From: Candidatus Zixiibacteriota bacterium | Lineage (GTDB): Bacteria > Zixibacteria > MSB-5A5 > GN15 > FEB-12 | NCBI GenBank assembly: GCA_034439475.1 | Contig: JAWXAN010000035.1 | Coordinates: 5,908 to 69,907, forward strand | DNA: 64,000 bases | Direction of reading: 5' to 3' | In this document: one piece after another, positions 1 through 64,000 of the stretch | Layout of the letters: every line of letters begins with the position of its first letter | Numbering within the stretch: position 1 is the stretch's first letter | Notes under the pieces: model-generated | Databases searched by the model: none | Told to the model about the DNA's origin: nothing | The model's input: only the letters and a program-made list of their open reading frames with translations | Program-made: the position numbers and the translations under genes

Positions 1-17
1 CTTGACTGCACCCGGCA

Positions 18-869
18 ATGAATATAACTTTTTTTAGAACAACTATGAATACTACCGCGAATCCAAATAAAGCCCTCTGGGAGAAAGGTGATTTCACTGC
101 GATCGCCGCGTATATGCGCGAGTCCGGCGAAGCGCTGGTTGCCTCCCTCGGTTTACAGCCTCCCCTTCGGGTGCTGGATCTCGGATGCGGCGATGGCACG
201 ACCGCAGTTCCGCTAGCGCGCATGGGCATGGATGTCCTTGGGGTGGATATCGCCAGAAATCTTGTCGAGTCCGGAAACAGGCGCGCCGCCTCGCTCGGTC
301 TCGACAACCTGAAATTTCAGGAAGGGGATGCCTCTGATCTGCAGGGTATCGGCGACAAGTCCTTTGATCTGACCATGTCGATTTTCGGCGCCATGTTCGC
401 GCCAAGACCGTTCGATGTCGCCAAAGAGATGGTCCGGGTTACCAGACTGGGAGGAAGTATCGTCATGGGGAACTGGATTCCCAATGACCCGACTTCGTTT
501 GTCTCGCAATTGTTGAAAGTAAGCTCAGCCTTCACCCCGCCTCCGCCAGCCGATTTTGTCAGCCCGCTGACCTGGGGTGTGGAGTCGCATATTGTCGAGC
601 GATTTGGACGGGCCGGTATACCCCCGGAGCGGATTTCGATGTCTCGCGACACCTATACCTTTATCTCTCCCGACTCCCCCGCCGACTATATCGAAAAATT
701 TCGGCAATTTTATGGCCCGACGATGAATGCCTATGATGCCGCGCGGAAAGACGGCAAGGTGGACGAACTCCACCGTCAACTGGTCGAACTGGCGAGAGAG
801 CACAATACGGCGCCAGATGGCCGCACCTCAATCTCCGCCTCTTTCATGCGTGTGACGGTCACTGTCTGA
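18..869 (+). CDS. class I SAM-dependent methyltransferase
   Basis: 283-aa ORF with SAM-binding motif I VLDLGCGDGT and a downstream acidic loop (VLGVD). The substrate cannot be assigned. The true start may be the internal Met at codon 10. Confidence 0.8.
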   Translation: MNITFFRTTMNTTANPNKALWEKGDFTAIAAYMRESGEALVASLGLQPPLRVLDLGCGDGTTAVPLARMGMDVLGVDIARNLVESGNRRAASLGLDNLKFQEGDASDLQGIGDKSFDLTMSIFGAMFAPRPFDVAKEMVRVTRLGGSIVMGNWIPNDPTSFVSQLLKVSSAFTPPPPADFVSPLTWGVESHIVERFGRAGIPPERISMSRDTYTFISPDSPADYIEKFRQFYGPTMNAYDAARKDGKVDELHRQLVELAREHNTAPDGRTSISASFMRVTVTV

Positions 870-968
870 CCTGACTGTCTCAACGCTGATACTCTCGATT
901 TGCTGCGGCCCGCGAGTGTAATAACGGCAGAGGGCATTGGTTTGGTAGCGGCGCGGTCATAGAGGGGA

Positions 969-2072
969 CTAATTACTTGGCGCCTCTACAGACAGAACGA
1001 GCGATTTCATGCATTCGAGGACGTCGCTCTTGATTGCTTCCAAACCAGTTCCAATCGGCCATTTTTTGACGACGAGACGCGGTGTTTCATCCTTAATAAC
1101 GGTCTCGGCTTTATTTACTAAATCGCGGAGATACGGATGAATGATCCGCCTCTTAATCTGCAAGACGGATTTGGCATATCTTTCGAACAGCTGCAATTGC
1201 CACTCTCCGCGCTCTAAAACCAAATCAAAAGCTATTGTTGGAGAACTGGAAAGCAAATTGAAAAAAATAGTATCGTAGCTATGCGGCCGAGGTCCGGAAA
1301 ATCGACTATTTAGAGAATCTGCTTTCTCAAACAGATCTCTAAGCAGTTCTCTTTGCTTGGTTAGTTGTTCCTGAAAGTCTTTCCGTTTACTGAACATCTC
1401 GTCAATATCTTTACGGTTTGTTTCGAAGAATTCGTCTGATTTCTGATTTGCCATATTTTCCCCTGCAAGATTAGTAGTTGTTTGCATGAACTCTAAAAAG
1501 TAAGTAAGCCATTTTGGATTCGCTTGCCCAATGTAATCACCAATACTGTCCCTCACACATTTCCAAAGTTCAGAATAAGTGAAGCTTTCAAATCCATTAC
1601 TAGATTGTTCTATTAGCACTTTTTTATGGAGAGCAAGCACGACTTTTATTTTACACCCCTGCATGTTATCAACAGCCCGGCTATAGTCGTTGAGGTCATT
1701 GTAAAGGGTAGCATAAATCTTATTCTCTATCACGATAGTGTACTTTTCCAGTTCGATGAGAATATCAATCCGTTTGCGGTCATCCGTCCCCCACTCCCGT
1801 TTAACCGTTACCTTCCCAAGGTTAGACACCTCATCGATTTGTTTCATTTGTAAGAATGCAACTAGAAGTAGATCCTTGAGCCCATGCTCTCCTTTGGGAT
1901 CAAAGTAGAAAGCAAGGATATTGCTACAAACGTTTTCATAATGGGGATAACCAGAAATCTCCATGAAAGTCTTGCTTGTTTTTGGTAGTTTCTCAAAATC
2001 GCGAACTAGTTCTTGGAATCTTTCGACTGTTGCACTGTCAGCTTCTTTAGGCATGTTGGACTCCGTTTTCAC
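969..2072 (-). CDS. PD-(D/E)XK nuclease family protein (orphan, low G+C)
   Basis: 367-aa ORF. The N-terminal GYPHYENVCSNILAFYFDP segment and the RIDILIE...IVIENKI (D...E-x-K) core are typical of PD-(D/E)XK superfamily proteins. The C-terminal half is helical and unassigned. Hand counts of single 60-nt lines give about 35-43% G+C, against 50-60% in neighbouring genes. Confidence 0.6.
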   Translation of the reverse strand: MKTESNMPKEADSATVERFQELVRDFEKLPKTSKTFMEISGYPHYENVCSNILAFYFDPKGEHGLKDLLLVAFLQMKQIDEVSNLGKVTVKREWGTDDRKRIDILIELEKYTIVIENKIYATLYNDLNDYSRAVDNMQGCKIKVVLALHKKVLIEQSSNGFESFTYSELWKCVRDSIGDYIGQANPKWLTYFLEFMQTTTNLAGENMANQKSDEFFETNRKDIDEMFSKRKDFQEQLTKQRELLRDLFEKADSLNSRFSGPRPHSYDTIFFNLLSSSPTIAFDLVLERGEWQLQLFERYAKSVLQIKRRIIHPYLRDLVNKAETVIKDETPRLVVKKWPIGTGLEAIKSDVLECMKSLVLSVEAPSN

Positions 2073-2144
2073 TTTGTTACAACTTTTGGTGGTCGGCTAT
2101 CGTCGTTGGATTTCAATTTTGACCTTCACAAATTTCAAAAACAG

Positions 2145-2229
2145 CGGATGGACAGGGATTCGAACCCTAGATACCTTTCGATATAACGGTTTTCGAGACC
2201 GCCGCATTCGACCACTCTGCCGCCTCTCC
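2145..2229 (-). tRNA. tRNA-Ser(CGA), atypical (possible pseudo-tRNA)
   Basis: Cloverleaf folded by hand on the minus strand. It has a 3-bp class-II D stem (GCA/TGC), anticodon loop CU-CGA-AA, a long variable arm and T-loop TTCGAAT. It also has C at position 8 and two adjacent acceptor-stem mismatches: the 5' strand is GGAGAGG and the 3' strand is TCCATCC, giving 4:69 G.A and 5:68 A.C. Confidence 0.65.
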
Positions 2230-2339
2230 ATTACAGGTCGTGAGAACCGGCGGACATGGGGTCGATCGGACGGACTAATTTACAACAAATATGGCGGTTG
2301 TAAAGTGGGGAATTTCTGTGGGCGGAGGGCTTGTCTGTG

Positions 2340-2514
2340 GTGTCGGGCGCCCTCGCCCGACACTATGGTTACAACAGTCAGGCGGGGGCGCCTGACTGCG
2401 CAGAAAAAGATGAACTGTAACCGTCGGGTCGTCCGCATTGGCGGACTCAGAAGCGGGACTCGCAATGGCCGGCGGACAATGTGTCGCCCAACCACAGTCC
2501 GCCGCGGCGGACTG
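2340..2514. repeat. three GC-rich palindromic hairpin modules (H1 2340-2363, H2 2375-2398, H3 2495-2514)
   Basis: H1 is GTGTCGGGCG-CCCT-CGCCCGACAC. H2 is CAGTCAGGCG-GGGG-CGCCTGACTG. H3 is CAGTCCGCC-GC-GGCGGACTG. The same three modules recur in inverted order at 39672-39767, and fragments occur at 3158-3180, 7247-7262 and 56582-56654. Confidence 0.85.
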
Positions 2515-2665
2515 ACCTACAAATCTCATCATACTCCGCCATCGGGTCTCTTTCCGTGGCTGGTGTACGTCCCACCACGCCTGCCCGCTGTGGCGGGGCG
2601 GACTTGAAAGCCTCGTGGACCAGCTACGAAATACGAAGCAAGTGACTTCGGTGCTTCAAAAACAG

Positions 2666-2751
2666 CGGAGAGACAGGGATTCGAACCCTGGATAGGGGTT
2701 ACCTATACACACTTTCCAGGCGTGCGCCTTCAACCACTCGGCCATCTCTCC
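2666..2751 (-). tRNA. tRNA-Ser(GGA)
   Basis: Minus strand sequence GGAGAGATGGCCGAGTGGTTGAAGGCG...CCAGGGTTCGAATCCCTGTCTCTCCG. The 7-bp acceptor stem is perfect, the anticodon loop is CU-GGA-AA, and there is a long variable arm. Confidence 0.92.
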
Positions 2752-3038
2752 GTCGGTCGATTCAGATCCCGCAGACGCGGGAACGGACAATGTACGATCT
2801 ACGACCAAAAAGGCAAGACGAAAGCGAAGGTGAGGGTTTGGCCGTAATTCTGTGGTGTCGGTTGGTTCTTGCGGATTCTTACAGACCGTCAGGTCATTCG
2901 CCGTGGGCGGACTTCGGAGGCCGCAGCACCTGTATCCTCGCTCACGCAACGATATTCCCAAGACCCGTCGGAACGGGTTAAAATTGGAAGAACAGATGTC
3001 AGTACCCAAGGGTCACTGACCTACGAATATCGGAGAAT

Positions 3039-3092
3039 ATGAGATTGCCGTCAGCCACGGCGGACGCCTCGGAAGTCGCTCCTCGCAACGAC
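3039..3092 (+). repeat. cassette repeat ATGAGATTGCC...CTCGCAACGAC (copy)
   Basis: Carries the conserved ends shared with copies at 10675-10727(+), 16083-16124(-), 32828-32863(+), 39620-39655(-), 42865-42913(+), 43142-43187(-) and 43299-43347(+). It is preceded by the flank module GACCTACGAATATCGGAGAAT. Confidence 0.75.
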
Positions 3093-3183
3093 GTGTTGTA
3101 AGATTCCTTATTACCCTCTACCTCTGGAAGAGGGCAGGGTGAGGGCGTATTCACTTCCATGGTGTCGGGCGTCTTCGCCTTTG

Positions 3184-4143
3184 CTATTTCGCGCCGTCAT
3201 TGCCGAAATAGAGATGTCTGTCCAACAGCTTCACAAACTCAGACCAGTTCCCTTTTTGTTGTCTCGCCCGGTAGCGGTCGATGGCATTCATTTTGGCATC
3301 GATTTCATCGCAATAATACAACAAAAATGCTTCAGCCATCTGAGGGCGGACCGGCGACTGATTTTGATATTCTCCCTGATGCGCGAGAAGCATGTGCCGC
3401 AATTTCATCAACAGTGAATCGGGGAAGGTTGGAATCTGCGCCGCACGCTGGCAGATCCAGTGATCGGCAAGGCAGATGTGACCGACAAGCCGGCCCTCAT
3501 CGGTGAAATCAATGACCATGTCGCTCGTATAGGTATCGATTTTGCCGGCATCGTGAAGCAGTCCGCCGAAAATCAGATAATCTTTATTGATATGCTCATA
3601 GCCAACCGCGACTCGAATCGCAAGTTCTGCAACCGAAGCCGAGTGCTCGGAGAGACCGCCGATATAGGCATGGTGCCATAGTTTTCCTGCCGGAGCGACA
3701 AGAAACTTATCCAGAAAATGCGGGTCCTGCCAGAACGCATTGACCAAAGTTTTGATATAGTTGTTTTCGATTTTTTCGGTAAGTGAGAAAAGCCGCGCCT
3801 GACGTTCCTCTCGCGATTGGCTTGAATGCGGCAGGATGTCTTCTATTTTGTATTCGTTTTCAAGCGCCAGCCGCATTTTACTGAGCGTTATCTGGCGTTT
3901 GTTATTGTATTCGCCGACCTGCCCGCGGACTTTGACCACCATGCTTTCTGTTAGCTCTGTAAGGGCAAATTGATCCGGCTCCCACAGGACGGCGTTGATT
4001 CGGCCAGTAGAATCACCCAACTCCAGAGAAACAAATTGCCCGCGGGTGAATTCTCTGACTTCGACTTTGCGAATGACAAAAAACCCGTCGATCTTGTCCT
4101 CAATTGAAAAATCTTTGATATGTCGTGCTTCCACAGTGGTCAT
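3184..4143 (-). CDS. OB-fold + HD-domain phosphohydrolase, YhaM-like 3'-5' exoribonuclease
   Basis: 319-aa ORF. The N-terminal part is OB-fold-like (FVSLELGDSTGRINAVLWE) and the C-terminal part is an HD domain (HS...GGLLHDAGK). Confidence 0.7.
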   Translation of the reverse strand: MTTVEARHIKDFSIEDKIDGFFVIRKVEVREFTRGQFVSLELGDSTGRINAVLWEPDQFALTELTESMVVKVRGQVGEYNNKRQITLSKMRLALENEYKIEDILPHSSQSREERQARLFSLTEKIENNYIKTLVNAFWQDPHFLDKFLVAPAGKLWHHAYIGGLSEHSASVAELAIRVAVGYEHINKDYLIFGGLLHDAGKIDTYTSDMVIDFTDEGRLVGHICLADHWICQRAAQIPTFPDSLLMKLRHMLLAHQGEYQNQSPVRPQMAEAFLLYYCDEIDAKMNAIDRYRARQQKGNWSEFVKLLDRHLYFGNDGAK

Positions 4144-4244
4144 AATATAACTAGTATGGCCAGAATCGCAAGAAAATCTGAAACACAGGGAGCTTACAAT
4201 AGGAATTGCCCAGCATTGTATAACTGCTATATTGTCAAACGCTT

Positions 4245-5573
4245 ATGAAAATACTAACTCGATATATAATCCGTGAGCACATCGCCCCGTTCTTGTTTGC
4301 CTTTTTTACGATAACTTTTCTGCTTGTCATCGACCATGTCCCGCGCATTATCGATCATGTCATAGATAAAAATCTCTCAATCTGGATCGCGCTGGAATTG
4401 GTGGGGCTGAACCTGGCCTGGATGCTCGCGCTTTCGATTCCCATGGCGGTGCTGGTTGCGACGCTTATGGCCTTCGGGCGACTGTCATCGGACTTTGAGA
4501 TCACTGCCGTCAAAGCCTCCGGGATAAATCTGATTCATGTACTTATGCCTCTGCTGGTTATCGGGGGCCTGCTGAGTTTTGGGATGGTTCAATTCAATGA
4601 CAAAGTCCTGCCCGATCTCAACCAAAAGGCCCGCATACTGTGGGGAGACATCGCTTCGATGCGTCCCACACTTATTTTTCGCTCCGGAACATTCATCACC
4701 GATGTCCCGGGATATCTTATCTTAATTGACAAAATTGACCATACGACATCGCGAGTCGAGGGCGTGCGCATCACCGAGACCAAAGTCCCGAGCACTCCGC
4801 GAATTATTGTGGCTGACTACGGCTTTTTGAAAACAGTCGACAATGGCGCAACCACAGAATTCACTCTCCATAACGGCGAATTGCACTCGCTTGACCTGAG
4901 CCAGCCGGAGAACTATCGCAAAATTGACTTTGAGACACAGGTCTTCAATGTAACGGGAACCGGCTCCGAGCTTCAACGCAGTGAAACAGAATATCGCTCT
5001 GACCGTGAGATGAATATCCAGGAATTAAAAGAGAATGTGGATCGAGCGACTTTGTCAATGGCTCCGAATAGCGAACAGATTGCGAGCTTTCTCAGAACCC
5101 GGCTCACCTATCTTTTTGCAGACACTTTCTCATACAGCTTCAAAGATTCTTTGACCGATTCGGCCGCGTATCAAATAGTCAAAACCGATGCGGCTGTCAT
5201 GGCCAATCAATTGCAAAAGAGCAATGACCAGATTTTCGCCCAATCGCAGGTCAGAAATAAGTATCAAATCGAACTGTACAAAAAATATTCGATTCCCGCG
5301 GCGACACTTGCCTTTATCCTGGTCGGAGCGCCTATCGGCATGCTCACACGCAAAGGCGGGATGGGGATCGCGATTGCCATTTCCATCGGGATTTTCATTC
5401 TCTATTGGGCGTTTCTTATAGGCGGAGAGGACATCGCCGATCGTGGCCTGCTCTCGCCCTTCTGGGCGATGTGGTCAGCGAATATTCTTCTCGGCGTGCT
5501 CGGGCTCTATTTAATCATCAAAGTAGTTACCGAACGTCCGATATTTTCATTTTTCAGGAAATCAAATCTTTAG
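4245..5573 (+). CDS. lptF: LPS export ABC transporter permease LptF (YjgP/YjgQ family)
   Basis: 442-aa ORF. It has the MKILTRYIIREH N-terminus typical of the LptF/G family, six predicted TM segments and a large periplasmic insert, and it is paired with lptG. Confidence 0.8.
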   Translation: MKILTRYIIREHIAPFLFAFFTITFLLVIDHVPRIIDHVIDKNLSIWIALELVGLNLAWMLALSIPMAVLVATLMAFGRLSSDFEITAVKASGINLIHVLMPLLVIGGLLSFGMVQFNDKVLPDLNQKARILWGDIASMRPTLIFRSGTFITDVPGYLILIDKIDHTTSRVEGVRITETKVPSTPRIIVADYGFLKTVDNGATTEFTLHNGELHSLDLSQPENYRKIDFETQVFNVTGTGSELQRSETEYRSDREMNIQELKENVDRATLSMAPNSEQIASFLRTRLTYLFADTFSYSFKDSLTDSAAYQIVKTDAAVMANQLQKSNDQIFAQSQVRNKYQIELYKKYSIPAATLAFILVGAPIGMLTRKGGMGIAIAISIGIFILYWAFLIGGEDIADRGLLSPFWAMWSANILLGVLGLYLIIKVVTERPIFSFFRKSNL

Positions 5574-5577
5574 TGTC

Positions 5578-6660
5578 ATGTTAAAAACACTCGATCGATA
5601 CCTGCTCACGTATTTTTTCCAGTCACTTTTTGTGGTTAGTCTTGCCGCTGGGCTTATGATTATTGTTATCAATATGGTCGATATGCTGAGATATTTTGTG
5701 GATAAAAACACTTCAATTCTGATTGTTCTTGAGTACTATCTTTATTTTGCAGGCTGGGTGATTAAATCTTTTCTGCCGATGTTTGTCATGCTTGCGAGTC
5801 TTTTCTCAGTTTCAATACTCGCTCGCCGACAAGAGATACTTGCGATGAAGGCATCGGGAATTTCTCTGTATCGAATCGCGCTTCCGTTTCTGGTCGTCGG
5901 GGCGCTCTTATCGGTCGGTCATTTTTACTACAATGAGTATATTTTCCCCGCAGCCAACAAAAAGCGGATCGAGATGAGAGAGTTTGTGATAGAAAACAAA
6001 TCCCGGTCGTCGCAAGCGTCGGTGCGTAATCTCTACCGCCAAATTAGTCCAGGGCATTTCTACACAATCAGTAATTACAATTCCGATCGAAACGAGGGAA
6101 CTGATTTCAAACTCTATAAAACCGAAAACAACACTCTCAGCCGGCTTATGACAGCCGAAAAAATTGTTTTTATCGATCTTCGCTGGCAGGCCATAGCTGG
6201 ATTTGTCCGAACCTTCGATAAATCCAAGCAGGAAACATTCGATACCTTTGACACTCTGGCTCTGACAGAAATAAGAGATTCTCCGTCCGAATTGGCCAAA
6301 CGGCTCGGCAAGCCGGAAGATATGAGTCTCGATGAGTTGAAGCATTATATCGAGGTTATGAAACGTACCGGGGGCCAGTACACCCATGAATCACTCGATC
6401 TCAAAATCAAATACGCGTTCCCGGTGACTTCGTTTGTCGTTGTGCTGATCTGCGTGCCGTTCGCGGCAAATCCGCGAAGGGGCGGCATTGCGGCCTCGTT
6501 TGCCGCGGGAGCGCTTATCGCGCTTTCTTATTTTGTGCTTTTTCGCATCAGCCAGTCGTCGGGCTACAATCAGAAGATTTCGGAAGATGTCGCAGCCTGG
6601 GGAATCAACGGCCTGTTTTTTCTGGTGGGCTTATTTCTGATGATTCGGGCGAGGAAATAG
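5578..6660 (+). CDS. lptG: LPS export ABC transporter permease LptG (YjgP/YjgQ family)
   Basis: 360-aa ORF with the MLKTLDRYLL N-terminus and the same topology as the LptF paralog 5 bp upstream. Confidence 0.8.
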   Translation: MLKTLDRYLLTYFFQSLFVVSLAAGLMIIVINMVDMLRYFVDKNTSILIVLEYYLYFAGWVIKSFLPMFVMLASLFSVSILARRQEILAMKASGISLYRIALPFLVVGALLSVGHFYYNEYIFPAANKKRIEMREFVIENKSRSSQASVRNLYRQISPGHFYTISNYNSDRNEGTDFKLYKTENNTLSRLMTAEKIVFIDLRWQAIAGFVRTFDKSKQETFDTFDTLALTEIRDSPSELAKRLGKPEDMSLDELKHYIEVMKRTGGQYTHESLDLKIKYAFPVTSFVVVLICVPFAANPRRGGIAASFAAGALIALSYFVLFRISQSSGYNQKISEDVAAWGINGLFFLVGLFLMIRARK

Positions 6661-6876
6661 TTTGTAACAGACGCGTCCGACTCCGTTGGATGGCATCCTC
6701 TGGTTCTTCGTAGCGCGTGTTCGATCGGTCACACGCTTGCTTTGATGATCCGTTTCGTAGTACAAAAAAACTGCTGATTCTTGACTGCATTGTGAATTAA
6801 TTCTTGTCGAATTCAAGTTTATTGCAGATATTACGGTATAATTTCTCTTATGACTTTTTGTAAGAGAGCAACGAGG

Positions 6877-6908
6877 GCAGGTGAGCAATCGCCTGCTTTT
6901 ATTTTTTT
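6877..6908 (+). terminator. Rho-independent terminator
   Basis: 8-bp stem GCAGGTGA/TCGCCTGC (one G.U pair), loop GCAA, followed by TTTTATTTTTTT. It lies 217 nt downstream of the lptG stop. Confidence 0.7.
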
Positions 6909-7004
6909 GCTTTGGTGTATAATGGTGAGCTGGCGAAGAGACCTTTGTGAGCATTGTTCGCGTTTTACAGTTAGTAAGCCAAAGATTGTCAGGCGCAAAA
7001 GAGC

Positions 7005-7034
7005 TTGACATCCCGCTGGAAGCGGAAGTATACT
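7005..7034 (+). promoter_or_regulatory. sigma70-like promoter for tRNA-Glu
   Basis: TTGACA (7005-7010), an 18-nt spacer, then TATACT (7029-7034). The tRNA starts at 7057. Confidence 0.5.
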
Positions 7035-7056
7035 TTCGACTGCAATTTATCTGTCT

Positions 7057-7128
7057 GACCCCATCGTCTAGTGGTTAGGACATCGCCCTTTCACGGCGGT
7101 AGCACGGGTTCGACTCCCGTTGGGGTCA
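7057..7128 (+). tRNA. tRNA-Glu(UUC)
   Basis: Acceptor stem GACCCCA/TGGGGTC, anticodon loop CU-TTC-AC, T-loop TTCGACT, discriminator A. CCA is not encoded. Confidence 0.92.
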
Positions 7129-7301
7129 TTTTTTTCTTATTCTCGGAGATAGGATACCAGTCTGTTTGACCAGATTGCTACTGGACACCTGCCCCGGAGA
7201 AGGCGAGACAACAGGTTTCTGTCTGAGTATACTGATGTGGGATTGGTGGCGCCTGACTGCCGTCGCGGGGGGCGGGCGGGACTATGTTATTTTTTATCAT
7301 T

Positions 7302-7330
7302 TGTAGCCCACCCAACGGGTGGGTTTTTAT
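7302..7330 (+). terminator. terminator-shaped repeat module TGTAGCCCACCCAACGGGTGGGTTTTTAT
   Basis: CCCACCC/GGGTGGG stem followed by T5. An exact reverse-complement copy lies at 16243-16271. Confidence 0.6.
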
Positions 7331-7396
7331 ACTGTATGAACGGTTACATAGTTGACATATCTATCCAGGGACATGGTTGACACTTTTGTGGTTTTG

Positions 7397-7996
7397 TCAT
7401 CTTTCTTTCCGATGTCTCCATCGTCTCGGGTAATGTCGCAGACAGTATGTTTTCGTATCAAGCACGGCTAATCTAATCGGTCCAAACCAAATAGTCCAGC
7501 GGTCAGTCTCAGTCTCTTCCATGCCTATGTGCTGTCCGGCTAAGGTAGCGCTGAGATAAATTTGTCGTGATTTCCATCTGAGGTCGCCTTGTCCATGAAC
7601 CGTGCGAACCAGGAAATGGTCAGGATACTTTATCTCCGGCAGTCGTGACGGATATGTCCGCCGCGAGAGAGCAAAGAGACTCTGCGGCGTCTTCTGTCCT
7701 ATGCCTTCATGAGGACGGTCATTGTTATACTCATGGCGGAAGGCATCAAAAGCTCTCTGTTGTGCACGCAGGGTTGCCTTGGGCGGAGAAGCCGTCTGGG
7801 CTTTGAGCGTCCGATGCATGCGTTCATGACGGCCATTCTGAGCCGGGACTCCAGGAGCAATTCTCTCAGGGATAATACCCAGTCTGAGGAGCCAAATAGA
7901 TATCAGGGAGAGTCCGCCGACGGTCGTCGTCGCAAAGGGAGGACCATTATCACTTCGGATAGCCTCAGGCAGACCATACGAGCGGTGTGAGAACAA
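7397..7996 (-). pseudogene. IS481-family (rve/DDE) transposase, 5'-truncated remnant
   Basis: The 199-aa ORF contains only the C-terminal integrase core (SDNGPPF ... NGRHERMHRTLK ... YNNDRPHEGIG). The N-terminal HTH and the first catalytic Asp region are absent, and no in-frame continuation exists upstream. The truncation point abuts the hairpin repeat at 8013-8041. Confidence 0.75.
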
Positions 7997-8012
7997 AATG
8001 TTTCTTAGATAT

Positions 8013-8041
8013 GGTGCAGGCCAGAGACGGCCTGCACGAAG
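8013..8041 (+). repeat. hairpin module GGTGCAGGCCAGAGACGGCCTGCACGAAG (copy a)
   Basis: Identical 29-mers occur at 8013-8041, 10595-10623 and 32933-32961. A covarying inverted copy lies at 16182-16205. Confidence 0.9.
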
Positions 8042-8442
8042 TTTTTGGGTACCTCACTCCGCCACAGCGGGCTGGCACTGGCAATCTCAGGTTCTCTTAC
8101 CTTGGGTGCGAGACCGTTATCTCCTCTTTAACTACTGGTGCGCAAAAATTGAACATGCCAACTGTTACTTTAGTAGCTTTAATATCCCCGTCATAAGCCG
8201 ATACTATTCATCAATAGGCAGTGTATGAATAGACTTCAGAGACATATTCGACTTTTGCGCTACTCGCCGCTTCTTTGGCTGCGTTTTACCAGCCGACGGT
8301 ATGTCATTAAGGCTGCGATTGTGCGACGTATGACACTTCTACGGTTTGGTATGGCAAGACGCAAGCCTCTGTAGGCGGAACACAAGCCCGCTTCGCACTG
8401 GACAAACACAAACCTCTATTCCAACTTCGCCCGCAAAGGACT

Positions 8443-10590
8443 ATGAGCACGAACCCCGAAGAAAAAAAACTCCCAATGCGCTTGGACCAGATCCTCATGA
8501 TGGAGGGTCTTGTCACTGAGGATCAAGTCAAAGAGGCTCTCCGCTACCAAAAGGAATATGGTGGCAAGCTCGGATCGCATCTTCTCAGGCGGGGATATAT
8601 CCATGAAGCCGGACTTGTGCGAGCGCTTGCCAAACAATATCGCTGCGATGGCGTAGTGCTATCAGCGATCGACATTCCCGATCTGGTCATTCGCTTCATA
8701 TCGGCAAAGGTCGCCGTGTCGAGAATGGTTGTGCCGTTTGATTATGATCCCGAAGATAATACGTTGAAAGTCGCCTGCGATGACCCGCATGCCGCAGGAC
8801 TCATTGAAGAATTGGATTTTGTTGCGCGGGGCAAAATTATCAAACTTTATGTGGCCGCAGAAATTGCTCTCAAAAGCGTCATTGCTGAGCGCTATCTCCC
8901 GCGTCTGGCTCAGGCTTCGCCGCAGCCACCCGGGACTGAAATTTCGGCGTCCGCTGAAGGCGGATTTAATGATTCTGTGCCGCTGACACTCAATCCTCAG
9001 CGTATGTCAATTTTGCTGGTCACCGACGATCCGCAAGCAGACAATCACCTTCGCGGGTCACTCGAGCACGATCAATATCAGGTCAAAACCGCTGATTCGG
9101 CGGACGAAGCAATGGACCTTATGTCAGGGCGACAGTTTGACACGGTATTTATCCGTGATACCGTTCAAGGAGACTACCTCGACCTCATCGACCGCCTGAG
9201 AAAATCCTCGCCTCGCACGAGTGTGCGATACTACGAATCGATGGCCGGTCTGTTGCTTCAAAATATGGACGAAGCCCAGATAGATTTGCACTTGAAAAGT
9301 TTGCATCTTTTTACATCGATACTCTCCTCAAAAGATAACCGTCCCGGAAATCACAGCGGAACGGTCGGTCTCTATGCCGAGCGTCTGTGCAAACAGATGG
9401 GACTCCCGGCCAAAGACCGGCTTGTGATAGCAACTGCGGGATATCTGCACGATCTGGCAAAGACATATTACGGGAGCAGTGAATCGCCCGAAGACAGCCG
9501 CGATTCCATTTTGTTAACAGTCAAACTTCTGGACTCCCTGAATTACTCGCCGGTCGTGATTGGTATTCTGAAAAAGATGTATATAAATCTCCACGACAAA
9601 TACCAAAAGCGACTGCCAATTGAAGCGCTTGGCGGAAATATCCTGACTATCATTGATATTTTCTGTGATAACATTCCAACCAGTCAGAAGATGTCGCTCG
9701 ATAAGTTCGATGTCCTCAGCGCTAAATTAAAAGCTCTGGTTGGCAAACTCTTCCTGACCGAGGTTGTTGAATCGTTTATCACGCTAATTCAGAGCGACCT
9801 GCTCATTTCGCCTCCGCGCGGTCGTTTCAATCAAGTCATGATATTCTGCGAGGATGTCGCGCTCGGAAGCGGCATTGAAAATAAACTTCGTAAAGAAGGC
9901 TTCCGCGCAGTTGTGCAACATGCGCCCGATAATTTTGGCGACCTCTTTGAGAGGGGAAGGCCGGATATGATGGTTTTGGCCCAGCATGGTGAGCCAAGCG
10001 TAATCCATAGACTTATAGACTCCTTCGCTGACAGAGGAATAGAGCTGGCCTCGATTCCGGTCTTTCTTTTAGTCGACCACTGGATGACCCCGCATCTTAC
10101 CTCAATTTTTAAACGGGGTATCGAAGACCTGCTGCCGCTTGATAACAGCTATGATCTGCTCGTCGCCAAAATGACAAAAGTACAGTCGCGTCTTGAATCC
10201 GGCGCGCAGACCCGCGAAGATCACCATGACTCAACCGGGTCAATTGGTAATATTGAAAGCATGAATCTGATTGACCTGCTTCAAGCTTTGGGACCAAGCA
10301 GGAAGTCTGTCCGGATCACGCTTTTGCACGACAGCAAAGAACTTGTGATTTTTCTCAATCAGGGCGAAATTGTTCATGCTCATGGCTGCGGCAAATTCGG
10401 AGCCGAAGCAGTGTATGAAGGAATTGCCTTTACCAAAGGATTCTGGTCTACCCAGCCGGTGAAACCGGAAGAAATCCCCGAGCGCAACACGAGCGCCCCA
10501 AATGAGTCGATTCTGATGGAAGGATGTCGAAGACTGGATGAGGAGTCGCATTTGTGGGGACCGCACATTCCAACGAAGATTAAGACTTAG
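8443..10590 (+). CDS. multidomain signalling protein: MshEN (T2SSE_N, c-di-GMP-binding type) - REC-like - HD - REC-like - DUF4388
   Basis: 715-aa ORF. Two tandem 24-residue MshEN-type motifs (RLDQILMMEGLVTEDQVKEALRYQ and KLGSHLLRRGYIHEAGLVRALAKQ) are separated by 5 residues. Next come a REC-like block (MSILLVTDD...FIRD), an HD block (HSGTVGLYAE...GYLHDLAKTY) and a second REC-like block. The C-terminus is DUF4388-like (NLIDLLQALGPSRKSVRITL...GEIVHA). Confidence 0.7.
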   Translation: MSTNPEEKKLPMRLDQILMMEGLVTEDQVKEALRYQKEYGGKLGSHLLRRGYIHEAGLVRALAKQYRCDGVVLSAIDIPDLVIRFISAKVAVSRMVVPFDYDPEDNTLKVACDDPHAAGLIEELDFVARGKIIKLYVAAEIALKSVIAERYLPRLAQASPQPPGTEISASAEGGFNDSVPLTLNPQRMSILLVTDDPQADNHLRGSLEHDQYQVKTADSADEAMDLMSGRQFDTVFIRDTVQGDYLDLIDRLRKSSPRTSVRYYESMAGLLLQNMDEAQIDLHLKSLHLFTSILSSKDNRPGNHSGTVGLYAERLCKQMGLPAKDRLVIATAGYLHDLAKTYYGSSESPEDSRDSILLTVKLLDSLNYSPVVIGILKKMYINLHDKYQKRLPIEALGGNILTIIDIFCDNIPTSQKMSLDKFDVLSAKLKALVGKLFLTEVVESFITLIQSDLLISPPRGRFNQVMIFCEDVALGSGIENKLRKEGFRAVVQHAPDNFGDLFERGRPDMMVLAQHGEPSVIHRLIDSFADRGIELASIPVFLLVDHWMTPHLTSIFKRGIEDLLPLDNSYDLLVAKMTKVQSRLESGAQTREDHHDSTGSIGNIESMNLIDLLQALGPSRKSVRITLLHDSKELVIFLNQGEIVHAHGCGKFGAEAVYEGIAFTKGFWSTQPVKPEEIPERNTSAPNESILMEGCRRLDEESHLWGPHIPTKIKT

Positions 10591-10594
10591 AGGT

Positions 10595-10623
10595 GGTGCA
10601 GGCCAGAGACGGCCTGCACGAAG
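10595..10623 (+). repeat. hairpin module GGTGCAGGCCAGAGACGGCCTGCACGAAG (copy b)
   Basis: Exact copy, located 5 nt after the stop codon of the 8443-10590 gene. Confidence 0.9.
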
Positions 10624-10915
10624 ATGAAGATGGATTCTCCACCACTGCGAACTGGAATAATTGCATTTCAAGAACTGAGATTGCCACGTCGCTCGCCCTC
10701 ATTAGCGGACTCACTCCTCGCAACGACACGTTTAGAGAATGTTGGTGCACCGGAACGTATACCAACCACTGAGTATCGTTCGTCGTGCGGGACGTCACGG
10801 TAGCCACTAAGTGACCGTCAGGTCATCCACCACTGGCGGACTTCGGTCGCCTCAGCACTCCTCCTCGTTGCCTCGGAGTGGGCAAGATCCGACGGAAGCG
10901 AGTCAGCTTGTATAA

Positions 10916-10955
10916 ACAAAAAAATGCCGCTCCGAATCAACAGAGCGGAATTTTT
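10916..10955 (-). terminator. bidirectional intrinsic terminator (rplS operon end)
   Basis: CCGCTC/GAGCGG stem with a 10-nt loop, flanked by A7 on one side and T5 on the other. On the minus strand the hairpin is followed by TTTTTTTG, 35 nt after the rplS stop. Confidence 0.6.
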
Positions 10956-10989
10956 ATTTCGTCAGAGACCAAAAGAGAAGCGAAAAAAA

Positions 10990-11358
10990 CTACTTCTTGC
11001 CCTCTTTGCTCACATCGGCCAACTGCTCTTTGATACGAGCTGATTTACCGGTGAGATTGCGCAGATAATACAATTTGCTTCGTCTGACCAGACCGACACG
11101 CATACGTTCGACTTTGGCAATGTTTGGCGAGCAGAGCGGGAATGTTCGTTCGACCCCTATCCCTTGGGACATTTTACGGACTGTAAACGCCGCGCCTGTG
11201 CCAGAACCGGTCCGGGCAATGACGATTCCTTCAAAGACCTGGATTCGCTCCTTGTCGCCTTCTTTAATTTTCACGTGTACTTTTATCGTATCACCTGGAT
11301 TGAATTCAGGATAATCATCCCGAAGATACATCTTTTCGATCTGTTCAATCTGTTTCAC
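10990..11358 (-). CDS. rplS: 50S ribosomal protein L19
   Basis: 122 aa with strong family similarity ([16 protein letters not shown]...[11 protein letters not shown]...VRK...[10 protein letters not shown]). Confidence 0.97.
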
Positions 11359-11388
11359 CGAAACATCCTTTCTCTATACGTACTCTTA

Positions 11389-12156
11389 TTAATTCACTTT
11401 ATCTAATTTTTGGAGCGATTCCATGAATCGCCGTTCATCATTGTTCATTTCCGCCTGCTGGAGCAAATCGGGGCGGTATTTCAAACACTTTCTAATAGCT
11501 GCTCTGCGGCGATATTTTTTTATCTCGACATGGTTGCCGGAAAGCAATTCCTGCGGGACAGCTATACCTTCATATTCGGCAGGTTTGGTGTAGCATGGCG
11601 AGCCAAGCATCTGATTCATATATGAATCATCCAAGGCCGACTCAAAGTTACCGAGCACCTTCGGTATCAGCCTGCCGACCGCATCGACCATTACCGCCGC
11701 CGCGGGTTCTCCGCCGGTGAGGACATAATCGCCAATTGAGACTTCTTCTACATCGTAGAGGTCATTTATTCGTTCATCAATCCCAAGGTAGTGTCCGCAA
11801 ATGATGGTCATTCGGTCAGATAACGAATAGCGGATCGCCATATCCTGTGTGAACGGCCTGCCTGCCGCCGAGGTAAGCACAAGATGCGCTTTGTCCTCCT
11901 TCACACTTCCACCAGCATTTTTGTGCTCATAGCCAAGACTCTTGAGGCATTCATCGAGCGGATCGATTTTCATCACCATCCCGCCTCCGCCGCCGAAGGG
12001 GGTGTCATCGACGGTATGGTGCTTGTCAGTTGCAAAATCCCGCAATTGTATAATTTCGATCTCAAAGAGTTTTTTTTCCTGCGCTTTCCCGAGCAGAGAC
12101 TGTTTCAGCGACAGCGTAAAATAGTCCGGGAAGAGCGTTATTATTTCAAATTTCAT
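11389..12156 (-). CDS. trmD: tRNA (guanine37-N1)-methyltransferase
   Basis: 255 aa. It has the MKFEIITLFPDYF N-terminus and the TrmD knot region (GDYVLTGGEPAA), and sits in the conserved rimM-trmD-rplS context. Confidence 0.95.
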   Translation of the reverse strand: MKFEIITLFPDYFTLSLKQSLLGKAQEKKLFEIEIIQLRDFATDKHHTVDDTPFGGGGGMVMKIDPLDECLKSLGYEHKNAGGSVKEDKAHLVLTSAAGRPFTQDMAIRYSLSDRMTIICGHYLGIDERINDLYDVEEVSIGDYVLTGGEPAAAVMVDAVGRLIPKVLGNFESALDDSYMNQMLGSPCYTKPAEYEGIAVPQELLSGNHVEIKKYRRRAAIRKCLKYRPDLLQQAEMNNDERRFMESLQKLDKVN

Positions 12157-12180
12157 CTTTTCAGTCAGGCAAGCATTGTA

Positions 12181-12696
12181 TTACTCGCCGAACAGTCCTG
12201 CCTCGGCTACCACGAGCCGTTTATTTTCAACATCAACAGTTTTTATAAATTGCTTCACTGCCGGGTAAAGGACTTCGCGGCCATGAACGCCTCGAATGAC
12301 ATAGACATCGTTGGCCGGATAATGGTGGATGTCAACTAGTTCGCCCAACAGTTCGCCTTTCTCATCGTCGTACACTTTACAGCCGACCAAATCAAACTGA
12401 TAGTATGTATTGCTCGGCAGTTCAACTATATCTTCCGCTATCACCGCGAGTTCTCGATTAGTTAGTCGGCTGGCATCTTCCGGCGTCTTTATTCCCTCAA
12501 GCCGGATGGCTGGTCGATTTGAGATAACCCGCGAGGAGATAACCTTAAATTCCTCCCACTCGGCGCGATTACGCAAATAAATCAATTTCAAATCGGCAAA
12601 GCGCTCAAGGAAATCGGTGTCCGGCGTTATCCAAATCTCGCCATGTACCCCGCGCGGTCTTCCCAGCTTTCCGACCGATACATATCGCGGTGTCAA
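12181..12696 (-). CDS. rimM: 16S rRNA processing protein RimM
   Basis: 171 aa with the VGKLGRPRGVHGEIWI motif and a PRC barrel C-terminus, in operon context. Confidence 0.92.
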   Translation of the reverse strand: MTPRYVSVGKLGRPRGVHGEIWITPDTDFLERFADLKLIYLRNRAEWEEFKVISSRVISNRPAIRLEGIKTPEDASRLTNRELAVIAEDIVELPSNTYYQFDLVGCKVYDDEKGELLGELVDIHHYPANDVYVIRGVHGREVLYPAVKQFIKTVDVENKRLVVAEAGLFGE

Positions 12697-12702
12697 CCTG
12701 TC

Positions 12703-12933
12703 TTACTCCAGAATCTCAAGCACCGCCCGTTTTCCTGTACGGGCCGCGGCGGCGGCAAGTATCGTGCGGATCGATTTGGCCGTTTGACCGGCTTTGCCGA
12801 TAACTTTCCCGAGATCGCCATCGCCGACGCGAAGCTCGTAGATGGTTGTCCGCTCTCCTTCAATTTCATTCACGCTGACCTTATCCGGCTGGTCGACCAA
12901 TGCCCTGGCAATGAATTCAATGAATTCCTTCAT
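12703..12933 (-). CDS. KH domain RNA-binding protein (UPF0109/YlqC-like)
   Basis: 76 aa with the KH motif [18 protein letters not shown]. It occupies the conserved position between rpsP and rimM. Confidence 0.9.
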
Positions 12934-13082
12934 GTCTGAGTCCTTTCGTAAGACAGTTATGTTCGCCGACGGACCGTTGCTCTTTATTCGATTTAATCTA
13001 AAATCGAAGCTAAAAAACTAACGCGCACGAATCACGTGAAGTCAGATCACACTGCTGGTATACTTCCGACGTCTTGTCAGAA

Positions 13083-13457
13083 TCAAACAGCGGCTGGAGC
13101 CTCGGCAGTGACCGATGCCTTTTTCATTTTGCGCGTCTTTTTCTTTCGCTCTTTAATCGTGGACTTCAGCACGATTGCCGAAACATCGACTCCCTTTTTT
13201 GCCTGATGATATTTTTCAATAAAACCGATTTGCGTGAGCAAAGAGCCGACGGTGTCACTTGGGATAGCGCCTTGATCGAGCCACTTGGTTATCTTGTCCT
13301 CGACCACTGTTACCTTCGCAGGTACAGTAATCGGATCGTAAGTGCCAAGAAGCTCTAAAAATTTGCCATCTCGGGCGCGACGGGAATCAGCCGCGACAAT
13401 ACGGTAATAGGGGCGCTTGTGGGTGCCCATACGCCGTAGTCTCAGATGAACTGCCAA
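13083..13457 (-). CDS. rpsP: 30S ribosomal protein S16
   Basis: 124 aa. The N-terminus MAVHLRLRRMGTHKRPYYRIVAADSR is the canonical S16 sequence, followed by a basic C-terminal extension. Confidence 0.96.
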   Translation of the reverse strand: MAVHLRLRRMGTHKRPYYRIVAADSRRARDGKFLELLGTYDPITVPAKVTVVEDKITKWLDQGAIPSDTVGSLLTQIGFIEKYHQAKKGVDVSAIVLKSTIKERKKKTRKMKKASVTAEAPAAV

Positions 13458-13496
13458 TGATACCTCCTCTGTGTTCGCGCAATACCGCGAGGCGTC

Positions 13497-14822
13497 CTAA
13501 TGACGCAACCCTCGGGCCATTGCAGTGAACCGTTTTTTATTATTACCAAATGAACTAAACATCTTTTGCATTGCGAAAAACTGCTTGATCAGCGCGTTCA
13601 CTTCCTGCGCCGATGTGCCCGACCCAAGGGCAATACGCCGCTTACGTGAGCCGTCAATTATTATCGGCTTGCGGCGTTCCTCGAGGGTCATAGATTTTAT
13701 AATTGCCGCGGTGCGCTCGACTTCTTTTTCGTCGACTTTGACTCCTTTGAGCGCTTTGCCGACTCCGGGAATCATTCCAATAACAGATTCGAGCGGTCCC
13801 ATTTTCTTTAGCTGATTCATCTGCGTCAGAAAATCCTCAAAATCAAACTGGGCTTTGAGCAGTCTCTCCTGCATTCTCTGGGCCTGCTCGACATCGACGG
13901 TCTCCTGCGCCTTTTCAACGAGGGTGACAATATCCCCCATACCGAGGATTCGCGATGCCATGCGATCCGGATGGAACACCTCAAGGTCCGAAAGTTTTTC
14001 CCCAGTTGAAGCCAATTTAATCGGGCGGCCGGTTACTTTACGAATTGACAAGGCCGCGCCGCCTCGGGCATCGCCGTCAAGTTTTGTCAGCGCGACACCG
14101 GTTATCATAAGCTTGGCGTGGAATTTTTCGGCGACATTGACTGCATCCTGGCCGGTCATTGCATCGGCGACAAGAAGAATCTCATCGGGCTTGACGAGCC
14201 TTTTAATGTCCTCAAGTTCATTCATGAGATCGTTGTCTATGTGCAGACGTCCGGCGGTGTCAAGAATAACCAGATCAATAAAATTTTTCTGGGCGTATTT
14301 GAATCCCTCAAGACAAATCTCCGGCGGGGTCTTCCCTTCGACAAAGAAGTGCTCGACGCCTATCGAATCGGCGAGGACTTTGAGCTGTTTGACCGCGGCC
14401 GGACGATAAATGTCGGCGGCGACAAGAAGCGGCTTTTTATTTTTCCGCTTTGCCATAAGGGCAATTTTGCCTGCAAGCGTCGTTTTGCCTGAACCCTGCA
14501 GTCCGCACACCATGTACACGGTTGGAGATTTGTCAATCGGCGCAAGCGGTTCCGATGCCCCACCAAGCAATCCAACGAGTTCGTCATGAACGACTTTGAC
14601 TATAAGTTGACCCGGATCAATAGCTTGAAGGACTTCGGTCCCGAGCGCTTTCTCTTCGATATTTTTTATAAAATCGCGGACAACTTTATAATTGACATCT
14701 GCCTCGAGCAGCGCTTGGCGAACCTCGCGCATCGAGTCCTTAATATTGGTTTCGGTAAGCTTTCCGTGCCCACGAAGTTTTTTGAAGGCAAGCTCAAGCT
14801 TATCGGTCAAACTGGAAAACAT
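13497..14822 (-). CDS. ffh: signal recognition particle protein Ffh
   Basis: 441 aa with an NG domain (GLQGSGKTT, DTAGR, TKLDGDARGG) and a Met-rich M domain. Confidence 0.97.
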   Translation of the reverse strand: MFSSLTDKLELAFKKLRGHGKLTETNIKDSMREVRQALLEADVNYKVVRDFIKNIEEKALGTEVLQAIDPGQLIVKVVHDELVGLLGGASEPLAPIDKSPTVYMVCGLQGSGKTTLAGKIALMAKRKNKKPLLVAADIYRPAAVKQLKVLADSIGVEHFFVEGKTPPEICLEGFKYAQKNFIDLVILDTAGRLHIDNDLMNELEDIKRLVKPDEILLVADAMTGQDAVNVAEKFHAKLMITGVALTKLDGDARGGAALSIRKVTGRPIKLASTGEKLSDLEVFHPDRMASRILGMGDIVTLVEKAQETVDVEQAQRMQERLLKAQFDFEDFLTQMNQLKKMGPLESVIGMIPGVGKALKGVKVDEKEVERTAAIIKSMTLEERRKPIIIDGSRKRRIALGSGTSAQEVNALIKQFFAMQKMFSSFGNNKKRFTAMARGLRH

Positions 14823-15089
14823 TTACAACCCACTCACCGTATCAACTTTTGAGTCGGTGAACTCCTTCGATAAAAAATTACGCAATACAAAACCTCGGAA
14901 AAACGCGTAAGCCGTTCCTCCAGAGTCGACTAATATACCAAAATCCCTTTGCGAGGCAAGGAGATAATGGCTTTGGAGGTAACTCATGCCAGTCAACCGA
15001 AGGCTCGTATTCGCCTATCTTTTATACAGTTAGAGATTGCGTATGTTTTGACAGCCTAGACAGGAGGGTATTAAAAAAATGAGACCTTG

Positions 15090-15953
15090 TCACTTCAGAT
15101 ATTTTTCAAGCCATTTCCTTCGATAGCGGTCAATCTCGATATACGATTTATCCTTGAGTGAGACATGTCCGCCGTCTTGAATCTTGATAAATTCGTGCGG
15201 TATATTATGGGCTTTGAGTTGCGCAACGAGTAGTTGAGATTGCTCGATCGGGACGGTCTGATCCTTGGTTCCATGCAGAAGAAGCAATGGAACATTTTTG
15301 GGAAGTTTGTCGGCAAAGCAGACCGCTGAGCGTTTTTTGATCTCTTTGTTACGATCAGTTTCGCTCAGATTTCCTAAATGCAGATTGATGACCGATGTGA
15401 AGCTCGGTTTTTTTCCCGCGAGCCTAAAAAGATCGGCAACTCCGGCGTGGATGATTCCACAGCGGAATTTGTCATACATTGTCAGAACCCTATAGGTGGT
15501 CATCCCCCCGCGTGAGGCGCCTTCGATGCCAATTCGCGTTATATCACACTCTGGCAATTCCTTGGCAACATCGATGAGATTGAGCGAATCATGAACATCG
15601 TTTCCTCCCCAATCTTCGACGCCCTCGCCGCCGAGATTTCCTCGATAGTGAGTGGCAAGGAGGATGTATCCCCAAACTGCGGTAGAGGCCAAAATCAAAT
15701 AGGCTGTAAGGTCATCCAATGCTCCTCGTGTCCCGTATCCTCCACGATTCCAGATAAGAAGGGGATATTTTCCCGGCGCCTTCGGTTTGGCAAGATAGCC
15801 TTTGACTCGAAGACCATCGGAGAGGTAGGTAATTCGCTCGACAATTGTGTCGTCGAGAACTGATTCGGCGTACATGCGTCGGACAACATTTTCATGGAAG
15901 TCGGCAAGTGTCACTCGTTCACGGTCAAGAAGTAGGGGCTGGGGTGATGTCAT
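15090..15953 (-). CDS. alpha/beta hydrolase (S9 peptidase / dienelactone hydrolase-like)
   Basis: 287 aa with the nucleophile elbow GIEGASRGG and a C-terminal D...H arrangement (HGTKDQTVP ... GGH). Confidence 0.7.
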   Translation of the reverse strand: MTSPQPLLLDRERVTLADFHENVVRRMYAESVLDDTIVERITYLSDGLRVKGYLAKPKAPGKYPLLIWNRGGYGTRGALDDLTAYLILASTAVWGYILLATHYRGNLGGEGVEDWGGNDVHDSLNLIDVAKELPECDITRIGIEGASRGGMTTYRVLTMYDKFRCGIIHAGVADLFRLAGKKPSFTSVINLHLGNLSETDRNKEIKKRSAVCFADKLPKNVPLLLLHGTKDQTVPIEQSQLLVAQLKAHNIPHEFIKIQDGGHVSLKDKSYIEIDRYRRKWLEKYLK

Positions 15954-16181
15954 TGGTTAATAATTCCTGTTTCGATGCATTTTGATTATTCCAGTCCGGT
16001 TTAGCTTCTTTAAGTGGTTGGTGACGTTCCACTCCCGTCGGACTTGAGAGCCTCGTGCACCAGCTAATCCCCCAGTGCGTCGGCGCGAGGAGTGAGGCGA
16101 AGCCGAATGACGCGGCAATCTCAGTTCGTTTTTTCTTGTCTTTCCAGTGCGCCGAGGTGGAGTGTGGTACCCGAAATGTTC

Positions 16182-16205
16182 GTGCGGGGTGTCTCTGCCC
16201 CGCAC
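16182..16205 (-). repeat. covarying copy of the GTGCAGGCC-AGAGAC-GGCCTGCAC hairpin
   Basis: The minus strand reads GTGCGGGGCAGAGACACCCCGCAC. Base changes in the stem are compensated on the partner arm. The flanks (GATATGGTGC..., ...GCACGAA, GGGTACC-CACTCC) are homologous to 8008-8066. Confidence 0.8.
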
Positions 16206-16242
16206 CATATCTCATCAAACAGTCTGTCCTCATACGAGCCAT

Positions 16243-16271
16243 ATAAAAACCCACCCGTTGGGTGGGCTACA
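16243..16271 (-). repeat. terminator-shaped module (reverse complement of 7302-7330)
   Basis: ATAAAAACCCACCCGTTGGGTGGGCTACA on the plus strand. As a terminator it faces the minus strand, but no minus-strand gene lies upstream of it. Confidence 0.8.
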
Positions 16272-16481
16272 GGAATTAAAGAACTCAGCGTTCGTCCCAT
16301 CACGCCGGGTCTGCAGCGAACCGGCAATCTCATGCCTGCCCGCTGTGGTGGGTTCACTTCTCCTTCACTCCTTTGTCCCATAACAACAAGCAGTATAGCC
16401 AGTCAGGGCTCTCTCGGTAACTGATTTCATGGCTGGACGATCTTGAGAATCAAAGTCTGAGGGAGTTTTTTTGGATAATCC

Positions 16482-16509
16482 TTGCCTCATCATTTTGTCA
16501 GACTATATT
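16482..16509 (+). promoter_or_regulatory. candidate sigma70-like promoter of the menaquinone operon
   Basis: TTGCCT (16482-16487), a 16-nt spacer, then TATATT (16504-16509), about 75 nt upstream of ubiE/menG. Confidence 0.4.
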
Positions 16510-16583
16510 ATCAGCTTGGAACTGGAGGCGAAGCCAACTTGGTCGAAACCAGTTTATCATATTGCGGGTTATAGAAGGAGAAA

Positions 16584-17345
16584 ATGAGCGCGACCAGACT
16601 AGTAACCATCTTACGTTCCTCCAGCGACAATTCCGTCTCACCGGCGTCGCAAAAATTTTTAAGAAATCCGATCCCCGGCATGTTTGATCGTATAGCCCAT
16701 CGTTACGATCTCCTCAATCACCTTCTCTCCGGCAACCGTGACAAACAATGGCGTCGCAAAGTTGCCGACACAATCGAAGGAAACAATTTGCATCTGCTGG
16801 ACCTCGCTACCGGAACCGGCGATCAGCTGCTGGCGGCCTATGACAGCGGAAAAGTCGTCAGAGGGATGGGCATTGACCCTGCCGAACAGATGCTGATGAT
16901 CGGACGAAAGAAAATTGAAGAGCGAAATCTAACCGAGAAACTGTCGCTTATGCTCTCGTCGGCGGAAAAACTTCCATTTCAAGACAACAGCTTTGATACT
17001 CTTACTATGTCCTTTGGTATTCGCAATGTGATGGATATCACAACCTCGCTTTCCGAGATGAGACGAGTGCTCAAAGCTGACGGACAGATTATCATCCTCG
17101 AATTTTCGCTGCCGCCCAACCGCCTCATGAGGGCACTCTATCTGTTCTATTTTCGGCAGATTCTTCCGCGGCTCGGCGGACTTATCTCAGGCGACAGTGG
17201 CGCGTATCGATACCTGAATCAAACGGTAGAGAGCTTTCCCTACGGCGAGCAGTTTTGTACTATACTGTCTGATTCAGGCTTTAAACAGACGAGCGCCCAT
17301 CCACTGACTTTCGGAATTGCAACCATGTACACAGGACGTAAATAA
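16584..17345 (+). CDS. ubiE: demethylmenaquinone methyltransferase (UbiE/MenG)
   Basis: 253 aa with the UbiE signature FDRIAHRYDLLNHLLS and SAM motif LLDLATGTGD. The stop overlaps the menF start (TAATG). Confidence 0.9.
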   Translation: MSATRLVTILRSSSDNSVSPASQKFLRNPIPGMFDRIAHRYDLLNHLLSGNRDKQWRRKVADTIEGNNLHLLDLATGTGDQLLAAYDSGKVVRGMGIDPAEQMLMIGRKKIEERNLTEKLSLMLSSAEKLPFQDNSFDTLTMSFGIRNVMDITTSLSEMRRVLKADGQIIILEFSLPPNRLMRALYLFYFRQILPRLGGLISGDSGAYRYLNQTVESFPYGEQFCTILSDSGFKQTSAHPLTFGIATMYTGRK

Positions 17346-18760
17346 TGCCCGGCACAGCTTCCACGTTGTCATATGGCAATCAACGTGAAATTCGTAGACA
17401 GATCAAAGAACTTCTGACTAATCCATTAAACCGTGCGAAACTTTCCTCCACCGAGGGTGATCCATCGGTCATCCGCGTCGAAACACAATTCGAGATGGAC
17501 AATCTCAATCTGCTCGATTGGCTTGCTTTGCAAAAGAACGATTTCAAGTTCTATTGGCGGGAGCGTGAGTCGCGCGATGAAACAGCAGGCATTGGCGCCT
17601 CAAGAATTGTCCGTTCTTTACCGGGCGACACCTATCATTCACTTTTCGGGAAATTGCATAGCCTTACCGCAAAAGAGTATCCGACGCTCCGCCTCTATGG
17701 CGGATTTCGGTTTGATCCATACAGCCGCCACCATGATCCAGCTTGGGAGCCTTATGGAGACGCGCTGTTTATTCTTCCGCGATTTGAGTTGAATCGAAAA
17801 GGCGGATATCTTTGCTTTGCCATCAACCTGATGGGGAATGAATTGACCGATGGCTCTCTGGTAAATCTGAGTGAGGAAATTGATGAGCTTGTTTTCTCAC
17901 CAGAATCATCTGATAGGGACCGGAGCGCAAGCTCACTCACGACCAGGGTCAATTTTCCCGAAGAGAAATCATGGCTTTTAGCTGCAGGCGAAGCAATAAG
18001 CTCGCTTCGTTCAGGAGAACCACAAAAAATAGTTTTGTCCCGCCAAGCGTTGCTTGATTTTTCACAGTCTGTCTCACCTTGGAGCTTCCTATCCAAACTC
18101 AGCCAGGAGAATGAGCCATCCTTCCTCATCGGCTTCCAGCCGGCCTACCTGACGGCATTTGTTTCGGCATCTCCGGAGCTGCTCTATTATCGCCAAGGAC
18201 GGAAAGTTTCGAGTGAGGCTATCGCCGGAACGATTCGGCGCGGCTTGGATGAAAACGAAGATCGTAAACTCAGGCAGGCATTGCTTGCCTCGGTCAAAGA
18301 CCGACATGAACATGCGCTCGTAGTCGAAGGAATAAAAGGACGGCTCTCAAACCTTTGCGACAAACTCGACTCAGGAAATCAACCCGAGTTATTGCCTCTC
18401 AGCCGTGTACACCATCTTATCTCACGGTTTAATGGACAGCTCCGTGACACCGTAACCGATGCCAATCTCATTTCCGCGCTTCACCCTACTCCGGCAGTCG
18501 GCGGTTTCCCAATCGATGACGCCCGCGTCCGTATCGCTGGACTTGAACAATTTGACCGCGGTTGGTATGCCGGCCCGGTTGGCTGGGTGGGCTATGATTC
18601 GGCAGAGTTTGCCGTTGCTATACGTTGCGGACTTATTAGCAACAATCGCCTGTGTCTCTATGCCGGAGCCGGAATCGTCAAGGGCTCAACTCCGGAAGGA
18701 GAGTGGGATGAGATCGAGGCAAAGGTGGCGGGATTGTTAGAGGCCGCGACCGGACAATGA
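17345..18760 (+). CDS. menF: isochorismate synthase
   Basis: 471 aa with a chorismate-binding C-terminal domain (ALHPTPAVGG, WYAGPVGW, GAGIV). The gene context is men. Confidence 0.88.
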   Translation: MPGTASTLSYGNQREIRRQIKELLTNPLNRAKLSSTEGDPSVIRVETQFEMDNLNLLDWLALQKNDFKFYWRERESRDETAGIGASRIVRSLPGDTYHSLFGKLHSLTAKEYPTLRLYGGFRFDPYSRHHDPAWEPYGDALFILPRFELNRKGGYLCFAINLMGNELTDGSLVNLSEEIDELVFSPESSDRDRSASSLTTRVNFPEEKSWLLAAGEAISSLRSGEPQKIVLSRQALLDFSQSVSPWSFLSKLSQENEPSFLIGFQPAYLTAFVSASPELLYYRQGRKVSSEAIAGTIRRGLDENEDRKLRQALLASVKDRHEHALVVEGIKGRLSNLCDKLDSGNQPELLPLSRVHHLISRFNGQLRDTVTDANLISALHPTPAVGGFPIDDARVRIAGLEQFDRGWYAGPVGWVGYDSAEFAVAIRCGLISNNRLCLYAGAGIVKGSTPEGEWDEIEAKVAGLLEAATGQ

Positions 18761-20517
18761 TTTTCTCTACCGCCAACATTAATAGTGTCTGGGCGGGTTT
18801 ACTCATCGAAGAACTTTCCCGGCATAATATCACACAGTTTTATATTTCGCCCGGTTCGCGCTCGACACCGCTTGTAGCCGCAGTTGCGCAAAATAGTAGA
18901 GCCGAGAGCGTAATTCATTTTGATGAACGGGGCGCGGCTTTTTGCGCCATTGGTTACGCGCGCGCAGCCAGAAAAGCGGCGGTGCTGATTTGTACAAGTG
19001 GGACAGCGGTCGCAGAATATTTCCCTTCGGTTATAGAAGCATCAATGGACAATCTTCCGCTTATTATTCTTTCTGCCGACAGGCCGACCGAGCTTCATGA
19101 TGTTGGGGCGAATCAAACGATACACCAAGCCGGATTATTTGGCAGGTATGCACGGCACTCGATTGATTTGCCTTGCCCCGATATCGCTATCAGTTCTTTG
19201 TTTGTCCTTGCCACTGTCGACTACGCGGTTCGTTTGGCCCATGGGTCCGAGCCGGGACCCGTACATATCAATTGTCGCTTTCGTGAGCCGCTTGCTCCGA
19301 TAGAGAGTGGCGAGGATTTTCTCTCATATCTCAAACCTGTCGAAACCTGGTCAAAAAACAACAATCCGAATACTCGGCATCAGGTTGGCAAATCCACCTG
19401 CGATAAAACAGCCATCGACCATCTTGCCTCCGAAATAGGTCAATCATCACGAGGCTTGGTCATTGTCGGACAGCTACGAACAAAAGAAGAGCGGGAAAGT
19501 GCTGCCTTGCTCTGCAAAACACTTGATTGGCCAGTGTTTGCGGATGTGACTTCTGGCTTATACTTTGGATTTTCAGTTGACAGTCTGATTGTGCATTATG
19601 ATTTGTTTCTCGGAAGCGAAGTGCATGGGAGAGAAATCAACCTTGATTTTATTTTGCATATTGGCGGACAATTTGTCTCGAGAATGCTTCAGGATTTTAT
19701 CGCACAAACAAGGCCAGTTCATTTTGTTCAGATTGACAGCGTGCCCCGGATAATAGACCCATCGCACCAGCTAACCCAGCGGATAGAGGCAGATATTGCA
19801 ACTTTCTGCGCTCAGCTTCTAACCAAGAGAAATCAGAGCCAATCACGTCTAACTGGATTGCTGACTAAATCCTCAGAGATATCTCAACAAATAATTTGCG
19901 GCAAATTTTCCAAGGCCGAAGCATTAACAGATGTTGGAGTAGTATTTGAGTTATCGAAACAAATCGCTGATAACAGCGGGCTGTTTTTGGCTTCGAGCAT
20001 GCCTATTCGCTTGATGAATATGTACGGTTCAAAAAGCAATTACAATGTCACGGTCGGCTCAAATAGAGGAGTGAGCGGCATTGATGGCACAATCGCCTCG
20101 GCTGTCGGGTTTGCCCAAGGATTGGGTCAGCCAGTCACCCTGCTCATCGGCGACCTTGCCTTTCTCTACGATCTAAACTCGTTGGCGCTTGTGAAACAAT
20201 CTTCACAACAAATTATTATAGTCATCTTGAACAATAATGGGGGCGGGATATTTGCCCATTTGCCAATTGCGAAGTTCGATACTATTTTTGAGAAGTATTT
20301 TATAACACCTCATAATCTTTCTTTTGAACATGCCGCGAAACTTTTCTTAATTCCCTATGTCAATCCCAGGACAAGATCGGATTTTGTGAATCAGTATCAG
20401 CAGGGAGTAAAGTCTGGGAAATCTGCGATAATTGAAATCACTCTGGACCGCGAAAAGGATATGGCGTTGCACAAAGCAATCGTAACCGAAGTCTCAGAAA
20501 AACTCTCCCAATTATAA
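18757..20517 (+). CDS. menD: SEPHCHC synthase (2-succinyl-5-enolpyruvyl-6-hydroxy-3-cyclohexene-1-carboxylate synthase)
   Basis: 586 aa, a ThDP enzyme (N-terminal SPGSRSTPL, C-terminal GIDG...GDLAFLYDLNSL...NNNGGGIF). The start overlaps the menF stop (ATGA). Confidence 0.92.
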   Translation: MIFSTANINSVWAGLLIEELSRHNITQFYISPGSRSTPLVAAVAQNSRAESVIHFDERGAAFCAIGYARAARKAAVLICTSGTAVAEYFPSVIEASMDNLPLIILSADRPTELHDVGANQTIHQAGLFGRYARHSIDLPCPDIAISSLFVLATVDYAVRLAHGSEPGPVHINCRFREPLAPIESGEDFLSYLKPVETWSKNNNPNTRHQVGKSTCDKTAIDHLASEIGQSSRGLVIVGQLRTKEERESAALLCKTLDWPVFADVTSGLYFGFSVDSLIVHYDLFLGSEVHGREINLDFILHIGGQFVSRMLQDFIAQTRPVHFVQIDSVPRIIDPSHQLTQRIEADIATFCAQLLTKRNQSQSRLTGLLTKSSEISQQIICGKFSKAEALTDVGVVFELSKQIADNSGLFLASSMPIRLMNMYGSKSNYNVTVGSNRGVSGIDGTIASAVGFAQGLGQPVTLLIGDLAFLYDLNSLALVKQSSQQIIIVILNNNGGGIFAHLPIAKFDTIFEKYFITPHNLSFEHAAKLFLIPYVNPRTRSDFVNQYQQGVKSGKSAIIEITLDREKDMALHKAIVTEVSEKLSQL

Positions 20518-20528
20518 AAACAACTCTG

Positions 20529-21326
20529 ATGACTGTTTCCCTAAATTACTTTCTTTCCGGTTACAAGGAACTTCCCACACTCATTCTTCTGCATGGATTT
20601 CTCGGAAGCGTTCATGACTGGCAGAAAATCGCCGAGCGACTGTCGGGGACACACCGCATACTTGCAGTTGACTTGCCGGGGCATGGACAATCACTGCTCT
20701 CGAACGAAAACGACTATACTTTCGAGCGAACAGCGAAACTTATTATCGAGATATTGGATAGGGAAAAGATCGTTGCGGCAGATATAACGGGCTATTCGAT
20801 GGGCGGAAGGCTGGCTCTCTTTCTTGCGCTGCGCTTTTCGACTCGAATACGAAGCATAACTCTCATCTCTGCATCTCCCGGACTGAAAACAGACCAGGAA
20901 CGACATCTTCGGCGTGCGCAGGATACCCAACTGAGAGCAAGACTTGCAATCGATCCGCTCGAGACTTTTATCGATTTTTGGTATAGCCAAAAACTTTTTG
21001 CGTCCCTAATAGAACACGAGGAAGTATTCAAAGCTATTCGTCAAAGCAGGCTTAATAACAATGCTCAGGGGCTCATGAACTCACTCAAGCACGCCGGAAC
21101 TGGCGCACAGCCATCACTCTGGCCAGAGCTTCCTACTATTCAGATGCCAGTTCTGCTTCCTGTAGGAGAATACGACCCGAAATTTATTGCCATCGCTGAA
21201 GAAATGGCCTCCTTGTGCCCGTCGGCGCAACTGCGTATTATTCAATCGGCAGGCCACGCGCTTCCATTTGAGAAGCCCTTGGCAATATGCGAAAGTATAG
21301 AACAATTTTTGGACGCCAGACATTGA
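20529..21326 (+). CDS. menH: SHCHC synthase (alpha/beta hydrolase MenH)
   Basis: 265 aa with HGFLGS, the nucleophile GYSMGG and a C-terminal GH. It sits between menD and menB. Confidence 0.75.
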
Positions 21327-21336
21327 GGATAAGCAA

Positions 21337-22164
21337 ATGCCCGTTTCAACTGTTCAGTGGGAATCACACGGCTCGTATACCGACATACTCTATCACAAAG
21401 CCGACGGCATCGCAAAAATCACAATCAACCGACCCGAAATCCGCAATGCCTTCCGACCGCTCACGGTAAATGAAATGTCGGCGGCCCTCTCTGATGCCCG
21501 CCATGATCAGACAATAGGGGTCGTCATTCTTACCGGCGCCGGGGACAAGGCATTCTGCAGTGGCGGCGACCAGAAAATTCGCGGCGATGCCGGTTACACT
21601 GACACAACAGGCATAGATCAACTGAACGTGTTGGATTTTCAAAGACAGATGCGCACGTGTCCCAAGCCGATAATCGCCATGGTAGCCGGCTATGCCATCG
21701 GAGGCGGTCATGTTTTGCACATGCTTTGCGACCTTACTATCGCCGCCGATAATGCCATTTTCGGACAGACCGGCCCCAAAGTCGGCTCATTCGATGGTGG
21801 GTATGGGGCTTCATATATGGCTCGGCTGGTCGGCCAAAAAAAGGCGCGTGAGATTTGGTTTTTGTGCCGCCAGTATAACGCTGCGCAGGCTCTGGCGATG
21901 GGACTGGTGAATACAGTTGTGCCGCTGGCTGAACTTGAGGCCGAAACAATCCAATGGTCGCGCGAGATTCTGGCCAATTCCCCGATGGCAATTCGCACAC
22001 TCAAAGCCGCGCTCAATGCCGACTGCGACGGCCAGGCCGGTCTGCAGGAATTGGCCGGTAACGCGACGCTCCTTTATTATATGAGCGAGGAAGCGCAGGA
22101 AGGCCGCAATGCGTTTGTTGAAAAACGTAAGCCGGATTTTTCAAAGTTTCCGCGCCGTCCATAA
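21337..22164 (+). CDS. menB: 1,4-dihydroxy-2-naphthoyl-CoA synthase
   Basis: 275 aa with a crotonase fold and strong MenB similarity ([34 protein letters not shown]). Confidence 0.95.
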
Positions 22165-22176
22165 CATTGACTCATA

Positions 22177-23061
22177 ATGCCGTTATCAGCTCTTAACATT
22201 TGGATTCTGGCCATCCGTCCAAAAACTCTCTGGGCGGCTGTCTCGCCGGTAATTCTCGGCTGCGCTTTTGCCAAAGCCGACAATGGCTTCCACCTTTTGC
22301 CAGCGCTTGCCGCTTTGTTTGGCGGCTTGATGATCCAAATCGGCACAAATCTCGCCAATGACTATTTTGACTTTATCAAAGGGAGCGACACAAATGAGCG
22401 GGTCGGCCCGAAACGAGTGACACAGGCGGGTCTGGTCTCCTCACATGCCATAATCCGCGCGACTATTGCCGCCTTTACGCTTGCCTTTATCGCCGGAATT
22501 TATCTTGTCTCCCGCGGCGGGTGGCCGATTGTGACAATTGGGCTATTCTCAATTCTCTTCGGTGTTCTTTATACGGGCGGGCCGTTTCCGCTGGGATATA
22601 ACGGGCTTGGTGAAATTTTTGCCTTCATATTTTTCGGCCCGATAGCTGTCGCTGGAACCTATTACATCCAAGCGCTTGATCTGAACACCTCGGTTGTGAT
22701 CGCCGGTTTTGCTCCGGGATTATTTTCGGTTGCGATACTCACGGTAAATAATCTGCGCGATATTGAAGGAGATCGGTACGCTGGCAAAAAAACGCTGGCT
22801 GTTCGATTTGGCGCGGAATGGACGCGAATGCAGTACCTCCTCTCGGTCATGCTTGCGCTACAGGTACCGCTTCTGGTTGTAGTGCTCAATTCCGGCCAGA
22901 TATGGGCAATTCTTTCACTGATAACATTACCATTCGCTTTCTTTATATCAAGGAAGATATTCAGCACCCGTGATCCTGAAGTGCTCAATGCAATGCTTGG
23001 CGCAACCGGGCAATTGATGCTGGCTCACACCCTTTTGTTTTCGCTCGGCTGGCTTTTATGA
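22177..23061 (+). CDS. menA: 1,4-dihydroxy-2-naphthoate polyprenyltransferase
   Basis: 294 aa, UbiA-family membrane protein with [11 protein letters not shown] and NNLRDIEGD motifs. Confidence 0.9.
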
Positions 23062-24194
23062 CAATTTCAGATATTCGGATTTATCGTTACGAGTTGCCGC
23101 TTCGTCGGCCACTGACACTTAGACATAAGATAATTTCGACTCGGGTGGGGCTGGTTATTGGCCTGACAGATACGGATTGCGTCACTGGTTATGGAGAATG
23201 TGCGCCTTTGCCGGGTGTGAGCGCGGAGTCGGTGGATGAGGCTACAACTCAGTGTAAGCTTTTGCGGCAGAGATTATTGAAAATAGCAATTCCGGAAAAT
23301 GTAATCGGGCACAATAACGGTTTCGAACGATGGCTCTATACACAGAATGTCTGCCTTGGCCAGAGGATTTATCCATCGGTGCGCATGGGTTTGGAAATGG
23401 CAGGACTAAATCTTATAACGTCGCAGCAACAGCTTCCACTACGCAAACTGTTTTTAGAAAAATCCGCCGGATTTGTCAATGTCAATGGCTTGATTGTTGG
23501 GACTGTTAAGGAAATACAATCGAGAGCTATTGCGTTTGTTGCTGAAGGTTACATGACCCTCAAAATTAAAGTTGGCCGTTTGCCGCTTAGCGAAGAGATT
23601 TCCCTAATCAATTCTGTTCGACAGGCAATAGGAACGGAAATAAAACTCAGACTCGACGCAAACCGGGCATGGTCGTTTGAAGATGCGGTTTCATTTGGGA
23701 AAGGTGTTGCGCAGTGCGAGATTGAATACATCGAAGAACCGCTCGCGGATTCCACAAGGCTTGAGGAACTCTATGAGCAAACGGGAATGCCTATTTGTCT
23801 GGACGAGTCTCTTTCAGATGCGAATACGGCGAAAGATAGCCCAAGTCTGACACTTCAGGTATTTGGGGGGCTTGTGGCTGTCGTCATTCGTCCAACGGTT
23901 TTGGGCGGATTCGAGCGAAGCTTGCTGTTGACAAAAAAAGCAGCGGATCAAAATATCACGCCAGTTGTCAGTTCCGCCTTCGAATCATCGCTCGGCATCT
24001 ATGCGCTGGCTTCGTTTGCATCTGCATTGCCTGATCCGCAAATCGCCTGTGGTTTTGATACGCTCTCCTGGCTCGCTGATGATATCCTAAGTTCCCCTCT
24101 ATCAATTGCTGATGGCAAGATCGATTTGGGAGTTCATGACAACATCCAGGATCATATCTGTTTTGAGAAGCTAATCGAGATTGGCAATGTCTGA
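23058..24194 (+). CDS. menC: o-succinylbenzoate synthase (enolase superfamily)
   Basis: 378 aa with KIKVG, LRLDANRAW, IEYIEEP and LDES metal-ligand motifs. It overlaps both menA and menE. Confidence 0.85.
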   Translation: MTISDIRIYRYELPLRRPLTLRHKIISTRVGLVIGLTDTDCVTGYGECAPLPGVSAESVDEATTQCKLLRQRLLKIAIPENVIGHNNGFERWLYTQNVCLGQRIYPSVRMGLEMAGLNLITSQQQLPLRKLFLEKSAGFVNVNGLIVGTVKEIQSRAIAFVAEGYMTLKIKVGRLPLSEEISLINSVRQAIGTEIKLRLDANRAWSFEDAVSFGKGVAQCEIEYIEEPLADSTRLEELYEQTGMPICLDESLSDANTAKDSPSLTLQVFGGLVAVVIRPTVLGGFERSLLLTKKAADQNITPVVSSAFESSLGIYALASFASALPDPQIACGFDTLSWLADDILSSPLSIADGKIDLGVHDNIQDHICFEKLIEIGNV

Positions 24195-25668
24195 AACGCT
24201 ACAACTTTTTGAAAGCTTAGATGGACAATTTGCCGACCTACCGGCGCTTGTTGACATCAGGCAAACCTTTTCGTATTCCAAATACTTTCAGCGAGCGGCT
24301 CAGGTTGCCTCGAATTTGAAAGATGCAGGTCTCAGACCCGGGGACCGCCTTGCAATTATTGGCAGCAATTCTATAGACTATGCCCTGCTTGTGATGGGCG
24401 CAATCCAGGCCGGTGTTGTCGCCGCACCTTTAAGCACACGACTGCCGACAGAAGCTATCGCCATGCAGCTGAATCAAATAGATGCAAGCCATTTAGTCAT
24501 ACTAAATGGTGATATGACGGCCGCTGGTTTTGATAGTGTTAATGTGCATTCCGCGGAAGAACTATTGGCTGAAAATACCACCAAGTCCCGGATGTCATTG
24601 CCATCAAAGCAATCAGCCAACCAACTGGCAACTATGATTTTTACTTCTGGCAGTTCAGGTAACCCCAAAGCAGCATTGCACACACTGGGCAATCATTATT
24701 ATAGCGCGCTTGGGGTTAATCAGGCTCTTCGATTTGAGACAGGTAGTCGCTGGCTGCAGATACTTCCGCTCTGCCATGTCGGCGGACTTGGCATTCTGTT
24801 TCGTGCGATAATTGCGCATGGGACAGTTGTCTTCCATGACTCATCGCAAAGTATCGTAGAATCACTCGTTGATAATAGAATCACACATCTCTCGATAGTC
24901 TCAACCCAGGCTCAGCGTTTGTTTGAAGAACTGACGATCCATCGAACTCAATTCCCGTTTCTTAAAGCCATTCTTCTCGGTGGGAGCGCGCTATCGGATC
25001 GATTGATACAAAGCCTTCTTTCGCTCGGATTGCCGGTCTTCACATCATACGGCCTGACCGAAATGACATCGACAGCGACAATCACATCGGGAAGTGACAC
25101 AAAGATAGGATCGTCCGGCAAAGTGCTTTCCTACCGGGAATTGAAGATCGATGCCAATAGTGAAATATTGACGCGCGGTCAAACACTTTTTGCAGGATAC
25201 TGCAAAGGCAAATCAGTGCGCAAACCGGTTGATGATGGAGGATGGTATCACACCGGAGATATGGGAAAACTCGATAGTTCGGGCGATTTGATTGTGACTG
25301 GCCGCAAAGACAATCTATTTATTTCCGGCGGAGAAAATATTTATCCCGAGGAAATCGAGAGAGCTTTATCCACAATCGAGGGGATTGTCGAAGCTGTTGT
25401 TGTGCCAGTGAGCGATACCCAATTTGGCTTCCGACCGGTCGCCCTCATTCGACTCTTCAATAGCTCCGATCACGTTTTGATAGACTCTTTGATACCACGC
25501 ATCCGGGCAACACTCGCCAACATTCTGCCCCGTTTCAAGATACCATCCGCCTTCTTTTTATTACCTGATAATGTAGATTTAAGTTCGCCGGGTATAAAGC
25601 GCGACCGAAAAGCATTGCAAAAATATGCGGAAGCTCAGATGGCCAAATCTATTCGCAGCAGTGAATAA
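24181..25668 (+). CDS. menE: o-succinylbenzoate--CoA ligase
   Basis: 495 aa with AMP-binding motifs MIFTSGSSGNPKAA, YGLTE, GWYHTGD and GRKDN. Confidence 0.88.
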   Translation: MAMSETLQLFESLDGQFADLPALVDIRQTFSYSKYFQRAAQVASNLKDAGLRPGDRLAIIGSNSIDYALLVMGAIQAGVVAAPLSTRLPTEAIAMQLNQIDASHLVILNGDMTAAGFDSVNVHSAEELLAENTTKSRMSLPSKQSANQLATMIFTSGSSGNPKAALHTLGNHYYSALGVNQALRFETGSRWLQILPLCHVGGLGILFRAIIAHGTVVFHDSSQSIVESLVDNRITHLSIVSTQAQRLFEELTIHRTQFPFLKAILLGGSALSDRLIQSLLSLGLPVFTSYGLTEMTSTATITSGSDTKIGSSGKVLSYRELKIDANSEILTRGQTLFAGYCKGKSVRKPVDDGGWYHTGDMGKLDSSGDLIVTGRKDNLFISGGENIYPEEIERALSTIEGIVEAVVVPVSDTQFGFRPVALIRLFNSSDHVLIDSLIPRIRATLANILPRFKIPSAFFLLPDNVDLSSPGIKRDRKALQKYAEAQMAKSIRSSE

Positions 25669-26071
25669 GGGCGTCGCGGAGTTTCTTCGGAAGTTCTTTC
25701 TTGGCGCGCGTTGTCTTGTCGATACAGATATGTACCGTTTTCGCGCTTCCGACCAACTCTTTTTTAACATTAAGCAGGCGATAAACCAGGACAAAGGCAT
25801 GTGTCGAATTGCTTTCGCAAGTCATTTCGATGCAAAGCTCGTCTCCCACAAAAAGCGACTTTTTGTATTCAGATTCGGCCTTGATTATCGGCAGAAGAAA
25901 ATCTGATTCGGAGAGTATATACCGCATCGAACAGCCCGCTTCTTCCAAAAATGCCTCATAGCAGTCATGGACAAAAGCCAGTTGATGTGCGAAAAAGAGC
26001 AGTCCCGCCGCATCGGTGTGGTGCATTTTTACTGATGATGCGTATACAAATGCCATTCTGACCTCTGCCAA
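25649..26071 (-). CDS. hotdog-fold (4HBT-type) thioesterase, probable DHNA-CoA hydrolase
   Basis: 140 aa with the 4HBT-like N-terminal HHTDAAGLLFFA segment. It is convergent with menE and overlaps it by 20 nt. The functional link to the pathway is inferred from position only. Confidence 0.6.
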   Translation of the reverse strand: MAEVRMAFVYASSVKMHHTDAAGLLFFAHQLAFVHDCYEAFLEEAGCSMRYILSESDFLLPIIKAESEYKKSLFVGDELCIEMTCESNSTHAFVLVYRLLNVKKELVGSAKTVHICIDKTTRAKKELPKKLRDALIHCCE

Positions 26072-26196
26072 TAAGAATTAGATTGAACAACTATACCGTA
26101 ACGTACGTCTAAAATTCAGTAAATACAATCTTGTGTACAAGTAAATTATAATGTTACTTTGCCCGCCAGAGAGAAAAACAAAACAGAGGAGTACAG

Positions 26197-28092
26197 ATGA
26201 ACCGCCCCCTAACATTGACCGGATTTGGATATGTCCTTTTTGGATTGCTGCTCGTATTCTTATTGGGAGCAACCATCCTTCTGGCCCAAACCAAAGCCGT
26301 CCAAAAACGCTCTGAAATCGCCGAGAAAGACAAATGGGATTTGACCAGCCTCTATGCATCCAAAGAGGCTTGGGAAAAGGAATACAGCAGCCTTGAAGCC
26401 AGCCTGACCAAATTCGATGCCTATAAAGGCACACTCAAAAACTCGCCCTCCCAGCTTGTTGGAGTGCTCAAACTCAATGACTCGCTCGGGCTGGTCATGT
26501 CCAATTTGTATGTCTACGCCAACCTGAAATTCGATGAGGACCAGCAGGTGAGCGAAGCGCAGGAAATGTCGGACCGGGTTTCCGGGCTATATTCTCGATT
26601 TGGACAGGCCACTTCGTTTATTGTGCCTGAAATTCTCTCACTCAGCGGCGATCAATTACAGACATTTCTCAAAAGCACACCCGAGCTTGATGTCTACCGC
26701 TTCTATCTCGAAGACATTGCTCGTCAACGAGCGCATATTCTCTCCGAACGTGAAGAAGAACTTCTGGCAATGGCAGGACCGGTAACTTCATCGCCGCAGC
26801 AGATATTTGAAATGATAAACAATGCCGATATTTCATACGGCACAATTAAAGATGAAACTGGTCAGGAAGTCGAGCTGACCAAAGAACGCTACTATGCTTT
26901 GCTCGAATCCCCTGACCGACGTGTGCGACGTGACGCCAATCACGCTTTCAATAGCGGCTACCTTGAACATGTCAACACTCTTGCGGCGACTCTGGCCGGA
27001 TCGGTTAAATCAGACTATTTCCAGATGAAAGCCCGCGGTTACAACACCTGCCTTGAGATGGCCCTCGATGCCGACAATATTCCGCCGAGCGTCTATCATA
27101 ATCTGGTCGATGCGGTAAATGCCAATCTTGCTCCGCTCCATAAATGGGCGGCCGTCCGCAAACGCATTCTTGGTGTGGACACACTCTATAACTATGATAT
27201 GAGCGCGCCGCTTCTGCCGGGCAAAGCCAAAGAATATACCTACGATGAAGCCAAACAAAAAATCATCGCGGGTCTTGCTCCGATGGGTAAAAAATATCTG
27301 GCTGATTTTGAAAAAGGCCTAAACTCCCGCTGGGTCGATGTCTACGAAAACGATGGCAAACGCTCAGGAGCCTACAACTGGGGAACGCACTCTTCACACC
27401 CGCATATTCTTCTAAACTTTAATGGAACCCTCGATGCCGTCTTTACCCTTGCCCATGAGATGGGGCATGGCATGCATAGTTTCTATACCAACCTCCACGA
27501 GCCTGTTATATACGGCGACCACTATATTTTCACTGCCGAGGTCGCTTCGACATGCAACGAAGCCGTGCTCATGAAATACCTGCTCGAAAAGACCAGCGAC
27601 AAAACCGAAAAGCTCCGTCTGCTCATTCATTACATTGATCAAATTATCGGTACATTCTACACCCAGGTTAGCTTCTCGGAGTTTGAGCTGGCCATCCATG
27701 ACCGTGTAGAGAAGGGGGGCGCTCTCTCAGCCGATTTCCTTCGTAAAACCTGGCGGGATATCAATCAGCGCTACTACGGCCCCGAGCTTGTCATCGACAG
27801 TGTGAATGACCTGACCGGAATACGTATCCCGCATTTTTATAATGAATATTACGTCTACCAGTATGCGACCTGCTACGCAGCCGCTCAGGCGCTGTCACAG
27901 AAGATTCTAAAAAAGGAAAAGGGCGCCCTCGAAACCTATCATCGTTTTCTCGGCACCGGCACCTCGAAGTATCCGGTCGATATTCTCAAAGACGCCGGAG
28001 TGGACATGACCACATCACAGCCGGTCGATGCGACGATCAAGGTTTTCAGTGACCTCGTAAATGAAGTGGAGCGCTTGCTCAATTCTAAGTGA
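26197..28092 (+). CDS. pepF: oligoendopeptidase F (M3B)
   Basis: 631 aa with the zinc motif HEMGH and M3B-like flanks. It has an N-terminal signal or anchor segment. Confidence 0.88.
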   Translation: MNRPLTLTGFGYVLFGLLLVFLLGATILLAQTKAVQKRSEIAEKDKWDLTSLYASKEAWEKEYSSLEASLTKFDAYKGTLKNSPSQLVGVLKLNDSLGLVMSNLYVYANLKFDEDQQVSEAQEMSDRVSGLYSRFGQATSFIVPEILSLSGDQLQTFLKSTPELDVYRFYLEDIARQRAHILSEREEELLAMAGPVTSSPQQIFEMINNADISYGTIKDETGQEVELTKERYYALLESPDRRVRRDANHAFNSGYLEHVNTLAATLAGSVKSDYFQMKARGYNTCLEMALDADNIPPSVYHNLVDAVNANLAPLHKWAAVRKRILGVDTLYNYDMSAPLLPGKAKEYTYDEAKQKIIAGLAPMGKKYLADFEKGLNSRWVDVYENDGKRSGAYNWGTHSSHPHILLNFNGTLDAVFTLAHEMGHGMHSFYTNLHEPVIYGDHYIFTAEVASTCNEAVLMKYLLEKTSDKTEKLRLLIHYIDQIIGTFYTQVSFSEFELAIHDRVEKGGALSADFLRKTWRDINQRYYGPELVIDSVNDLTGIRIPHFYNEYYVYQYATCYAAAQALSQKILKKEKGALETYHRFLGTGTSKYPVDILKDAGVDMTTSQPVDATIKVFSDLVNEVERLLNSK

Positions 28093-28127
28093 ACGAGAGT
28101 CCAAAAGCTCAAAGATTTTGATTCAAA

Positions 28128-28157
28128 GAAAAGCTGGCGCGAAATCGCCAGCTTTTC
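28128..28157 (+). terminator. Rho-independent terminator after pepF (bidirectional shape)
   Basis: GAAAAGCTGGCG-cgaaat-CGCCAGCTTTTC followed by TTAT. The A and T runs on both sides would allow function in either direction. Confidence 0.7.
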
Positions 28158-28361
28158 TTATGTCCTCGCGGATGCCTGTCCGCAGTGGCGGCTTCTCTTT
28201 TCCGTTAGGTCTTGGCTTTGGCTAAGCGCAGCAACGACAAAGATGTGACCTGGCGGTCACTTGGTGTGGGCCAGTCCCCTGGAAACACACCGCACGAATA
28301 TCAACACCGACTACCGGTCTTCACTGGGATGTCAATGTAAGGGTTAAACCGATAAAATAAA

Positions 28362-28859
28362 CTACTTCTCCGACACGGCCAGCCTTTCAATCCCATCTCG
28401 CTCAAGACGGAAGACTGTCCATTCATCCTGCGGCTTTGCGCCGAGCTTTTTATAAAAGCCGATAGCGGGTTCGTTCCAGTCAAGTACCGCCCATTCAAAC
28501 CTTCCGCATTCATTGTCACGGGCTATCTTCGCAAGATGGACAAGCAGTTGTTTGCCAAAGCCATGTCCGCGCATTTCAGGTTTGACGTAGAGGTCTTCGA
28601 GATATAACCCGCGTCGGCTCAAAAATGTCGAAAAATTAAAAAAGTAGATGGCAAAAGAAACCGGTTTACTGTCGTGCTCTCCAATAATCGCATACGCCGA
28701 TGGCAGCTTACCAAACAAAGATTCCCTAAGTAATTTCTCTGGAACAATTGCCTCATGTGAGAGTTTTTCATATTCGGCAAGTTCATGGATGAACCTCGAT
28801 AGAAGGGATGTGTCGGCTTCGACTGCTGGTCGAATGACAAAAGATCCGCTTGCGGCCAT
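28362..28859 (-). CDS. GNAT family N-acetyltransferase
   Basis: 165 aa with the acetyl-CoA binding motif RGHGFGKQLL and a diamine acetyltransferase-like layout. Confidence 0.8.
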   Translation of the reverse strand: MAASGSFVIRPAVEADTSLLSRFIHELAEYEKLSHEAIVPEKLLRESLFGKLPSAYAIIGEHDSKPVSFAIYFFNFSTFLSRRGLYLEDLYVKPEMRGHGFGKQLLVHLAKIARDNECGRFEWAVLDWNEPAIGFYKKLGAKPQDEWTVFRLERDGIERLAVSEK

Positions 28860-28865
28860 TTGCGT

Positions 28866-30440
28866 TTATTTCTCTTCTTCCTCGATTAGCTGCGTGAGTA
28901 TCTTTGAGACTGGAATTGTGCCGTCTTTTGTGTCTTTCATTTGGGGGAAAAAGAGCACATCCCGAATCGAATGCTGATTAGTCAGAAGCATTACCAGTCT
29001 GTCTATGCCAAAACCCAATCCCGAAGTCGGCGGCATGCCATAGGTCAGGGCGGTGATAAAATCATCATCAAGCGGCTGCGCTTCCTCGTCTCCTGCGGCC
29101 ATCGCTTTGCGCTGTTGCAGAAACCGTTGAAGCTGGTCGACCGGGTCATTCAACTCGCTGAAACAATTTCCCATCTCCTGCGCGGCGATAAATAATTCGA
29201 AGCGTTCTGTGAGGCGGTCATCTTTGCGATGTTTCTTGGCGAGTGGTGAAATCTCAACCGGAAAATCGGTGATGAATGTAGGCTGGATGAGGGTGTGTTC
29301 GACTTTCTGCTCCCACACGGCTTCGATAACTTTTCCGCGATTAAATAATTCCGCGCCTTGAACACCGAGTTTTTTGGCTTCGGCTTTGGCATCTTCGAAT
29401 GAAAAGTCAGTAAAGTCGATTCCGGTCTGTTCTTTTATCGAATCAATCATAGATACCCATCTGAATGGCGGCCCAAAATCAATCTCATGTTCGCTGTAGG
29501 TAATGGTATGTTTCCCATAGAGCGCATGCACGGTATTCCGCAAGAGCGATTCAAAAAGCGCCCGCATATCATTGTAATCGGCAAAGGCCCAATAGAGCTC
29601 AATCATGGTGAACTCCGGATTGTGCAGACGGTCCATTCCTTCGTTGCGGAAGTCTTTGCACAACTCCCAGACTTTGTCGTAGCCGCCGACGATCAATCGC
29701 TTGAGGTACAGTTCATCGGCTATACGCATATACATCGGGATGTCGAGCGTGTTATGATGCGTCTTGAATGGCCGCGCCGATGCCCCGCCATAGAGCGGCT
29801 GCAAAACCGGTGTTTCAACTTCGAGAAATTTGTGACCGTTCAAAAAATCCCGTATCGACTGAATTATCTGAGTCCGTTTGACAAATACCTCGCGCACTTC
29901 GGGATTGACTATAAGATCGACATAGCGTCGCCGGTAGCGCGTCTCAATATCGGTCAACCCGGCATGTTTATCGGGAAGCGGGTGCAGGGTCTTTGTGAGC
30001 AATTCCAAGTGTGTGACTTTAATAGTCTTCTCGCCAGTCTTGGTGATAAACACAGTTCCCTTGCAACCGATTATGTCTCCCAGATCGAGCATATCGAACA
30101 GGTCAAAGGCGCTTTCGCCGACATCATCTTTCCGCAGATAAATCTGCATTCGTGTCGATGAATCCCTTAGGTCTGCAAAATAGACTTTGCCCATTTTGCG
30201 GCGCGTCATAATTCGCCCGGCGACTGAAACTGATTGCTCGTTTGCGGCAAGAGTATCGAAATTCTCAAGCAGTTCGTTCAGATGGTGGCTACGTTCGAAA
30301 CGGTAGGGGTAGGGATTTATTCCCATTTCCCGAATCTGGCGGATTTTCTCGCGTCGTATTCGGATGAGATCCGCGAGAGGGGCTTGAATTTCCGCTTCGG
30401 GTGCGGGTTCTGCTTTATTGTTATGTTTCTGTTCGCTCAT
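28866..30440 (-). CDS. lysS: lysine--tRNA ligase (class II)
   Basis: 524 aa with an OB anticodon-binding domain and class II motifs (FRNEGMDRLHNPEFTMIELYWAFADY, GLGFGIDRL). Confidence 0.96.
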   Translation of the reverse strand: MSEQKHNNKAEPAPEAEIQAPLADLIRIRREKIRQIREMGINPYPYRFERSHHLNELLENFDTLAANEQSVSVAGRIMTRRKMGKVYFADLRDSSTRMQIYLRKDDVGESAFDLFDMLDLGDIIGCKGTVFITKTGEKTIKVTHLELLTKTLHPLPDKHAGLTDIETRYRRRYVDLIVNPEVREVFVKRTQIIQSIRDFLNGHKFLEVETPVLQPLYGGASARPFKTHHNTLDIPMYMRIADELYLKRLIVGGYDKVWELCKDFRNEGMDRLHNPEFTMIELYWAFADYNDMRALFESLLRNTVHALYGKHTITYSEHEIDFGPPFRWVSMIDSIKEQTGIDFTDFSFEDAKAEAKKLGVQGAELFNRGKVIEAVWEQKVEHTLIQPTFITDFPVEISPLAKKHRKDDRLTERFELFIAAQEMGNCFSELNDPVDQLQRFLQQRKAMAAGDEEAQPLDDDFITALTYGMPPTSGLGFGIDRLVMLLTNQHSIRDVLFFPQMKDTKDGTIPVSKILTQLIEEEEK

Positions 30441-30493
30441 ACTAACTGTGCTGTTCTAACTCTTGGCTGAAATTAACTATTGTCGCGGCAATA

Positions 30494-31012
30494 CTATTCT
30501 TTTTTTGATCCGGCAATTTTCTTTTTTATCGCAAGTTCCACATGTATCGGAACTAGTCCGGCTATGTCGCCGCCATGCCGCGCAACATCCTTTACGATTG
30601 TCGATGACAGATAGACCCATGACAACGCCGGCATCAGAAACACGGTCTCGACATCTTTCACCAATCGGCGGTTCATAAGAGCCATCTGGAATTCATATTC
30701 AAAATCTGATATGGCCCGCAGGCCGCGGATGATTGCTTGAGCTTTGAGGTCATCGACAAGGGTCGCAAGCAGGCCATCGAATTTGAGAACTTTCACACGC
30801 TCACCGCCGGTTATTTCGGCAATCGAGGTTTTCATTAAATCGAGACGCTCATCGGCATCGAAAAGCGGCCCCTTCGCTCCGCTCGAAGCGACAGCCACGA
30901 TGACTTCATCGAATAAGTGCAGGGCCCTTTCAATAAGCGAAATATGCCCGTTGGTAGTCGGATCAAAAGTTCCGGGATAGACGGCAAGGGATTTAGGTTT
31001 ATTTGCATTCAT
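30494..31012 (-). CDS. coaD: pantetheine-phosphate adenylyltransferase
   Basis: 172 aa with the AVYPGTFDPTTNGH motif. Confidence 0.95.
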   Translation of the reverse strand: MNANKPKSLAVYPGTFDPTTNGHISLIERALHLFDEVIVAVASSGAKGPLFDADERLDLMKTSIAEITGGERVKVLKFDGLLATLVDDLKAQAIIRGLRAISDFEYEFQMALMNRRLVKDVETVFLMPALSWVYLSSTIVKDVARHGGDIAGLVPIHVELAIKKKIAGSKKE

Positions 31013-31081
31013 TTTATATTAATATCCACATTATAATCGGCCAAAACATACGCCGAGAGATGACAAGAGGCAAGCTACAAC

Positions 31082-31975
31082 TTATTGATGCGCAGTAGGC
31101 GCAGTCTGGGTAATCGAAACTGTCGCACCGAGTGCGGCCAGGCAATTCTCCGGCAAAATATCGGCCTCGTCTACATTCGTAAAATAACCATAGTTCGCTT
31201 TCGGTGAAGCAACACCGACTGGGAAAAGAGTCGTGAGAGTGGCACACAGCCTATTTGTTGCCGGTTCGCCGGAAAGCAAAATTGTTCCGAGCGGACGGGT
31301 CAGGCCGATATCGAACAAACCGGCCAGATGAAAGTTGATGATGGTTTTGAGCTCAAAACCAATTGCTTTGCATTGTTCGTCACTCTCTGCGCCAGCTTGT
31401 TCAAACCCGACTCTCGCAAGGCCAATGATTGCTCTTTTATAGAGAAAACAGATCGAGGCACCAAGTTCTGTCTGCTTATGCACATCGACCAGACAGAGAA
31501 ATTCGCTTTCATCGGGCAGACAGAAATTCAGGTACCCGCGCCCAAGCGCCAGTGCGCGAGGGATGGTGTCAATTGCGGTTCCATGGAGGGAATGTGATAA
31601 AACAATCGTCTGGACCAAATGCTCCTCGCGACTTTTGCGAAATGCCACACCAAGCTGTTTCTCTTCGCCAAATCCAGGCATGGTGATAAATCTGAAAGCA
31701 TTCTTGTCATCGAGCAGTGACTGCGCAAACTCAAATTCGGCGACGGCGTTTTTATCAAGATGGCCATGATTCGGCAATGAAATCATCTTTACTATGGTCT
31801 CGCTGTCCGGCAGCACAACCGACATAGCTTTGGGATGTATTGCAAGTGATTCAGACAACTGCCCACGATCGACAAGTCGCAATTGTTTGACTTCGGGGCG
31901 ACCACCGTCGGATGAGACCTGCACAAGTGTGTGGGTCTCAAGGCCGATTTCGATTCCCACGCTGCTGGTTTGCAT
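31082..31975 (-). CDS. hypothetical protein, weakly PilM-like (actin/HSP70-fold)
   Basis: 297 aa. The N-terminal VGIEIG...L and a later LVDV...T pattern resemble the phosphate motifs of PilM/FtsA-like proteins. It is adjacent to comEA. The assignment is tentative. Confidence 0.35.
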   Translation of the reverse strand: MQTSSVGIEIGLETHTLVQVSSDGGRPEVKQLRLVDRGQLSESLAIHPKAMSVVLPDSETIVKMISLPNHGHLDKNAVAEFEFAQSLLDDKNAFRFITMPGFGEEKQLGVAFRKSREEHLVQTIVLSHSLHGTAIDTIPRALALGRGYLNFCLPDESEFLCLVDVHKQTELGASICFLYKRAIIGLARVGFEQAGAESDEQCKAIGFELKTIINFHLAGLFDIGLTRPLGTILLSGEPATNRLCATLTTLFPVGVASPKANYGYFTNVDEADILPENCLAALGATVSITQTAPTAHQ

Positions 31976-32349
31976 CAGCGTTTGACTTTCAGGTATGGCT
32001 TGATCGACTCGAACAATTTTGGCCCGATTCCTTTCACCTCGGTGATTTCCACTTCGCGTTCAAACGGATTTTCCACGCGATAGGCAACAACCCGATCGGC
32101 CAGCGTCCGGCCAATGCCGGGCAAAAGCTCGAGCGAGTCTGCGGGCGCGGTGTTGGGGTCGAGAACAAACACCCCGGTCAAGGTGCGCTCTTCGGCGGAT
32201 AGAAAAACAGGAAGCGAAATTGCGGTCGATGTCGGCGTGGAATATGCCTTGATGAGAATATAACAGCCCATTATGATTGCTGACGCAGTCAGGAGGGCAA
32301 GAATCCGCAGTTGGCCGGAGGTGAAATCGAAAAATTGATTGATATTCAT
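31975..32349 (-). CDS. comEA: ComEA family helix-hairpin-helix DNA-binding protein
   Basis: 124 aa with an N-terminal TM segment and tandem HhH motifs (LELLPGIGRTLADRVV, EVKGIGPKLFESI). Confidence 0.85.
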   Translation of the reverse strand: MNINQFFDFTSGQLRILALLTASAIIMGCYILIKAYSTPTSTAISLPVFLSAEERTLTGVFVLDPNTAPADSLELLPGIGRTLADRVVAYRVENPFEREVEITEVKGIGPKLFESIKPYLKVKR

Positions 32350-32450
32350 GGCTTTTGTTTCATTTTTGCACTCGGGTCAATATAGGGTAAAATTGCCGGA
32401 TTACCAAAGGCGGATGGGTGAACTACGTGATAAAGTGGAGGAAAAACCGT

Positions 32451-32478
32451 TTGACAATAGCTCTCGTGAGGGTATTTT
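32451..32478 (+). promoter_or_regulatory. sigma70-like promoter for the tRNA-Lys pair
   Basis: TTGACA (32451-32456), a 16-nt spacer, then TATTTT (32473-32478), 34 nt upstream of tRNA-Lys(UUU). Confidence 0.45.
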
Positions 32479-32511
32479 AGGCAGACTATATTCTGCCCTC
32501 GAATGTTTTAT

Positions 32512-32583
32512 GGGGGTGTAGCTCAGTGGTAGAGCACCTGACTTTTAATCAGGGTGTCGATGGTTCGATCCCATCCACCCTCA
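32512..32583 (+). tRNA. tRNA-Lys(UUU)
   Basis: Sequence GGGGGTGTAGCTCAGTGGTAGAGCACCTGACTTTTAATCAGG...GGTTCGATCCCATCCACCCTCA, with anticodon loop CU-TTT-AA. Confidence 0.92.
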
Positions 32584-32603
32584 TAAAATTGTATCGATAG
32601 AAT

Positions 32604-32676
32604 GCGCCATTAGCTCAGCTGGTAGAGCAACTGACTCTTAATCAGTGGGTCCGGGGTTCGAATCCCTGATGGCGCA
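32604..32676 (+). tRNA. tRNA-Lys(CUU)
   Basis: Sequence GCGCCATTAGCTCAGCTGGTAGAGCAACTGACTCTTAATCAGT...GGTTCGAATCCCTGATGGCGCA, with anticodon loop CU-CTT-AA. Confidence 0.92.
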
Positions 32677-32932
32677 TTTTTTTATAGGGGGGGGCGAATC
32701 AACATAAGAGTGTCTTTCATTTATGTCATTCCCGTGCCTGTCCGACGGGCGTAAAAACGGGAATCCAGTATTAATATTCGTGCGGTCCGCCGCGGCGGAC
32801 TGTCGCGCACCAAAGATAAAGACGAATATGAGATTGCCATGTCGCCTCGCTCCTCGCAACGACAGTGTCGGGAATGTCTGCATTAAGTTAGCGTATCCCC
32901 TCCGCCGCGAGGGTCGGTGCGATCTCCCTGTC

Positions 32933-32961
32933 GGTGCAGGCCAGAGACGGCCTGCACGAAG
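32933..32961 (+). repeat. hairpin module GGTGCAGGCCAGAGACGGCCTGCACGAAG (copy c)
   Basis: Exact third copy. It sits in a 527-bp repeat-mosaic region (32677-33203) that also holds a cassette copy at 32828-32863. Confidence 0.9.
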
Positions 32962-33203
32962 AAAAAATTGGGCAACCACGGAGGGTTGCCCCTACAGAAG
33001 CATAAGAGCGCCATTAATTATAGATTATGTAGGGGCAGGTCCCTGTGCCTGCCCTCTTTCTCAGGACGCCGGACAGCATACAAGGTAAATGGCACTCCGC
33101 CGTGGAGGGTCGCTTCGCTCCTCGCAACGACTTGCCGGTAGTGTCTGCTTGAATTTGCTTGCCCGCTTTTAGGCGGCCTTCTTACAATGAAAAAAAACGA
33201 ACT

Positions 33204-33965
33204 TCAATCCGTGACGACCATCATCGCCAAACCAACATCAGCGGCACGATACAGAGTCATCGCGGCCTCAGGCTCGATCGTCGTCACGATATAGACGTTG
33301 CCGAACAGACGTTTTATTGCCTGACTTGCGGTTAGATATGTGTTTTTCAAAGTCGATTCGGTTTCACCTTTAACATCGCTTCGAAACTCCATGATAAAAC
33401 CATCGTCAAATACGAGCTGGAATTTTTCCGGCAGTTCGCGCTGCATCAATGTCGGGTCGACCTTGAGCGCGCCACCGACAATGGACAGAATGGAATCGGG
33501 TGTTTGGTCTTTTGCGGCAAAGAGGTGCTTTGCCTTTACCCGTCGAGTGAATCCGCTCTCCGGATTTGACAAACGCTTCCCAAAATCGGCAATGTCATCC
33601 GAATCGGCATCGGCAATCGTTAGGGCGTAATCCCAAACCTTGGCCCCCCCGAGTTTCAACACAAGCAGTTTGCGCTTCAAATCAAGAATCATGTACGGCT
33701 TTTTTGATTGAGCCAAATCGAGTTCGGCATTGAGCCGCTTGTACTCCAATGACAACTGCTCTTGATTCGGGGCAGGCTTTGACGACGGTATCGCCGCCTT
33801 TGCTTTTTCAGTAGGTTTGGGAACTTCATCCCCCCCGCAGGCCATAAGGGCGCAAAACAAAAATGCTGTAAGCCAGACAAAAAAAGGATAGAAATGTCTG
33901 AGTGAAAATGACTGGTTAGAAAATATAAACGGGCGTGCCAATTTGGACTTTCTTATAGAGGACAT
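33204..33965 (-). CDS. hypothetical lipoprotein
   Basis: Lipobox LFCALMA-C-GG. I placed the start at the Met at 33965. An in-frame TTG at 33941 is an alternative, and the longer ORF reaching 34112 runs through the upstream gene. No catalytic Cys or His is visible. Confidence 0.55.
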   Translation of the reverse strand: MSSIRKSKLARPFIFSNQSFSLRHFYPFFVWLTAFLFCALMACGGDEVPKPTEKAKAAIPSSKPAPNQEQLSLEYKRLNAELDLAQSKKPYMILDLKRKLLVLKLGGAKVWDYALTIADADSDDIADFGKRLSNPESGFTRRVKAKHLFAAKDQTPDSILSIVGGALKVDPTLMQRELPEKFQLVFDDGFIMEFRSDVKGETESTLKNTYLTASQAIKRLFGNVYIVTTIEPEAAMTLYRAADVGLAMMVVTD

Positions 33966-34578
33966 CGAGGTCTTTTGATCCGAGCCGGACACAGCCATGA
34001 GTAACACCGACACCGAGCAGGCGTTCATAGATCGTGCCGTGGATGAAGTAGCCATCGCCAAAATCAAGCGCGTAATCTCCCATGACATTCGGGTCGAGAC
34101 GTTCCTGATCATTTTTAGGAACAGCTTCCCCTTCTTCGATAAAGGCCCAATCCGGTTTGCGCCACCACGGCTCTTTGATTTTACCTTTGATTTTGAACAC
34201 CCCGCGCGGTGTATCGAACATCCACTTTCGGCCGGTCGCGCTGTCTGTTAATTCTCCGCCTGAGCCTGTCGAGCACTCGCCCACAAAAATGACCGAGTCT
34301 TCTGAGCGGTAAGTCAATTTATTGTCGTGGGTGTTTATGACAATATAGTATTTGACTGGTTTGAGCTTACCGAGGGCTTTGCGCGCCTTCTGAATATCTT
34401 TTGCGGTAGGATTGGCGAGCGTCGGCGAGGGCCGGGTGACCGCTGCATCAGCGCTTGCCAATGCTCTCTCATTGTCCGCTTTTGTGCCATACTGAGTCGT
34501 CATCGACCAATAGGCGCCGACGGCAACAACGGCAACGAGAAAGAAGATGCTGAGAAATACTTTTTTGTTCATGGCCAC
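33916..34578 (-). CDS. L,D-transpeptidase (YkuD domain)
   Basis: 220 aa with a signal peptide and the YkuD active-site motif HGT...GVTHGCVRL. Confidence 0.85.
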   Translation of the reverse strand: MAMNKKVFLSIFFLVAVVAVGAYWSMTTQYGTKADNERALASADAAVTRPSPTLANPTAKDIQKARKALGKLKPVKYYIVINTHDNKLTYRSEDSVIFVGECSTGSGGELTDSATGRKWMFDTPRGVFKIKGKIKEPWWRKPDWAFIEEGEAVPKNDQERLDPNVMGDYALDFGDGYFIHGTIYERLLGVGVTHGCVRLGSKDLDVLYKKVQIGTPVYIF

Positions 34579-35678
34579 ATATCAGAGCGTCGGACAATCG
34601 TGACCGGTGTGCCGACCCTCACATATTTAAAGATATGATCCATATCACTGTTGGTCAATGCCACACATCCTTCGGTCCAATCCTTGTTCTGGCCGCCTTC
34701 GCCATGAATCTCAATCGCGCTGCCGATTCCGGCAAGACGAGGAACAACGCCTTCTTTCTTATTTTCCGCAAAATGTCTCTTGTCGGCTTGGTTGGGATAA
34801 TTAATGGGCAGGGCCTTATAGTATTTACTGCCGCGTGCTTTGAGCATTGTCACCTGATACATCCCCTCCGGGGTTGCTCCATCGCCTGAACGCAATTTAT
34901 GATCACCAGAATTGTAGCCTAAATCACAGGAATAGGTATGCACAAGTCGGCCGGATTTGATGAGATAGGTTTTGCGAGCCGACTTATCCACTATTATGGC
35001 GTATGTGCTTTCGGCTCTTGATGTTTTGATCGTTTCATCGACCCACTCACGCCAAACAGGCAGTCGCTGATTGTCTCCATCGACTATGTTATCCATCTTT
35101 GTTTCGAGTTTCACAAGCGCGTACTTGGCTTTACTCAGACTCGCAAGCGCGGATTCGTATTCGCCAGCCTGGAAAAGTTTGCGGCCGGTTTTGTATGCAA
35201 TATCGGCGGTGTACCATTCCTGGCGGAATTTAAGTTTTGCGAGCGAGCTCTGGATTTTTTTCCGCCATTCTGACAGATCTTTTCCGACCGCCGTCACTTG
35301 GGTAAAGGCGGTTATGCGGAGAAAGCCAAGTGAATCAGCGGCGTCTCTCCGGGCTTTGTATGCGGCAACATCAGCTAAACGCAAAAGAGAATCGGCGCCG
35401 GCATAGTCCCGAAAGGGAGCGAGCCGTCCATTCTGTTTTGCGATCTCAAGCTGGGCTGTCTGAAAAAGCACTTTTGCGAGTTTCATAGATTCCGGCGCAT
35501 ACCGGTCGACTTCGGCCGTTTCGGCCGTTTCCACCGATTGCTTTGCTGTCGATAAAAGTGCTTGAGGAGCATCCTGACAGCTTATAAAAAGTGACAAAAC
35601 AAAAATGAGCGCGGCCGAAAGCCATAGTTGTTTGACAGCTTCGGTCAGCATCGAAATGATAGTAAACGGTTTCTTCAT
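34569..35678 (-). CDS. lipoprotein with N-terminal DUF4398-like helical domain and C-terminal L,D-transpeptidase (YkuD) domain
   Basis: Lipobox LSLFIS-C. It has a DUF4398-like segment (VDRYAPESMKLAKVLFQTAQLEIAKQNG) and a YkuD motif (IHGEGG...WTEGCVAL). I placed the start at the ATG at 35678. The ORF track extends it to a TTG at 35696. Confidence 0.75.
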   Translation of the reverse strand: MKKPFTIISMLTEAVKQLWLSAALIFVLSLFISCQDAPQALLSTAKQSVETAETAEVDRYAPESMKLAKVLFQTAQLEIAKQNGRLAPFRDYAGADSLLRLADVAAYKARRDAADSLGFLRITAFTQVTAVGKDLSEWRKKIQSSLAKLKFRQEWYTADIAYKTGRKLFQAGEYESALASLSKAKYALVKLETKMDNIVDGDNQRLPVWREWVDETIKTSRAESTYAIIVDKSARKTYLIKSGRLVHTYSCDLGYNSGDHKLRSGDGATPEGMYQVTMLKARGSKYYKALPINYPNQADKRHFAENKKEGVVPRLAGIGSAIEIHGEGGQNKDWTEGCVALTNSDMDHIFKYVRVGTPVTIVRRSDMWP

Positions 35679-35702
35679 GTTTTCTCTGACATTCAAGAAA
35701 AT

Positions 35703-35730
35703 GGGGCGGCATAACAGTTTATACCGCCCC
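35703..35730 (-). terminator. possible intrinsic terminator/attenuator between envelope genes
   Basis: GGGGCGG/CCGCCCC stem with a 14-nt loop, followed on the minus strand by ATTTTCTT. It lies 26 nt after the upstream stop. Confidence 0.4.
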
Positions 35731-35755
35731 GCAATCTGGTCGATTCAGAAGATAA

Positions 35756-36355
35756 TTACATCTTTCCTGACTTCATCGCAGCGGCATTGGCAACTTCGCT
35801 GGCGACCCGATTGGCATTTTCCATAACGGCCTCAAGCTTGGTCTTGGCGGTCATATAGCTTCCGGCATTGAAATCATTCTGAGCTTCCTGGAAGGTGGCA
35901 GCCACGCTGACAAGGTCGGTTTTAATGAGTTCAATTTCTGCTCTGTTACCTTTGCCCACCGGGGCTTTGGCGACAACGGCATTGGCTGAATCAAGAGCAG
36001 CCTGGGCGTTGGTAATCATGGTCATGACTTCCTGCTTCATAGCTTCCTTGGCAGTCGCGGCATCGGCCTCGGCCTGTTTGGACAATGCTTCGGCGCGGAC
36101 AAACATATCTTTGGAACTGCCGTACGAACGGAAAAGCGCAAATTTGCTATCCTGTTCGGTCTTGGCGGCCATGGCGGCATTCAAAGTGTCCATTGCCATA
36201 CGGTATGAGGCCGGAGCATACTGCTCGGCTTCGGCTGACATGGCAGTCTGCGAAGCGGTTTGCGCGGCGGTCATTTCGGCATCGGGAGCCTTGCCGCAAC
36301 CAACAAATGCGAGCAACGCTACGAGTGTGAGACCGAGTGCGGCTTTCTTAATCAT
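35756..36355 (-). CDS. DUF4398-like lipoprotein
   Basis: Start ATG at 36355 with RBS AAGGAAGAAAGGA. Signal plus lipobox is LLAFVG-C-G. It is Ala-rich and helical, with the AEQYAPASYRMAMDTL motif. The 95-codon N-terminal extension in the ORF track crosses noncoding-looking sequence. Confidence 0.7.
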   Translation of the reverse strand: MIKKAALGLTLVALLAFVGCGKAPDAEMTAAQTASQTAMSAEAEQYAPASYRMAMDTLNAAMAAKTEQDSKFALFRSYGSSKDMFVRAEALSKQAEADAATAKEAMKQEVMTMITNAQAALDSANAVVAKAPVGKGNRAEIELIKTDLVSVAATFQEAQNDFNAGSYMTAKTKLEAVMENANRVASEVANAAAMKSGKM

Positions 36356-37059
36356 TACTGATCCTTTCTTCCTTCTTGCCCTTCCGGACAAATACTGTGG
36401 AACTGCGGCTGTGAGAGCTATTCGCAACTCCGATTTATTAATGTTTGTTACTCTACCATTTAACGGCTTGCCATTCAATGGCCTGCACCAGAATAAGACG
36501 GAGGCTTTTACTCCCCACTCATTCGCTGTCGGACAATAACAATAACATGTTAAGTACTTGTTGATGTCTAACAGGGCGTGAAGATACAGCGTTTTAAATT
36601 TATTTGTCAATTTAAAAGGGAAATATGTGGAAAATTTCACAAGGAACGGGTAAAAATAGGTCGATTTTGACCTAAATGACTCATATTTTAAGAGCTTTCA
36701 GACACGGCTAAGAGAACTGGTGGCTGGTGTACGTTCCCCCACGGCGGGCAGGCCGCGGCAACTCAGTTCTCTTTCTCTTGTAGCGACGAACACCCGTGGT
36801 TCGGCGATTCTGTATTCCACACGAATAAACCCTCACCCTCATATCTCCCAGAAGCAAAGGGTAAAGAAAAGATCGCACCTCAAGCAGTGTGGTACAAGTT
36901 TTTCTCATTATGAAGGAAGACCGTCAGGTCACACCGCCCTAAGAAGGTCGGCAAGACCAGACGGAACTGGGGAAGATCACACCGTCCCGACGAATGTCGG
37001 GAATGTGGTACAAGAATCCGACGCCCGTTCCCCACCAATAAGTCGTTGGAATATTACCC

Positions 37060-38742
37060 CTATGCCTTGACCAGTTTCCTATACCTATTTCTGCGGTTTT
37101 CAAAGAGTTTGCCGCCAAGTTCTTTGGCGCGCCAGTCTTCGTAATCGCGGAAATTGCCGGTGAACCACCTGACTTGACCAGCCCCCTCAAAGACCAAAAG
37201 ATGGGTGCAGATTCTATCGAGAAAAAACCGATCGTGGCTTATCGCAAGCACGCAGCCGCTGAAATTTTGAATCGCCTCTTCGAGCATGCGAAGGGTATTG
37301 ACATCAAGGTCATTTGTCGGTTCATCGAGAAGCACAACATTGCCGCCGACTTTGAGGACTTTGGCAAGGTAGGCGCGGTTGAGCTCTCCGCCCGATAGTT
37401 CTGTGACCTGTTTTTGCTGATCAGAACCTTTGAAATCAAACATAGAGAGATAAGTACGTAACGGGATTGCTCGTTTGCCTATCATAATTTCTTCGGCTCC
37501 TTCGCCAATTTCCTGCAACAGGCTTTGGCCAGATTTGAGGGCCTCGCGGCCTTGGTCGGCATAAGCAAATTTAACCGTGGAACCGATTGACACCTGCCCG
37601 GAATCAGGTTTCAAGTTTCCCGTTACCAATTTGAGCAGAGTTGTTTTGCCAATTCCGTTCGGCCCTATAAGTCCGACAATTGCCCCTTTGGGAATTGAAA
37701 AACTCACATCATCAATCAGCGGCTCTCCGCCGAACCCTTTGGAGACTGATGCAAACTCAATAACTTTATCGCCGAGTTCCGGGCCGGGCGCGATTTGAAT
37801 CCCGGAAACATCATCCCGTTCCTTTGATGATTTCTCACGCGCAACCAACTGCTCATACTCAATAAGGCGGGTGCGGGTAAGCTCATGTTTATCTTTGTTG
37901 CTCATCTTAATCCAGGCCAACTCGCGTTCGAGCGCGCGTCCACGATGACTTTCTTTTTTCTCAGCCGCGGCGAGTTTACCGAGCTTTTGTTCTAACCATG
38001 AAGTATAGTTTCCTTCGTAAGGTATCCCCTGTCCCATATCGAGTTCCAAAATCCATTTGGTAATATTATCCAGAAAGTAGCGGTCATGGGTGACAATGAT
38101 AACTGTACCGGGATATTCGCGGAGCTGGTTTTCGAGCCAGTCGACCGTTTCGGCATCAAGATGGTTGGTCGGTTCATCGAGAAGGAGCAAATCGGGACGT
38201 TCCAAGAGCGCCTTGCACAGCGCGACTCTCCTGCGTTCACCGCCGCTCAGGGTTTTTACCACACGCTCATCATCGGGCAAACAGAGGGCGTCGCTTGCCT
38301 GATCAAGTTTTTGATCCAAATTCCAGGCATCGGCGGCATCGAGTTTATCCTGAAGTGTCGCCATTTTATCCATTGCGGCAGTCATGGCATCATCAGACAT
38401 CGGTTCGGCAAGTGAGGCGGTTATTTTGTCATAATCGGCCACCAGTTTCATCGTCTCGGAAAAAGCCGATTGAAGTGTCTGGCGAACCGAGAGCGAGTCA
38501 TCGAGTTTAGGCTCCTGCATCACAATCCCGGCGCGATACCCTTTACTGAGTTCAGCCTTGCCGTTGAATTCCTGGTCAATTCCAGCCATGACTCGCAGGA
38601 CGGTCGATTTTCCTGAACCGTTTGAGCCGACGATGCCGATTTTGGCGCCGGGATAAAAACTGAGATAGATATCTTTGAGGACATGCTTCTGGCCGTAATG
38701 TTTGTTCAGGCCAGCCATCGTGTAAATATATTGTTCCGCCAT
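37060..38742 (-). CDS. ettA: energy-dependent translational throttle protein EttA (ABC-F)
   Basis: 560 aa with two ABC cassettes (GSNGSGKST, LSGGERRR, LLLDEPTNHLD; GPNGIGKTT, LSGGE, VLLDEPTNDLD) and an EttA-like N-terminus MAEQYIYTM. Confidence 0.93.
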   Translation of the reverse strand: MAEQYIYTMAGLNKHYGQKHVLKDIYLSFYPGAKIGIVGSNGSGKSTVLRVMAGIDQEFNGKAELSKGYRAGIVMQEPKLDDSLSVRQTLQSAFSETMKLVADYDKITASLAEPMSDDAMTAAMDKMATLQDKLDAADAWNLDQKLDQASDALCLPDDERVVKTLSGGERRRVALCKALLERPDLLLLDEPTNHLDAETVDWLENQLREYPGTVIIVTHDRYFLDNITKWILELDMGQGIPYEGNYTSWLEQKLGKLAAAEKKESHRGRALERELAWIKMSNKDKHELTRTRLIEYEQLVAREKSSKERDDVSGIQIAPGPELGDKVIEFASVSKGFGGEPLIDDVSFSIPKGAIVGLIGPNGIGKTTLLKLVTGNLKPDSGQVSIGSTVKFAYADQGREALKSGQSLLQEIGEGAEEIMIGKRAIPLRTYLSMFDFKGSDQQKQVTELSGGELNRAYLAKVLKVGGNVVLLDEPTNDLDVNTLRMLEEAIQNFSGCVLAISHDRFFLDRICTHLLVFEGAGQVRWFTGNFRDYEDWRAKELGGKLFENRRNRYRKLVKA

Positions 38743-38978
38743 TAGAAATTCCCTAAAAATGAGACTGTTAGCTGTTTAATTCAGGCCCGCCCGCCCGCTA
38801 ATGGTGGGAAGGTAGCGATAAGCGGAATCTTGCACAAGTGATTTACTGATGAGATATACAGCCAGTGCTTTCTCCGTTCAAAGAGCCTCAAACGCCGGAA
38901 AAAATGTGATGGCAGAACCTCCTATTATGATGTAGACTATGGCAAATAAATATCAATTCATCAACGTGTGAGGAGACT

Positions 38979-39482
38979 ATGTTTACAACAGTCGACGATT
39001 TCGCAAAATCATGGCAGAATGAATCTGGCAAAACCCTCAAACTCCTGCAGACGCTGACCGATGCCTCCCTATCGCAAGCTGTCGCTTCAAATCACAGGAC
39101 ACTTGGAAGAATCGCATGGCATATCACAACCACCATTCCTGAAATGATGGGACAGGCCGGAGTTAAGTTGACCAAAGTTCAGGGCGGGGATCCGATGCCG
39201 CCAAGCGCGGATATGATCCGCAAACTCTATGACCTTGCCTCAAAAGAATTGCTGTCCAAGATCAAGTCTGACTGGAACGATGGCCTGCTTCACAACGAAG
39301 ACAACATGTACGGCATGCAGTGGAAACGGGGACTGACGCTCATGATACTTATCAACCACGAAGCCCATCACCGCGGCCAGATGACAGTTCTCATGCGCCA
39401 AGCGGGACTGCCGGTGACCGGCGCATACGGGCCATCGTTTGAGGAATGGGGCGGCATGGGGATGAAACCACCGGTGATCTGA
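38979..39482 (+). CDS. DinB family protein
   Basis: 167 aa with DinB-like four-helix spacing of His residues (WHITT ... HEAHHRGQM). Confidence 0.75.
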   Translation: MFTTVDDFAKSWQNESGKTLKLLQTLTDASLSQAVASNHRTLGRIAWHITTTIPEMMGQAGVKLTKVQGGDPMPPSADMIRKLYDLASKELLSKIKSDWNDGLLHNEDNMYGMQWKRGLTLMILINHEAHHRGQMTVLMRQAGLPVTGAYGPSFEEWGGMGMKPPVI

Positions 39483-39671
39483 TTTTCGCGAACGAGTATT
39501 TGAATTGCTGAGTTAATTCGTAAGTCAGTCCCGCGGCGGCGGGGTATCCAGGGTAAATAGTCGTGCACTCCACCTCGCCGGAATGGGGTACCCGAATCCA
39601 CGCAGTCATTTCGCAGTGAGTCGTTGCGAGGAACGAAGTGACGAAGCAATCTCAGTTCTCCGATATTCGTA

Positions 39672-39767
39672 GGTCAGTCCGCCGCGGCGGACTGACCCCT
39701 TAAATTTTGTGCAGTCAGGCGCCCCCGCCTGACTGTCTAAAATGTGTCGGGTAGGGGCGCCCGACAC
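39672..39767. repeat. hairpin modules H3-H2-H1 in inverted order relative to 2340-2514
   Basis: GGTCAGTCCGCCGCGGCGGACTGACC (39672-39697, a perfect 26-nt palindrome), CAGTCAGGCG-CCCC-CGCCTGACTG (39712-39735) and GTGTCGGG-TAGGGGCG-CCCGACAC (39744-39767). Confidence 0.85.
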
Positions 39768-39799
39768 CACGTTGCACACACTCTGGCAGCGAATTTCGC

Positions 39800-39828
39800 T
39801 TGCTGGACTTCGAATGATGGCATATATA
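39800..39828 (+). promoter_or_regulatory. candidate promoter of the HEPN-NACHT gene
   Basis: TTGCTG (39800-39805), a 17-nt spacer, then TATATA (39823-39828). This favours the ATG at 39856 as the start rather than the upstream Met codons. Confidence 0.4.
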
Positions 39829-39855
39829 GCAGCGAGGAGTCATCCAAAATACAAT

Positions 39856-40140
39856 ATGACTGATATTAGTCCTAAGCTAAAAGGCAAGATTTCCGACTTT
39901 GTTGATACCAGCGTCCTACCTTTCTTAATCCAGAAATTCAATCCTTCTATCCCCACATTGTTGAAACAAGTTTTCGAGAATGACTATCTTTTAGACTCGT
40001 CTAAGCAGAAAAGCGATGCCGAGATCCGAATCCGAAAATTCGGCCACCTTGACCATGAAGATTTTCAGACTGTCCTAAAGATTGTCATTTTTCAGCAAGG
40101 AATTCAAGCTCGATCCGGCCGACATACAAGTTTTCTATGA
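39856..40140 (+). CDS. N-terminal half of a Swt1-like HEPN domain (5' fragment of a frameshifted HEPN-NACHT gene)
   Basis: This frame ends 48 nt after a T5 run (40088-40092). The sequence ...IRKFGHLDHEDFQTVLKIVIF continues naturally into SKEFKLDPADIQVFYDVKKFRDNALAH in the +1 frame. Confidence 0.55.
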   Translation: MTDISPKLKGKISDFVDTSVLPFLIQKFNPSIPTLLKQVFENDYLLDSSKQKSDAEIRIRKFGHLDHEDFQTVLKIVIFQQGIQARSGRHTSFL

Positions 40141-42823
40141 CGTAAAAAAATTCAGGGATAATGCGCTCGCACACAATCGCCGTCGCCAAGGCGGTACCCC
40201 TCGAAACGAAAGAGATTTTGCAACTGGTCTAGCCTCAATACCCAAAATGCTTGCAATTCTCTCAGCGCCAGAGGATTTAACTTCTAAGACTCATGCCTTA
40301 GAAGTGGAGTCCGTTCCTAGTGATATCAAGAAAACCCTTCAAGATAACTTCGATAGCGAGTCCCAACGGGCTGACTCTCCATCAGCCAAATCGGTCCACT
40401 CTAAGTCTTTCCAGTTTCCGCAAAACATTACTTGGCTGAGCCAAATTACTGAGAACCGCACTGGTTCCTTAACCGATAAGTTTGTCGGTCGCAAAAATCT
40501 GATGAACAAAATCGAAAACGAGGTGGTAGCCAGACACAAATCTTCATGGTTATTTTTTGCTCCACCTGGTTTTGGGAAATCTGCGATTGCGGCATCTTTG
40601 TTCGGGAGACTAAAACAACCACAGTGGCAACAAGGGCAACAAACAATTTATGTCGCCATTCATTATATCCTGTATAATGACAGCCTGACTCACGAGATCA
40701 TCAATATGGGGCTCAGCCTTGCAAAGCAATTGAGCGACTCATTGAATATGCCTATTTTTTCTCAAGAAGAACAACCACATCTCGATAGCGTTAACATTGC
40801 GCACTGGTTGTCTGACGTTCTCAAAACATTCTCTTCGCCGGAAAGAAAGTTTATCTTTATCGTCGATGGGATCGATGAAGCGCCTGATGGGACTAGATCA
40901 AAAATCATTGCCTTTCTCAAAACAATAGCCGAGTCGGGATTGGTCACTCCAGTAATTCTTTCGAGAGACATTAAAGAGTTCGACTGTGATCCGGATATGA
41001 CTTTAAGCTTCACAGATGAGGAACAACTAAAAGATATTTTTGATTACGTGAAACGTGAACTCGCTACCTGGCGTTCCGAAGAAATTCGAGAACAGTGGTC
41101 GAATGCAATTTCCAAGGCAACAGATGGCCAATTTATATATGCAAAGTACGTTGTTATTGGTGTTTTGAATGATATTTATCTAAACGTAGAGGAAATCGAG
41201 CAACTGCCAAAAAAATTGAAAGACCTGTATAAACGGACTCTTGATGACTTGGGGAAGTCGCACAGCGATGGAACAGTGTTTCTTGATCATATTGTTCCAT
41301 TTTTGTCGACATTGCTCGTATCCGAAGGTAGCGTATGGTTAGATGTTTTGGTGGCCATACTCGAACAAAGAGGCATAGATGCTCGGTATACGCAATCGGT
41401 TATTAGCAAACTAAGGCAATGGTTGCGGGATTATCCCGATTCACCGTCACACCAAATCGAGCTTTGCCACAAGACGCTCCACGACTTCTTGTTATTGGAT
41501 GAAGTGATCAGTTCAGAGCTTACCAAGGCACATTTAGAGTGGGCAAAGTACTTTATTGAGAATCTTGAGGAACAGGATCATTACGATCAGGTTGTCACAC
41601 ACATTCAAAAGGGCGGCAGTTCCGACCTTCTCATGGAATTACTTGGGAAGACAGATTACCTGAAAAATATTGCCATCGGCAAAAAACTTAGACCCTCGCA
41701 CGAAGACGAAGAAGAAGAAGATCGAGTGTGTTACCCCGATGAGACGGTCGATTACTTTCTTCATTTTTGGCTCCCAGCTATCGAACATCCTATATTTGGA
41801 GAGTATGGAGGAATCCCCTCGTTGGCTGGAAGAGGTGTTGACTGCTCATCACTTGTGCTTCGCTTCAGTTTATTTGATAAATTGTTTCGGTATTTGGACA
41901 AGATACCTGGAAGTATAATTAATTTGGCACAAATAAATCCCAGGCATTGTGAAGACATCCTTCCCTTGATGGGAAAACGACAACCTGAATACTTGGCACT
42001 TAGAGAATTGGGCGTTATTAACCTACCCTATTCTTTTGAGCAAACGCTCTTGAATCCGCGTCCCGGACAAGGTCTAATTTCAGGGGTGGATCGTTCTTTA
42101 AGAGGCACATCCGAACTGGTAACTGAGATTAGAAATATTGAGCCGGTAGAGTCAGAGTCCGCCAGTGCCCAGTTCTATCAACAGTACCACCAGTTGAGCT
42201 TGCTTCATAATCTGGTTTATGCACCTGACTGCATCGAATATTCCGCACTCGTTAGAACAATTACTCGAGAGGTAATTGGATCTATTATAGGGTGCATCAA
42301 TTCGGATGAAGATCCGATATTATATAAGCAATTCTATCACGTCCATCGCGGTGAAATGGTATTGAACTCGGATATTTTTCAAGACTACTGGTATTTTGTT
42401 TTGAAACGATGGCCAGATTTTTTCTTTGAGATATTGACGAATTTCGAACAACTTAGCGCCAGTGGCAGAATCCGCACTCGCAGACGGAGTTGTGATAGAA
42501 AGTGGAATGAGTACGAGGCTTTGAAAGTCATAAGCTGGGCGGTCGTATGCTACCTACCAAAACCCGAATTGAAGGACGCCATCGTGCGTCTTTCAAACAT
42601 TTTTCCTCCGTCGAACGCGTATGATAAAATATTCTCAAGTGGTCTCGATATCTTTCGGTATTGTTTTGAAGTAAGCGACGACGAATTATTCGAAACTATA
42701 GACCGACTAGCGCCGGGATTCAGCGATGTTGCAAGAGTACAATCCTCGAGGATGTGGTCAAAACTTCTTGAAGGAGAAAGGACAGACGTTGACTTCGTAG
42801 TACTGAGAGATTCGCTCAAGTAG
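40082..42823 (+). CDS. NACHT/STAND P-loop NTPase with N-terminal HEPN (R-x5-H) motif and about 500-aa helical C-terminal region
   Basis: 913-aa ORF that begins at a TTG. It carries the HEPN motif KKFRDNALAH, the STAND lead-in FVGRKNLMNKIE, Walker A APPGFGKSAIA and a NACHT-type Walker B FIFIVDGIDEA. The C-terminal half is unassigned. It is low in G+C (hand counts of about 30-48% per 60-nt line). Confidence 0.75.
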   Translation: MSFFSKEFKLDPADIQVFYDVKKFRDNALAHNRRRQGGTPRNERDFATGLASIPKMLAILSAPEDLTSKTHALEVESVPSDIKKTLQDNFDSESQRADSPSAKSVHSKSFQFPQNITWLSQITENRTGSLTDKFVGRKNLMNKIENEVVARHKSSWLFFAPPGFGKSAIAASLFGRLKQPQWQQGQQTIYVAIHYILYNDSLTHEIINMGLSLAKQLSDSLNMPIFSQEEQPHLDSVNIAHWLSDVLKTFSSPERKFIFIVDGIDEAPDGTRSKIIAFLKTIAESGLVTPVILSRDIKEFDCDPDMTLSFTDEEQLKDIFDYVKRELATWRSEEIREQWSNAISKATDGQFIYAKYVVIGVLNDIYLNVEEIEQLPKKLKDLYKRTLDDLGKSHSDGTVFLDHIVPFLSTLLVSEGSVWLDVLVAILEQRGIDARYTQSVISKLRQWLRDYPDSPSHQIELCHKTLHDFLLLDEVISSELTKAHLEWAKYFIENLEEQDHYDQVVTHIQKGGSSDLLMELLGKTDYLKNIAIGKKLRPSHEDEEEEDRVCYPDETVDYFLHFWLPAIEHPIFGEYGGIPSLAGRGVDCSSLVLRFSLFDKLFRYLDKIPGSIINLAQINPRHCEDILPLMGKRQPEYLALRELGVINLPYSFEQTLLNPRPGQGLISGVDRSLRGTSELVTEIRNIEPVESESASAQFYQQYHQLSLLHNLVYAPDCIEYSALVRTITREVIGSIIGCINSDEDPILYKQFYHVHRGEMVLNSDIFQDYWYFVLKRWPDFFFEILTNFEQLSASGRIRTRRRSCDRKWNEYEALKVISWAVVCYLPKPELKDAIVRLSNIFPPSNAYDKIFSSGLDIFRYCFEVSDDELFETIDRLAPGFSDVARVQSSRMWSKLLEGERTDVDFVVLRDSLK

Positions 42824-42864
42824 TTCTGATTTTATATCGAGCGCCGAGGTGATCAAATCCAAAT

Positions 42865-42913
42865 ATGAGATTGCCACGCCACGTCTAAGAAGTCGCGGCC
42901 CGCAATGACGGGG
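42865..42913 (+). repeat. cassette repeat copy 1 (ATGAGATTGCCACG...CGCAATGACGGGG)
   Basis: 46 of 49 positions are identical to 43299-43347. Confidence 0.85.
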
Positions 42914-43141
42914 CTGCCTGACCTACAATTATCGGAGAAGATGGATTCTCCGCCACGGCGGACTGGAATGACATGTGATAAAATTTCTTTGTCATCGCAC
43001 AAAGCGTCTCGACATTCGTTGGGACGGTGGGTATCAATATCGGTGCGCGACCGGGACGTCCCGCACGAAGACTAACACTGTCTGCCCACTTTCCCGCCGT
43101 GGCCGAGTGTGGTACAAGATTACGAGTGTAGTGTTTCAGTA

Positions 43142-43187
43142 CGTCATTGCGAGTTTCACTTTCTGAAGTGAAACGTGGCAATCTCAT
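43142..43187 (-). repeat. cassette repeat, inverted copy with a different internal hairpin
   Basis: The minus strand reads ATGAGATTGCCACG-GTTTCACTTCAGAAAGTGAAAC-TCGCAATGACG. The ends are the same as in the other copies, but the core is an unrelated perfect hairpin. Confidence 0.85.
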
Positions 43188-43298
43188 GTTCTCCGATATT
43201 CGTAGATCATACCTTCCGGTGCCCCTATATCCGTTCTTCGTGCGGGACGTCCCGGTCGCGCACCAAAGTTAAAGCGACGCTCACGGCAGCAGACTAAC

Positions 43299-43347
43299 AT
43301 GAGATTGCCACGCCACGTCTAAGAAGCCGCGGCTCGCAATGACGGGT
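43299..43347 (+). repeat. cassette repeat copy 3
   Basis: Direct repeat of 42865-42913. Its core contains the perfect palindrome AGCCGCGGCT. Confidence 0.85.
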
Positions 43348-43360
43348 TGAGGATTTAGTT

Positions 43361-43388
43361 TTAACAAGAGCAATCTGAGATGTATAAT
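43361..43388 (+). promoter_or_regulatory. candidate promoter of the 254-aa nuclease-like gene
   Basis: TTAACA (43361-43366), a 16-nt spacer, then TATAAT (43383-43388). An RBS AAGGGAGA precedes the TTG start at 43414. Confidence 0.5.
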
Positions 43389-43413
43389 ATGCATAGAATA
43401 AAGGGAGACAATT

Positions 43414-44178
43414 TTGGCCAAACAGACATTTGATCAACGAGCAGACCCAGCATCATTAGCACGGGCGAATAGACTACTCGCTGGAGTGGAACGACACGAA
43501 CTAGTGGCGACTAAATCAAATCCGCGTGAACAGTCTACTGTACCAAATTACTTTCTATCATTCAAGACTCGCGAAAATATTTGTATTGCAAATCTGTGTT
43601 TGTGGGATAACGGAACTGTGGCCGTAGAATTCCGACATCCCGACTTTCTCGCTCCAGAGCATTTGGACGATACAGATGTCAAACTTTACGGTAGCATGAG
43701 CTGGCCACAATATCGTTACCGTGATCACAATCGAGAAGCAAAGGCTTTAAGACTATTGTCTTCTTATCTCGATATGATAGGACCAGCCGTGCTTGCAAGA
43801 CAGGTGGCCATACGTGGATCTAGTAAGGCGGAGCGTTCTCTACGAAACAGACTAAAGGAGCTCTTTCCGACAACAAGCTTTACTTACAATTATCGCGGCT
43901 TCGACTGGTTAGGAAAATTGGAACTTGACATCGTACTAACTGGTGAAAATCTTGCAATCGAAGTTCAAGGAGAGCAACATTTCAAGCCAGTGTGGGGAGA
44001 AGAGCATCTTTTAAGAATTACGATAAACGATTCCAAGAAAGCGATGCTTTGTGAAAAGAATGGATTTTCTTTGATAAGAATTACAACGGCTCAGGCTCTC
44101 AGAATTTCGAATGAAGATTTAAAGGCGGTTGTTCAAAAAGCAATCACTAACAAATGCAGTCTGATCGATATAGGATAA
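43414..44178 (+). CDS. two-domain protein: unknown N-terminal domain + DUF559/Vsr-like PD-(D/E)XK endonuclease-like C-terminal domain
   Basis: 254 aa. The C-terminal block SKAERSLRNRLKELF...GKLELDIVLTGENLAIEVQGEQHF...NDSKKAMLCEKNGFSLIRI matches the DUF559/DUF2726/Vsr-type layout (helix, D, E-x-Q/K, H, and a C-terminal G..hhRh). The N-terminal 130 aa or so have no motif I recognise. Confidence 0.55.
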   Translation: MAKQTFDQRADPASLARANRLLAGVERHELVATKSNPREQSTVPNYFLSFKTRENICIANLCLWDNGTVAVEFRHPDFLAPEHLDDTDVKLYGSMSWPQYRYRDHNREAKALRLLSSYLDMIGPAVLARQVAIRGSSKAERSLRNRLKELFPTTSFTYNYRGFDWLGKLELDIVLTGENLAIEVQGEQHFKPVWGEEHLLRITINDSKKAMLCEKNGFSLIRITTAQALRISNEDLKAVVQKAITNKCSLIDIG

Positions 44179-44196
44179 ATTCGAAGAATACCCCCC

Positions 44197-45204
44197 CTAC
44201 TCCAGCGTCTTCACCCTCTCGACCAGCGCGTTGAAAATATCAGGTCTTGACTTGTCATTGCCAGCAATTCTATATTCTTTCAACGCCTGCTTTAATGTCT
44301 CAACACCCTGTTTCGTCTTGCCCAGCCCAATCTCAATTTCGCCCATCTCCTCAAGCGCCTGAGCGATGGCATCATGGTCTTCCAGCCGCTCCGCCCAAGC
44401 CAGCATCGGGCGAATCCATTTTGCGGCCTCGTCATATTCCCCCAGATGGCGATAGGTCATGCCTATGTGATAATCGGCAAACAGTTTCGAGCGTTCAGCC
44501 GAATGACGCCAGTGGTATTCGCGCGAAGTGATATAGGCCGCAAGCGCACTATCATAGGCTTTCATCTCATAAAATGTGGCGCCAAGATTATTCCAAAGCG
44601 GCCCAAGCCAGCTTGGGACTTCGCCTTCCTCGGCGGCGGCGATCCCCTGTCGGCTCCAATCGATGCGCTCTTCGGGTTTCTCGCAGACAATCGCAAGCAT
44701 ATTTGCGGCATCGACCGCCCGCGCCCAAAGGTTGTTGGTTCGACAGTATTCATGCAGTTCCATAAACGTCTCACGGGATTTGGGAAGGCTGTCCTCTTTC
44801 CATTCGAAGCGTCCCCGCACACTCAAATACCGACTCCAGCCCATCTGGTCACTCTGATTGGCCCGAATCTTCGCTTTTTCAAGAATAGGTCGGCCTTCTT
44901 CAATGCGGTTCAGCCCAATATACATACGGGCCATCTGTGAAAGGGCCTCGGTCTCAATTGACGGATTGAACTCTTTGCGGGCCAGCGCGGCGGCCGAATC
45001 GTATTGTTCAAGCGCGGTCGCATAGTCGCGCTTTTGAAAGGTCGAGTCGGCCAGCTTTAACAGTGAATCGGCAGTGATTTCAGCCTGTGGATCAATCATA
45101 GTTGCCTTGTTTGGCTTGGATATTCGGTCTATTGCATCTGCTGGCGCAATAAATATGGCGGCTATGGCTAATACGATAGTGCCGATGGACACGAAAAGTC
45201 TCAT
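44197..45204 (-). CDS. secreted tetratricopeptide-repeat protein
   Basis: Start at 45204 (RBS AAGGAG), signal peptide MRLFVSIGTIVLAIAAIFIAPADA, then several TPR-like A/Y/L repeats. Confidence 0.7.
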   Translation of the reverse strand: MRLFVSIGTIVLAIAAIFIAPADAIDRISKPNKATMIDPQAEITADSLLKLADSTFQKRDYATALEQYDSAAALARKEFNPSIETEALSQMARMYIGLNRIEEGRPILEKAKIRANQSDQMGWSRYLSVRGRFEWKEDSLPKSRETFMELHEYCRTNNLWARAVDAANMLAIVCEKPEERIDWSRQGIAAAEEGEVPSWLGPLWNNLGATFYEMKAYDSALAAYITSREYHWRHSAERSKLFADYHIGMTYRHLGEYDEAAKWIRPMLAWAERLEDHDAIAQALEEMGEIEIGLGKTKQGVETLKQALKEYRIAGNDKSRPDIFNALVERVKTLE

Positions 45205-45298
45205 TATGTCTCCTTGGTGGTAGCATCCGTTCAAGTATAATCGATACTTTCCTATATTTCAACTAGAGACAAAGCTAAATCCCTGCTTGCTTTAGCCG

Positions 45299-45327
45299 TT
45301 GACCCGTTGAACCGCCAGTTCTATATT
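45299..45327 (+). promoter_or_regulatory. candidate sigma70-like promoter of gmd-rmd-dehydrogenase operon
   Basis: TTGACC (45299-45304), a 17-nt spacer, then TATATT (45322-45327), 62 nt upstream of gmd. Confidence 0.5.
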
Positions 45328-45352
45328 GGAAAGCTTTTTGCCGATTTAGTAA

Positions 45353-46357
<1,005 letters not shown>

Positions 46358-46361
46358 ACGA

Positions 46362-47342
46362 ATGAAGCGTCCGCACGCGTTTATCACCGGCATCGCCGGG
46401 TTTGCAGGATCGTTTTTGGCCGAAGAGCTTTTGGCGCATGGCTACACTGTTTCAGGTTCAACAAATACGAAAGAGCCTCTTCGTAATCTCAAAGACATTC
46501 AGAAGAAACTGAACCTTGTGGAACTGGATATTACAAACGCGAAAAAAACCGAACAGATTGTGATACGCCTTAAACCGGACTATATGTTTCATCTGGCCGC
46601 GATTGCCTCGGTGGGGAAATCTTTTGAGATGGAGCGCCTGACTTTTGATGTAAACCTCAGTGGCACAGTCAATCTCCTTGAAGCGGCAAAGCAGACGAGA
46701 TCGCTAAAGCGTTTTTTGTTTGTCGGTTCTGCGGATTGCTATGGGAAATTTTCTCCTGTGAATAAGACCTTGAGAGAAAATCAGCCACTCAATCCGATAT
46801 CGCCTTATGGCATTTCCAAAGCGGCCGCGGAACAGACCAGTTTGTATTATTTTCGCCAACATGGTCTTCCAGTAGTCATTACGCGCGCCTTCACTCACAG
46901 CGGCCCGAGGCAGACTGACAGCTTTGTTGTGCCATCGTTTGCCAAGCAAGTGGCCATGATCGAAGCCGGGATTCAAAAGCCGATTATCAGTGTGGGCGAT
47001 CTTTCGGCGCGGCGGGATATCTCAGATGTCCGAGACATTGTATCTGGTTACCGGCTGGCCGTTGAAAAAGGAGTACCCGGCGAAATCTATCAACTTTCCA
47101 GCGGAAAAAGTGTAGAGGTAAAGAAGTTGCTTGAGGGGCTGGTGAGCCTCTCATCTGCGAAGATAAAAGTGGGAGTTGACAAGGCGCGGCTTCGCAAATC
47201 AGATATTCCAATTTTGCGCGGTGATAATCGGAAAGCGGTTGAACAACTTGGGTATAAAAGCCGATACAGTGTTCGTGAAACTTTGCAGGAGACACTGCAG
47301 TATTGGCGGACTGAGGTTCGATCAATGAGAAAGAAAGGCTAA
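46362..47342 (+). CDS. rmd: GDP-4-dehydro-6-deoxy-D-mannose reductase (Rmd-like SDR)
   Basis: 326 aa with ITGIAGFAGSFL, PISPYGISKAAAE, RAFTHSGPRQTDSFVVPSFAKQVA and VGDLSARRDISDVRDI. These resemble my recollection of Pseudomonas Rmd more than Fcl/WcaG. It directly follows gmd. Confidence 0.7.
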   Translation: MKRPHAFITGIAGFAGSFLAEELLAHGYTVSGSTNTKEPLRNLKDIQKKLNLVELDITNAKKTEQIVIRLKPDYMFHLAAIASVGKSFEMERLTFDVNLSGTVNLLEAAKQTRSLKRFLFVGSADCYGKFSPVNKTLRENQPLNPISPYGISKAAAEQTSLYYFRQHGLPVVITRAFTHSGPRQTDSFVVPSFAKQVAMIEAGIQKPIISVGDLSARRDISDVRDIVSGYRLAVEKGVPGEIYQLSSGKSVEVKKLLEGLVSLSSAKIKVGVDKARLRKSDIPILRGDNRKAVEQLGYKSRYSVRETLQETLQYWRTEVRSMRKKG

Positions 47343-48680
47343 ATGAAGACGAAAAAGGTAAAAGGGTCGTACTACGATACCCTGATGACTAAGATAAAAG
47401 ACCGCAAAGCCAGAGCGGGCATCATAGGTCTTGGCTATGTGGGACTTCCATTGGCAATGGCGCTTGTCGAAGCCGGTTTCAAAGTTACAGGCTTTGATAT
47501 CTCAACGACAAAAGTTAGATTGCTCAACTCCGGAAAGTCCGATATCGACGACATTCCTGATATGGTTGTCTCTGGGTCTGTGGCCACCGGCAAGTTTCTC
47601 GCGACCGATAATCCGAAAGATCTTGCAGGTCTTGATATAATTTCAATCTGTGTCCCGACCCCGCTATCGAAAACAAAAGACCCCGATGTCAGCTACATCC
47701 TTTCGGCAATGGGGTTTGTGAAGGACAATTTTACAAAGGGCTCGCTTGTGGTCCTTGAATCCACAACCTACCCCGGTACAACCGAAGAATTGATTTTGCC
47801 GCTTTTGCAGGGGGGGGATATGAAAGTCGGCAAAGACTTCTTTCTTGCCTTCTCGCCTGAGCGCGTTGACCCGGGTAATGCCAAGTATAATACCCGCAAC
47901 ACACCAAGAGTGGTCGGGGGAATTACACCCAATTGCACATTAGTGGCTAAGACTTTTTATGAAGCCACAATTCCAAACGTCTATCCCGTTTCCTCGACCC
48001 AGGCCGCGGAGATGGTCAAACTGCTTGAGAATACTTTCCGCTCGGTGAATATCGGCCTTGTTAACGAAGTCGCTCTGATGTGCGAGCGGCTCAAAATCGA
48101 TGTCTGGGAAATTATTGATGCCGCGGCAACGAAGCCATTCGGATTTATGCCGTTCTATCCCGGGCCGGGACTTGGAGGGCATTGCATTCCCATTGACCCG
48201 CATTATCTCTCATGGAAACTGAAGTCGCTCAACTACTACGCCCGATTTATTGAACTGGCCGGGGAAATTAACAGCCACATGCCCGAATATGTGGTCGAGC
48301 GTATTTCCGGATTCATGAATCATCGTTTTGCCAAAGCCCTAAATAAATCCTCGGTACTCGTGCTGGGATTGGCCTACAAAAAAGACATTCAGGATGTCCG
48401 TGAATCTCCGGCATTGGACGTAATAAAATTACTCGAAGACAAAGGGGCAAAGGTGACATACAACGACCCCTATGTTCCGACGTTCAATTGGCGTGATAAA
48501 TTGGCAAAATCGACCAAGTTGACAGACTCTGTTTTGGCAAAAGCGGATCTTGTGGTTATCGTAACCGACCATACCCTTTATAATTACCAGTGGATTGTGG
48601 ACAAGTCAAAGGCTATTTTCGATACCCGGAATGCGACCAAAAAGGTTCTCAAAAACAGACAGAAGATCGAATTACTCTAA
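47343..48680 (+). CDS. nucleotide-sugar dehydrogenase (UDP-N-acetyl-D-glucosamine/mannosamine dehydrogenase family)
   Basis: 445 aa with an N-terminal Rossmann fold IIGLGYVGLPLA, a catalytic GGHCIP region, and a UDPG_MGDP_dh C-terminal domain. Confidence 0.85.
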   Translation: MKTKKVKGSYYDTLMTKIKDRKARAGIIGLGYVGLPLAMALVEAGFKVTGFDISTTKVRLLNSGKSDIDDIPDMVVSGSVATGKFLATDNPKDLAGLDIISICVPTPLSKTKDPDVSYILSAMGFVKDNFTKGSLVVLESTTYPGTTEELILPLLQGGDMKVGKDFFLAFSPERVDPGNAKYNTRNTPRVVGGITPNCTLVAKTFYEATIPNVYPVSSTQAAEMVKLLENTFRSVNIGLVNEVALMCERLKIDVWEIIDAAATKPFGFMPFYPGPGLGGHCIPIDPHYLSWKLKSLNYYARFIELAGEINSHMPEYVVERISGFMNHRFAKALNKSSVLVLGLAYKKDIQDVRESPALDVIKLLEDKGAKVTYNDPYVPTFNWRDKLAKSTKLTDSVLAKADLVVIVTDHTLYNYQWIVDKSKAIFDTRNATKKVLKNRQKIELL

Positions 48681-48810
48681 CAGGCTTTTCCTTATAGGTT
48701 ATTCAACTGCATTGAGATAACTCTTGATTGTCTCAAGTCGGTTTTCTGTGTCTGTCTCTCCTTCAAGATTAGTCATAATGTGCCGAATAGTATATCGATA
48801 GGCATATTTT

Positions 48811-50892
48811 ATGATAGAAATACAAACAGCTAACTCAAAAACACTCTCGAGTATTGGCCTCATCCTCAAAGACCTGCTGAAAGTAATCAAAGTCGTTTCG
48901 ATGTATCCGGAGGGTAATCCTCTGCCGGCCTCGCTTAAGCGTACATTCTCAGAAAAGCTGGTCGACCTTATCGAAGACTTTGGAGAGATTGCCGTCACAG
49001 TCAATAAGGACAACCTTGTCTATAACGGCGAAGTCGCCTACACTGACAAATCCAAGGAAGAGTCACTTGCAGGACTCTTTTTCACCAGCGGGATTACTAC
49101 GATTCGTTTCGGCGCGGAATTAAGCGTTGACGACATTTATCACTTCCTTGATGTGCTCAAAACATTTGTAAATGCGACCAATAAATCTTTGGACCTTGTC
49201 GCCCTGCTCTGGGAAATGGGAAGCCCGAACATCACCTTCAATACTGTTGAAGATGTCGCCCTCTCAGGTTACGAAGGAGACCTTAAAGTCAAAGAGACCC
49301 AAAGAGGTGGCGGCGGATATTCGTCGGGAGACAGCGCTGACAAGTATAATTCCATTTTTACCGAAGGGGATATACTCGATGATGGCAGCCCTAATGCTGA
49401 TGAAGAAATAGTTTTCGGTGATAGCATTTTCATCGAAAATGGGAACTTTGGTATACCTCAAGCGAAGAATCAGGGAATGACGACTGGACAAAGTCCAGCG
49501 CCAAAACAGGGACAACAACCAACAGCCTCGGGTTCCGGACTGTCCCAACCAACACATTCCAGCGCGAAGAAGATCGGATATAGCGATTCCGATTCAGAGC
49601 AGCTTGAGGAACTGGGCCTTAAAGAAGCAAGTGGCAATAGTTCCCAGCCCGGAATCTCGGAGCTTTTTAATTTCCCCGCAGAACTCCCGCGAGATGCTGT
49701 GGGAAGTAAATCCACCTCTGCTTCCGGCAGTTCGGGTCCACTTTCGGGACGCTCAGTCATCGAAACTGCATTGCTGCTTAATGATGAACTCAAACTTTCT
49801 CAGGAAGAGAAAGAGTATGTAAAAACATTAACTGCTCACGATGCTGATTTCGATATGAATGAATCTACTCTTGAACTCTGCAAAGAGATGCTGCATCAGG
49901 AAACCGACATGACTGGTTTCTATGAGACAGTTACCATTATCGAAAAAGTACACGGCGAATTCATAGAAAACGGACGTCTGACGGAGGCCGGACAAATTCT
50001 GGAATACTTTGAGACGCTCGATGCTGCTGTCAGGGCAGAGAAACCGATGTGGGCGGAACGTCTGAAAGAAGCGAGGGCGATGGCCGGAAGCCGTGAGCGG
50101 ATTAGACTGCTGGCCGACTCGGTTAACACTCACCCGAATCTTGGCCCCGCGGACCTTCGCAGGTATCTGCAAGTCTTCGGCAAAGAATCGCTTCTGGGAA
50201 TAACTGAACTTGTTGGCTGGATCACCGACCGGGGATACTATGCCATGCTCTCTGATTTTCTCGTCAAAGCGGGTAAAGAACAAATCCATATCATCGCCAA
50301 AGGGATATTCGACAAGCGACCCGATGTAGTTATCAATACAATAACTGTCCTGGCACAGATAGAGGATCCGGCTGCGTTCAACTACCTTCGTAAAGCTGCC
50401 TCAAATGAAAACCTTGCTGTGCGCAAGGAATTGATCAGCCGGCTCAAAGATAGTCCGGTGGAAGAATCATTGGCTGTTTTGGGAATGATGGTTTTTGATA
50501 CTTCGGCCGCAATACGCAAAGAAGCTATCGAATCAATCGTCTTAAAACAAACGCCTCGTTCGTTTACTGTTATTAATTCCCTCATTATGGGAGATCGACT
50601 CGACACGCTGGATATAGAAGAGCGTCAGTCAGTTCATAACGCTTTCTCCAAGCTGGGAGGAGCTGAAGCCATCGATTTCTTCTCGGAGAAAATCCTCAAA
50701 TATAACTTTGGTTTTAACAAGAAGCTTTCATTTGTGCGAGCATCTGCATTTGAGTCCCTGAGATTCAATGAGAGTGAACGGTGCGAGAAGCTTCTGCTCA
50801 GGCTCTGCTCAAGCTGGCGGCCCGGCATTCGCAAGCGGGCTCAGGAAACTCTCCGCAGACGGCGTGAAACCATATTCGGAGGAACGAAATGA
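48811..50892 (+). CDS. hypothetical protein: N-terminal globular domain, long Ser/Gly/Gln-rich disordered linker, C-terminal HEAT-like repeats
   Basis: 693 aa. The HEAT-like segments are (DPAAFNYLRKAASNENLAVRKELISRL and DTSAAIRKEAIESIV). It is translationally coupled (ATGA) to the downstream HD-GYP-type gene. Confidence 0.5.
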   Translation: MIEIQTANSKTLSSIGLILKDLLKVIKVVSMYPEGNPLPASLKRTFSEKLVDLIEDFGEIAVTVNKDNLVYNGEVAYTDKSKEESLAGLFFTSGITTIRFGAELSVDDIYHFLDVLKTFVNATNKSLDLVALLWEMGSPNITFNTVEDVALSGYEGDLKVKETQRGGGGYSSGDSADKYNSIFTEGDILDDGSPNADEEIVFGDSIFIENGNFGIPQAKNQGMTTGQSPAPKQGQQPTASGSGLSQPTHSSAKKIGYSDSDSEQLEELGLKEASGNSSQPGISELFNFPAELPRDAVGSKSTSASGSSGPLSGRSVIETALLLNDELKLSQEEKEYVKTLTAHDADFDMNESTLELCKEMLHQETDMTGFYETVTIIEKVHGEFIENGRLTEAGQILEYFETLDAAVRAEKPMWAERLKEARAMAGSRERIRLLADSVNTHPNLGPADLRRYLQVFGKESLLGITELVGWITDRGYYAMLSDFLVKAGKEQIHIIAKGIFDKRPDVVINTITVLAQIEDPAAFNYLRKAASNENLAVRKELISRLKDSPVEESLAVLGMMVFDTSAAIRKEAIESIVLKQTPRSFTVINSLIMGDRLDTLDIEERQSVHNAFSKLGGAEAIDFFSEKILKYNFGFNKKLSFVRASAFESLRFNESERCEKLLLRLCSSWRPGIRKRAQETLRRRRETIFGGTK

Positions 50893-52337
50893 ACAGTCCA
50901 GCAACTGACGCTGCGCCCCGCTTGTTGGCTGGCAAGGCTGAAGAAAACATGCTTACTTCTTTTTTCGTGCTCTACAAAACAGCGCGAATATTGGAGCAGA
51001 ATAATGCAACCTTTAAAAGCCGTCTGAGCGGGTTTTACGAGATATTCAAAGGGCTTGCTTCTGAGCATAGCAGAATTTCCATCAAAATTATCTCAGGTCG
51101 TTATTTTGTCAATGAACAGATGGTGCGTTTCGATGACCAGGGTCTGTCCGGCGCTGCAAGCGTGGTCGCCGAGTGGAAAATGCTTGGTGTCGCTGGCGCT
51201 CACATTGAATCGTCGGTTACCCTTGAAGAGTTGAGCCGATTTTTCACCTTCATTTCCGCCATGCGCCCATCGGAGGAAAATATTGAATCTCTCAGCGGGA
51301 AACTGAAGAACCATGGCTTGCCGTCGATTCAATTGCTGTCATTCAAAGAGGTTGGAAGCGAAGTTCCATTTGAAAATAAAGAAGTGCGTCAGAAAGTCAG
51401 GGCTGCGGCGCGAACGACATTCTTCCAAGCCGTGTCGGTCGTAGAGGAAGTTGTGCTCAGCGCAGCTAAGGATAAGGGAATAAACGCCTCCAAAACACGC
51501 AGGGTGGTCCACAGTCTTATCGACCACATTACTCGCGATGAGTCCTCGCTAATCGAGCTCACCGCAATTCGCAATTTTGACGACTATACCTACGCTCATT
51601 CGACAAATGTGTGTGTCTACTCCTTGACTATGGGCGTACGGCTCAATCTCGACCGACCGCGCCTGTCACAGCTCGGATTTTCGGCGCTTTTTTATGACAT
51701 TGGCAAAGTTAAACTCTCGACGGATTTGATTCGCAAACCTGGTGCCTATGACGAGGACGACTGGCTGCAAATGCAGAGACATCCTCATCTTGGCGCCAAG
51801 ACGATTCTTCGCAATATGAAGCTCGACGTCCACACCGCCCGCGCGGCGCGCGGCGCATTTGAGCATCATATCAACAATGACTTCACTGGTTATCCCTCCC
51901 TTCGTTACCAGCAGAGGGCGCCGGATCTGTTTTCAAAGGTTATTTCAATCGCCGACACTTTCGACGCATTGACTTCGGGACGGGTATACCTGAAAAAAGC
52001 GATGGGCCCCGATGTCGTGTTGAAAAAGATGAGCTATCAGATGAAAGTCAAATTCGATCCCTTTTTGCTCAAACTATTTAGTAATATCATCGGAATCTAT
52101 CCTGCTGGAACACTTGTGCTGTTGACCACCAATGAAATAGCGTTGGTTCTCACCAACAATGACACTGACCGCTCAAGGCCGTATATCAAAATCGTCGGTG
52201 ACGAAAAAGGACTTCTGGCCGACCCGCTCTGGACAGATCTCTCACAACTGGAGCATGCCGGCCGGAAAATAGCCCGGCAAATAGATCCCGAACGGTATGG
52301 TCTTGATCTGAAATCTTTTGTGCTTGAAGATAAATAG
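50889..52337 (+). CDS. HD-GYP family protein with degenerate metal site (YD-GYP)
   Basis: 482 aa. Motifs in order are YAHSTNV, ALFYDIGK (Y replaces the H of HD), HPHLGA, EHHINNDFTGYP (HHE..DG.GYP changed to HHI..DF.GYP) and ADTFDALTSGRVY. Confidence 0.75.
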   Translation: MNSPATDAAPRLLAGKAEENMLTSFFVLYKTARILEQNNATFKSRLSGFYEIFKGLASEHSRISIKIISGRYFVNEQMVRFDDQGLSGAASVVAEWKMLGVAGAHIESSVTLEELSRFFTFISAMRPSEENIESLSGKLKNHGLPSIQLLSFKEVGSEVPFENKEVRQKVRAAARTTFFQAVSVVEEVVLSAAKDKGINASKTRRVVHSLIDHITRDESSLIELTAIRNFDDYTYAHSTNVCVYSLTMGVRLNLDRPRLSQLGFSALFYDIGKVKLSTDLIRKPGAYDEDDWLQMQRHPHLGAKTILRNMKLDVHTARAARGAFEHHINNDFTGYPSLRYQQRAPDLFSKVISIADTFDALTSGRVYLKKAMGPDVVLKKMSYQMKVKFDPFLLKLFSNIIGIYPAGTLVLLTTNEIALVLTNNDTDRSRPYIKIVGDEKGLLADPLWTDLSQLEHAGRKIARQIDPERYGLDLKSFVLEDK

Positions 52338-52342
52338 TTGAT

Positions 52343-52951
52343 TCAAAACGTGAGTGTAAGCATCGCATTCACACCGCCAGCATCGTCCGGAAATATCGAT
52401 AGATCCACTTTGTGATTCTCCTGCATACTCGGCGAGCCAGATAAATGGGCATCGACATAGGCATCAAACATCGAAACAAAAATGGCAATTCCAGCAAACC
52501 AGCGAAACTTATAGCTATTATCACGGCGGTTTTCATACAGTCCGTACAACACATTCCTCTGGCTGATACTTGTTGCCGCCGTGTATTGCTTGCGGAAATT
52601 CGATGCCTGGCGGCCGTAGTGTATCGCTGATGCTATAAACCAAGTCTCAAAACCAATAATAATTCCCGCTTTGATATAACTTCTATTCTTTATCTGGCCA
52701 AGACCCGGCACGAGCATCGAGCGAAAGAGCGCTTTGGTCGGATTCTGTACCAATCTTGTTTCCAAGTCAACTGGGTTATCCACCTTCAGAGCGCCTTCTT
52801 CCGGTTCGTCGGGGATAAAAATGACCGTATCGCTGGTTGTTGTATCGGAGATTTTTATCCTATCAGTGTAGATTGAGTCATCTTGCGCGCTCACCCCTGA
52901 TGCAGAAAACACAAGCAGTAAATCAACGAAAATAATGATAGGCCATGTCAT
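52343..52951 (-). CDS. DUF5683 domain-containing membrane protein
   Basis: 202 aa with a signal peptide and the RSMLVPGLGQIKNRSYIKAG motif characteristic of DUF5683. Confidence 0.65.
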   Translation of the reverse strand: MTWPIIIFVDLLLVFSASGVSAQDDSIYTDRIKISDTTTSDTVIFIPDEPEEGALKVDNPVDLETRLVQNPTKALFRSMLVPGLGQIKNRSYIKAGIIIGFETWFIASAIHYGRQASNFRKQYTAATSISQRNVLYGLYENRRDNSYKFRWFAGIAIFVSMFDAYVDAHLSGSPSMQENHKVDLSIFPDDAGGVNAMLTLTF

Positions 52952-52957
52952 GGATTA

Positions 52958-53899
52958 TCAGGCCAATACTGTCAGCTGTTTTGGAGCCATGCTTACCTCG
53001 AGTGAATTATTTGGCAGAATGATAAGCTCGCCGTCGAGATAAAGCGTTTTTCCTTTGGTTGGCTGACAGGTTATAACTTTGCCTCGATAGAGACGAATGA
53101 TGTTTCCATAGACATATTCGCCTTTGGCTATCTTACGGGTATAGGCGGAAAACTCATCTGCATGATTTCCGTAGTCAAAAATAACTTCGGCGCTGCCATC
53201 GTCAGTGAGCGACACCGGCGACATGGGCAAGCCGACAGTGTAGGGCACAAGGTTTATATTTATCATAATGGGCGTGACTTCAAACCGAAAGCTGTCCACT
53301 TTTATAGTCATGGCTTCCGCTTTTACTTTCGAAGCAATCTGTGATCCGAGGGATGCCCAGCCGAAGTTAAACAAACGGGGGAATTTGCGCTGACTGAACT
53401 CTTCGGCAAAGAGCGGAACAAAACCAAGTCCGATCGAGCCAAAGAATGGTTGTCCCGATGCCACTGCGCTGTCGGCCATCCGCGTTTTTCCGGAAAGAAT
53501 CTGGGTGATGACTTTATCGGTGCTTCGATCGGAATACAGAGACCGAGCAATATTGTTCCATCGTCCAAGCGGAAGAATGCCAATGGGCATATCATGTTCA
53601 AGCGCCGCCCGGGCAGCAAGATTGACGGTTCCGTCCCCTCCGCAGGCAATGAGCGCGGTAATCTTGCCCCATTTGGATGCATCACCCGGCAGTTCCTGTA
53701 ATTTGTTCGATGCCGCGGCATGGGCATGCTCCAACAGTTCGCCTGCGGTTTCAGGTTCGGTTATGGTATAGAAGCCCCCCTGTTCTTTGATAGCGGTTGT
53801 GAGTTTGGTGATAGCTTTCGGATCATATTCAGCCGACTTTTTATTGACAAGAAGGCAAAAGTGAGATTTTCCGGATATCCGTTTGCGGCGTTTAAACAT
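52958..53899 (-). CDS. diacylglycerol/lipid kinase family protein (YegS/BmrU-like)
   Basis: 313 aa with the DAGK catalytic motif ACGGDGTVN and GILPLGRWNN. Confidence 0.8.
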   Translation of the reverse strand: MFKRRKRISGKSHFCLLVNKKSAEYDPKAITKLTTAIKEQGGFYTITEPETAGELLEHAHAAASNKLQELPGDASKWGKITALIACGGDGTVNLAARAALEHDMPIGILPLGRWNNIARSLYSDRSTDKVITQILSGKTRMADSAVASGQPFFGSIGLGFVPLFAEEFSQRKFPRLFNFGWASLGSQIASKVKAEAMTIKVDSFRFEVTPIMININLVPYTVGLPMSPVSLTDDGSAEVIFDYGNHADEFSAYTRKIAKGEYVYGNIIRLYRGKVITCQPTKGKTLYLDGELIILPNNSLEVSMAPKQLTVLA

Positions 53900-54060
53900 A
53901 TTTGAAGTAGCTCATATCTCCGTCATAGACCAGTTGTTCTGTCTCAGTTCGTTTTTATAAGATACATGCAACTAACCTGCTCTGTAAAGAGAAGATAACG
54001 AGTGTCGACAAAGCTATTACCAGTTGATTAGACGTCCCAAAGAGAGTATCTTAACGCTAT

Positions 54061-54909
54061 ATGTCTACGACCGCCGTGGCCTCTTCAAAACCCTCGCTTC
54101 AAAATATCTGGTATCTGATACCATTTATCATTTTGATCGGAATCTATGCCCCTGCCCTATCTGATTTGATCGTCAACTGGTACGAAGACGATAACTATTC
54201 CCATGGCTTTTTGGTGCCTCTTGTTTCGGGATATCTTATCTGGACGCAGCGGAAGCAACTGAGTGCGATCGTCTTGTCGCATGATATTCTCGGGATTGTG
54301 CCTATTGTCATCGGAATGGGGCTATTTATCCTGGGCAATGGCGCCTCCGAATATTTTACCGTCCGTTTTTCTTTCCTGCTCGTCTTGTGCGGGCTGGTCT
54401 GTTACCTCTTCGGTCGAGCGATTGTGCGGGCGAACTGGTTCGCCTTTTTCTTTCTGCTGTTCATGATTCCCATCCCGTATGTTATTTATTACGCCGCAAC
54501 GTTTCCGATGCAGGCCTTCGCGACAACAATCACCGTCTTTGTACTCGATACTGTGGGGATGGGCGTCGTCCGGCAGGGGAATATTATCCATATAGCTGGA
54601 CACTCGCTTGAGGTCGCAGAAGCCTGCTCTGGAATGCGCTCACTTGTCTCGCTCCTTGCGCTCGGGGCCCTGTTTGCTCACACAAGTCAGCGGCGGTTCC
54701 TACCCCAGATAATTCTTTTTCTTTCGACCATACCTATCGCGGTATTTGCCAATGTCGTTCGGGTCTTTACAACAACGGTGCTGGTTGGCTCAGGCTTTGC
54801 CGAAGTTACAACCGAGCCTTGGCATTCAATCATGGGGCTCATGGTTTTTGTTATTGCATTTGTTATGCTGTTTGTCGTTGGATTGATACTCAAACAGGTG
54901 TTCAAATGA
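54061..54909 (+). CDS. exosortase
   Basis: 282 aa, polytopic. It has the N-terminal W.EDDNYSHGFLVPL motif and the catalytic-region motif EVAEACSGMRSL, and it is followed by EpsI. Confidence 0.85.
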   Translation: MSTTAVASSKPSLQNIWYLIPFIILIGIYAPALSDLIVNWYEDDNYSHGFLVPLVSGYLIWTQRKQLSAIVLSHDILGIVPIVIGMGLFILGNGASEYFTVRFSFLLVLCGLVCYLFGRAIVRANWFAFFFLLFMIPIPYVIYYAATFPMQAFATTITVFVLDTVGMGVVRQGNIIHIAGHSLEVAEACSGMRSLVSLLALGALFAHTSQRRFLPQIILFLSTIPIAVFANVVRVFTTTVLVGSGFAEVTTEPWHSIMGLMVFVIAFVMLFVVGLILKQVFK

Positions 54910-55550
54910 GCCGCCCGGTGATAATTGCCTCAATCATCTTGTTCTTGGGAGGGGCATTCGGAAACTATTTGAGGTTTATCGAGCAGACTCCCGACCGTCC
55001 GGTCCAATTCAGCGAGATTCCGCTGAACGTCAACGGCTATATCGGTGATGAACGACGCTTCTCGGAGGAAAGCTACGGCATACTAAAAGCCGACACGACC
55101 ACACTCCGCTATTACCGCGGGCCTTCGGGAGAACAGCTCTGGCTATTTATCGCCTATTTTGCCTCTCAGAAATACGGAAGTCAGATTCATTCGCCCAAAC
55201 ATTGCCTGCCCGGCGGCGGATGGAATATAGAACGGCTCGAGCGGTACGCGCTTAGTCTGCCCGATGGCAAGACCAAACAGGTCAACCGGCTGATAATCGG
55301 CGAACGTGACCGCAAACAAATTATGTTCTATTGGTTTGAAACACGCAATGGAGATATTGACGATGAATTCATGCTCAAATGGGACCTCATGAAGAACTCA
55401 CTTTTCCTGAAACCGACCGATGCCGCCATCGTCAGGCTGACCGTCCCACTTGAGCGCAACGACAGCATTGAGAAAGCGACCGAACGAGCCACAGCCTATT
55501 TTGCGAACTTTTATCCGTCTATAGAAAAAGCGCTCCCTTTCGGAGACTAA
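54906..55550 (+). CDS. exosortase-associated EpsI family protein
   Basis: The start ATG overlaps the exosortase stop (ATGA). It has a TM anchor and then the IHSPKHCLPGGGW motif. The 29-codon upstream extension in the ORF track lies inside the exosortase gene. Confidence 0.8.
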   Translation: MSRPVIIASIILFLGGAFGNYLRFIEQTPDRPVQFSEIPLNVNGYIGDERRFSEESYGILKADTTTLRYYRGPSGEQLWLFIAYFASQKYGSQIHSPKHCLPGGGWNIERLERYALSLPDGKTKQVNRLIIGERDRKQIMFYWFETRNGDIDDEFMLKWDLMKNSLFLKPTDAAIVRLTVPLERNDSIEKATERATAYFANFYPSIEKALPFGD

Positions 55551-55571
55551 GGTATATCAGCGGGATTTGAT

Positions 55572-56489
55572 ATGGGAACCCTGTCACCAAAAATATTCGA
55601 ATGGCTATTCCGACTCGCCCGCCCCGAGCAGTGGATTAAAAACGGGCTGGTTATCATTCCATTAGTCTTCGCTGGCGAGGCTGGCTCGGTTTACAAAATC
55701 GAACGAATCATAGCCGCCTTTGTGATTTTTTGCCTGCTCTCGTCGTCGATGTATACTATCAACGACTTGGTCGATCGCGACAAAGACAAAATCCATCCGC
55801 TCAAAAAAAGCCGTCCGATTGCCTCTGGAAAAGTGAGTCCGACCCAGGCTGTGGTCTTTGCCTCACTTCTCATGGCCGCTGGTCTGGCTGGAGCGTGGCT
55901 GTTGGGAAGAAGTTTTTTTGTCATAGCAGGCACATTTGTACTTCTCAATCTCGCCTACTCGTTCGCGCTCAAAAATGTTGTCATTCTGGATGCCATGAGC
56001 ATTGCCTTCAGTTTTGTCCTTCGAACTTTTGCAGGCGCGGCGGCTATTGATGTTGTCGCTTCAAAGTGGATGCTTATAAACACGTTTCTGCTGGCCCTCT
56101 TTTTGGTTTTTGGCAAACGAAGACACGAGCTTGTTATGTTGGACAAAATAGCCACCGCTCATCGGGCCATTCTGGGAAAATACTCGTCGTATTTATTAGA
56201 CCAGCTTATTGCCGTCACAACTCCGTCGGTGGTGGTGATGTATATGCTCTATTCTTTTTCAAGCGAGGTCTCAGAGAAGTTGGGGACTGAGAACCTTTAT
56301 TTGACAATTCCGTTTGTTGTCTATGGAATTTTCAGGTATCTCTATTTGATTCACAAAGAAGACAAGGGGGGTTCACCGACGACAGTGTTGTTTGGCGACC
56401 GCCCAATTTTGTTCACTGTTATTCTTTGGATGATTACTGTTTTTGTTGTTCTGTATACGAGCCCGGGGAATCTCAGTTCCCCGATATAA
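55572..56489 (+). CDS. UbiA-family prenyl-phosphate transferase, decaprenyl-phosphate phosphoribosyltransferase-like
   Basis: 305 aa, polytopic, with the NDLVDRDKDKIHPLKKSRPIASG motif. Confidence 0.65.
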   Translation: MGTLSPKIFEWLFRLARPEQWIKNGLVIIPLVFAGEAGSVYKIERIIAAFVIFCLLSSSMYTINDLVDRDKDKIHPLKKSRPIASGKVSPTQAVVFASLLMAAGLAGAWLLGRSFFVIAGTFVLLNLAYSFALKNVVILDAMSIAFSFVLRTFAGAAAIDVVASKWMLINTFLLALFLVFGKRRHELVMLDKIATAHRAILGKYSSYLLDQLIAVTTPSVVVMYMLYSFSSEVSEKLGTENLYLTIPFVVYGIFRYLYLIHKEDKGGSPTTVLFGDRPILFTVILWMITVFVVLYTSPGNLSSPI

Positions 56490-56747
56490 GTAGATCATAC
56501 CTTCTTAGGTCTCGACATCTTCTCTTCATCTTGTAGCACGAGTCATTCTTATGCCCCGCGAGTCTTTATTCCTGAAGAATACGCCCTCGCCCGACATTAT
56601 GATTGAACTGTCAGGCGAGGGCTTTCAAGTCCGCCGAAGGAGGGCGCCTGACAGCACTGATAACCTTAACTGAGGTTGCTTCGCCTGCCCGCCGTGGAGG
56701 GTCACTTCGTTCCTCGAAACGACTCACCCTTTGGTGACCTGCAATAC

Positions 56748-57647
56748 CTAATCTATCAACTCTTTGACGAACGGCGGGAGAGCGAAAGCGGCTTTGTGAA
56801 TTTCTGCGTTATAGTAGCGCGTTTTCAAGGATGACTCCAGTTTGTCATAGCGCTTCTGGTCAAATTGCGACGGCGGGTCATATTTTTTGCTGCAGAAGGC
56901 AAATGACCAATAGGCCGAAGGATAAATCGGCATGAAGGCGGTGTACATCTTCACAATCGGGAAGATGTCTTTGAGGTTTTCATACATCGGCCGTATCGCC
57001 GCCTTGTGATAAAACGGCGACTCAGACTGGGCAATCATGATGCCGTTATCGGTCAGCGTGTCATACACTTTCTGATGGAACGGCTTCTGGAACAGATCTG
57101 CCGCCGGGCCGATCGGATCAGAAAGGTCGAGAGTTATCAACTCAAACTTCTCTTTTGTGTTCTCGATAAAATGTTTCCCATCGGCAAAGATAACGTTGGC
57201 GCGAGGGTCATCCAGGCCAGTCGTCAGATGCGGCAGATGCCGCTGGGAGACTTCGACCACCATTTTATCTATCTCGCACATTGTGCACTTTTCGACTACC
57301 GGATGTTTGAGCACTTCGGTCAGCGCGCCGCAGTCGCCGCCGCCTATAATGAGAACATTGCGTGGATTCGGATGCGTAAAAAGCGGAACATGGGTAATCA
57401 TCTCGTTATAGGCGTTGTTGTCATTGTCGCATGCCATGAGCGAGCCATAGAGAACAAGTATTTTTCCGAAGAACTTGTTCTCAAGGACATCGATCCGCTG
57501 AAAATCGGATTGTGTTGATTCCAAAACCCGATCGACTTTAACTGTCAGGCCTGCGCAATGCTCGTGAAGCTCTGAATACCAGACATTCCAGAGGTCTTCC
57601 ATTCCGGCGACAGAGACTCCGCGCTCGGCGGTCTTTTGCTCGTGCAT
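56748..57647 (-). CDS. speE: spermidine synthase
   Basis: Start at the ATG at 57647. The longer ORF overlaps the upstream gene. Motifs are SDFQRIDV, VLIIGGGDGG-like IIGGGDCGA and DLSDPIGPA. Confidence 0.9.
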   Translation of the reverse strand: MHEQKTAERGVSVAGMEDLWNVWYSELHEHCAGLTVKVDRVLESTQSDFQRIDVLENKFFGKILVLYGSLMACDNDNNAYNEMITHVPLFTHPNPRNVLIIGGGDCGALTEVLKHPVVEKCTMCEIDKMVVEVSQRHLPHLTTGLDDPRANVIFADGKHFIENTKEKFELITLDLSDPIGPAADLFQKPFHQKVYDTLTDNGIMIAQSESPFYHKAAIRPMYENLKDIFPIVKMYTAFMPIYPSAYWSFAFCSKKYDPPSQFDQKRYDKLESSLKTRYYNAEIHKAAFALPPFVKELID

Positions 57648-57681
57648 TTTCTCTTTCTTTTCCTTCTCGTCTATAACGCGC

Positions 57682-58851
57682 TTAGTCAACGACCCGGTAT
57701 TCGGGGCGTTTGAGCGAGTTGAAATTAGAACCGGAGACCGAACAGTACGCGCCTGTACAGGGGAACACAAACAGGTCGCCTATCTGCTGTTCGGGAATCA
57801 TCAGCCCGTCGTACATTACATCGAACGAATCGCAGGTCGGACCCGAGAGGACAGAAAGCTTCCCTTCTCCCTGACGGTCTGTCACGACTGGATACTGGCA
57901 ATGGTCATAGAGGATGCCTGAAAATGTGGAGTAAAGTCCGTCATCGAGGAAATACCACATTTTGCCATCGCGAAACGATTTGCCAATAATCGAGCAGACC
58001 AAAGTCACAGGACTCGCGGAAATAAATCTGCCCGGCTCGCTGATAAGTTTTACACCTGGACGGATTTTTTTATCCAAGGCCTTGCGGATAGGAGCGCAGA
58101 AATCCTCAGTCGAAGGAATCGGCTCGACATACTGCACCGGGAAGCCGCCGCCGATATCCAATACCCGTGTATTAAATCCGGCAGTATCGAGTTTGCCAAT
58201 CAATGCCTTTGAGGCATCGATTGCTTTGAGGTAGTTCTCCGACCAGAGGCACTGCGAGCCAATATGGAAAGAGAGGCCGTAGAACTCGTGGCCGGCATCT
58301 TCGATTTGTTTGGCCAGCGGAAGAACTTCGTCGACCAGACAGCCAAACTTGAGCTGCAGATTGACCACAGCGGTATTGTTGGTGGCGATTCGAAAGCGAA
58401 TCATCACTTTGAGTTTCTTATTCGTATAGCGGCGAAATTTTTTCACCTCTTCTTCGTTATCCACAACAAAGACTTCTACTCCGCGGTCAATAGCGCCGTC
58501 GAATTCGGCGACACTTTTCACCGGATGGGTATGAATAAGCTCATTGGCTTTGGCGCCGATTTTGAGAACATCGTCGATTTCACCAAGCGAGCAGATATCA
58601 AAATGTCCGCCCCGTTTGTAAATCTCCGCGAGAATCACCGGATGGTTGTTGGATTTCACCGCATAGTGAATCCCCACTCGCGGGAGAGCCGCTTTAAGCG
58701 AGTCGTAGTTCCGGCCAATCTCGGAGCGGGACAGTAACAGTGTCGGCGTCTCCAGGCCTTTATTTGCGAAATACTCTCGGATAAGAGCAGTGTCTATTCC
58801 TCGAAAAACAGGTGTTTCTTCGATGGTCGAGAAATGTAATGAGTGAGTCAT
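57682..58851 (-). CDS. alanine-racemase-fold PLP-dependent decarboxylase (ornithine/lysine/arginine decarboxylase type)
   Basis: 389 aa with the HYAVKSN PLP-lysine motif, GGGFP and a C-terminal CDS/GAY motif. Its position between speD and speE suggests diamine production, but substrate specificity cannot be resolved. Confidence 0.8.
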   Translation of the reverse strand: MTHSLHFSTIEETPVFRGIDTALIREYFANKGLETPTLLLSRSEIGRNYDSLKAALPRVGIHYAVKSNNHPVILAEIYKRGGHFDICSLGEIDDVLKIGAKANELIHTHPVKSVAEFDGAIDRGVEVFVVDNEEEVKKFRRYTNKKLKVMIRFRIATNNTAVVNLQLKFGCLVDEVLPLAKQIEDAGHEFYGLSFHIGSQCLWSENYLKAIDASKALIGKLDTAGFNTRVLDIGGGFPVQYVEPIPSTEDFCAPIRKALDKKIRPGVKLISEPGRFISASPVTLVCSIIGKSFRDGKMWYFLDDGLYSTFSGILYDHCQYPVVTDRQGEGKLSVLSGPTCDSFDVMYDGLMIPEQQIGDLFVFPCTGAYCSVSGSNFNSLKRPEYRVVD

Positions 58852-58867
58852 TATCGTCTCCCTTCAG

Positions 58868-59275
58868 TTAGCTTACGGCCGTCTTGGTTAAAAGAACCGG
58901 TTTGTGATTGATTACCTCGTCAAACTCGGACGGGATGCCCCGTTTGAGGTCGGTGACAGTCACATTCCCGGCTTTGAGGGCTGACCGCATATATTCAAAT
59001 GCTTTATATGGGTCGACCGACTCGCCGCAGGTGAAAAAATCAACAGCGGCATAACCATATTCAGGCCATGAGTGGATGGACAAGTGAGATTCGGCGATAA
59101 CCACCACGCCGGACACACCATGAGGATTGTAGCGATGAAAAACCGACCGGACAATGGTCGCTCCAGATCGGCGAACGGCCTCGTTCATGAACTCCTCAAG
59201 TGCGGGCGAATCATCAAGAATCTCGCGGTCGCAGTCGACAAATTCGACAATCAAGTGTCGTCCAAGAATTTTCAT
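58868..59275 (-). CDS. speD: S-adenosylmethionine decarboxylase proenzyme (SpeH/SpeD type)
   Basis: MKILGRHLIVEF... with the self-processing site ESHLSIHSWPE. The start at 59275 matches the family N-terminus. The ORF track extends it to a GTG at 59299. Confidence 0.92.
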   Translation of the reverse strand: MKILGRHLIVEFVDCDREILDDSPALEEFMNEAVRRSGATIVRSVFHRYNPHGVSGVVVIAESHLSIHSWPEYGYAAVDFFTCGESVDPYKAFEYMRSALKAGNVTVTDLKRGIPSEFDEVINHKPVLLTKTAVS

Positions 59276-59315
59276 TTCCCATTCCCTTTCGCGGTTCACG
59301 GGTTGTTACGGTTCA

Positions 59316-59858
59316 CTACATACGCGGCGGAGTCGTTACCCACAGTAACTGAGCCGTCGCGCTGCTCTTATTCATTATCTGGTGAGCCCTGTCGGACTCA
59401 AAGTAAAAGCAATGTTTCCTGGGGACCTCAAAGCGGGTGTTGTCAAATCTCAAAGTTATCGTTCCTTTGAGGACATACCCGAACTGTTCTCCCGGTCCAG
59501 GCCCCTGTTTGTCGAGCTTTTCGCCGGGGGCCAGTTCAAGCAAAATGGGGTCCATGATGTTGTTGGTGGAACTTGGCACCAACAACTCAAATTTCGCCGC
59601 TCCTTTGTCTTCGATGGAGACGCGCTCGGAGGGTGAGAAAACGGTCTGGGTTTCGGCCTTATCACCGAAAAAGTCCGAGAAGGAAATCCCGAGCGCTTCA
59701 AGGATGTCTGCAAGCGAGTCAACCGAAATCGAGGTTTGATCATTTTCAAACTGCGATATAAACCCCTTGGTCAGCTTGGAGCGATCGGCTAACTCTTCCT
59801 GAGTCAAATCCGATGCAAGCCGCAAAGCCTTTATTTTCGGACCAAGCTGTAATTCCAA
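59316..59858 (-). CDS. XRE-family HTH transcriptional regulator with C-terminal cupin domain
   Basis: 180 aa with a TTG start and RBS AAGGAGAA. The HTH is LTQEELADRSKLTKGFISQFEN, followed by cupin beta-strands. It is the first gene of the polyamine operon. Confidence 0.85.
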   Translation of the reverse strand: MELQLGPKIKALRLASDLTQEELADRSKLTKGFISQFENDQTSISVDSLADILEALGISFSDFFGDKAETQTVFSPSERVSIEDKGAAKFELLVPSSTNNIMDPILLELAPGEKLDKQGPGPGEQFGYVLKGTITLRFDNTRFEVPRKHCFYFESDRAHQIMNKSSATAQLLWVTTPPRM

Positions 59859-59884
59859 TTCCGGCTACTTCTCCTTGCAAGTAA

Positions 59885-59918
59885 AGTTTAATAAACACTG
59901 CTTTATAGTTTAATAAAC
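59885..59918. promoter_or_regulatory. direct repeat AGTTTAATAAAC x2 (candidate operator)
   Basis: Exact 12-mers at 59885-59896 and 59907-59918, 22 bp start-to-start, 27-60 bp upstream of the XRE/cupin gene start. Confidence 0.5.
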
Positions 59919-60191
59919 GCGTCCAGTATACCCTGTTGTTCCTGAATGTCAAGAAATATTTTTCGGCTGTGGATAATTTTTTTAAGCCCTGATGGAGATA
60001 CATGGCAATACATATAGAGGACGAAACCAATTGAGGCGTATTTTCAACCCAAAGTCGCAGTCGCCGACCAAAAAATCTGGTTTCGATATGTCCGCTATAA
60101 ATTGTTGACAATCACAGGTCAGGTTTATAAACTTTCCTGACGAAGAGAATTTTTGAGGTCTCTGTAATTATAATTACCTAAAGGAGGTATC

Positions 60192-60740
60192 GTGAGAAAG
60201 CCCATATTAATCATCAGCGCTCTGCTGCTCATGGCTTCGTCGACGACGGCCGTGCTGCCGAAATTCGGCATAGGCGTCTTCGGCGGGCTAAACATTCCTG
60301 TCGTCCAGCAAGATCAAGGAAACGGGACTTTGTTCGGCGTTCGCGGCAGATTGAAAGTTCTGCCCTTCGCGGTCTTTGAACCCAATGCGACATTCGGAAA
60401 ATTTGGGGACCCAGATGACATCGAAGGTATAGACCTCGGAAATGGATCTGATTTTAATTCGTTCGGTCTCGATGTTACCCTCGGCGGTCTGCCGGGCGTT
60501 GTCGCCTTCAAACCTTTTCTGGTCGTCGGCATTGGCTCGTATACAACCAAGAACGATATGACCAAAGTCGACAACTCAGATGTCGGATACTCGGTTGGAT
60601 TAGGGGTCGGACTCGGGTTCTCGCCGAAATTTGATATCGATGTCCGCGGCAAGGCGATCATCATTCCCATAGATGAAGGCGGATCGAAGAAAACTATCAA
60701 CGCCACTGTTGGCCTAACATATAACATTGGCGCCCTTTAA
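60192..60740 (+). CDS. outer-membrane beta-barrel protein (OmpW/porin-like small barrel)
   Basis: 182 aa with a GTG start after AAAGGAGG, a signal peptide, alternating beta-strand pattern and C-terminal ...GLTYNIGAL. Confidence 0.65.
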   Translation: MRKPILIISALLLMASSTTAVLPKFGIGVFGGLNIPVVQQDQGNGTLFGVRGRLKVLPFAVFEPNATFGKFGDPDDIEGIDLGNGSDFNSFGLDVTLGGLPGVVAFKPFLVVGIGSYTTKNDMTKVDNSDVGYSVGLGVGLGFSPKFDIDVRGKAIIIPIDEGGSKKTINATVGLTYNIGAL

Positions 60741-60749
60741 GAGGAGGAG

Positions 60750-61283
60750 ATGCACGTGAAGTACATAAAAAATAAGATTGGCGTGCTCGGACTGATTCTT
60801 GCCGGGCTTATCGCCGCAGGATGTCTGGTCTCGGGTACATTTGTTGTGGTCGAAGATTTTAATTTTACAACGGAGGAGGGCTTTTATCGTTATCCCGTTG
60901 ATATTACTGATAATGCCGATTGGAAAGAGCACAAAGACAAGATCGATCAGATCGATGCTGTCGGCGCCGAGTTCAATATCACCAACAATCAAGGGGGGCC
61001 GGTGACTTTTAAGGTCTGGGTTGACGATTTCGGCGCCAACCATGCCTCCGTCGGCGCAGTCGAGGCGAATGCCACGCAGATACTGGAATTGACTGTTCCG
61101 GCAGGTAAAAGCAAAGTCACGTATGTTCAATCGCTTAACGCAATTATGAATATAGGTGAGTTGAAGCGGCTCGCGAAATTTGGCCAGTTTGATTATTACG
61201 GCACAAGCACGGGCAATAACCCGACAGCCTTTGTAGTCGACTCCGGAAAAGTGATTGTGACTTTCAGCGCAAGCGGGCTCTAG
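60750..61283 (+). CDS. hypothetical lipoprotein
   Basis: 177 aa with RBS GAGGAGGAG and lipobox LIAAG-C. I recognise no domain. Confidence 0.6.
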   Translation: MHVKYIKNKIGVLGLILAGLIAAGCLVSGTFVVVEDFNFTTEEGFYRYPVDITDNADWKEHKDKIDQIDAVGAEFNITNNQGGPVTFKVWVDDFGANHASVGAVEANATQILELTVPAGKSKVTYVQSLNAIMNIGELKRLAKFGQFDYYGTSTGNNPTAFVVDSGKVIVTFSASGL

Positions 61284-61313
61284 ATCGTATTCCCTTTTGT
61301 GACAGATAGAACT

Positions 61314-61338
61314 CCGCTTCAGCAAGCGGGTTTTTTTT
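61314..61338 (+). terminator. Rho-independent terminator
   Basis: CCGCTT-cagc-AAGCGG followed by G and T8, 31 nt after the stop at 61283. Confidence 0.75.
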
Positions 61339-61503
61339 ATTGTCGATTTAGTGGCTGGCGTACGTCCCATCACGCCTGCCCGCACCGCCACAGTGGGCCG
61401 GCGTTGGGGAACAGACTGTGCGTCACGTACCGGAGTGCCTTACGACAATGAAGGGAATACCTTACCGACCCTTTTGGCCCCCGGCATGTTTCGATATTAC
61501 GTA

Positions 61504-61872
61504 CTACTCGAAAGCGCGAGGCTCTTCGTATAGATTAAATATGAATCCAAACGGATCTACCAGATAACAACAGCCCCCCTTACCTTCCCACCTAACTTCC
61601 CGGCATCCGTACTCTGTCAATTCGACACGCGCCTCTTCAAGGTCTGGCACAAGAAACTCCATGATAACATTTCGCGATGGACGGTTATCGATAAAGAGGC
61701 GGGTCGGATGGGCATTAAATTCGGCGCTCTCGGGATGTTGGTGAACCAAGGGCAAACCGAGCACATCCCTGTAAAATGTTATCATAGCCTCAGAATCCGG
61801 CGATTCAAGGCACAGACAGCGGCTAAATTTATACGGCATCGTGAAACGTTCCTTCCAGATCGTTGGTATCAT
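61504..61872 (-). CDS. VOC family (glyoxalase/bleomycin-resistance fold) protein
   Basis: 122 aa with the ITFYRDVLGL motif and a betaalphabetabetabeta layout. The start may be the internal Met (MPYKF). Confidence 0.65.
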   Translation of the reverse strand: MIPTIWKERFTMPYKFSRCLCLESPDSEAMITFYRDVLGLPLVHQHPESAEFNAHPTRLFIDNRPSRNVIMEFLVPDLEEARVELTEYGCREVRWEGKGGCCYLVDPFGFIFNLYEEPRAFE

Positions 61873-62052
61873 TTATAGTGCAGAATTGCCTGCTAATGTC
61901 GAAACTAAGGGCTCATGAGCAAAGCTGTCAAGTGTTAGAATTGAGCTAAAGTAAATGGCCGTGGTTGGTTAAAAAAATAGTTCATTGAGGTTGACAAGAC
62001 GCACTTCCGTGAGCATTTTTCTTGTCTAAACAGACCTAAAGGAGGAGATAGA

Positions 62053-62712
62053 ATGAAACGAACAATTATTATTGTTTTATGCGCGGCTTTTGCCCTCAGC
62101 AATGTCAGTTGCGGCTGGAGCAAAAAAGCCAAAGGGGCGGCAATCGGAGCCACATCCGGAGCCGTAATCGGCGGCGTCATCGGAAATAAAGCGGGCAATA
62201 CCGCTGTCGGCGCTATTATCGGCGCGGCCATCGGCGGAGCGGCCGGGGCGTATATCGGAAATTATATGGACAATCAGGCCGAAGAAATGCGCCGCGATCT
62301 CGAAGGCGCAACCGTCACACGTGTCGGCGAAGGTATCAAAATCACATTTGCCTCGGGAATCTTATTCGATGTCGACAAATGGAGTTTGCAGCCTGCTGGG
62401 GTCGAAAATATCGCACACTTGGCGGCCATTCTTAATAAATATCCTGACACTGAAGTTTTAGTTGAAGGACATACCGATTCCGATGGCTCCGAAGAGCACA
62501 ATTTGGATCTCTCGCAGAACCGCGCCAACTCTGCAAAGAATTCGCTTGTGAGTAACGGCGTCTCGCCGGGACGTTTGACAACAATGGCGTATGGCGAAGT
62601 TCAACCCATAGCGGACAATGTGAGTGATGAAGGCAAGCAAGCGAACCGCCGTGTGGAAATCGCTGTCTTTGCCAATGATAAGTTAAAGAAGGCGGCTCAA
62701 GCCGGAGGATGA
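62053..62712 (+). CDS. OmpA-family lipoprotein with glycine-zipper segment
   Basis: 219 aa with lipobox LSNVS-C-G, a Gly-zipper GAAIGATSGAVIGGVIGNKAGNTAVGAIIGAAIGGAAGAYIG and an OmpA_C domain (GHTDSDGSEEHNLDLSQNRA...NRRVEI). Confidence 0.88.
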   Translation: MKRTIIIVLCAAFALSNVSCGWSKKAKGAAIGATSGAVIGGVIGNKAGNTAVGAIIGAAIGGAAGAYIGNYMDNQAEEMRRDLEGATVTRVGEGIKITFASGILFDVDKWSLQPAGVENIAHLAAILNKYPDTEVLVEGHTDSDGSEEHNLDLSQNRANSAKNSLVSNGVSPGRLTTMAYGEVQPIADNVSDEGKQANRRVEIAVFANDKLKKAAQAGG

Positions 62713-62767
62713 TTTCTTTTTTGAAGATAAAAAGAGATTTTTGAATGACAATATTTTAATCAGATCG

Positions 62768-62798
62768 GGCGGGAGAGTTTTTCTTCCGCCTTTTTTTT
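62768..62798 (+). terminator. Rho-independent terminator
   Basis: GGCGGGAG-agttttt-CTTCCGCC followed by T8. Confidence 0.7.
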
Positions 62799-62875
62799 GT
62801 TCTTTTTGTGGATGTCGCGGCGGGTCTTGGTCACTTCGAGCGAACAGCGAGGAGTGAGTGTGACCTGACGGTCAC

Positions 62876-63009
62876 ATAATTGGCGGGTTCGCGGACGGAC
62901 CCGCCCTACTTTGGTCAAGACTCGCGGGGCTGGCGCGATCATATAATCGGCGGGTTCGCAGACCCGCCACAGCGGGCAGGCTTCCTCGCCCTACTTAGGA
63001 CAAGACTCG
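62876..63009 (+). repeat. local duplicated unit ATAAT(T/C)GGCGGGTTCGC...CCCGCC...CTACTT(T/A)GG(T/A)CAAGACTCG
   Basis: Unit 1 is 62876-62924 and unit 2 is 62943-63009. Unit 2 carries an inserted CACAGCGGGCAGGC module also found at 2581-2596, 8066-8080 and 16333-16348. The units are preceded by the palindrome GTGACC-TGAC-GGTCAC (62860-62875). Confidence 0.75.
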
Positions 63010-63032
63010 ATCCGCAGCAGCGGACACCTCCG

Positions 63033-64000
63033 CTATTCTTCTTCTTTTTCTTTCTTAGTCACAGTCGAGCGTTCCTGGACAAGCAGATATGCTTTCAATT
63101 GCTCCATCTGGGGATCCGAGAGGCGGTGTTTTGAATAAATTGTCTTATAAAATAGACCTTCGTCCAATGTGAAACAATCTTCGAAGCCGAACTCACGAAC
63201 CAATTGTGACAGTTCGGCAAATTGATCTCTGTCTTTGGATATCGAGACGAACTTCTCATCGAGACTTATGCGAACCTTTACTTCTCCACGTTCGCCAACC
63301 AACTTATCAAGCGATAGGTCCTTCGCGGCGCGGATCAAATCTACCTTGAGCGCCTCTTTCTCAGCTTCAGCTTCTTTCCAGGTTCTATGCGCATCAAGAT
63401 ATCTGTCGACCAATTCGGTGGCCGCCTGGGCTGTCGTTTTCTCCGCGGTTTCGGCGTTGCCGGCTTCGGCAGCCAACAGAGAGCTGTGGCGTTTGGCAGG
63501 GCAAAGGTGCTTGAAATCGCAGTAGTTGCACTGAAACCCTTCTTTTGTGGGAAATGTCTCGAGCCGTTCGGCGCGAACTGTATCAAGCACCAAGATCCGA
63601 AGCTGTTCGGCTATTTCCTCTATTTCGTCCGGGCGCATCTGATAACAAAACACTTGATTCGGTTTGAGGAAATATTGGCAGAGAACAATGGAGGTGAAAT
63701 CAGGATATTTTGACTGCACGGCCAGCTGATAGAGACCCATCTGCCACCGAAATGAGGGGTCGCTCGGCCCAAGCGGGAAATGGCTTCCGGTTTTATAATC
63801 GCAGATTTCAATAGTGCCATCTTCCCGTTTCCACAGTCTGTCGATTCGAGCTTTGAACTGGAATGGCGACTGAGGAAGCAGAAAAGAGATATTTAGTTCA
63901 GCGCCAAGCAATCGTCCCTGATTGAACGGTTTGTAGGTCTCGTAATATTCGGTCAGCATTCGCCGTCCTAGCGCGATATAGTCCTCGACCGTTCTGTTCT
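63033..64000 (-). CDS. PD-(D/E)XK nuclease with Cas4/AddB-type Cys cluster (partial; 5' end probably beyond the window)
   Basis: RecB-like core IDRLW...GTIEICDYKTG and C-x2-C-x5-C (CNYCDFKHLC), followed by a coiled, charged C-terminal tail. The reading frame stays open upstream of the first Met (63959) to the window edge. Confidence 0.65.
   Translation of the reverse strand, partial: NRTVEDYIALGRRMLTEYYETYKPFNQGRLLGAELNISFLLPQSPFQFKARIDRLWKREDGTIEICDYKTGSHFPLGPSDPSFRWQMGLYQLAVQSKYPDFTSIVLCQYFLKPNQVFCYQMRPDEIEEIAEQLRILVLDTVRAERLETFPTKEGFQCNYCDFKHLCPAKRHSSLLAAEAGNAETAEKTTAQAATELVDRYLDAHRTWKEAEAEKEALKVDLIRAAKDLSLDKLVGERGEVKVRISLDEKFVSISKDRDQFAELSQLVREFGFEDCFTLDEGLFYKTIYSKHRLSDPQMEQLKAYLLVQERSTVTKKEKEEE

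Follow-up and report, generated by a model that had tools for sequence, protein, structure and literature searches.

The tags GTAG/GTGG and (C/T)GTC define two published superfamilies of REP elements (PMC3733652). Units of the CGTC type have been described without an associated transposase, and stabilisation of mRNA by REPs is known (PMC3733652). Another hairpin feature of relevance is GCGNAGC/GCGNNAGC, a DNA-specific mini-hairpin motif; GCGNAGC-type apices have been described at the phage G4-type and RSF1010 ssiA priming sites (PMC13037366).

The window considered here, a stretch of 64,000 nt from an uncultured Zixibacterium of microbial mats, contains 14 intergenic regions that very probably represent BIME-like mosaic clusters of REP elements from several coexisting families. 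These comprise GTGG/GTGC-tagged inverted doublets (REPINs), which are the cognate repeat of a Y1/HUH RAYT encoded elsewhere in the genome; several GTAG-tagged hairpins; (C/T)GTC-tagged units, including both a canonical ATTCC…GGAAT-CCA type and a pan-bacterial ATTGCGAG…GCAAT cassette; and untagged lineage-specific hairpins and linker blocks, travelling with the other families. An earlier note on this DNA had proposed a modular REP/BIME-like organisation instead of a single MITE copied intact, and this was borne out. Its description of the system as analogous but sequence-unrelated to REPs does not hold, since tags of both superfamilies, canonical TGTC units and a RAYT flanked by the doublet of the window are all present.

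Repeat-filled spacers

The 14 regions sum to 5,201 nt, with GC contents ranging from 0.48 to 0.62. Self-BLASTN of the window placed essentially all repeated segments within them, the only others being two tRNA-Ser genes, a palindrome at 31342-31361 and an internal duplication in ABC-F. Pattern counts in the window were compared with dinucleotide shuffles: GAGATTGC-N10-40-GCAAYGAC was observed 7 times (0.01 expected), CTACGAATATCGGAGAA with up to 3 mismatches 5 times (0.25 expected), and GGTGC-hairpin-GCACGAA 8 times (0.20 expected). The modules listed in the earlier note are real, each recurring well beyond chance, between genes only and in both orientations. All of them were recovered together with their coordinates, namely GTGTCGGGCG-N4-CGCCCGACAC (2340 and 39744), CAGTCAGGCG-N4-CGCCTGACTG (2375 and 39712), CAGTCCGCCGCGGCGGACTG (2495 and 39675), GTGCAGGCCAGAGACGGCCTGCAC (three copies), the hairpin at 43042/43237/32777, GTGACC-N4-GGTCAC (five copies), and the blocks at 2556/61351/36720 and 2599/16039. 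Module order and orientation vary from region to region, as had been claimed.

The regions are only partly repeat, and stretches such as 8100-8442 and 16354-16583 are free of recurring modules. Some modules belong to bigger recurring composites, such as the 69-nt unit at 8007-8075 and 16144-16212, and nested insertions are visible. The main modules have DNA-fold z-scores of -3.7 to -7.4, and compensatory stem changes are present among their copies. Repeats occur in 5 of 7 convergent spacers (6 of 7 counting weaker pattern matches at 28093-28361), in 4 of 14 co-directional spacers and in only 2 of 9 divergent ones, which agrees with the published REP bias (PMC3733652). Far from being confined to the window, every family occurs on other contigs of the organism. 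The lineage hairpin GGTGC…GCACGAA has 36 matching stretches, spread over many further contigs from microbial mats and without overlap with the window; the other families all co-occur on those contigs. Among 185,579 species-representative genomes, not one contained the lineage-specific hairpins.

The GTGG doublet and its REPtron

The RAYT-cognate family contributes a minority of the modules in the window, two intact doublets and a degenerate one. The REPIN-like doublet at 2337-2401 (plus strand) consists of GTGG-TGTCGGGCG-CCCT-CGCCCGACA (2337-2362) and an inverted partner, CAGTCAGGCG-GGGG-CGCCTGACTG-CGC (2376-2401), whose tag lies on the minus strand. The hairpins are separated by 11-13 nt, and the doublet folds with -28.9 kcal/mol (z = -7.4). 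An inverted-repeat match locates it in opposite orientation at 39709-39770 (minus strand), with GTG-CAGTCAGGCG… at 39709-39734 and GTGG-TGTCGGGCG… on the minus strand at 39745-39770. In the degenerate copy at 56580-56660 (plus strand; 2348-2389 against 56582-56622, 86%), the first hairpin is truncated, and a nested insertion of 21 nt interrupts the loop of the second (CTGTCAGGCGAGGGC…GCGCCTGACAG).

The window itself lacks a RAYT gene, as previously stated. The genome search that had been suggested located one on a different contig, L286, of MAG GCA_964602185.1, which also contains the window sequence. The 157-aa ORF (L286 5830-6303) carries the HUH motif NHFH and the Y motif YIHFNPVKA, and matches both NCBIfam NF047646 'REP-associated tyrosine transposase' (101.6 bits; curated cut-off 80) and Pfam Y1_Tnp. 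The doublet of the window is found on both sides of this gene, at 5698-5765 (65 nt upstream) and 6317-6385 (14 nt downstream), which makes the locus a classical REPtron. In other metagenomes, three homologues of this RAYT gene (59-67% identity) are flanked by GTGG-tagged GTGG-TGTCRG… hairpins, whose stems differ yet are self-complementary, i.e., they co-vary. A single RAYT was found, with no second Y1 transposase in the approximately 360 kb scanned.

Other tagged hairpins, lineage hairpins and linkers

About 340 kb of the organism's DNA yielded 226 perfect hairpins, whose most frequent flanking tetranucleotides were TGTC (24) and GTAG (18), where about 1.8 are expected per tetranucleotide. The tag census revealed GTAG-GTCAGTCCGCC-GC-GGCGGACTGACC at 39669-39697 (plus strand; z = -5.05), and the same REP (…GGACTG-ACCTAC) was also detected by a repeat match at 2495-2520 (minus strand). 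A terminator-like hairpin, GTAG-CCCACCC-AACG-GGTGGG followed by a T-run, lies at 7303-7323 (plus strand), and its inverted copy (…GGGTGGG-CTAC; 30/30 match) at 16250-16270 (minus strand), both supported by the census and by inverted-repeat matching. Two different GTAG-tagged hairpins from the census form a tail-to-tail pair at 32970-33054 (z = -3.8), in the order GGGCAACC…GGTTGCCC-CTAC, spacer, GTAG-GGGCAGG…CCTGCCC. Canonical TGTC-ATTCCNGC-N4-GCNGGAAT-CCA units number 35 distinct copies in the organism and are abundant on other contigs. The window holds a CGTC-1-like TGTC-ATTCC…GAAT-CCA unit with an enlarged stem at 42937-42970 (minus strand), related (91% over 33 nt) to a second enlarged unit of this type at 10626-10658 (minus strand). 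As in the literature, no transposase was found associated with the CGTC-type units here.

The most abundant lineage hairpin, GGTGC-AGGCC-AGAGAC-GGCCT-GCACGAA, was located by pattern search at 8013-8040 (z = -6.1), with identical copies at 10595-10622 and 32933-32960 (all plus strand). To the same family belong the variant GGTGCGGGGC-AGAGAC-ACCCCGCACGAA at 16179-16206 and a copy at 32777-32811 with the palindrome GTCCGCCGCGGCGGAC nested in its loop (both minus strand). The variant GGTGCGCGAC-CGGGAC-GTCCCGCACGAA at 43042-43069 (plus strand) forms an inverted pair, 30/30 complementary, with 43237-43264 (minus strand). The organism has 44 distinct copies with compensatory stem changes. This hairpin, like several blocks, bears no clear GTAG/CGTC tag, and no enzyme was identified for it or for the untagged blocks in the 360 kb scanned for Y1 transposases.

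The linker CTACGAATATCGGAGAA connects the foot of the …GACCTAC hairpin with the cassette. The search allowing up to 3 mismatches placed it at 3021-3037 and 42923-42939 (plus strand), and at 39656-39672, 43189-43205 and 56477-56493 (minus strand); 31 copies lie on other contigs. The palindrome GTGACC-N4-GGTCAC lies at 62859-62876 (z = -3.8), and also at 2884-2896, 10811-10825, 28245-28260 and 36919-36932. Repeat matches define a composite at 2556-2626 (plus strand; z = -2.3), consisting of GTGGCTGGTGTACGTCCCAC…, a nested GCCTGCCCGC-TGTG-GCGGG hairpin and GGACTTGAAAGCCTCGTGGACCAGCTAC; its ends pair, and its minus strand begins with GTAG. A copy at 16013-16066 lacks the nested hairpin, and partial copies lie at 61351-61383 and 36720-36752. 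The small nested hairpin also recurs as a module, at 62964-62981 (minus strand) and at 2579-2597, 16331-16352, 28171-28192, 56680-56701, 8059-8076, 36736-36753, 42950-42967 and 61385-61402, with 46 copies on other contigs.

The pan-bacterial cassette and competing explanations

The cassette GAGATTGC…CGCAAYGAC is the part of the system worth following up. Pattern search found its canonical 34-nt form at 39620-39653 (plus strand, (C)GTC orientation, GTCGTTGCGAGGAACGAAGTGACGAAGCAATCTC), one base different from copies in Gammaproteobacteria and Dehalococcoidia MAGs, and at 32830-32863 (minus strand). Enlarged apical inserts occur at 3041-3092, where the insert contains a GCCACGGCGG hairpin, and at 10677-10727 (both minus strand). 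A short-type cassette at 43143-43185 (plus strand; z = -3.7), with the perfect hairpin GTTTCACTT-TCTG-AAGTGAAAC as its cap, forms a tag-outward inverted pair with 43301-43343 (minus strand), 115 nt downstream, the spacer holding other modules; another, at 42867-42909 (minus strand), has an inserted hairpin and is 96% identical to 43301-43343. Copies from about twenty phyla, as well as from plasmids and phage contigs, are near-invariant, and across those phyla the cassette is found without the other modules and with unrelated flanks. Inverted pairs with the tags outward are its usual arrangement. The earlier note's suggestion that translations of such modules resemble widespread spurious peptides holds for one module. 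At the apex of the cassette lies a perfect, hypervariable palindrome of the GCGNAGC/GCGNNAGC type. Neither a linked transposase nor an Rfam family nor a counterpart in the literature was found for it.

If they behave like the RAYT/REP systems that have been studied, the units would form hairpins where DNA is single-stranded at replication forks, and the RAYT would recognise the hairpin and its 5' tetranucleotide, cut and rejoin, so that its own family is spread and kept up. Fresh copies may insert beside or within older ones. Copies would persist only where harmless, mostly downstream of genes, so that spacers accumulate shuffled modules in both orientations. The GTAG, (C/T)GTC and untagged families presumably have an enzyme too, and some RNA-level role may exist. 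Because no insertion polymorphism was seen when these loci were compared between samples (copies 99.5-100% identical, with only two indels, neither module-related), we infer mobility rather than observe it.

The modules could alternatively be mainly RNA-level elements (3'-end stabilisers, terminators, processing sites or small RNAs) kept for transcript function. Enrichment downstream of genes in convergent and co-directional spacers, the T-run after one GTAG hairpin (7303-7331), the mRNA stabilisation known for REPs and the first stem pair of the window cassettes, G·T on the CGTC strand only, are consistent with this. It is nevertheless unlikely, as the modules lie in both orientations relative to flanking genes and have no Rfam match at either the gathering score or E≤1. 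Moreover, 55 clean apical cassette hairpins (269 Watson-Crick pairs, 5 G·T, 3 A·C) show neither wobble excess nor strand asymmetry, their apex motif is DNA-specific, and the presence of one family on both sides of a RAYT indicates that processing takes place at the DNA level. Somewhat less probable still, the cassette might be not a RAYT-type REP but a horizontally spread single-stranded-DNA signal for a universal replication enzyme, comparable to the primase/ssi signals that ssDNA phages and plasmids carry. Its near-invariant core, the apex shared with priming sites, and the failure to find a linked gene family would suit such a signal, as a structural analogy. Against it stand the dispersal to random housekeeping spacers, the tag-outward pairing (87 downstream vs 12 upstream) and the (C)GTC…AAT-C(C/T)N frame, which resemble published CGTC REPs (PMC3733652). 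Its distribution over spacer types, close to background, also counts against this reading.

Decay of one or a few longer IS-derived composite MITEs, for example from the IS of the rve_3 integrase-core remnant (7397-7996) that adjoins one cluster, appears quite improbable. Some modules do recur jointly in fixed order as 60-110-nt composites, and an IS110 transposase is present on another contig; however, no composite is bounded by terminal inverted repeats and target-site duplications, and modules also occur singly, reordered and nested within each other. The solitary cassettes of other phyla, the REP tags and the RAYT of one family likewise speak against it. No evidence was found for an assembly artefact or chimeric contig, the chance of which is negligible: at least six samples or assemblies yielded the window sequence independently, with 99.5-100% identity, and the modules lie on dozens of other long contigs.

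Extent, placement and spread of the repeats

The modules that fill the intergenic DNA of the window are a REP/BIME-type repeat system and not an exotic one, and the RAYT (REP-associated tyrosine transposase) has been identified for one of its families. The 14 regions sum to 5,201 nt, in agreement with the roughly 5 kb, or 8% of the window, estimated in the earlier note, and all of the module sequences and coordinates quoted there were recovered. In a self-BLASTN of the window, practically all repeated segments fell inside these regions, and once genes were called conservatively none of the modules fell within one, so that the proposed intergenic location stands. A greedy model accepting ORFs of at least 75 aa assigned modules to genes, misled by spurious ORFs that arise from the repeats, and was dropped for the stricter one; short ORFs running through REP/BIME repeats should not be reported by gene callers. 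The cassette, a (C)GTC-tagged module with a canonical length of 34 nt (e.g., 39620-39653 on the plus strand and 32830-32863 on the minus strand), has seven copies in the window versus 0.01 expected. The linker CTACGAATATCGGAGAA has five versus 0.25, and the GGTGC-hairpin-GCACGAA pattern, called here the lineage hairpin (e.g., 8013-8040, 10595-10622 and 32933-32960), has eight versus 0.2.

An all-against-all comparison of the regions confirmed that the modules are reused in both orientations and in differing order. Some are nested: the second hairpin of the degenerate doublet at 56580-56660 carries 21 nt in its loop, the hairpin at 32777-32811 carries the GTCCGCCGCGGCGGAC palindrome in its loop, and the composite at 2556-2626 equals that at 16013-16066 plus a nested small hairpin. 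No composite is bounded by terminal inverted repeats and a target-site duplication, and modules occur singly as well as nested, which bears out the view that they do not represent one MITE. A CRISPR array was considered and rejected, the copies lying hundreds of bases to tens of kilobases apart in mixed orientations. Neither a Y1 transposase in the window nor Cas-type domains among the window proteins scanned were found, and the reported lack of RAYT and Cas genes there is upheld. Repeats occupy five of the seven convergent spacers (six with the weaker pattern matches at 28093-28361 included), four of the 14 co-directional spacers and two of the nine divergent ones, the same bias in spacer placement as is described for REPs in the text of PMC3733652.

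Several features adjoin the repeats. Two tRNA-Ser genes on the same strand (2144-2751; anticodons CGA and GGA) are separated by a 435-nt spacer full of REP modules, and a spurious 214-aa ORF (1963-2607) crosses a tRNA and repeats. A 199-aa ORF with a TTG start and an rve_3 integrase-core domain (7397-7996, minus strand), uncalled by the JGI gene caller, has repeat clusters on both sides and probably represents the remnant of an IS. The gene of a 913-aa STAND-type NTPase with NPHP3_N/AAA_16 domains (40082-42823) lies between the two densest clusters (39483-40081 and 42824-43413). The GC content, about 49% throughout the window, is lowest within this stretch (0.43 at 40001-42000), and the NTPase gene, framed as it is by REP clusters, may be defence-like and of horizontal origin.

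The lineage hairpin pattern matched 36 stretches in the metagenome collection, none overlapping the window, all from one microbial-mat sample series and spread over numerous long contigs. In these loci, which had been picked by the lineage hairpin alone, the other module families all recur far above the shuffled control. The same pattern had no match in 185,579 species-representative genomes. As the matches lie on other contigs and none in the species-representative genomes, the library is genome-wide in this organism and these modules are lineage-specific. Confinement to the window, considered in the earlier note as an argument against its reading, is contradicted by dozens of other contigs of the same organism that carry the modules.

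The window sequence is also contained in the 128.9-kb contig Ga0163152_10000116 of the JGI microbial-mat metagenome 3300020213, and five further assemblies, among them MAG GCA_964602185.1, carry it at 99.5-100% identity. Among named proteins, those closest to its Ffh (77-81% identity) come nearly all from 'Candidatus Zixiibacteriota' or 'candidate division Zixibacteria', which makes the host an uncultured Zixibacterium; a planctomycete, suggested at first by the appearance of the repeats, was rejected on this evidence. Insertion polymorphism of modules was sought between the samples, and no module indels were seen among the clonal population copies. Because the sampled population is clonal and without module polymorphism, REP mobilisation in this organism can only be inferred. 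The two indels that separate samples (46 and 39 nt) are bounded by short direct repeats and fall within coding sequence. The 46 nt at 12825-12870, inside a KH-domain (KhpA-like) gene, are absent from the MAG copy, which also has 10 mismatches; the JGI copies all match the window exactly here, and the difference stems either from strain variation or from an error in the MAG assembly. Two contigs from different samples (L272 and L273) share 99.8% identity except in a 1-kb stretch (L272 4821-5826, L273 5578-6583) that is 96% identical, with 37 mismatches and two gaps. As the region is repeat-rich, this divergence may reflect local recombination or a second strain.

Hairpin families and the RAYT gene

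Perfect hairpins with a stem of at least 7 bp and a loop of 2-8 nt were catalogued in about 340 kb of the organism's DNA, and their flanking tetranucleotides were tabulated. TGTC (24) and GTAG (18) were the commonest flanks of the 226 perfect hairpins, versus about 1.8 expected per tetranucleotide. According to the text of Di Nocera et al. 2013 (PMC3733652), GTAG and CGTC, the latter with the variants TGTC and CCTC, are the defining tags of two REP superfamilies, with which the two most enriched flanks found here agree. At least 35 distinct copies of a TGTC-ATTCCNGC-N4-GCNGGAAT-CCA unit were found in the organism. They fit the description of CGTC units in that text, namely a stem of 8-9 bp starting with AT, a loop of 4-5 nt and a short unpaired CCA tail: their tag is the TGTC variant, their 8-bp stem opens with AT, the loop has 4 nt and the tail is CCA. 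Enlarged units of this type lie at 10626-10658 and 42937-42970 of the window, which also contains six GTAG-tagged hairpins. GTAG-type, CGTC-type and untagged families coexist in the same spacers of this one organism. In L277, one of the loci taken from outside the window, a perfect palindrome with a 16-bp stem, TGTCATTCCAGTCCGC-TGTG-GCGGACTGGAATGACA (2447-2482), has a TGTC tag on either end and joins an ATTCC-type unit to a GTCCGC…GCGGAC hairpin.

The DNA-fold z-scores of the main modules range from -3.7 to -7.4, with -7.4 for the doublet at 2334-2405, -6.1 for the GGTGCAGGCC hairpin and -5.05 for the GTAG hairpin at 39666-39700. The GGTGC…GCACGAA family, devoid of a 5' GT[AG]G tetranucleotide, shows compensatory stem changes across 44 copies, e.g., from GGCC/GGCC to GACC/GGTC. 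Inverted doublets, or REPINs, are present in the window at 2337-2401 (plus strand) and 39709-39770 (minus strand), and ten more distinct doublets occur elsewhere in the organism.

A tblastn search with RAYT sequences from the PMC3733652 supplement gave a match at the edge of L277, where the gene is cut, with E values down to 8e-13. The protein search that yielded the exact product also returned homologues belonging to Pfam Y1_Tnp, some of them named RayT by JGI; the contigs encoding the RAYT include one from MAG GCA_964602185.1, the same MAG as the window. The complete ORF (L286, 5830-6303) encodes 157 aa with the HUH motif NHFH and the tyrosine motif YIHFNPVKA. It scores 101.6 bits against the NCBIfam model NF047646, 'REP-associated tyrosine transposase' (cut-off 80), and 21 bits against the IS200 transposase model (cut-off 55). 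The gene is flanked upstream, 65 nt from its start, and downstream, 14 nt from its stop, by doublets of the form GTGG-TGTCGGGCG…CGCCCGAyAC-TAAGATGAAGA-CTGTCAGGCGAGGGCGCCTGACwG (L286 5698-5765 and 6317-6385). This is the same inverted doublet as at 2337-2401 and 39709-39770 of the window, and in its family one arm bears GTGG and the other GTGC. The RAYT and its flanking doublets form what the RAYT literature calls a REPtron. The gene is located within a housekeeping block of ftsH, folP, lepA, lepB and hemN; in its immediate neighbourhood (L286 4485-6303), a DpnI-like restriction endonuclease gene and an unannotated 111-aa ORF stand on one side and lepB on the other. A regular-expression screen of ORFs in the metagenome loci for HUH and Y motifs returned false candidates only, and Y1_Tnp was not among the best 25 families listed in a Pfam scan of 41 HUH-containing ORFs.

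Hairpins of the type GTGG-TGTC[GA]G…, with stems that vary but remain self-complementary, flank three RAYT homologues from unrelated metagenomes (59-67% identity). At a homologous RAYT in L292 (Ga0315551_10000010, flanks of 1201-1680), the REPs use the loop GTCTCT/AGAGAC. The AGAGAC loop is common to these REPs and to the GGTGC…AGAGAC…GCACGAA family of the window, a likeness in sequence hinting that this untagged family might derive from the RAYT-linked one. The system had been described beforehand as REP-like but sequence-unrelated to known elements: its REP/BIME-type nature holds, and the lack of relationship does not, given the known GTAG and CGTC/TGTC tags and the RAYT of one family. The mysterious-looking 8% or so of the window is accounted for as repeat DNA of this type with an identifiable RAYT.

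The analysis adds a REPtron with co-varying GTGG-tagged REPs in Zixibacteria, a phylum that the text of PMC3733652 does not name and from which, to our knowledge, no REP system has been described. The REP/REPIN-RAYT systems, such as the REP/BIME elements of E. coli with TnpA_REP and the REPINs of Pseudomonas (PMC2817692, PMC3116915, PMC8266576), are the closest in organisation, sharing extragenic imperfect palindromes of 20-40 nt, a 5' tetranucleotide of the GT[AG]G type, inverted doublets folding into long hairpins, a RAYT gene bracketed by its own repeats and several families clustered in mosaics. The system described here differs from them in its host phylum, in the GTGG/GTGC tags that replace GTAG in the RAYT-linked family, and in the doublet having the same orientation on both RAYT flanks, while its clusters combine a far larger number of unrelated modules than classical BIMEs do. 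Enterobacterial BIMEs and the dRS3/Correia intergenic mosaics of Neisseria are likewise assembled from a few kinds of palindromic unit that alternate in orientation and are joined by recurring linkers, but the sequences are unrelated and module diversity is greater here. With IS200/IS605 elements (TnpA Y1) and the class 3 TnpA_Y1 'REPtron-like' genes (PMC6006769), the RAYT shares a Y1 HUH fold acting on subterminal DNA hairpins. However, unlike IS200/IS605, the protein scores as a RAYT and comes without tnpB or IS ends, and whereas class 3 proteins have a Y----Q motif and a CnGA foot, its Y motif is YIHFNP.

Structure and distribution of the cassette

The cassette is the part of this repeat system that merits further work. 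On the (C)GTC strand its canonical form is GTC(A/G)TTGCGAGGA-N-GACG(N)(R)GCAATCTC, and the GAGATTGC…CGCAAYGAC cassette reads GTC-ATTGC-GA-G-GA-[hairpin]-GA-C-GNR-GCAAT-CTC, a rod with G·A-rich internal loops capped by either a GCGNAGC-type mini-hairpin or a hypervariable perfect palindrome. It measures 28-34 nt, with a core of about 25 nt that is almost invariant. The stem starts with AT and has just five Watson-Crick pairs before the G·A loops; the tail, CTC in this organism, is CCA in Alphaproteobacteria. In the hypervariable middle 150 distinct versions were counted, and of the 101 with at least 9 nt, 51 are near-perfect palindromes versus 1.1 in shuffles. In 55 clean cassette hairpins, 269 of the 288 pairs are Watson-Crick, five are G·T and three are A·C. 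The minimal apices are GCGAAGC (38), GCGCAGC (27), GCAAAGC (13), GCGTAGC (11) and GCGGAGC (8), plus 8-nt GCGNNAGC forms.

GCGNAGC and GCGNNAGC are known as 'mini-hairpin DNA' motifs, the stability of which is not predicted by standard nearest-neighbour energies (review by Kimoto & Hirao 2026, PMC13037366). Under standard parameters the segment 43040-43072 and the bare 34-nt cassette fold no better than shuffles (z = +0.4 for the 34-mer), in the case of the latter because these parameters miss mini-hairpin stability. A K-turn-like RNA reading of the internal loops was considered and dropped; the near absence of wobble pairs, together with an apex formed by a DNA-type GNA triloop, points to structure at the level of DNA and not of RNA. 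The same motifs occur at ssDNA priming sites, but the known cases are single sites at phage or plasmid origins (PMC13037366), whereas the cassette is a dispersed chromosomal repeat, and the likeness is structural.

The pattern GAGATTGC-N12-30-TCCTCGCAAYGAC has at least 120 matches in IMG/VR and at least 120 in species-representative genomes. Judged by record titles among the genome matches listed, the cassette is present in at least about twenty phylum-level groups, including Chloroflexota, Bacillota, Patescibacteria, Bacteroidota (with the cultured Chryseobacterium and Ochrovirga), Planctomycetota, Armatimonadota, Elusimicrobiota, Atribacterota, Acidobacteriota, Gemmatimonadota, Nitrospirota, Myxococcota and Pseudomonadota. 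It is also found on phage contigs (IMG/VR) and on complete plasmids of Methylosinus, Methylocystis, Novosphingobium, Halomonas, Legionella and several Nostocales, where it is never annotated; cultured carriers include Sphingopyxis and Methylosinus trichosporium OB3b as well as Chryseobacterium. The flanks are unrelated from match to match.

In Alphaproteobacteria, the cassette appears as CGTCATTGCGAGCGnnGCGAAGCAATCCA, a spacer and then TGGATTGCTTCGTCGCTTCGCTCCTCGCAATGACG, a head-to-head long/short heterodimer with the CGTC tags outside and CCA tails, which is the architecture of CGTC REPs. An inverted partner, usually the short form, lies 10-40 nt downstream of 87 of the 261 non-redundant copies and upstream of 12; in the window, 43143-43185 forms an inverted pair with 43301-43343. 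The text of PMC3733652 describes CGTC REPs as predominantly head-to-head (tag-outward) dimers, often heterodimers, without a linked transposase, and the cassette resembles them in its dimers, its terminal (C)GTC tag and its lack of such a gene. It differs in the build of the ATTGCGAG cassette, whose basal stem of only 5 Watson-Crick bp gives way to G·A-rich internal loops and an apex that varies. Compared indirectly, through encoded peptides, it also appears to differ from CGTC-1 to CGTC-4: VIARSEATKQS and SLRGAKRRSNL are absent from the lists in PMC3733652, which give VIPAKAGI, VIAGLDPAIH, VIPWLDHGI and VILDGRNIEF… for these families, and the strings AKQS, TKQS, RSNP, LAMT and ARND have no occurrence in its supplements.

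BLASTP clustering of genome loci across phyla revealed no recurrent neighbour cluster beside the cassette. The 130 cassette-flanking ORFs comprise 176 Pfam families, none found in more than four ORFs, and no transposase is enriched among them. Neighbour families that recur on viral contigs were rejected as partners, being related phage structural genes. Across phyla, the cassette shows no bias in spacer type relative to background (46/11/11 versus 212/73/59 spacers), and its strand bias is indistinguishable from background (29 versus 17). Rfam models at the gathering score detected only tRNAs in the window, and nothing relevant at E<=1 on four cassette-bearing loci, while searches of the searchable full-text literature for cassette DNA and peptide strings gave nothing relevant, at most unrelated primer matches.

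A tentative proposal, held to be rather doubtful, is that the cassette might be an uncatalogued pan-bacterial ssDNA element, representing either a fifth, far more widespread CGTC-type REP family with an enzyme acting in trans or a DNA signal for priming or nicking. As a fifth family, it would be mobilised in trans by a host or HUH enzyme; as a signal, it would be read by conserved replication machinery as a site of priming or nicking. The apical palindromes, perfectly Watson-Crick and ever different, would indicate that a templated fold-back mechanism generates them. With a near-identical core shared by about twenty phyla and no linked enzyme found, the cassette makes the question raised in 2013 about the origin and spread of CGTC-type REPs concretely testable, and the G·A loops together with the GCGNAGC apex provide a defined ssDNA ligand for pull-downs and nicking assays.

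On related phage contigs, the cassette stands directly upstream of the RBS of small 'MSKVK…' genes (L012 3845-5330 and L007 7010-7442). In the same group of contigs it is read through within a portal-like ORF (…SARNDSPFVSLRGAEHRSNL…), and this read-through suggests that in-frame insertions of the cassette may be tolerated there.

Follow-up and report, generated by a model that had tools for sequence, protein, structure and literature searches.

Bacterial NACHT proteins carry a Walker B motif of the form D[GAS]hDE as their signature, and HEPN is among the domains found fused to them (Kibby et al., 'Bacterial NLR-related proteins protect against phage', 10.1101/2022.07.19.500537). The first of the two genes analysed here (gene 1) is built like these bNACHT proteins, with a putative N-terminal effector, a NACHT module with D[GAS]hDE and a winged helix, and a variable C-terminal region. 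It differs from them in that its NTPase reaches at best 26% identity to any database protein, its C-terminal domain belongs to no family, no PADLOC model covers it and its reading frame is shifted. Avs proteins share the tripartite logic of effector, NTPase and sensor, and the nearest PADLOC model is Avs1b, whose NTPase region is matched by three relatives of gene 1 (P0006, P0091 and P0012) at 1e-8 to 1e-12. However, gene 1 itself gives no match at E<=1, and its putative sensor is unrelated by sequence to the known Avs sensors; across PADLOC-DB 2.0, neither protein of the locus matches any family at E<=1 (0 families). The same domain order as in gene 1 is present in P0091, a metagenomic protein of 546 aa (HEPN_Swt1-NPHP3_N-AAA_lid_TANC1) with which the gene 1 N-terminus is colinear, but P0091 is short and lacks the long C-terminal domain, and when the HEPN regions of the two are compared pairwise on their own, the similarity falls short of significance.

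The second gene (gene 2) has its counterparts among the EDxHD nucleases. In I-Bth0305I and its family, an N-terminal DNA-binding region precedes a C-terminal Vsr-like catalytic domain, and some members are encoded by free-standing genes (PMC3239194). Gene 2 shows the same two-domain layout and the same spacing of 17 residues between the predicted catalytic Asp and His, but its N-terminus is beta-rich instead of NUMOD/HTH, its motif reads E-x-Q-G-x-Q-H, and no intron or intein is seen in its flanks. The fold of its catalytic domain is that of E. coli Vsr (1vsr, 1cw0), and a DUF559 protein is one of its best viral structural matches; by sequence, however, Pfam matches gene 2 to neither Vsr nor DUF559, no Dcm methyltransferase lies next to it, and it carries an extra N-terminal domain of 130 aa.

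Altogether, both genes belong to known kinds, and HEPN-NACHT fusions have already been described. The initial annotation had spoken of a candidate uncharacterised defence module; as to the architecture this is not supported, given that HEPN has a place in the published list of domains fused to NACHT and that P0091 is a public HEPN_Swt1-NPHP3_N protein. The explanation preferred here, held at a probability of roughly 0.6, is that the locus contains two independent and probably horizontally acquired genes in intergenic DNA rich in repeats of a family dispersed across the genome, namely a HEPN-NACHT gene that is likely a pseudogene and a separate nuclease of the Vsr/EDxHD type.

Position and base composition of the two genes

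In the window, meaning the whole stretch of 64,000 nucleotides that was analysed, the two genes lie side by side on the plus strand, as first described, with ettA and the immediate upstream neighbour on one side and a convergent TPR gene followed by gmd-type sugar genes on the other. That upstream neighbour, first named dinB, encodes a DinB-family protein (PF05163). The coding region of gene 1 is split into two ORFs (39742/39856-40140 and 40082-42823). Gene 2 (43414-44178) encodes 254 aa from a TTG start, and its stop is separated from the TPR gene by exactly the 18 nt that had been claimed (44179-44196).

Both genes are low in G+C (43.0-43.2% for gene 1 and 42.7% for gene 2) relative to the window (48.7%) and to its genes taken singly (48.9 ± 2.9%), at a z of about -2. 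GC3 is 43.7% in gene 1 and 35.7% in gene 2, against 52.2 ± 5.3% per gene. Low G+C had originally been argued from hand counts; its direction is right for both genes, but the contrast is much smaller than those counts had implied (43% vs 48.9 ± 2.9%). This composition is consistent with horizontal acquisition, which is probable for both genes. The islet lacks such marks as an integrase, a tRNA or a target-site duplication, and Rfam recovers only tRNAs in the window, all of them elsewhere, with no match in the repeat regions. The surroundings (ettA, DinB-family, TPR and gmd-type genes, the immediate ones being housekeeping genes) do not form a defence island. When an empty site was sought, the TPR neighbour had no relative among GTDB genomes, and EttA matched one Zixibacteria genome, with no synteny on that side.

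A Vsr/EDxHD-type nuclease domain in gene 2

Gene 2 would be transcribed separately from gene 1. A near-consensus promoter (TTAACA-16-TATAAT, 43361-43388, 11/12) is found upstream of it, together with a GGGAG box (43403-43407) placed 6 nt before the TTG start, in agreement with the promoter and ribosome-binding site initially assigned to it. The predicted protein is divided into a beta-rich N-terminal domain (residues ~1-130), a possible DNA-binding module, and a C-terminal PD-(D/E)XK nuclease domain of the Vsr/EDxHD type (residues ~135-254), in which D172, E183, H189 and D206 are invariant wherever an aligned sequence covers them. Its sequence gives no Pfam, NCBIfam or PDB match. The AF2 model (pLDDT 77) was compared with Vsr structures (1cw0/1vsr) and matched them with a probability of 1.0, a TM of 0.57-0.58 and an E of about 0.01. 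At E<=1e-3, 125 BFVD entries matched, with VSR homing endonucleases, DUF559 and DUF2726 among them, and the homing and intron nuclease families phrog_559 (1e-17), phrog_9084 (3e-11) and phrog_7140 (9e-7) were detected in PHROG. These matches bear out the Vsr/DUF559-like fold that had been suggested. Judging from their spacing, D172, H189 and D206 would correspond to D51, H69 and D97 of Vsr. The N-terminal domain is conserved among four family members and shows a weak MotA-CTD-like resemblance by structure comparison, and 55 viral contigs carry a nuclease domain of the gene 2 type alone.

Most likely, gene 2 is a free-standing selfish or orphan nuclease that would cut or nick DNA, its probably DNA-binding N-terminal domain having been joined to a catalytic domain of the phage homing/intron type. 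A domesticated repair or restriction-type nuclease (a Vsr-like nicking enzyme or an orphan REase), as opposed to a selfish homing-type one, is a tentative possibility that the Vsr fold itself invites. One homologue directly follows mfd (L010), and the missing intron or intein and the N-terminal domain shared by four family members would also suit a host function. However, no cytosine methyltransferase partner is encoded nearby, and the family is sporadic, occurring at different loci, where it is low in G+C and in one copy has acquired an in-frame stop. Moreover, the best sequence matches are the phage homing and intron nuclease families.

The NACHT gene and its broken reading frame

Once one T is deleted from a run of five, gene 1 (39856..42823, plus strand) encodes a protein of 988 aa with the predicted organisation of a HEPN(Swt1-like)-NACHT STAND NTPase; ATG 39856 is the likeliest start, though unproven, and ATG 39819 is the start called by others. 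By sequence, gene 1 is a NACHT-clade STAND NTPase in which every signature motif is present. The NTPase module with its lid and winged-helix regions covers residues 205-615 (40469..41701). FVGR (209-212), GFGKS (238-242) and VDGIDE (336-341) all occur as first reported. The P-loop pattern GxxxxGK[ST] is seen in APPGFGKSA (G238-S242, with K241), which is aligned with relatives, and the D[GAS]hDE form of Walker B in FIFIVD337-G-I-D-E341. The sensor-1 residue R370, the block GQFIYAKY (424-431) and the winged-helix residue His538 line up with TIR-NACHT-TPR/WD40 relatives. The lid and winged-helix extension is recognised from alignment alone, with GQFIYAKY and CH538KTLHDFL facing the GNFLYA and HxSxxEFL blocks of the relatives. 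Pfam NPHP3_N (PF24883) matches at 42.4 bits (1.1e-10), its cutoff being 24.8, while NACHT (PF05729) reaches 16 bits, below its cutoff of 26.7; the NACHT-type assignment of the initial annotation is confirmed by the NPHP3_N score and by the aligned Walker B, sensor-1 Arg and winged-helix His. An exhaustive phmmer search of 1.84 billion representatives gave 88 matches, all through residues ~190-615, and several of the top relatives that were scanned are TIR-NACHT-TPR/WD40 proteins. Scans against Pfam, NCBIfam and PADLOC, with both proteins entire and divided into domains, picked up the NTPase and nothing else. A word-indexed homologue search with gene 1 retrieved only gene 1 itself, and PDB sequence searches with the full-length protein gave nothing useful.

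The C-terminal ~370 aa (41702..42820) belong to no family and are essentially orphan; their position makes them a putative sensor. The last ~90 aa weakly resemble the C-terminal tails of the NACHT relatives P0011 and P0007, and the rest of the C-terminus has no likeness. P0011 sits in a defence island (DUF1156-GmrSD_N-DUF499), the only relative of gene 1 in such a setting, and P0007, like gene 1, is a lone low-GC gene amid housekeeping genes.

The Swt1-like HEPN domain claimed for the N-terminus needed a directed test. Pfam HEPN_Swt1 (PF18731) gives no match, whether the whole protein is scanned at E<=1 or residues 1-208 at E<=10, and a single-sequence AF2 model of residues 1-208, helical by DSSP, is unusable (pLDDT 38.7). 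A custom profile was built from 13 genuine Swt1-family HEPN domains and directed at gene 1; it scored 14.0 bits on residues 23-163 (39922..40345), an E of 1.9e-6 for this one test, compared with a best of 7.9 bits among 5000 shuffled sequences and 1169 natural ORF fragments. The two halves flanking the frameshift score 2.5 and 8.3 bits singly and 14.0 bits joined, and the alignment crosses the T5 junction unbroken. The putative catalytic motif R100-x5-H106 (40154-40174; FRDNALAH, 99-106) is aligned on the Swt1 RNxWAHN motif, F-R100-D-N-A-L-A-H106-N requiring a one-residue insertion, and an LL.A.SAPE block also matches. The claim stands in this limited form, as a divergent Swt1-like HEPN domain that is significant with the custom profile and to which Pfam is silent. 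It is rather unlikely that the N-terminus is something other than a HEPN RNase, which would make gene 1 a NACHT ATPase that carries some other domain, for adaptor or signalling functions, and need not act in defence. Such a view draws on the lack of any Pfam or PADLOC match in this region, on an hhalign probability of just 36% against Swt1 HEPN, on the frequency of the Rx4-6H pattern, which by our own estimate arises by chance ~0.75 times per 200 aa, and on the housekeeping neighbours of gene 1. It has to contend with a profile score above all 5000 shuffled and 1169 natural controls, with colinearity over ~140 residues that includes the RNxWAHN and LL.A.SAPE blocks, and with P0091, in which a genuine Swt1 HEPN domain (4e-23) occupies the same place before NPHP3_N. 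P0091 was the only one of the 88 NACHT matches to qualify as a further Swt1 HEPN member. A match of the N-terminus to phycobilisome-linker repeats (CpcN, E 0.0014) was rejected because its score sums three repeats, each with an i-Evalue >40, and Pfam detects neither PBS-linker nor DUF4214. The HEPN call made from motifs stood only after the directed profile test.

With a HEPN domain at its N-terminus, the intact ancestor of gene 1 would have been an NLR-like STAND protein, in which a putative RNase effector (R100/H106) was followed by a NACHT switch and then by a C-terminal domain of ~370 aa specific to the lineage. By analogy with bNACHT and Avs, this last domain may have bound a ligand derived from infection, upon which NTP-dependent oligomerisation of the NACHT module would bring HEPN domains together. 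The joined domains would form a composite Rx4-6H RNase site, and cleavage of RNA would lead to growth arrest or abortive infection. In this genome, a one-nucleotide insertion in the T5 run splits the HEPN domain.

The T5 run (40088..40092, plus strand) carries the reading from frame 1 to frame 2, a +1 change at codon 79/80, inside the HEPN-like domain. Because the insertion splits this domain, normal translation cannot yield the full-length protein. At least 11 contigs from independent assemblies, L009 and L028-L031 among them, share exactly this frameshift, so gene 1 is probably dead; every assembly has the shift, which makes it unlikely that the locus encodes a functioning defence module. 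Gene 1 is most likely a recent pseudogene in this genome. Across other assemblies the islet is 100% identical, bar one mismatch, and P0092 and P0095, which appear in the clusters, are merely alternative start calls. Such near-zero variation leaves no dN/dS or frameshift polymorphism to use, and recent pseudogenisation and a regulated frameshift therefore look alike in assemblies. Improbable, on balance, is a functional gene 1 in which T5 serves as a programmed +1 ribosomal frameshift site or a phase-variable switch by which a toxic effector stays off most of the time. The 913 codons downstream of T5 are intact, and the shift lies in a homopolymer and is fixed in all assemblies; yet the intact codons are just as well explained by a mutation that arose very recently, the population being clonal and 100% identical across samples. 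T5 is, moreover, short for slippage. Programmed frameshifting was rejected because nothing at the site looks like a stimulatory element: there is no Shine-Dalgarno-like stimulator and no slow or stop codon, the next codon being CAG. It would be more daring still to join gene 1, P0007 and P0011, through their shared C-terminal tail, in a new family of antiviral STAND proteins having a sensor of unrecognised fold, a Swt1-HEPN RNase effector and T5 as a reversible on/off switch limiting autoimmunity, and we regard this as a long shot.

If the repaired gene proved active, bacterial NLR-like immunity would gain a NACHT sensor armed with a Swt1-HEPN domain and ending in an unclassified C-terminal domain. 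The source phylum, Zixibacteria, is poorly studied, and sensor domains without relatives are where new phage-recognition specificities are turning up.

Co-occurrence and the repeats around gene 1

Whether the genes form a pair was judged from few, mostly short contigs, comprising four informative contexts of gene 2 homologues and two of gene 1 relatives. Among the former (L007, L010, L032 and L033), none holds a NACHT gene (0/4) or any other STAND gene: the homologue in L010 is the one that follows mfd, that in L007 precedes an aconitase-family gene, and those in L032 and L033 lie amid housekeeping genes. Similarly, no NACHT or other STAND gene is present on L035, a phage-like contig with a distant relative of the nuclease domain (P0100), no gene 2 homologue is found within 6 kb of the gene 1 relatives P0007 and P0011, and the two genes are not adjacent in L050 or L053. 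The earlier view of the pair as one module is not supported by these contexts, and gene 2 is probably not a partner of gene 1, the two being independent accessory genes. A two-gene defence system, in which a NACHT sensor or switch would act through a trans-acting DNase, deserves very little credence: the genes are neighbours with a common orientation and low G+C, and NACHT and nuclease domain types are common in conflict systems, but in these contexts their homologues do not travel together, 590 nt of repeat mosaic and a promoter of its own set gene 2 apart, and gene 1 already has its own effector domain.

Adjacency and low G+C do not make a system. Because gene 1 is frameshifted in all assemblies, its architecture is known in kind and the nuclease is unrelated to it, the value of the present analysis is mainly corrective.

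The description of a repeat-bracketed islet was accurate as to the repeats, which are real, but these belong to a dispersed intergenic family that is not specific to the islet, and they lie on both sides of gene 1 only, not of gene 2. Upstream, the intergenic region 39483..39855 is a mosaic of palindromic repeat modules, including a perfect 26-nt palindrome (39672-39697) with a T-rich tail after it, an arrangement that resembles a terminator for the DinB-family gene. The mosaic between the genes (42824..43413, 590 nt), which also holds the promoter and GGGAG box of gene 2, contains direct repeats of 51 nt (42862-42912 and 43296-43346) as well as inverted repeats of 30 nt that match perfectly (43042-43071 and 43235-43264). 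Repetition in these two regions is far above chance, one 22-mer occurring four times against 0 expected. The window has further modules of this family at about 2337-3093, 10626-10801, 32785-32821, 33113-33132 and 56476-56727, and independent short-read assemblies break within the 42824..43413 mosaic.

Domain architecture and frameshift of gene 1

Two plus-strand coding regions lie, as the initial annotation noted, between a DinB-family gene (PF05163, 38979-39482) on one flank of the islet and a TPR gene (44197-45234) on the other. The first, gene 1, is split into overlapping ORFs in frame 1 (39742-40140, +) and frame 2 (40082-42823, +). Frame 1 is open from an ATG at 39856 up to a T5 run (40088-40092), and deletion of one T from this run joins the two frames into a 988-aa protein, on which residues are numbered here. 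Pfam detects NPHP3_N (1.1e-10, above cutoff), AAA_16 and a sub-threshold NACHT in gene 1. When 1.84 billion representative proteins were searched exhaustively with phmmer, 88 matched at E<=1e-3, all through residues about 190-615 and with a best identity of 26%. The NPHP3_N/NACHT core was present in 9/9 top relatives scanned, four of them TIR-NACHT proteins with TPR or WD40 tails. Every signature is found when gene 1 is aligned with its relatives (FVGR, GPPGFGKSA, FIFIVDGIDEA, ILSR, GQFIYAKY and the winged-helix CHKTLHDFL), and FIFIVDGIDEA corresponds to the D[GAS]hDE motif that defines NACHT in Kibby et al. (10.1101/2022.07.19.500537). Membership in the NACHT clade is secure, and the NACHT NTPase call is upheld. 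Weak matches to Avs1b of PADLOC were obtained with the NTPase regions of the relatives; gene 1 itself has no PADLOC match, Avs1b included.

The N-terminus is probably a divergent Swt1-like HEPN domain (roughly 0.7). Pfam reported no HEPN in gene 1, not even when the N-terminal region was scanned separately at E<=10, PADLOC returned nothing for this region, and a single-sequence AF2 model reached a pLDDT of only 38.7. The first pointer to the assignment was a weak, colinear similarity to the start of P0091, a NACHT relative in which a genuine HEPN_Swt1 (PF18731, 4.2e-23) is fused to NPHP3_N. A profile built from P0091 and 12 further Swt1-family HEPN domains of plasmid-borne DUF499/Swt1 proteins was applied to gene 1 as one single prior hypothesis, giving an hhalign P of 3.8e-4 at a probability of only 36%. 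In this alignment, F-R100-D-N-A-L-A-H106-N falls on RNxWAHN, and MLAILSAPE falls on the LL.AvSApE block of the family. A resemblance to the phycobilisome linker CpcN (39915-40098, residues 20-81), overlapping the N-terminal half of the HEPN-like domain, was dismissed as chance (summed E 0.0014, each repeat i-Evalue >40). Elsewhere, Swt1-family HEPN forms the N-terminus of DUF499 proteins of about 1100 aa (plasmid loci L038-L049). These are encoded on plasmids of Thermus, cyanobacteria, actinobacteria and proteobacteria, usually with a DUF1156 gene immediately upstream.

The frameshift is most likely a recent inactivating mutation. The Swt1 profile alignment crosses the junction, scoring 14.0 bits when the halves are joined and 2.5 and 8.3 bits when they are taken alone, which supports an originally continuous ORF. 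Alternatively, the T5 frameshift may be a switch, in an islet without sequence variation among assemblies; neither a Shine-Dalgarno-like stimulator nor a slow codon was found at the T5 site. An assembly error is contradicted by the identical T5 in the Logan contig (four samples), JGI contigs and NCBI contigs, so the frameshift is a real feature of the population. Across these contigs the 6.4-kb islet shows a single mismatch and is otherwise 100% identical. Gene 1 cluster members of other lengths were rejected as real variants, being only alternative start calls.

Residues 616-988 matched no Pfam family and had no homologue in the exhaustive search. The last 90 residues or so weakly resemble the C-terminal tails of two other NACHT relatives, P0011 and P0007, and the rest of the C-terminus is without such likeness; position alone suggests a putative sensor. 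Gene 1 is thus a new, probable HEPN-NACHT protein that is very divergent, apparently inactivated and equipped with an unclassified C-terminal domain. It adds to an already known architecture, since HEPN-NACHT fusions have been catalogued (10.1101/2022.07.19.500537), a HEPN_Swt1-NACHT protein is in public data (P0091) and large surveys of defence STANDs exist; the architecture can therefore not be called novel, as had been proposed.

The nuclease encoded by gene 2

Gene 2 (43414-44178, +) ends 18 nt from the convergent TPR gene, and the promoter and ribosome-binding site described for it are confirmed: TTAACA-16-TATAAT matches consensus at 11/12 positions, and a GGGAG box lies 6 nt before the TTG start. 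Sequence searches of Pfam, NCBIfam, PADLOC and PDB returned no family, and only three full-length homologues were found, about 50% identical. AF2 was run on the three-sequence family alignment A1 and gave a model with pLDDT 77, of which the C-terminal half matches Vsr (1cw0, 1vsr; probability 1.0, TM 0.57-0.58) and the N-terminal half weakly matches the C-terminal DNA-binding domain of T4 MotA. Comparison with viral models gave 125 matches at E<=1e-3, including VSR homing endonucleases, DUF559, DUF2726 and zinc-ribbon nuclease proteins, in agreement with the earlier Vsr/DUF559-like fold call. PHROG homing and intron nuclease families match at 1e-17 to 9e-7, a profile search reaches DUF4379/DUF723 proteins (one in a phage-like contig), and the nuclease domain alone is carried by 55 viral contigs. 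Every sequence that aligns at D172, E183, H189 and D206 retains these four residues, and position 185 is Q in some members of the family and D in others. Between Asp and His, gene 2 has the same spacing as I-Bth0305I, which belongs to a family that counts free-standing genes among its members and, like gene 2, combines a DNA-binding N-terminus with a Vsr-like C-terminus (PMC3239194). Gene 2 and its homologues form a small family, new among the Vsr/EDxHD-type nucleases.

Genomic contexts of the two genes

The homologues of gene 2 occur in varied settings. One (L010, contig Ga0105099_10012519, 3279-4037) lies 20 nt downstream of mfd in another genome; an in-frame TAA interrupts it at codon 98, and its G+C is 33% against 49% for mfd, which marks it as a decaying insert of low G+C. 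Another (L007) lies upstream of an aconitase-family gene; the first called "gene" of this contig was discarded as an assembly artefact, the contig starting with Illumina adapter (1-60). Those on L032 and L033 are found amid amidase or ABC-permease genes, and P0100, a distant nuclease-domain relative, is on a phage-like contig (L035). No gene 1 relative was found in these five contexts, and no gene 2 relative within 6 kb of P0007 or P0011. P0007 stands alone amid housekeeping genes and is low in G+C (39% against 48%), much like gene 1. P0011 has a defence-type neighbourhood, an island (L053, 1-10368) of DUF1156 methyltransferase, GmrSD_N, DUF499, hypothetical and NACHT genes; its N-terminus shows an RNKLSH HEPN-like motif without a Pfam match. 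This lack of co-occurrence in a small sample, the 590 nt of repeats between the two genes and gene 2's own promoter argue against a two-gene module. Altogether, the domain calls of the initial annotation were largely right, and its module, repeat-bracketed ends and novelty were not sustained, nor did the PADLOC check it proposed return anything for gene 1 or gene 2.

Composition and repeats of the islet

G+C is 43.0-43.2% in gene 1 and 42.7% in gene 2, against 48.7% for the window and a mean of 48.9 ± 2.9% for 57 long ORFs; GC3 is 43.7% and 35.7%, respectively, against 52.2 ± 5.3%. Both genes thus rank among the lowest of the window in G+C (z of about -2; for GC3 of gene 2, about -3), with a contrast that, properly computed, is far smaller than the first single-line counts implied. 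Both intergenic regions flanking gene 1 consist of short palindromic modules, far above chance, in which an Rfam scan found nothing. Modules recur at about 2337-3093, 10626-10801, 32785-32821, 33113-33132 and 56476-56727, and the breaks in independent short-read assemblies of this population fall exactly inside them. They are a dispersed, multi-copy intergenic family and not an end pair specific to the islet, and repeats lie on both sides of gene 1 only, not of gene 2. An integrase, a tRNA and a duplicated target site are all absent from the islet. Between the two genes, a perfect 30-nt inverted repeat (43042-43071 / 43235-43264, 163 nt apart) is nested inside 51-nt direct repeats (42862-42912 / 43296-43346), and the whole looks like a MITE-like composite element. 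A second low-G+C gene (969-2072, -; G+C 41.2%, GC3 42.4%) encodes a PDDEXK_4 nuclease (PF14281, 6.8e-21) and adjoins tRNA genes (2145-2229, - and 2666-2751, -) and the mosaic repeat copies at 2337-3093, its low G+C and mosaic repeats forming the same pattern as in the islet.
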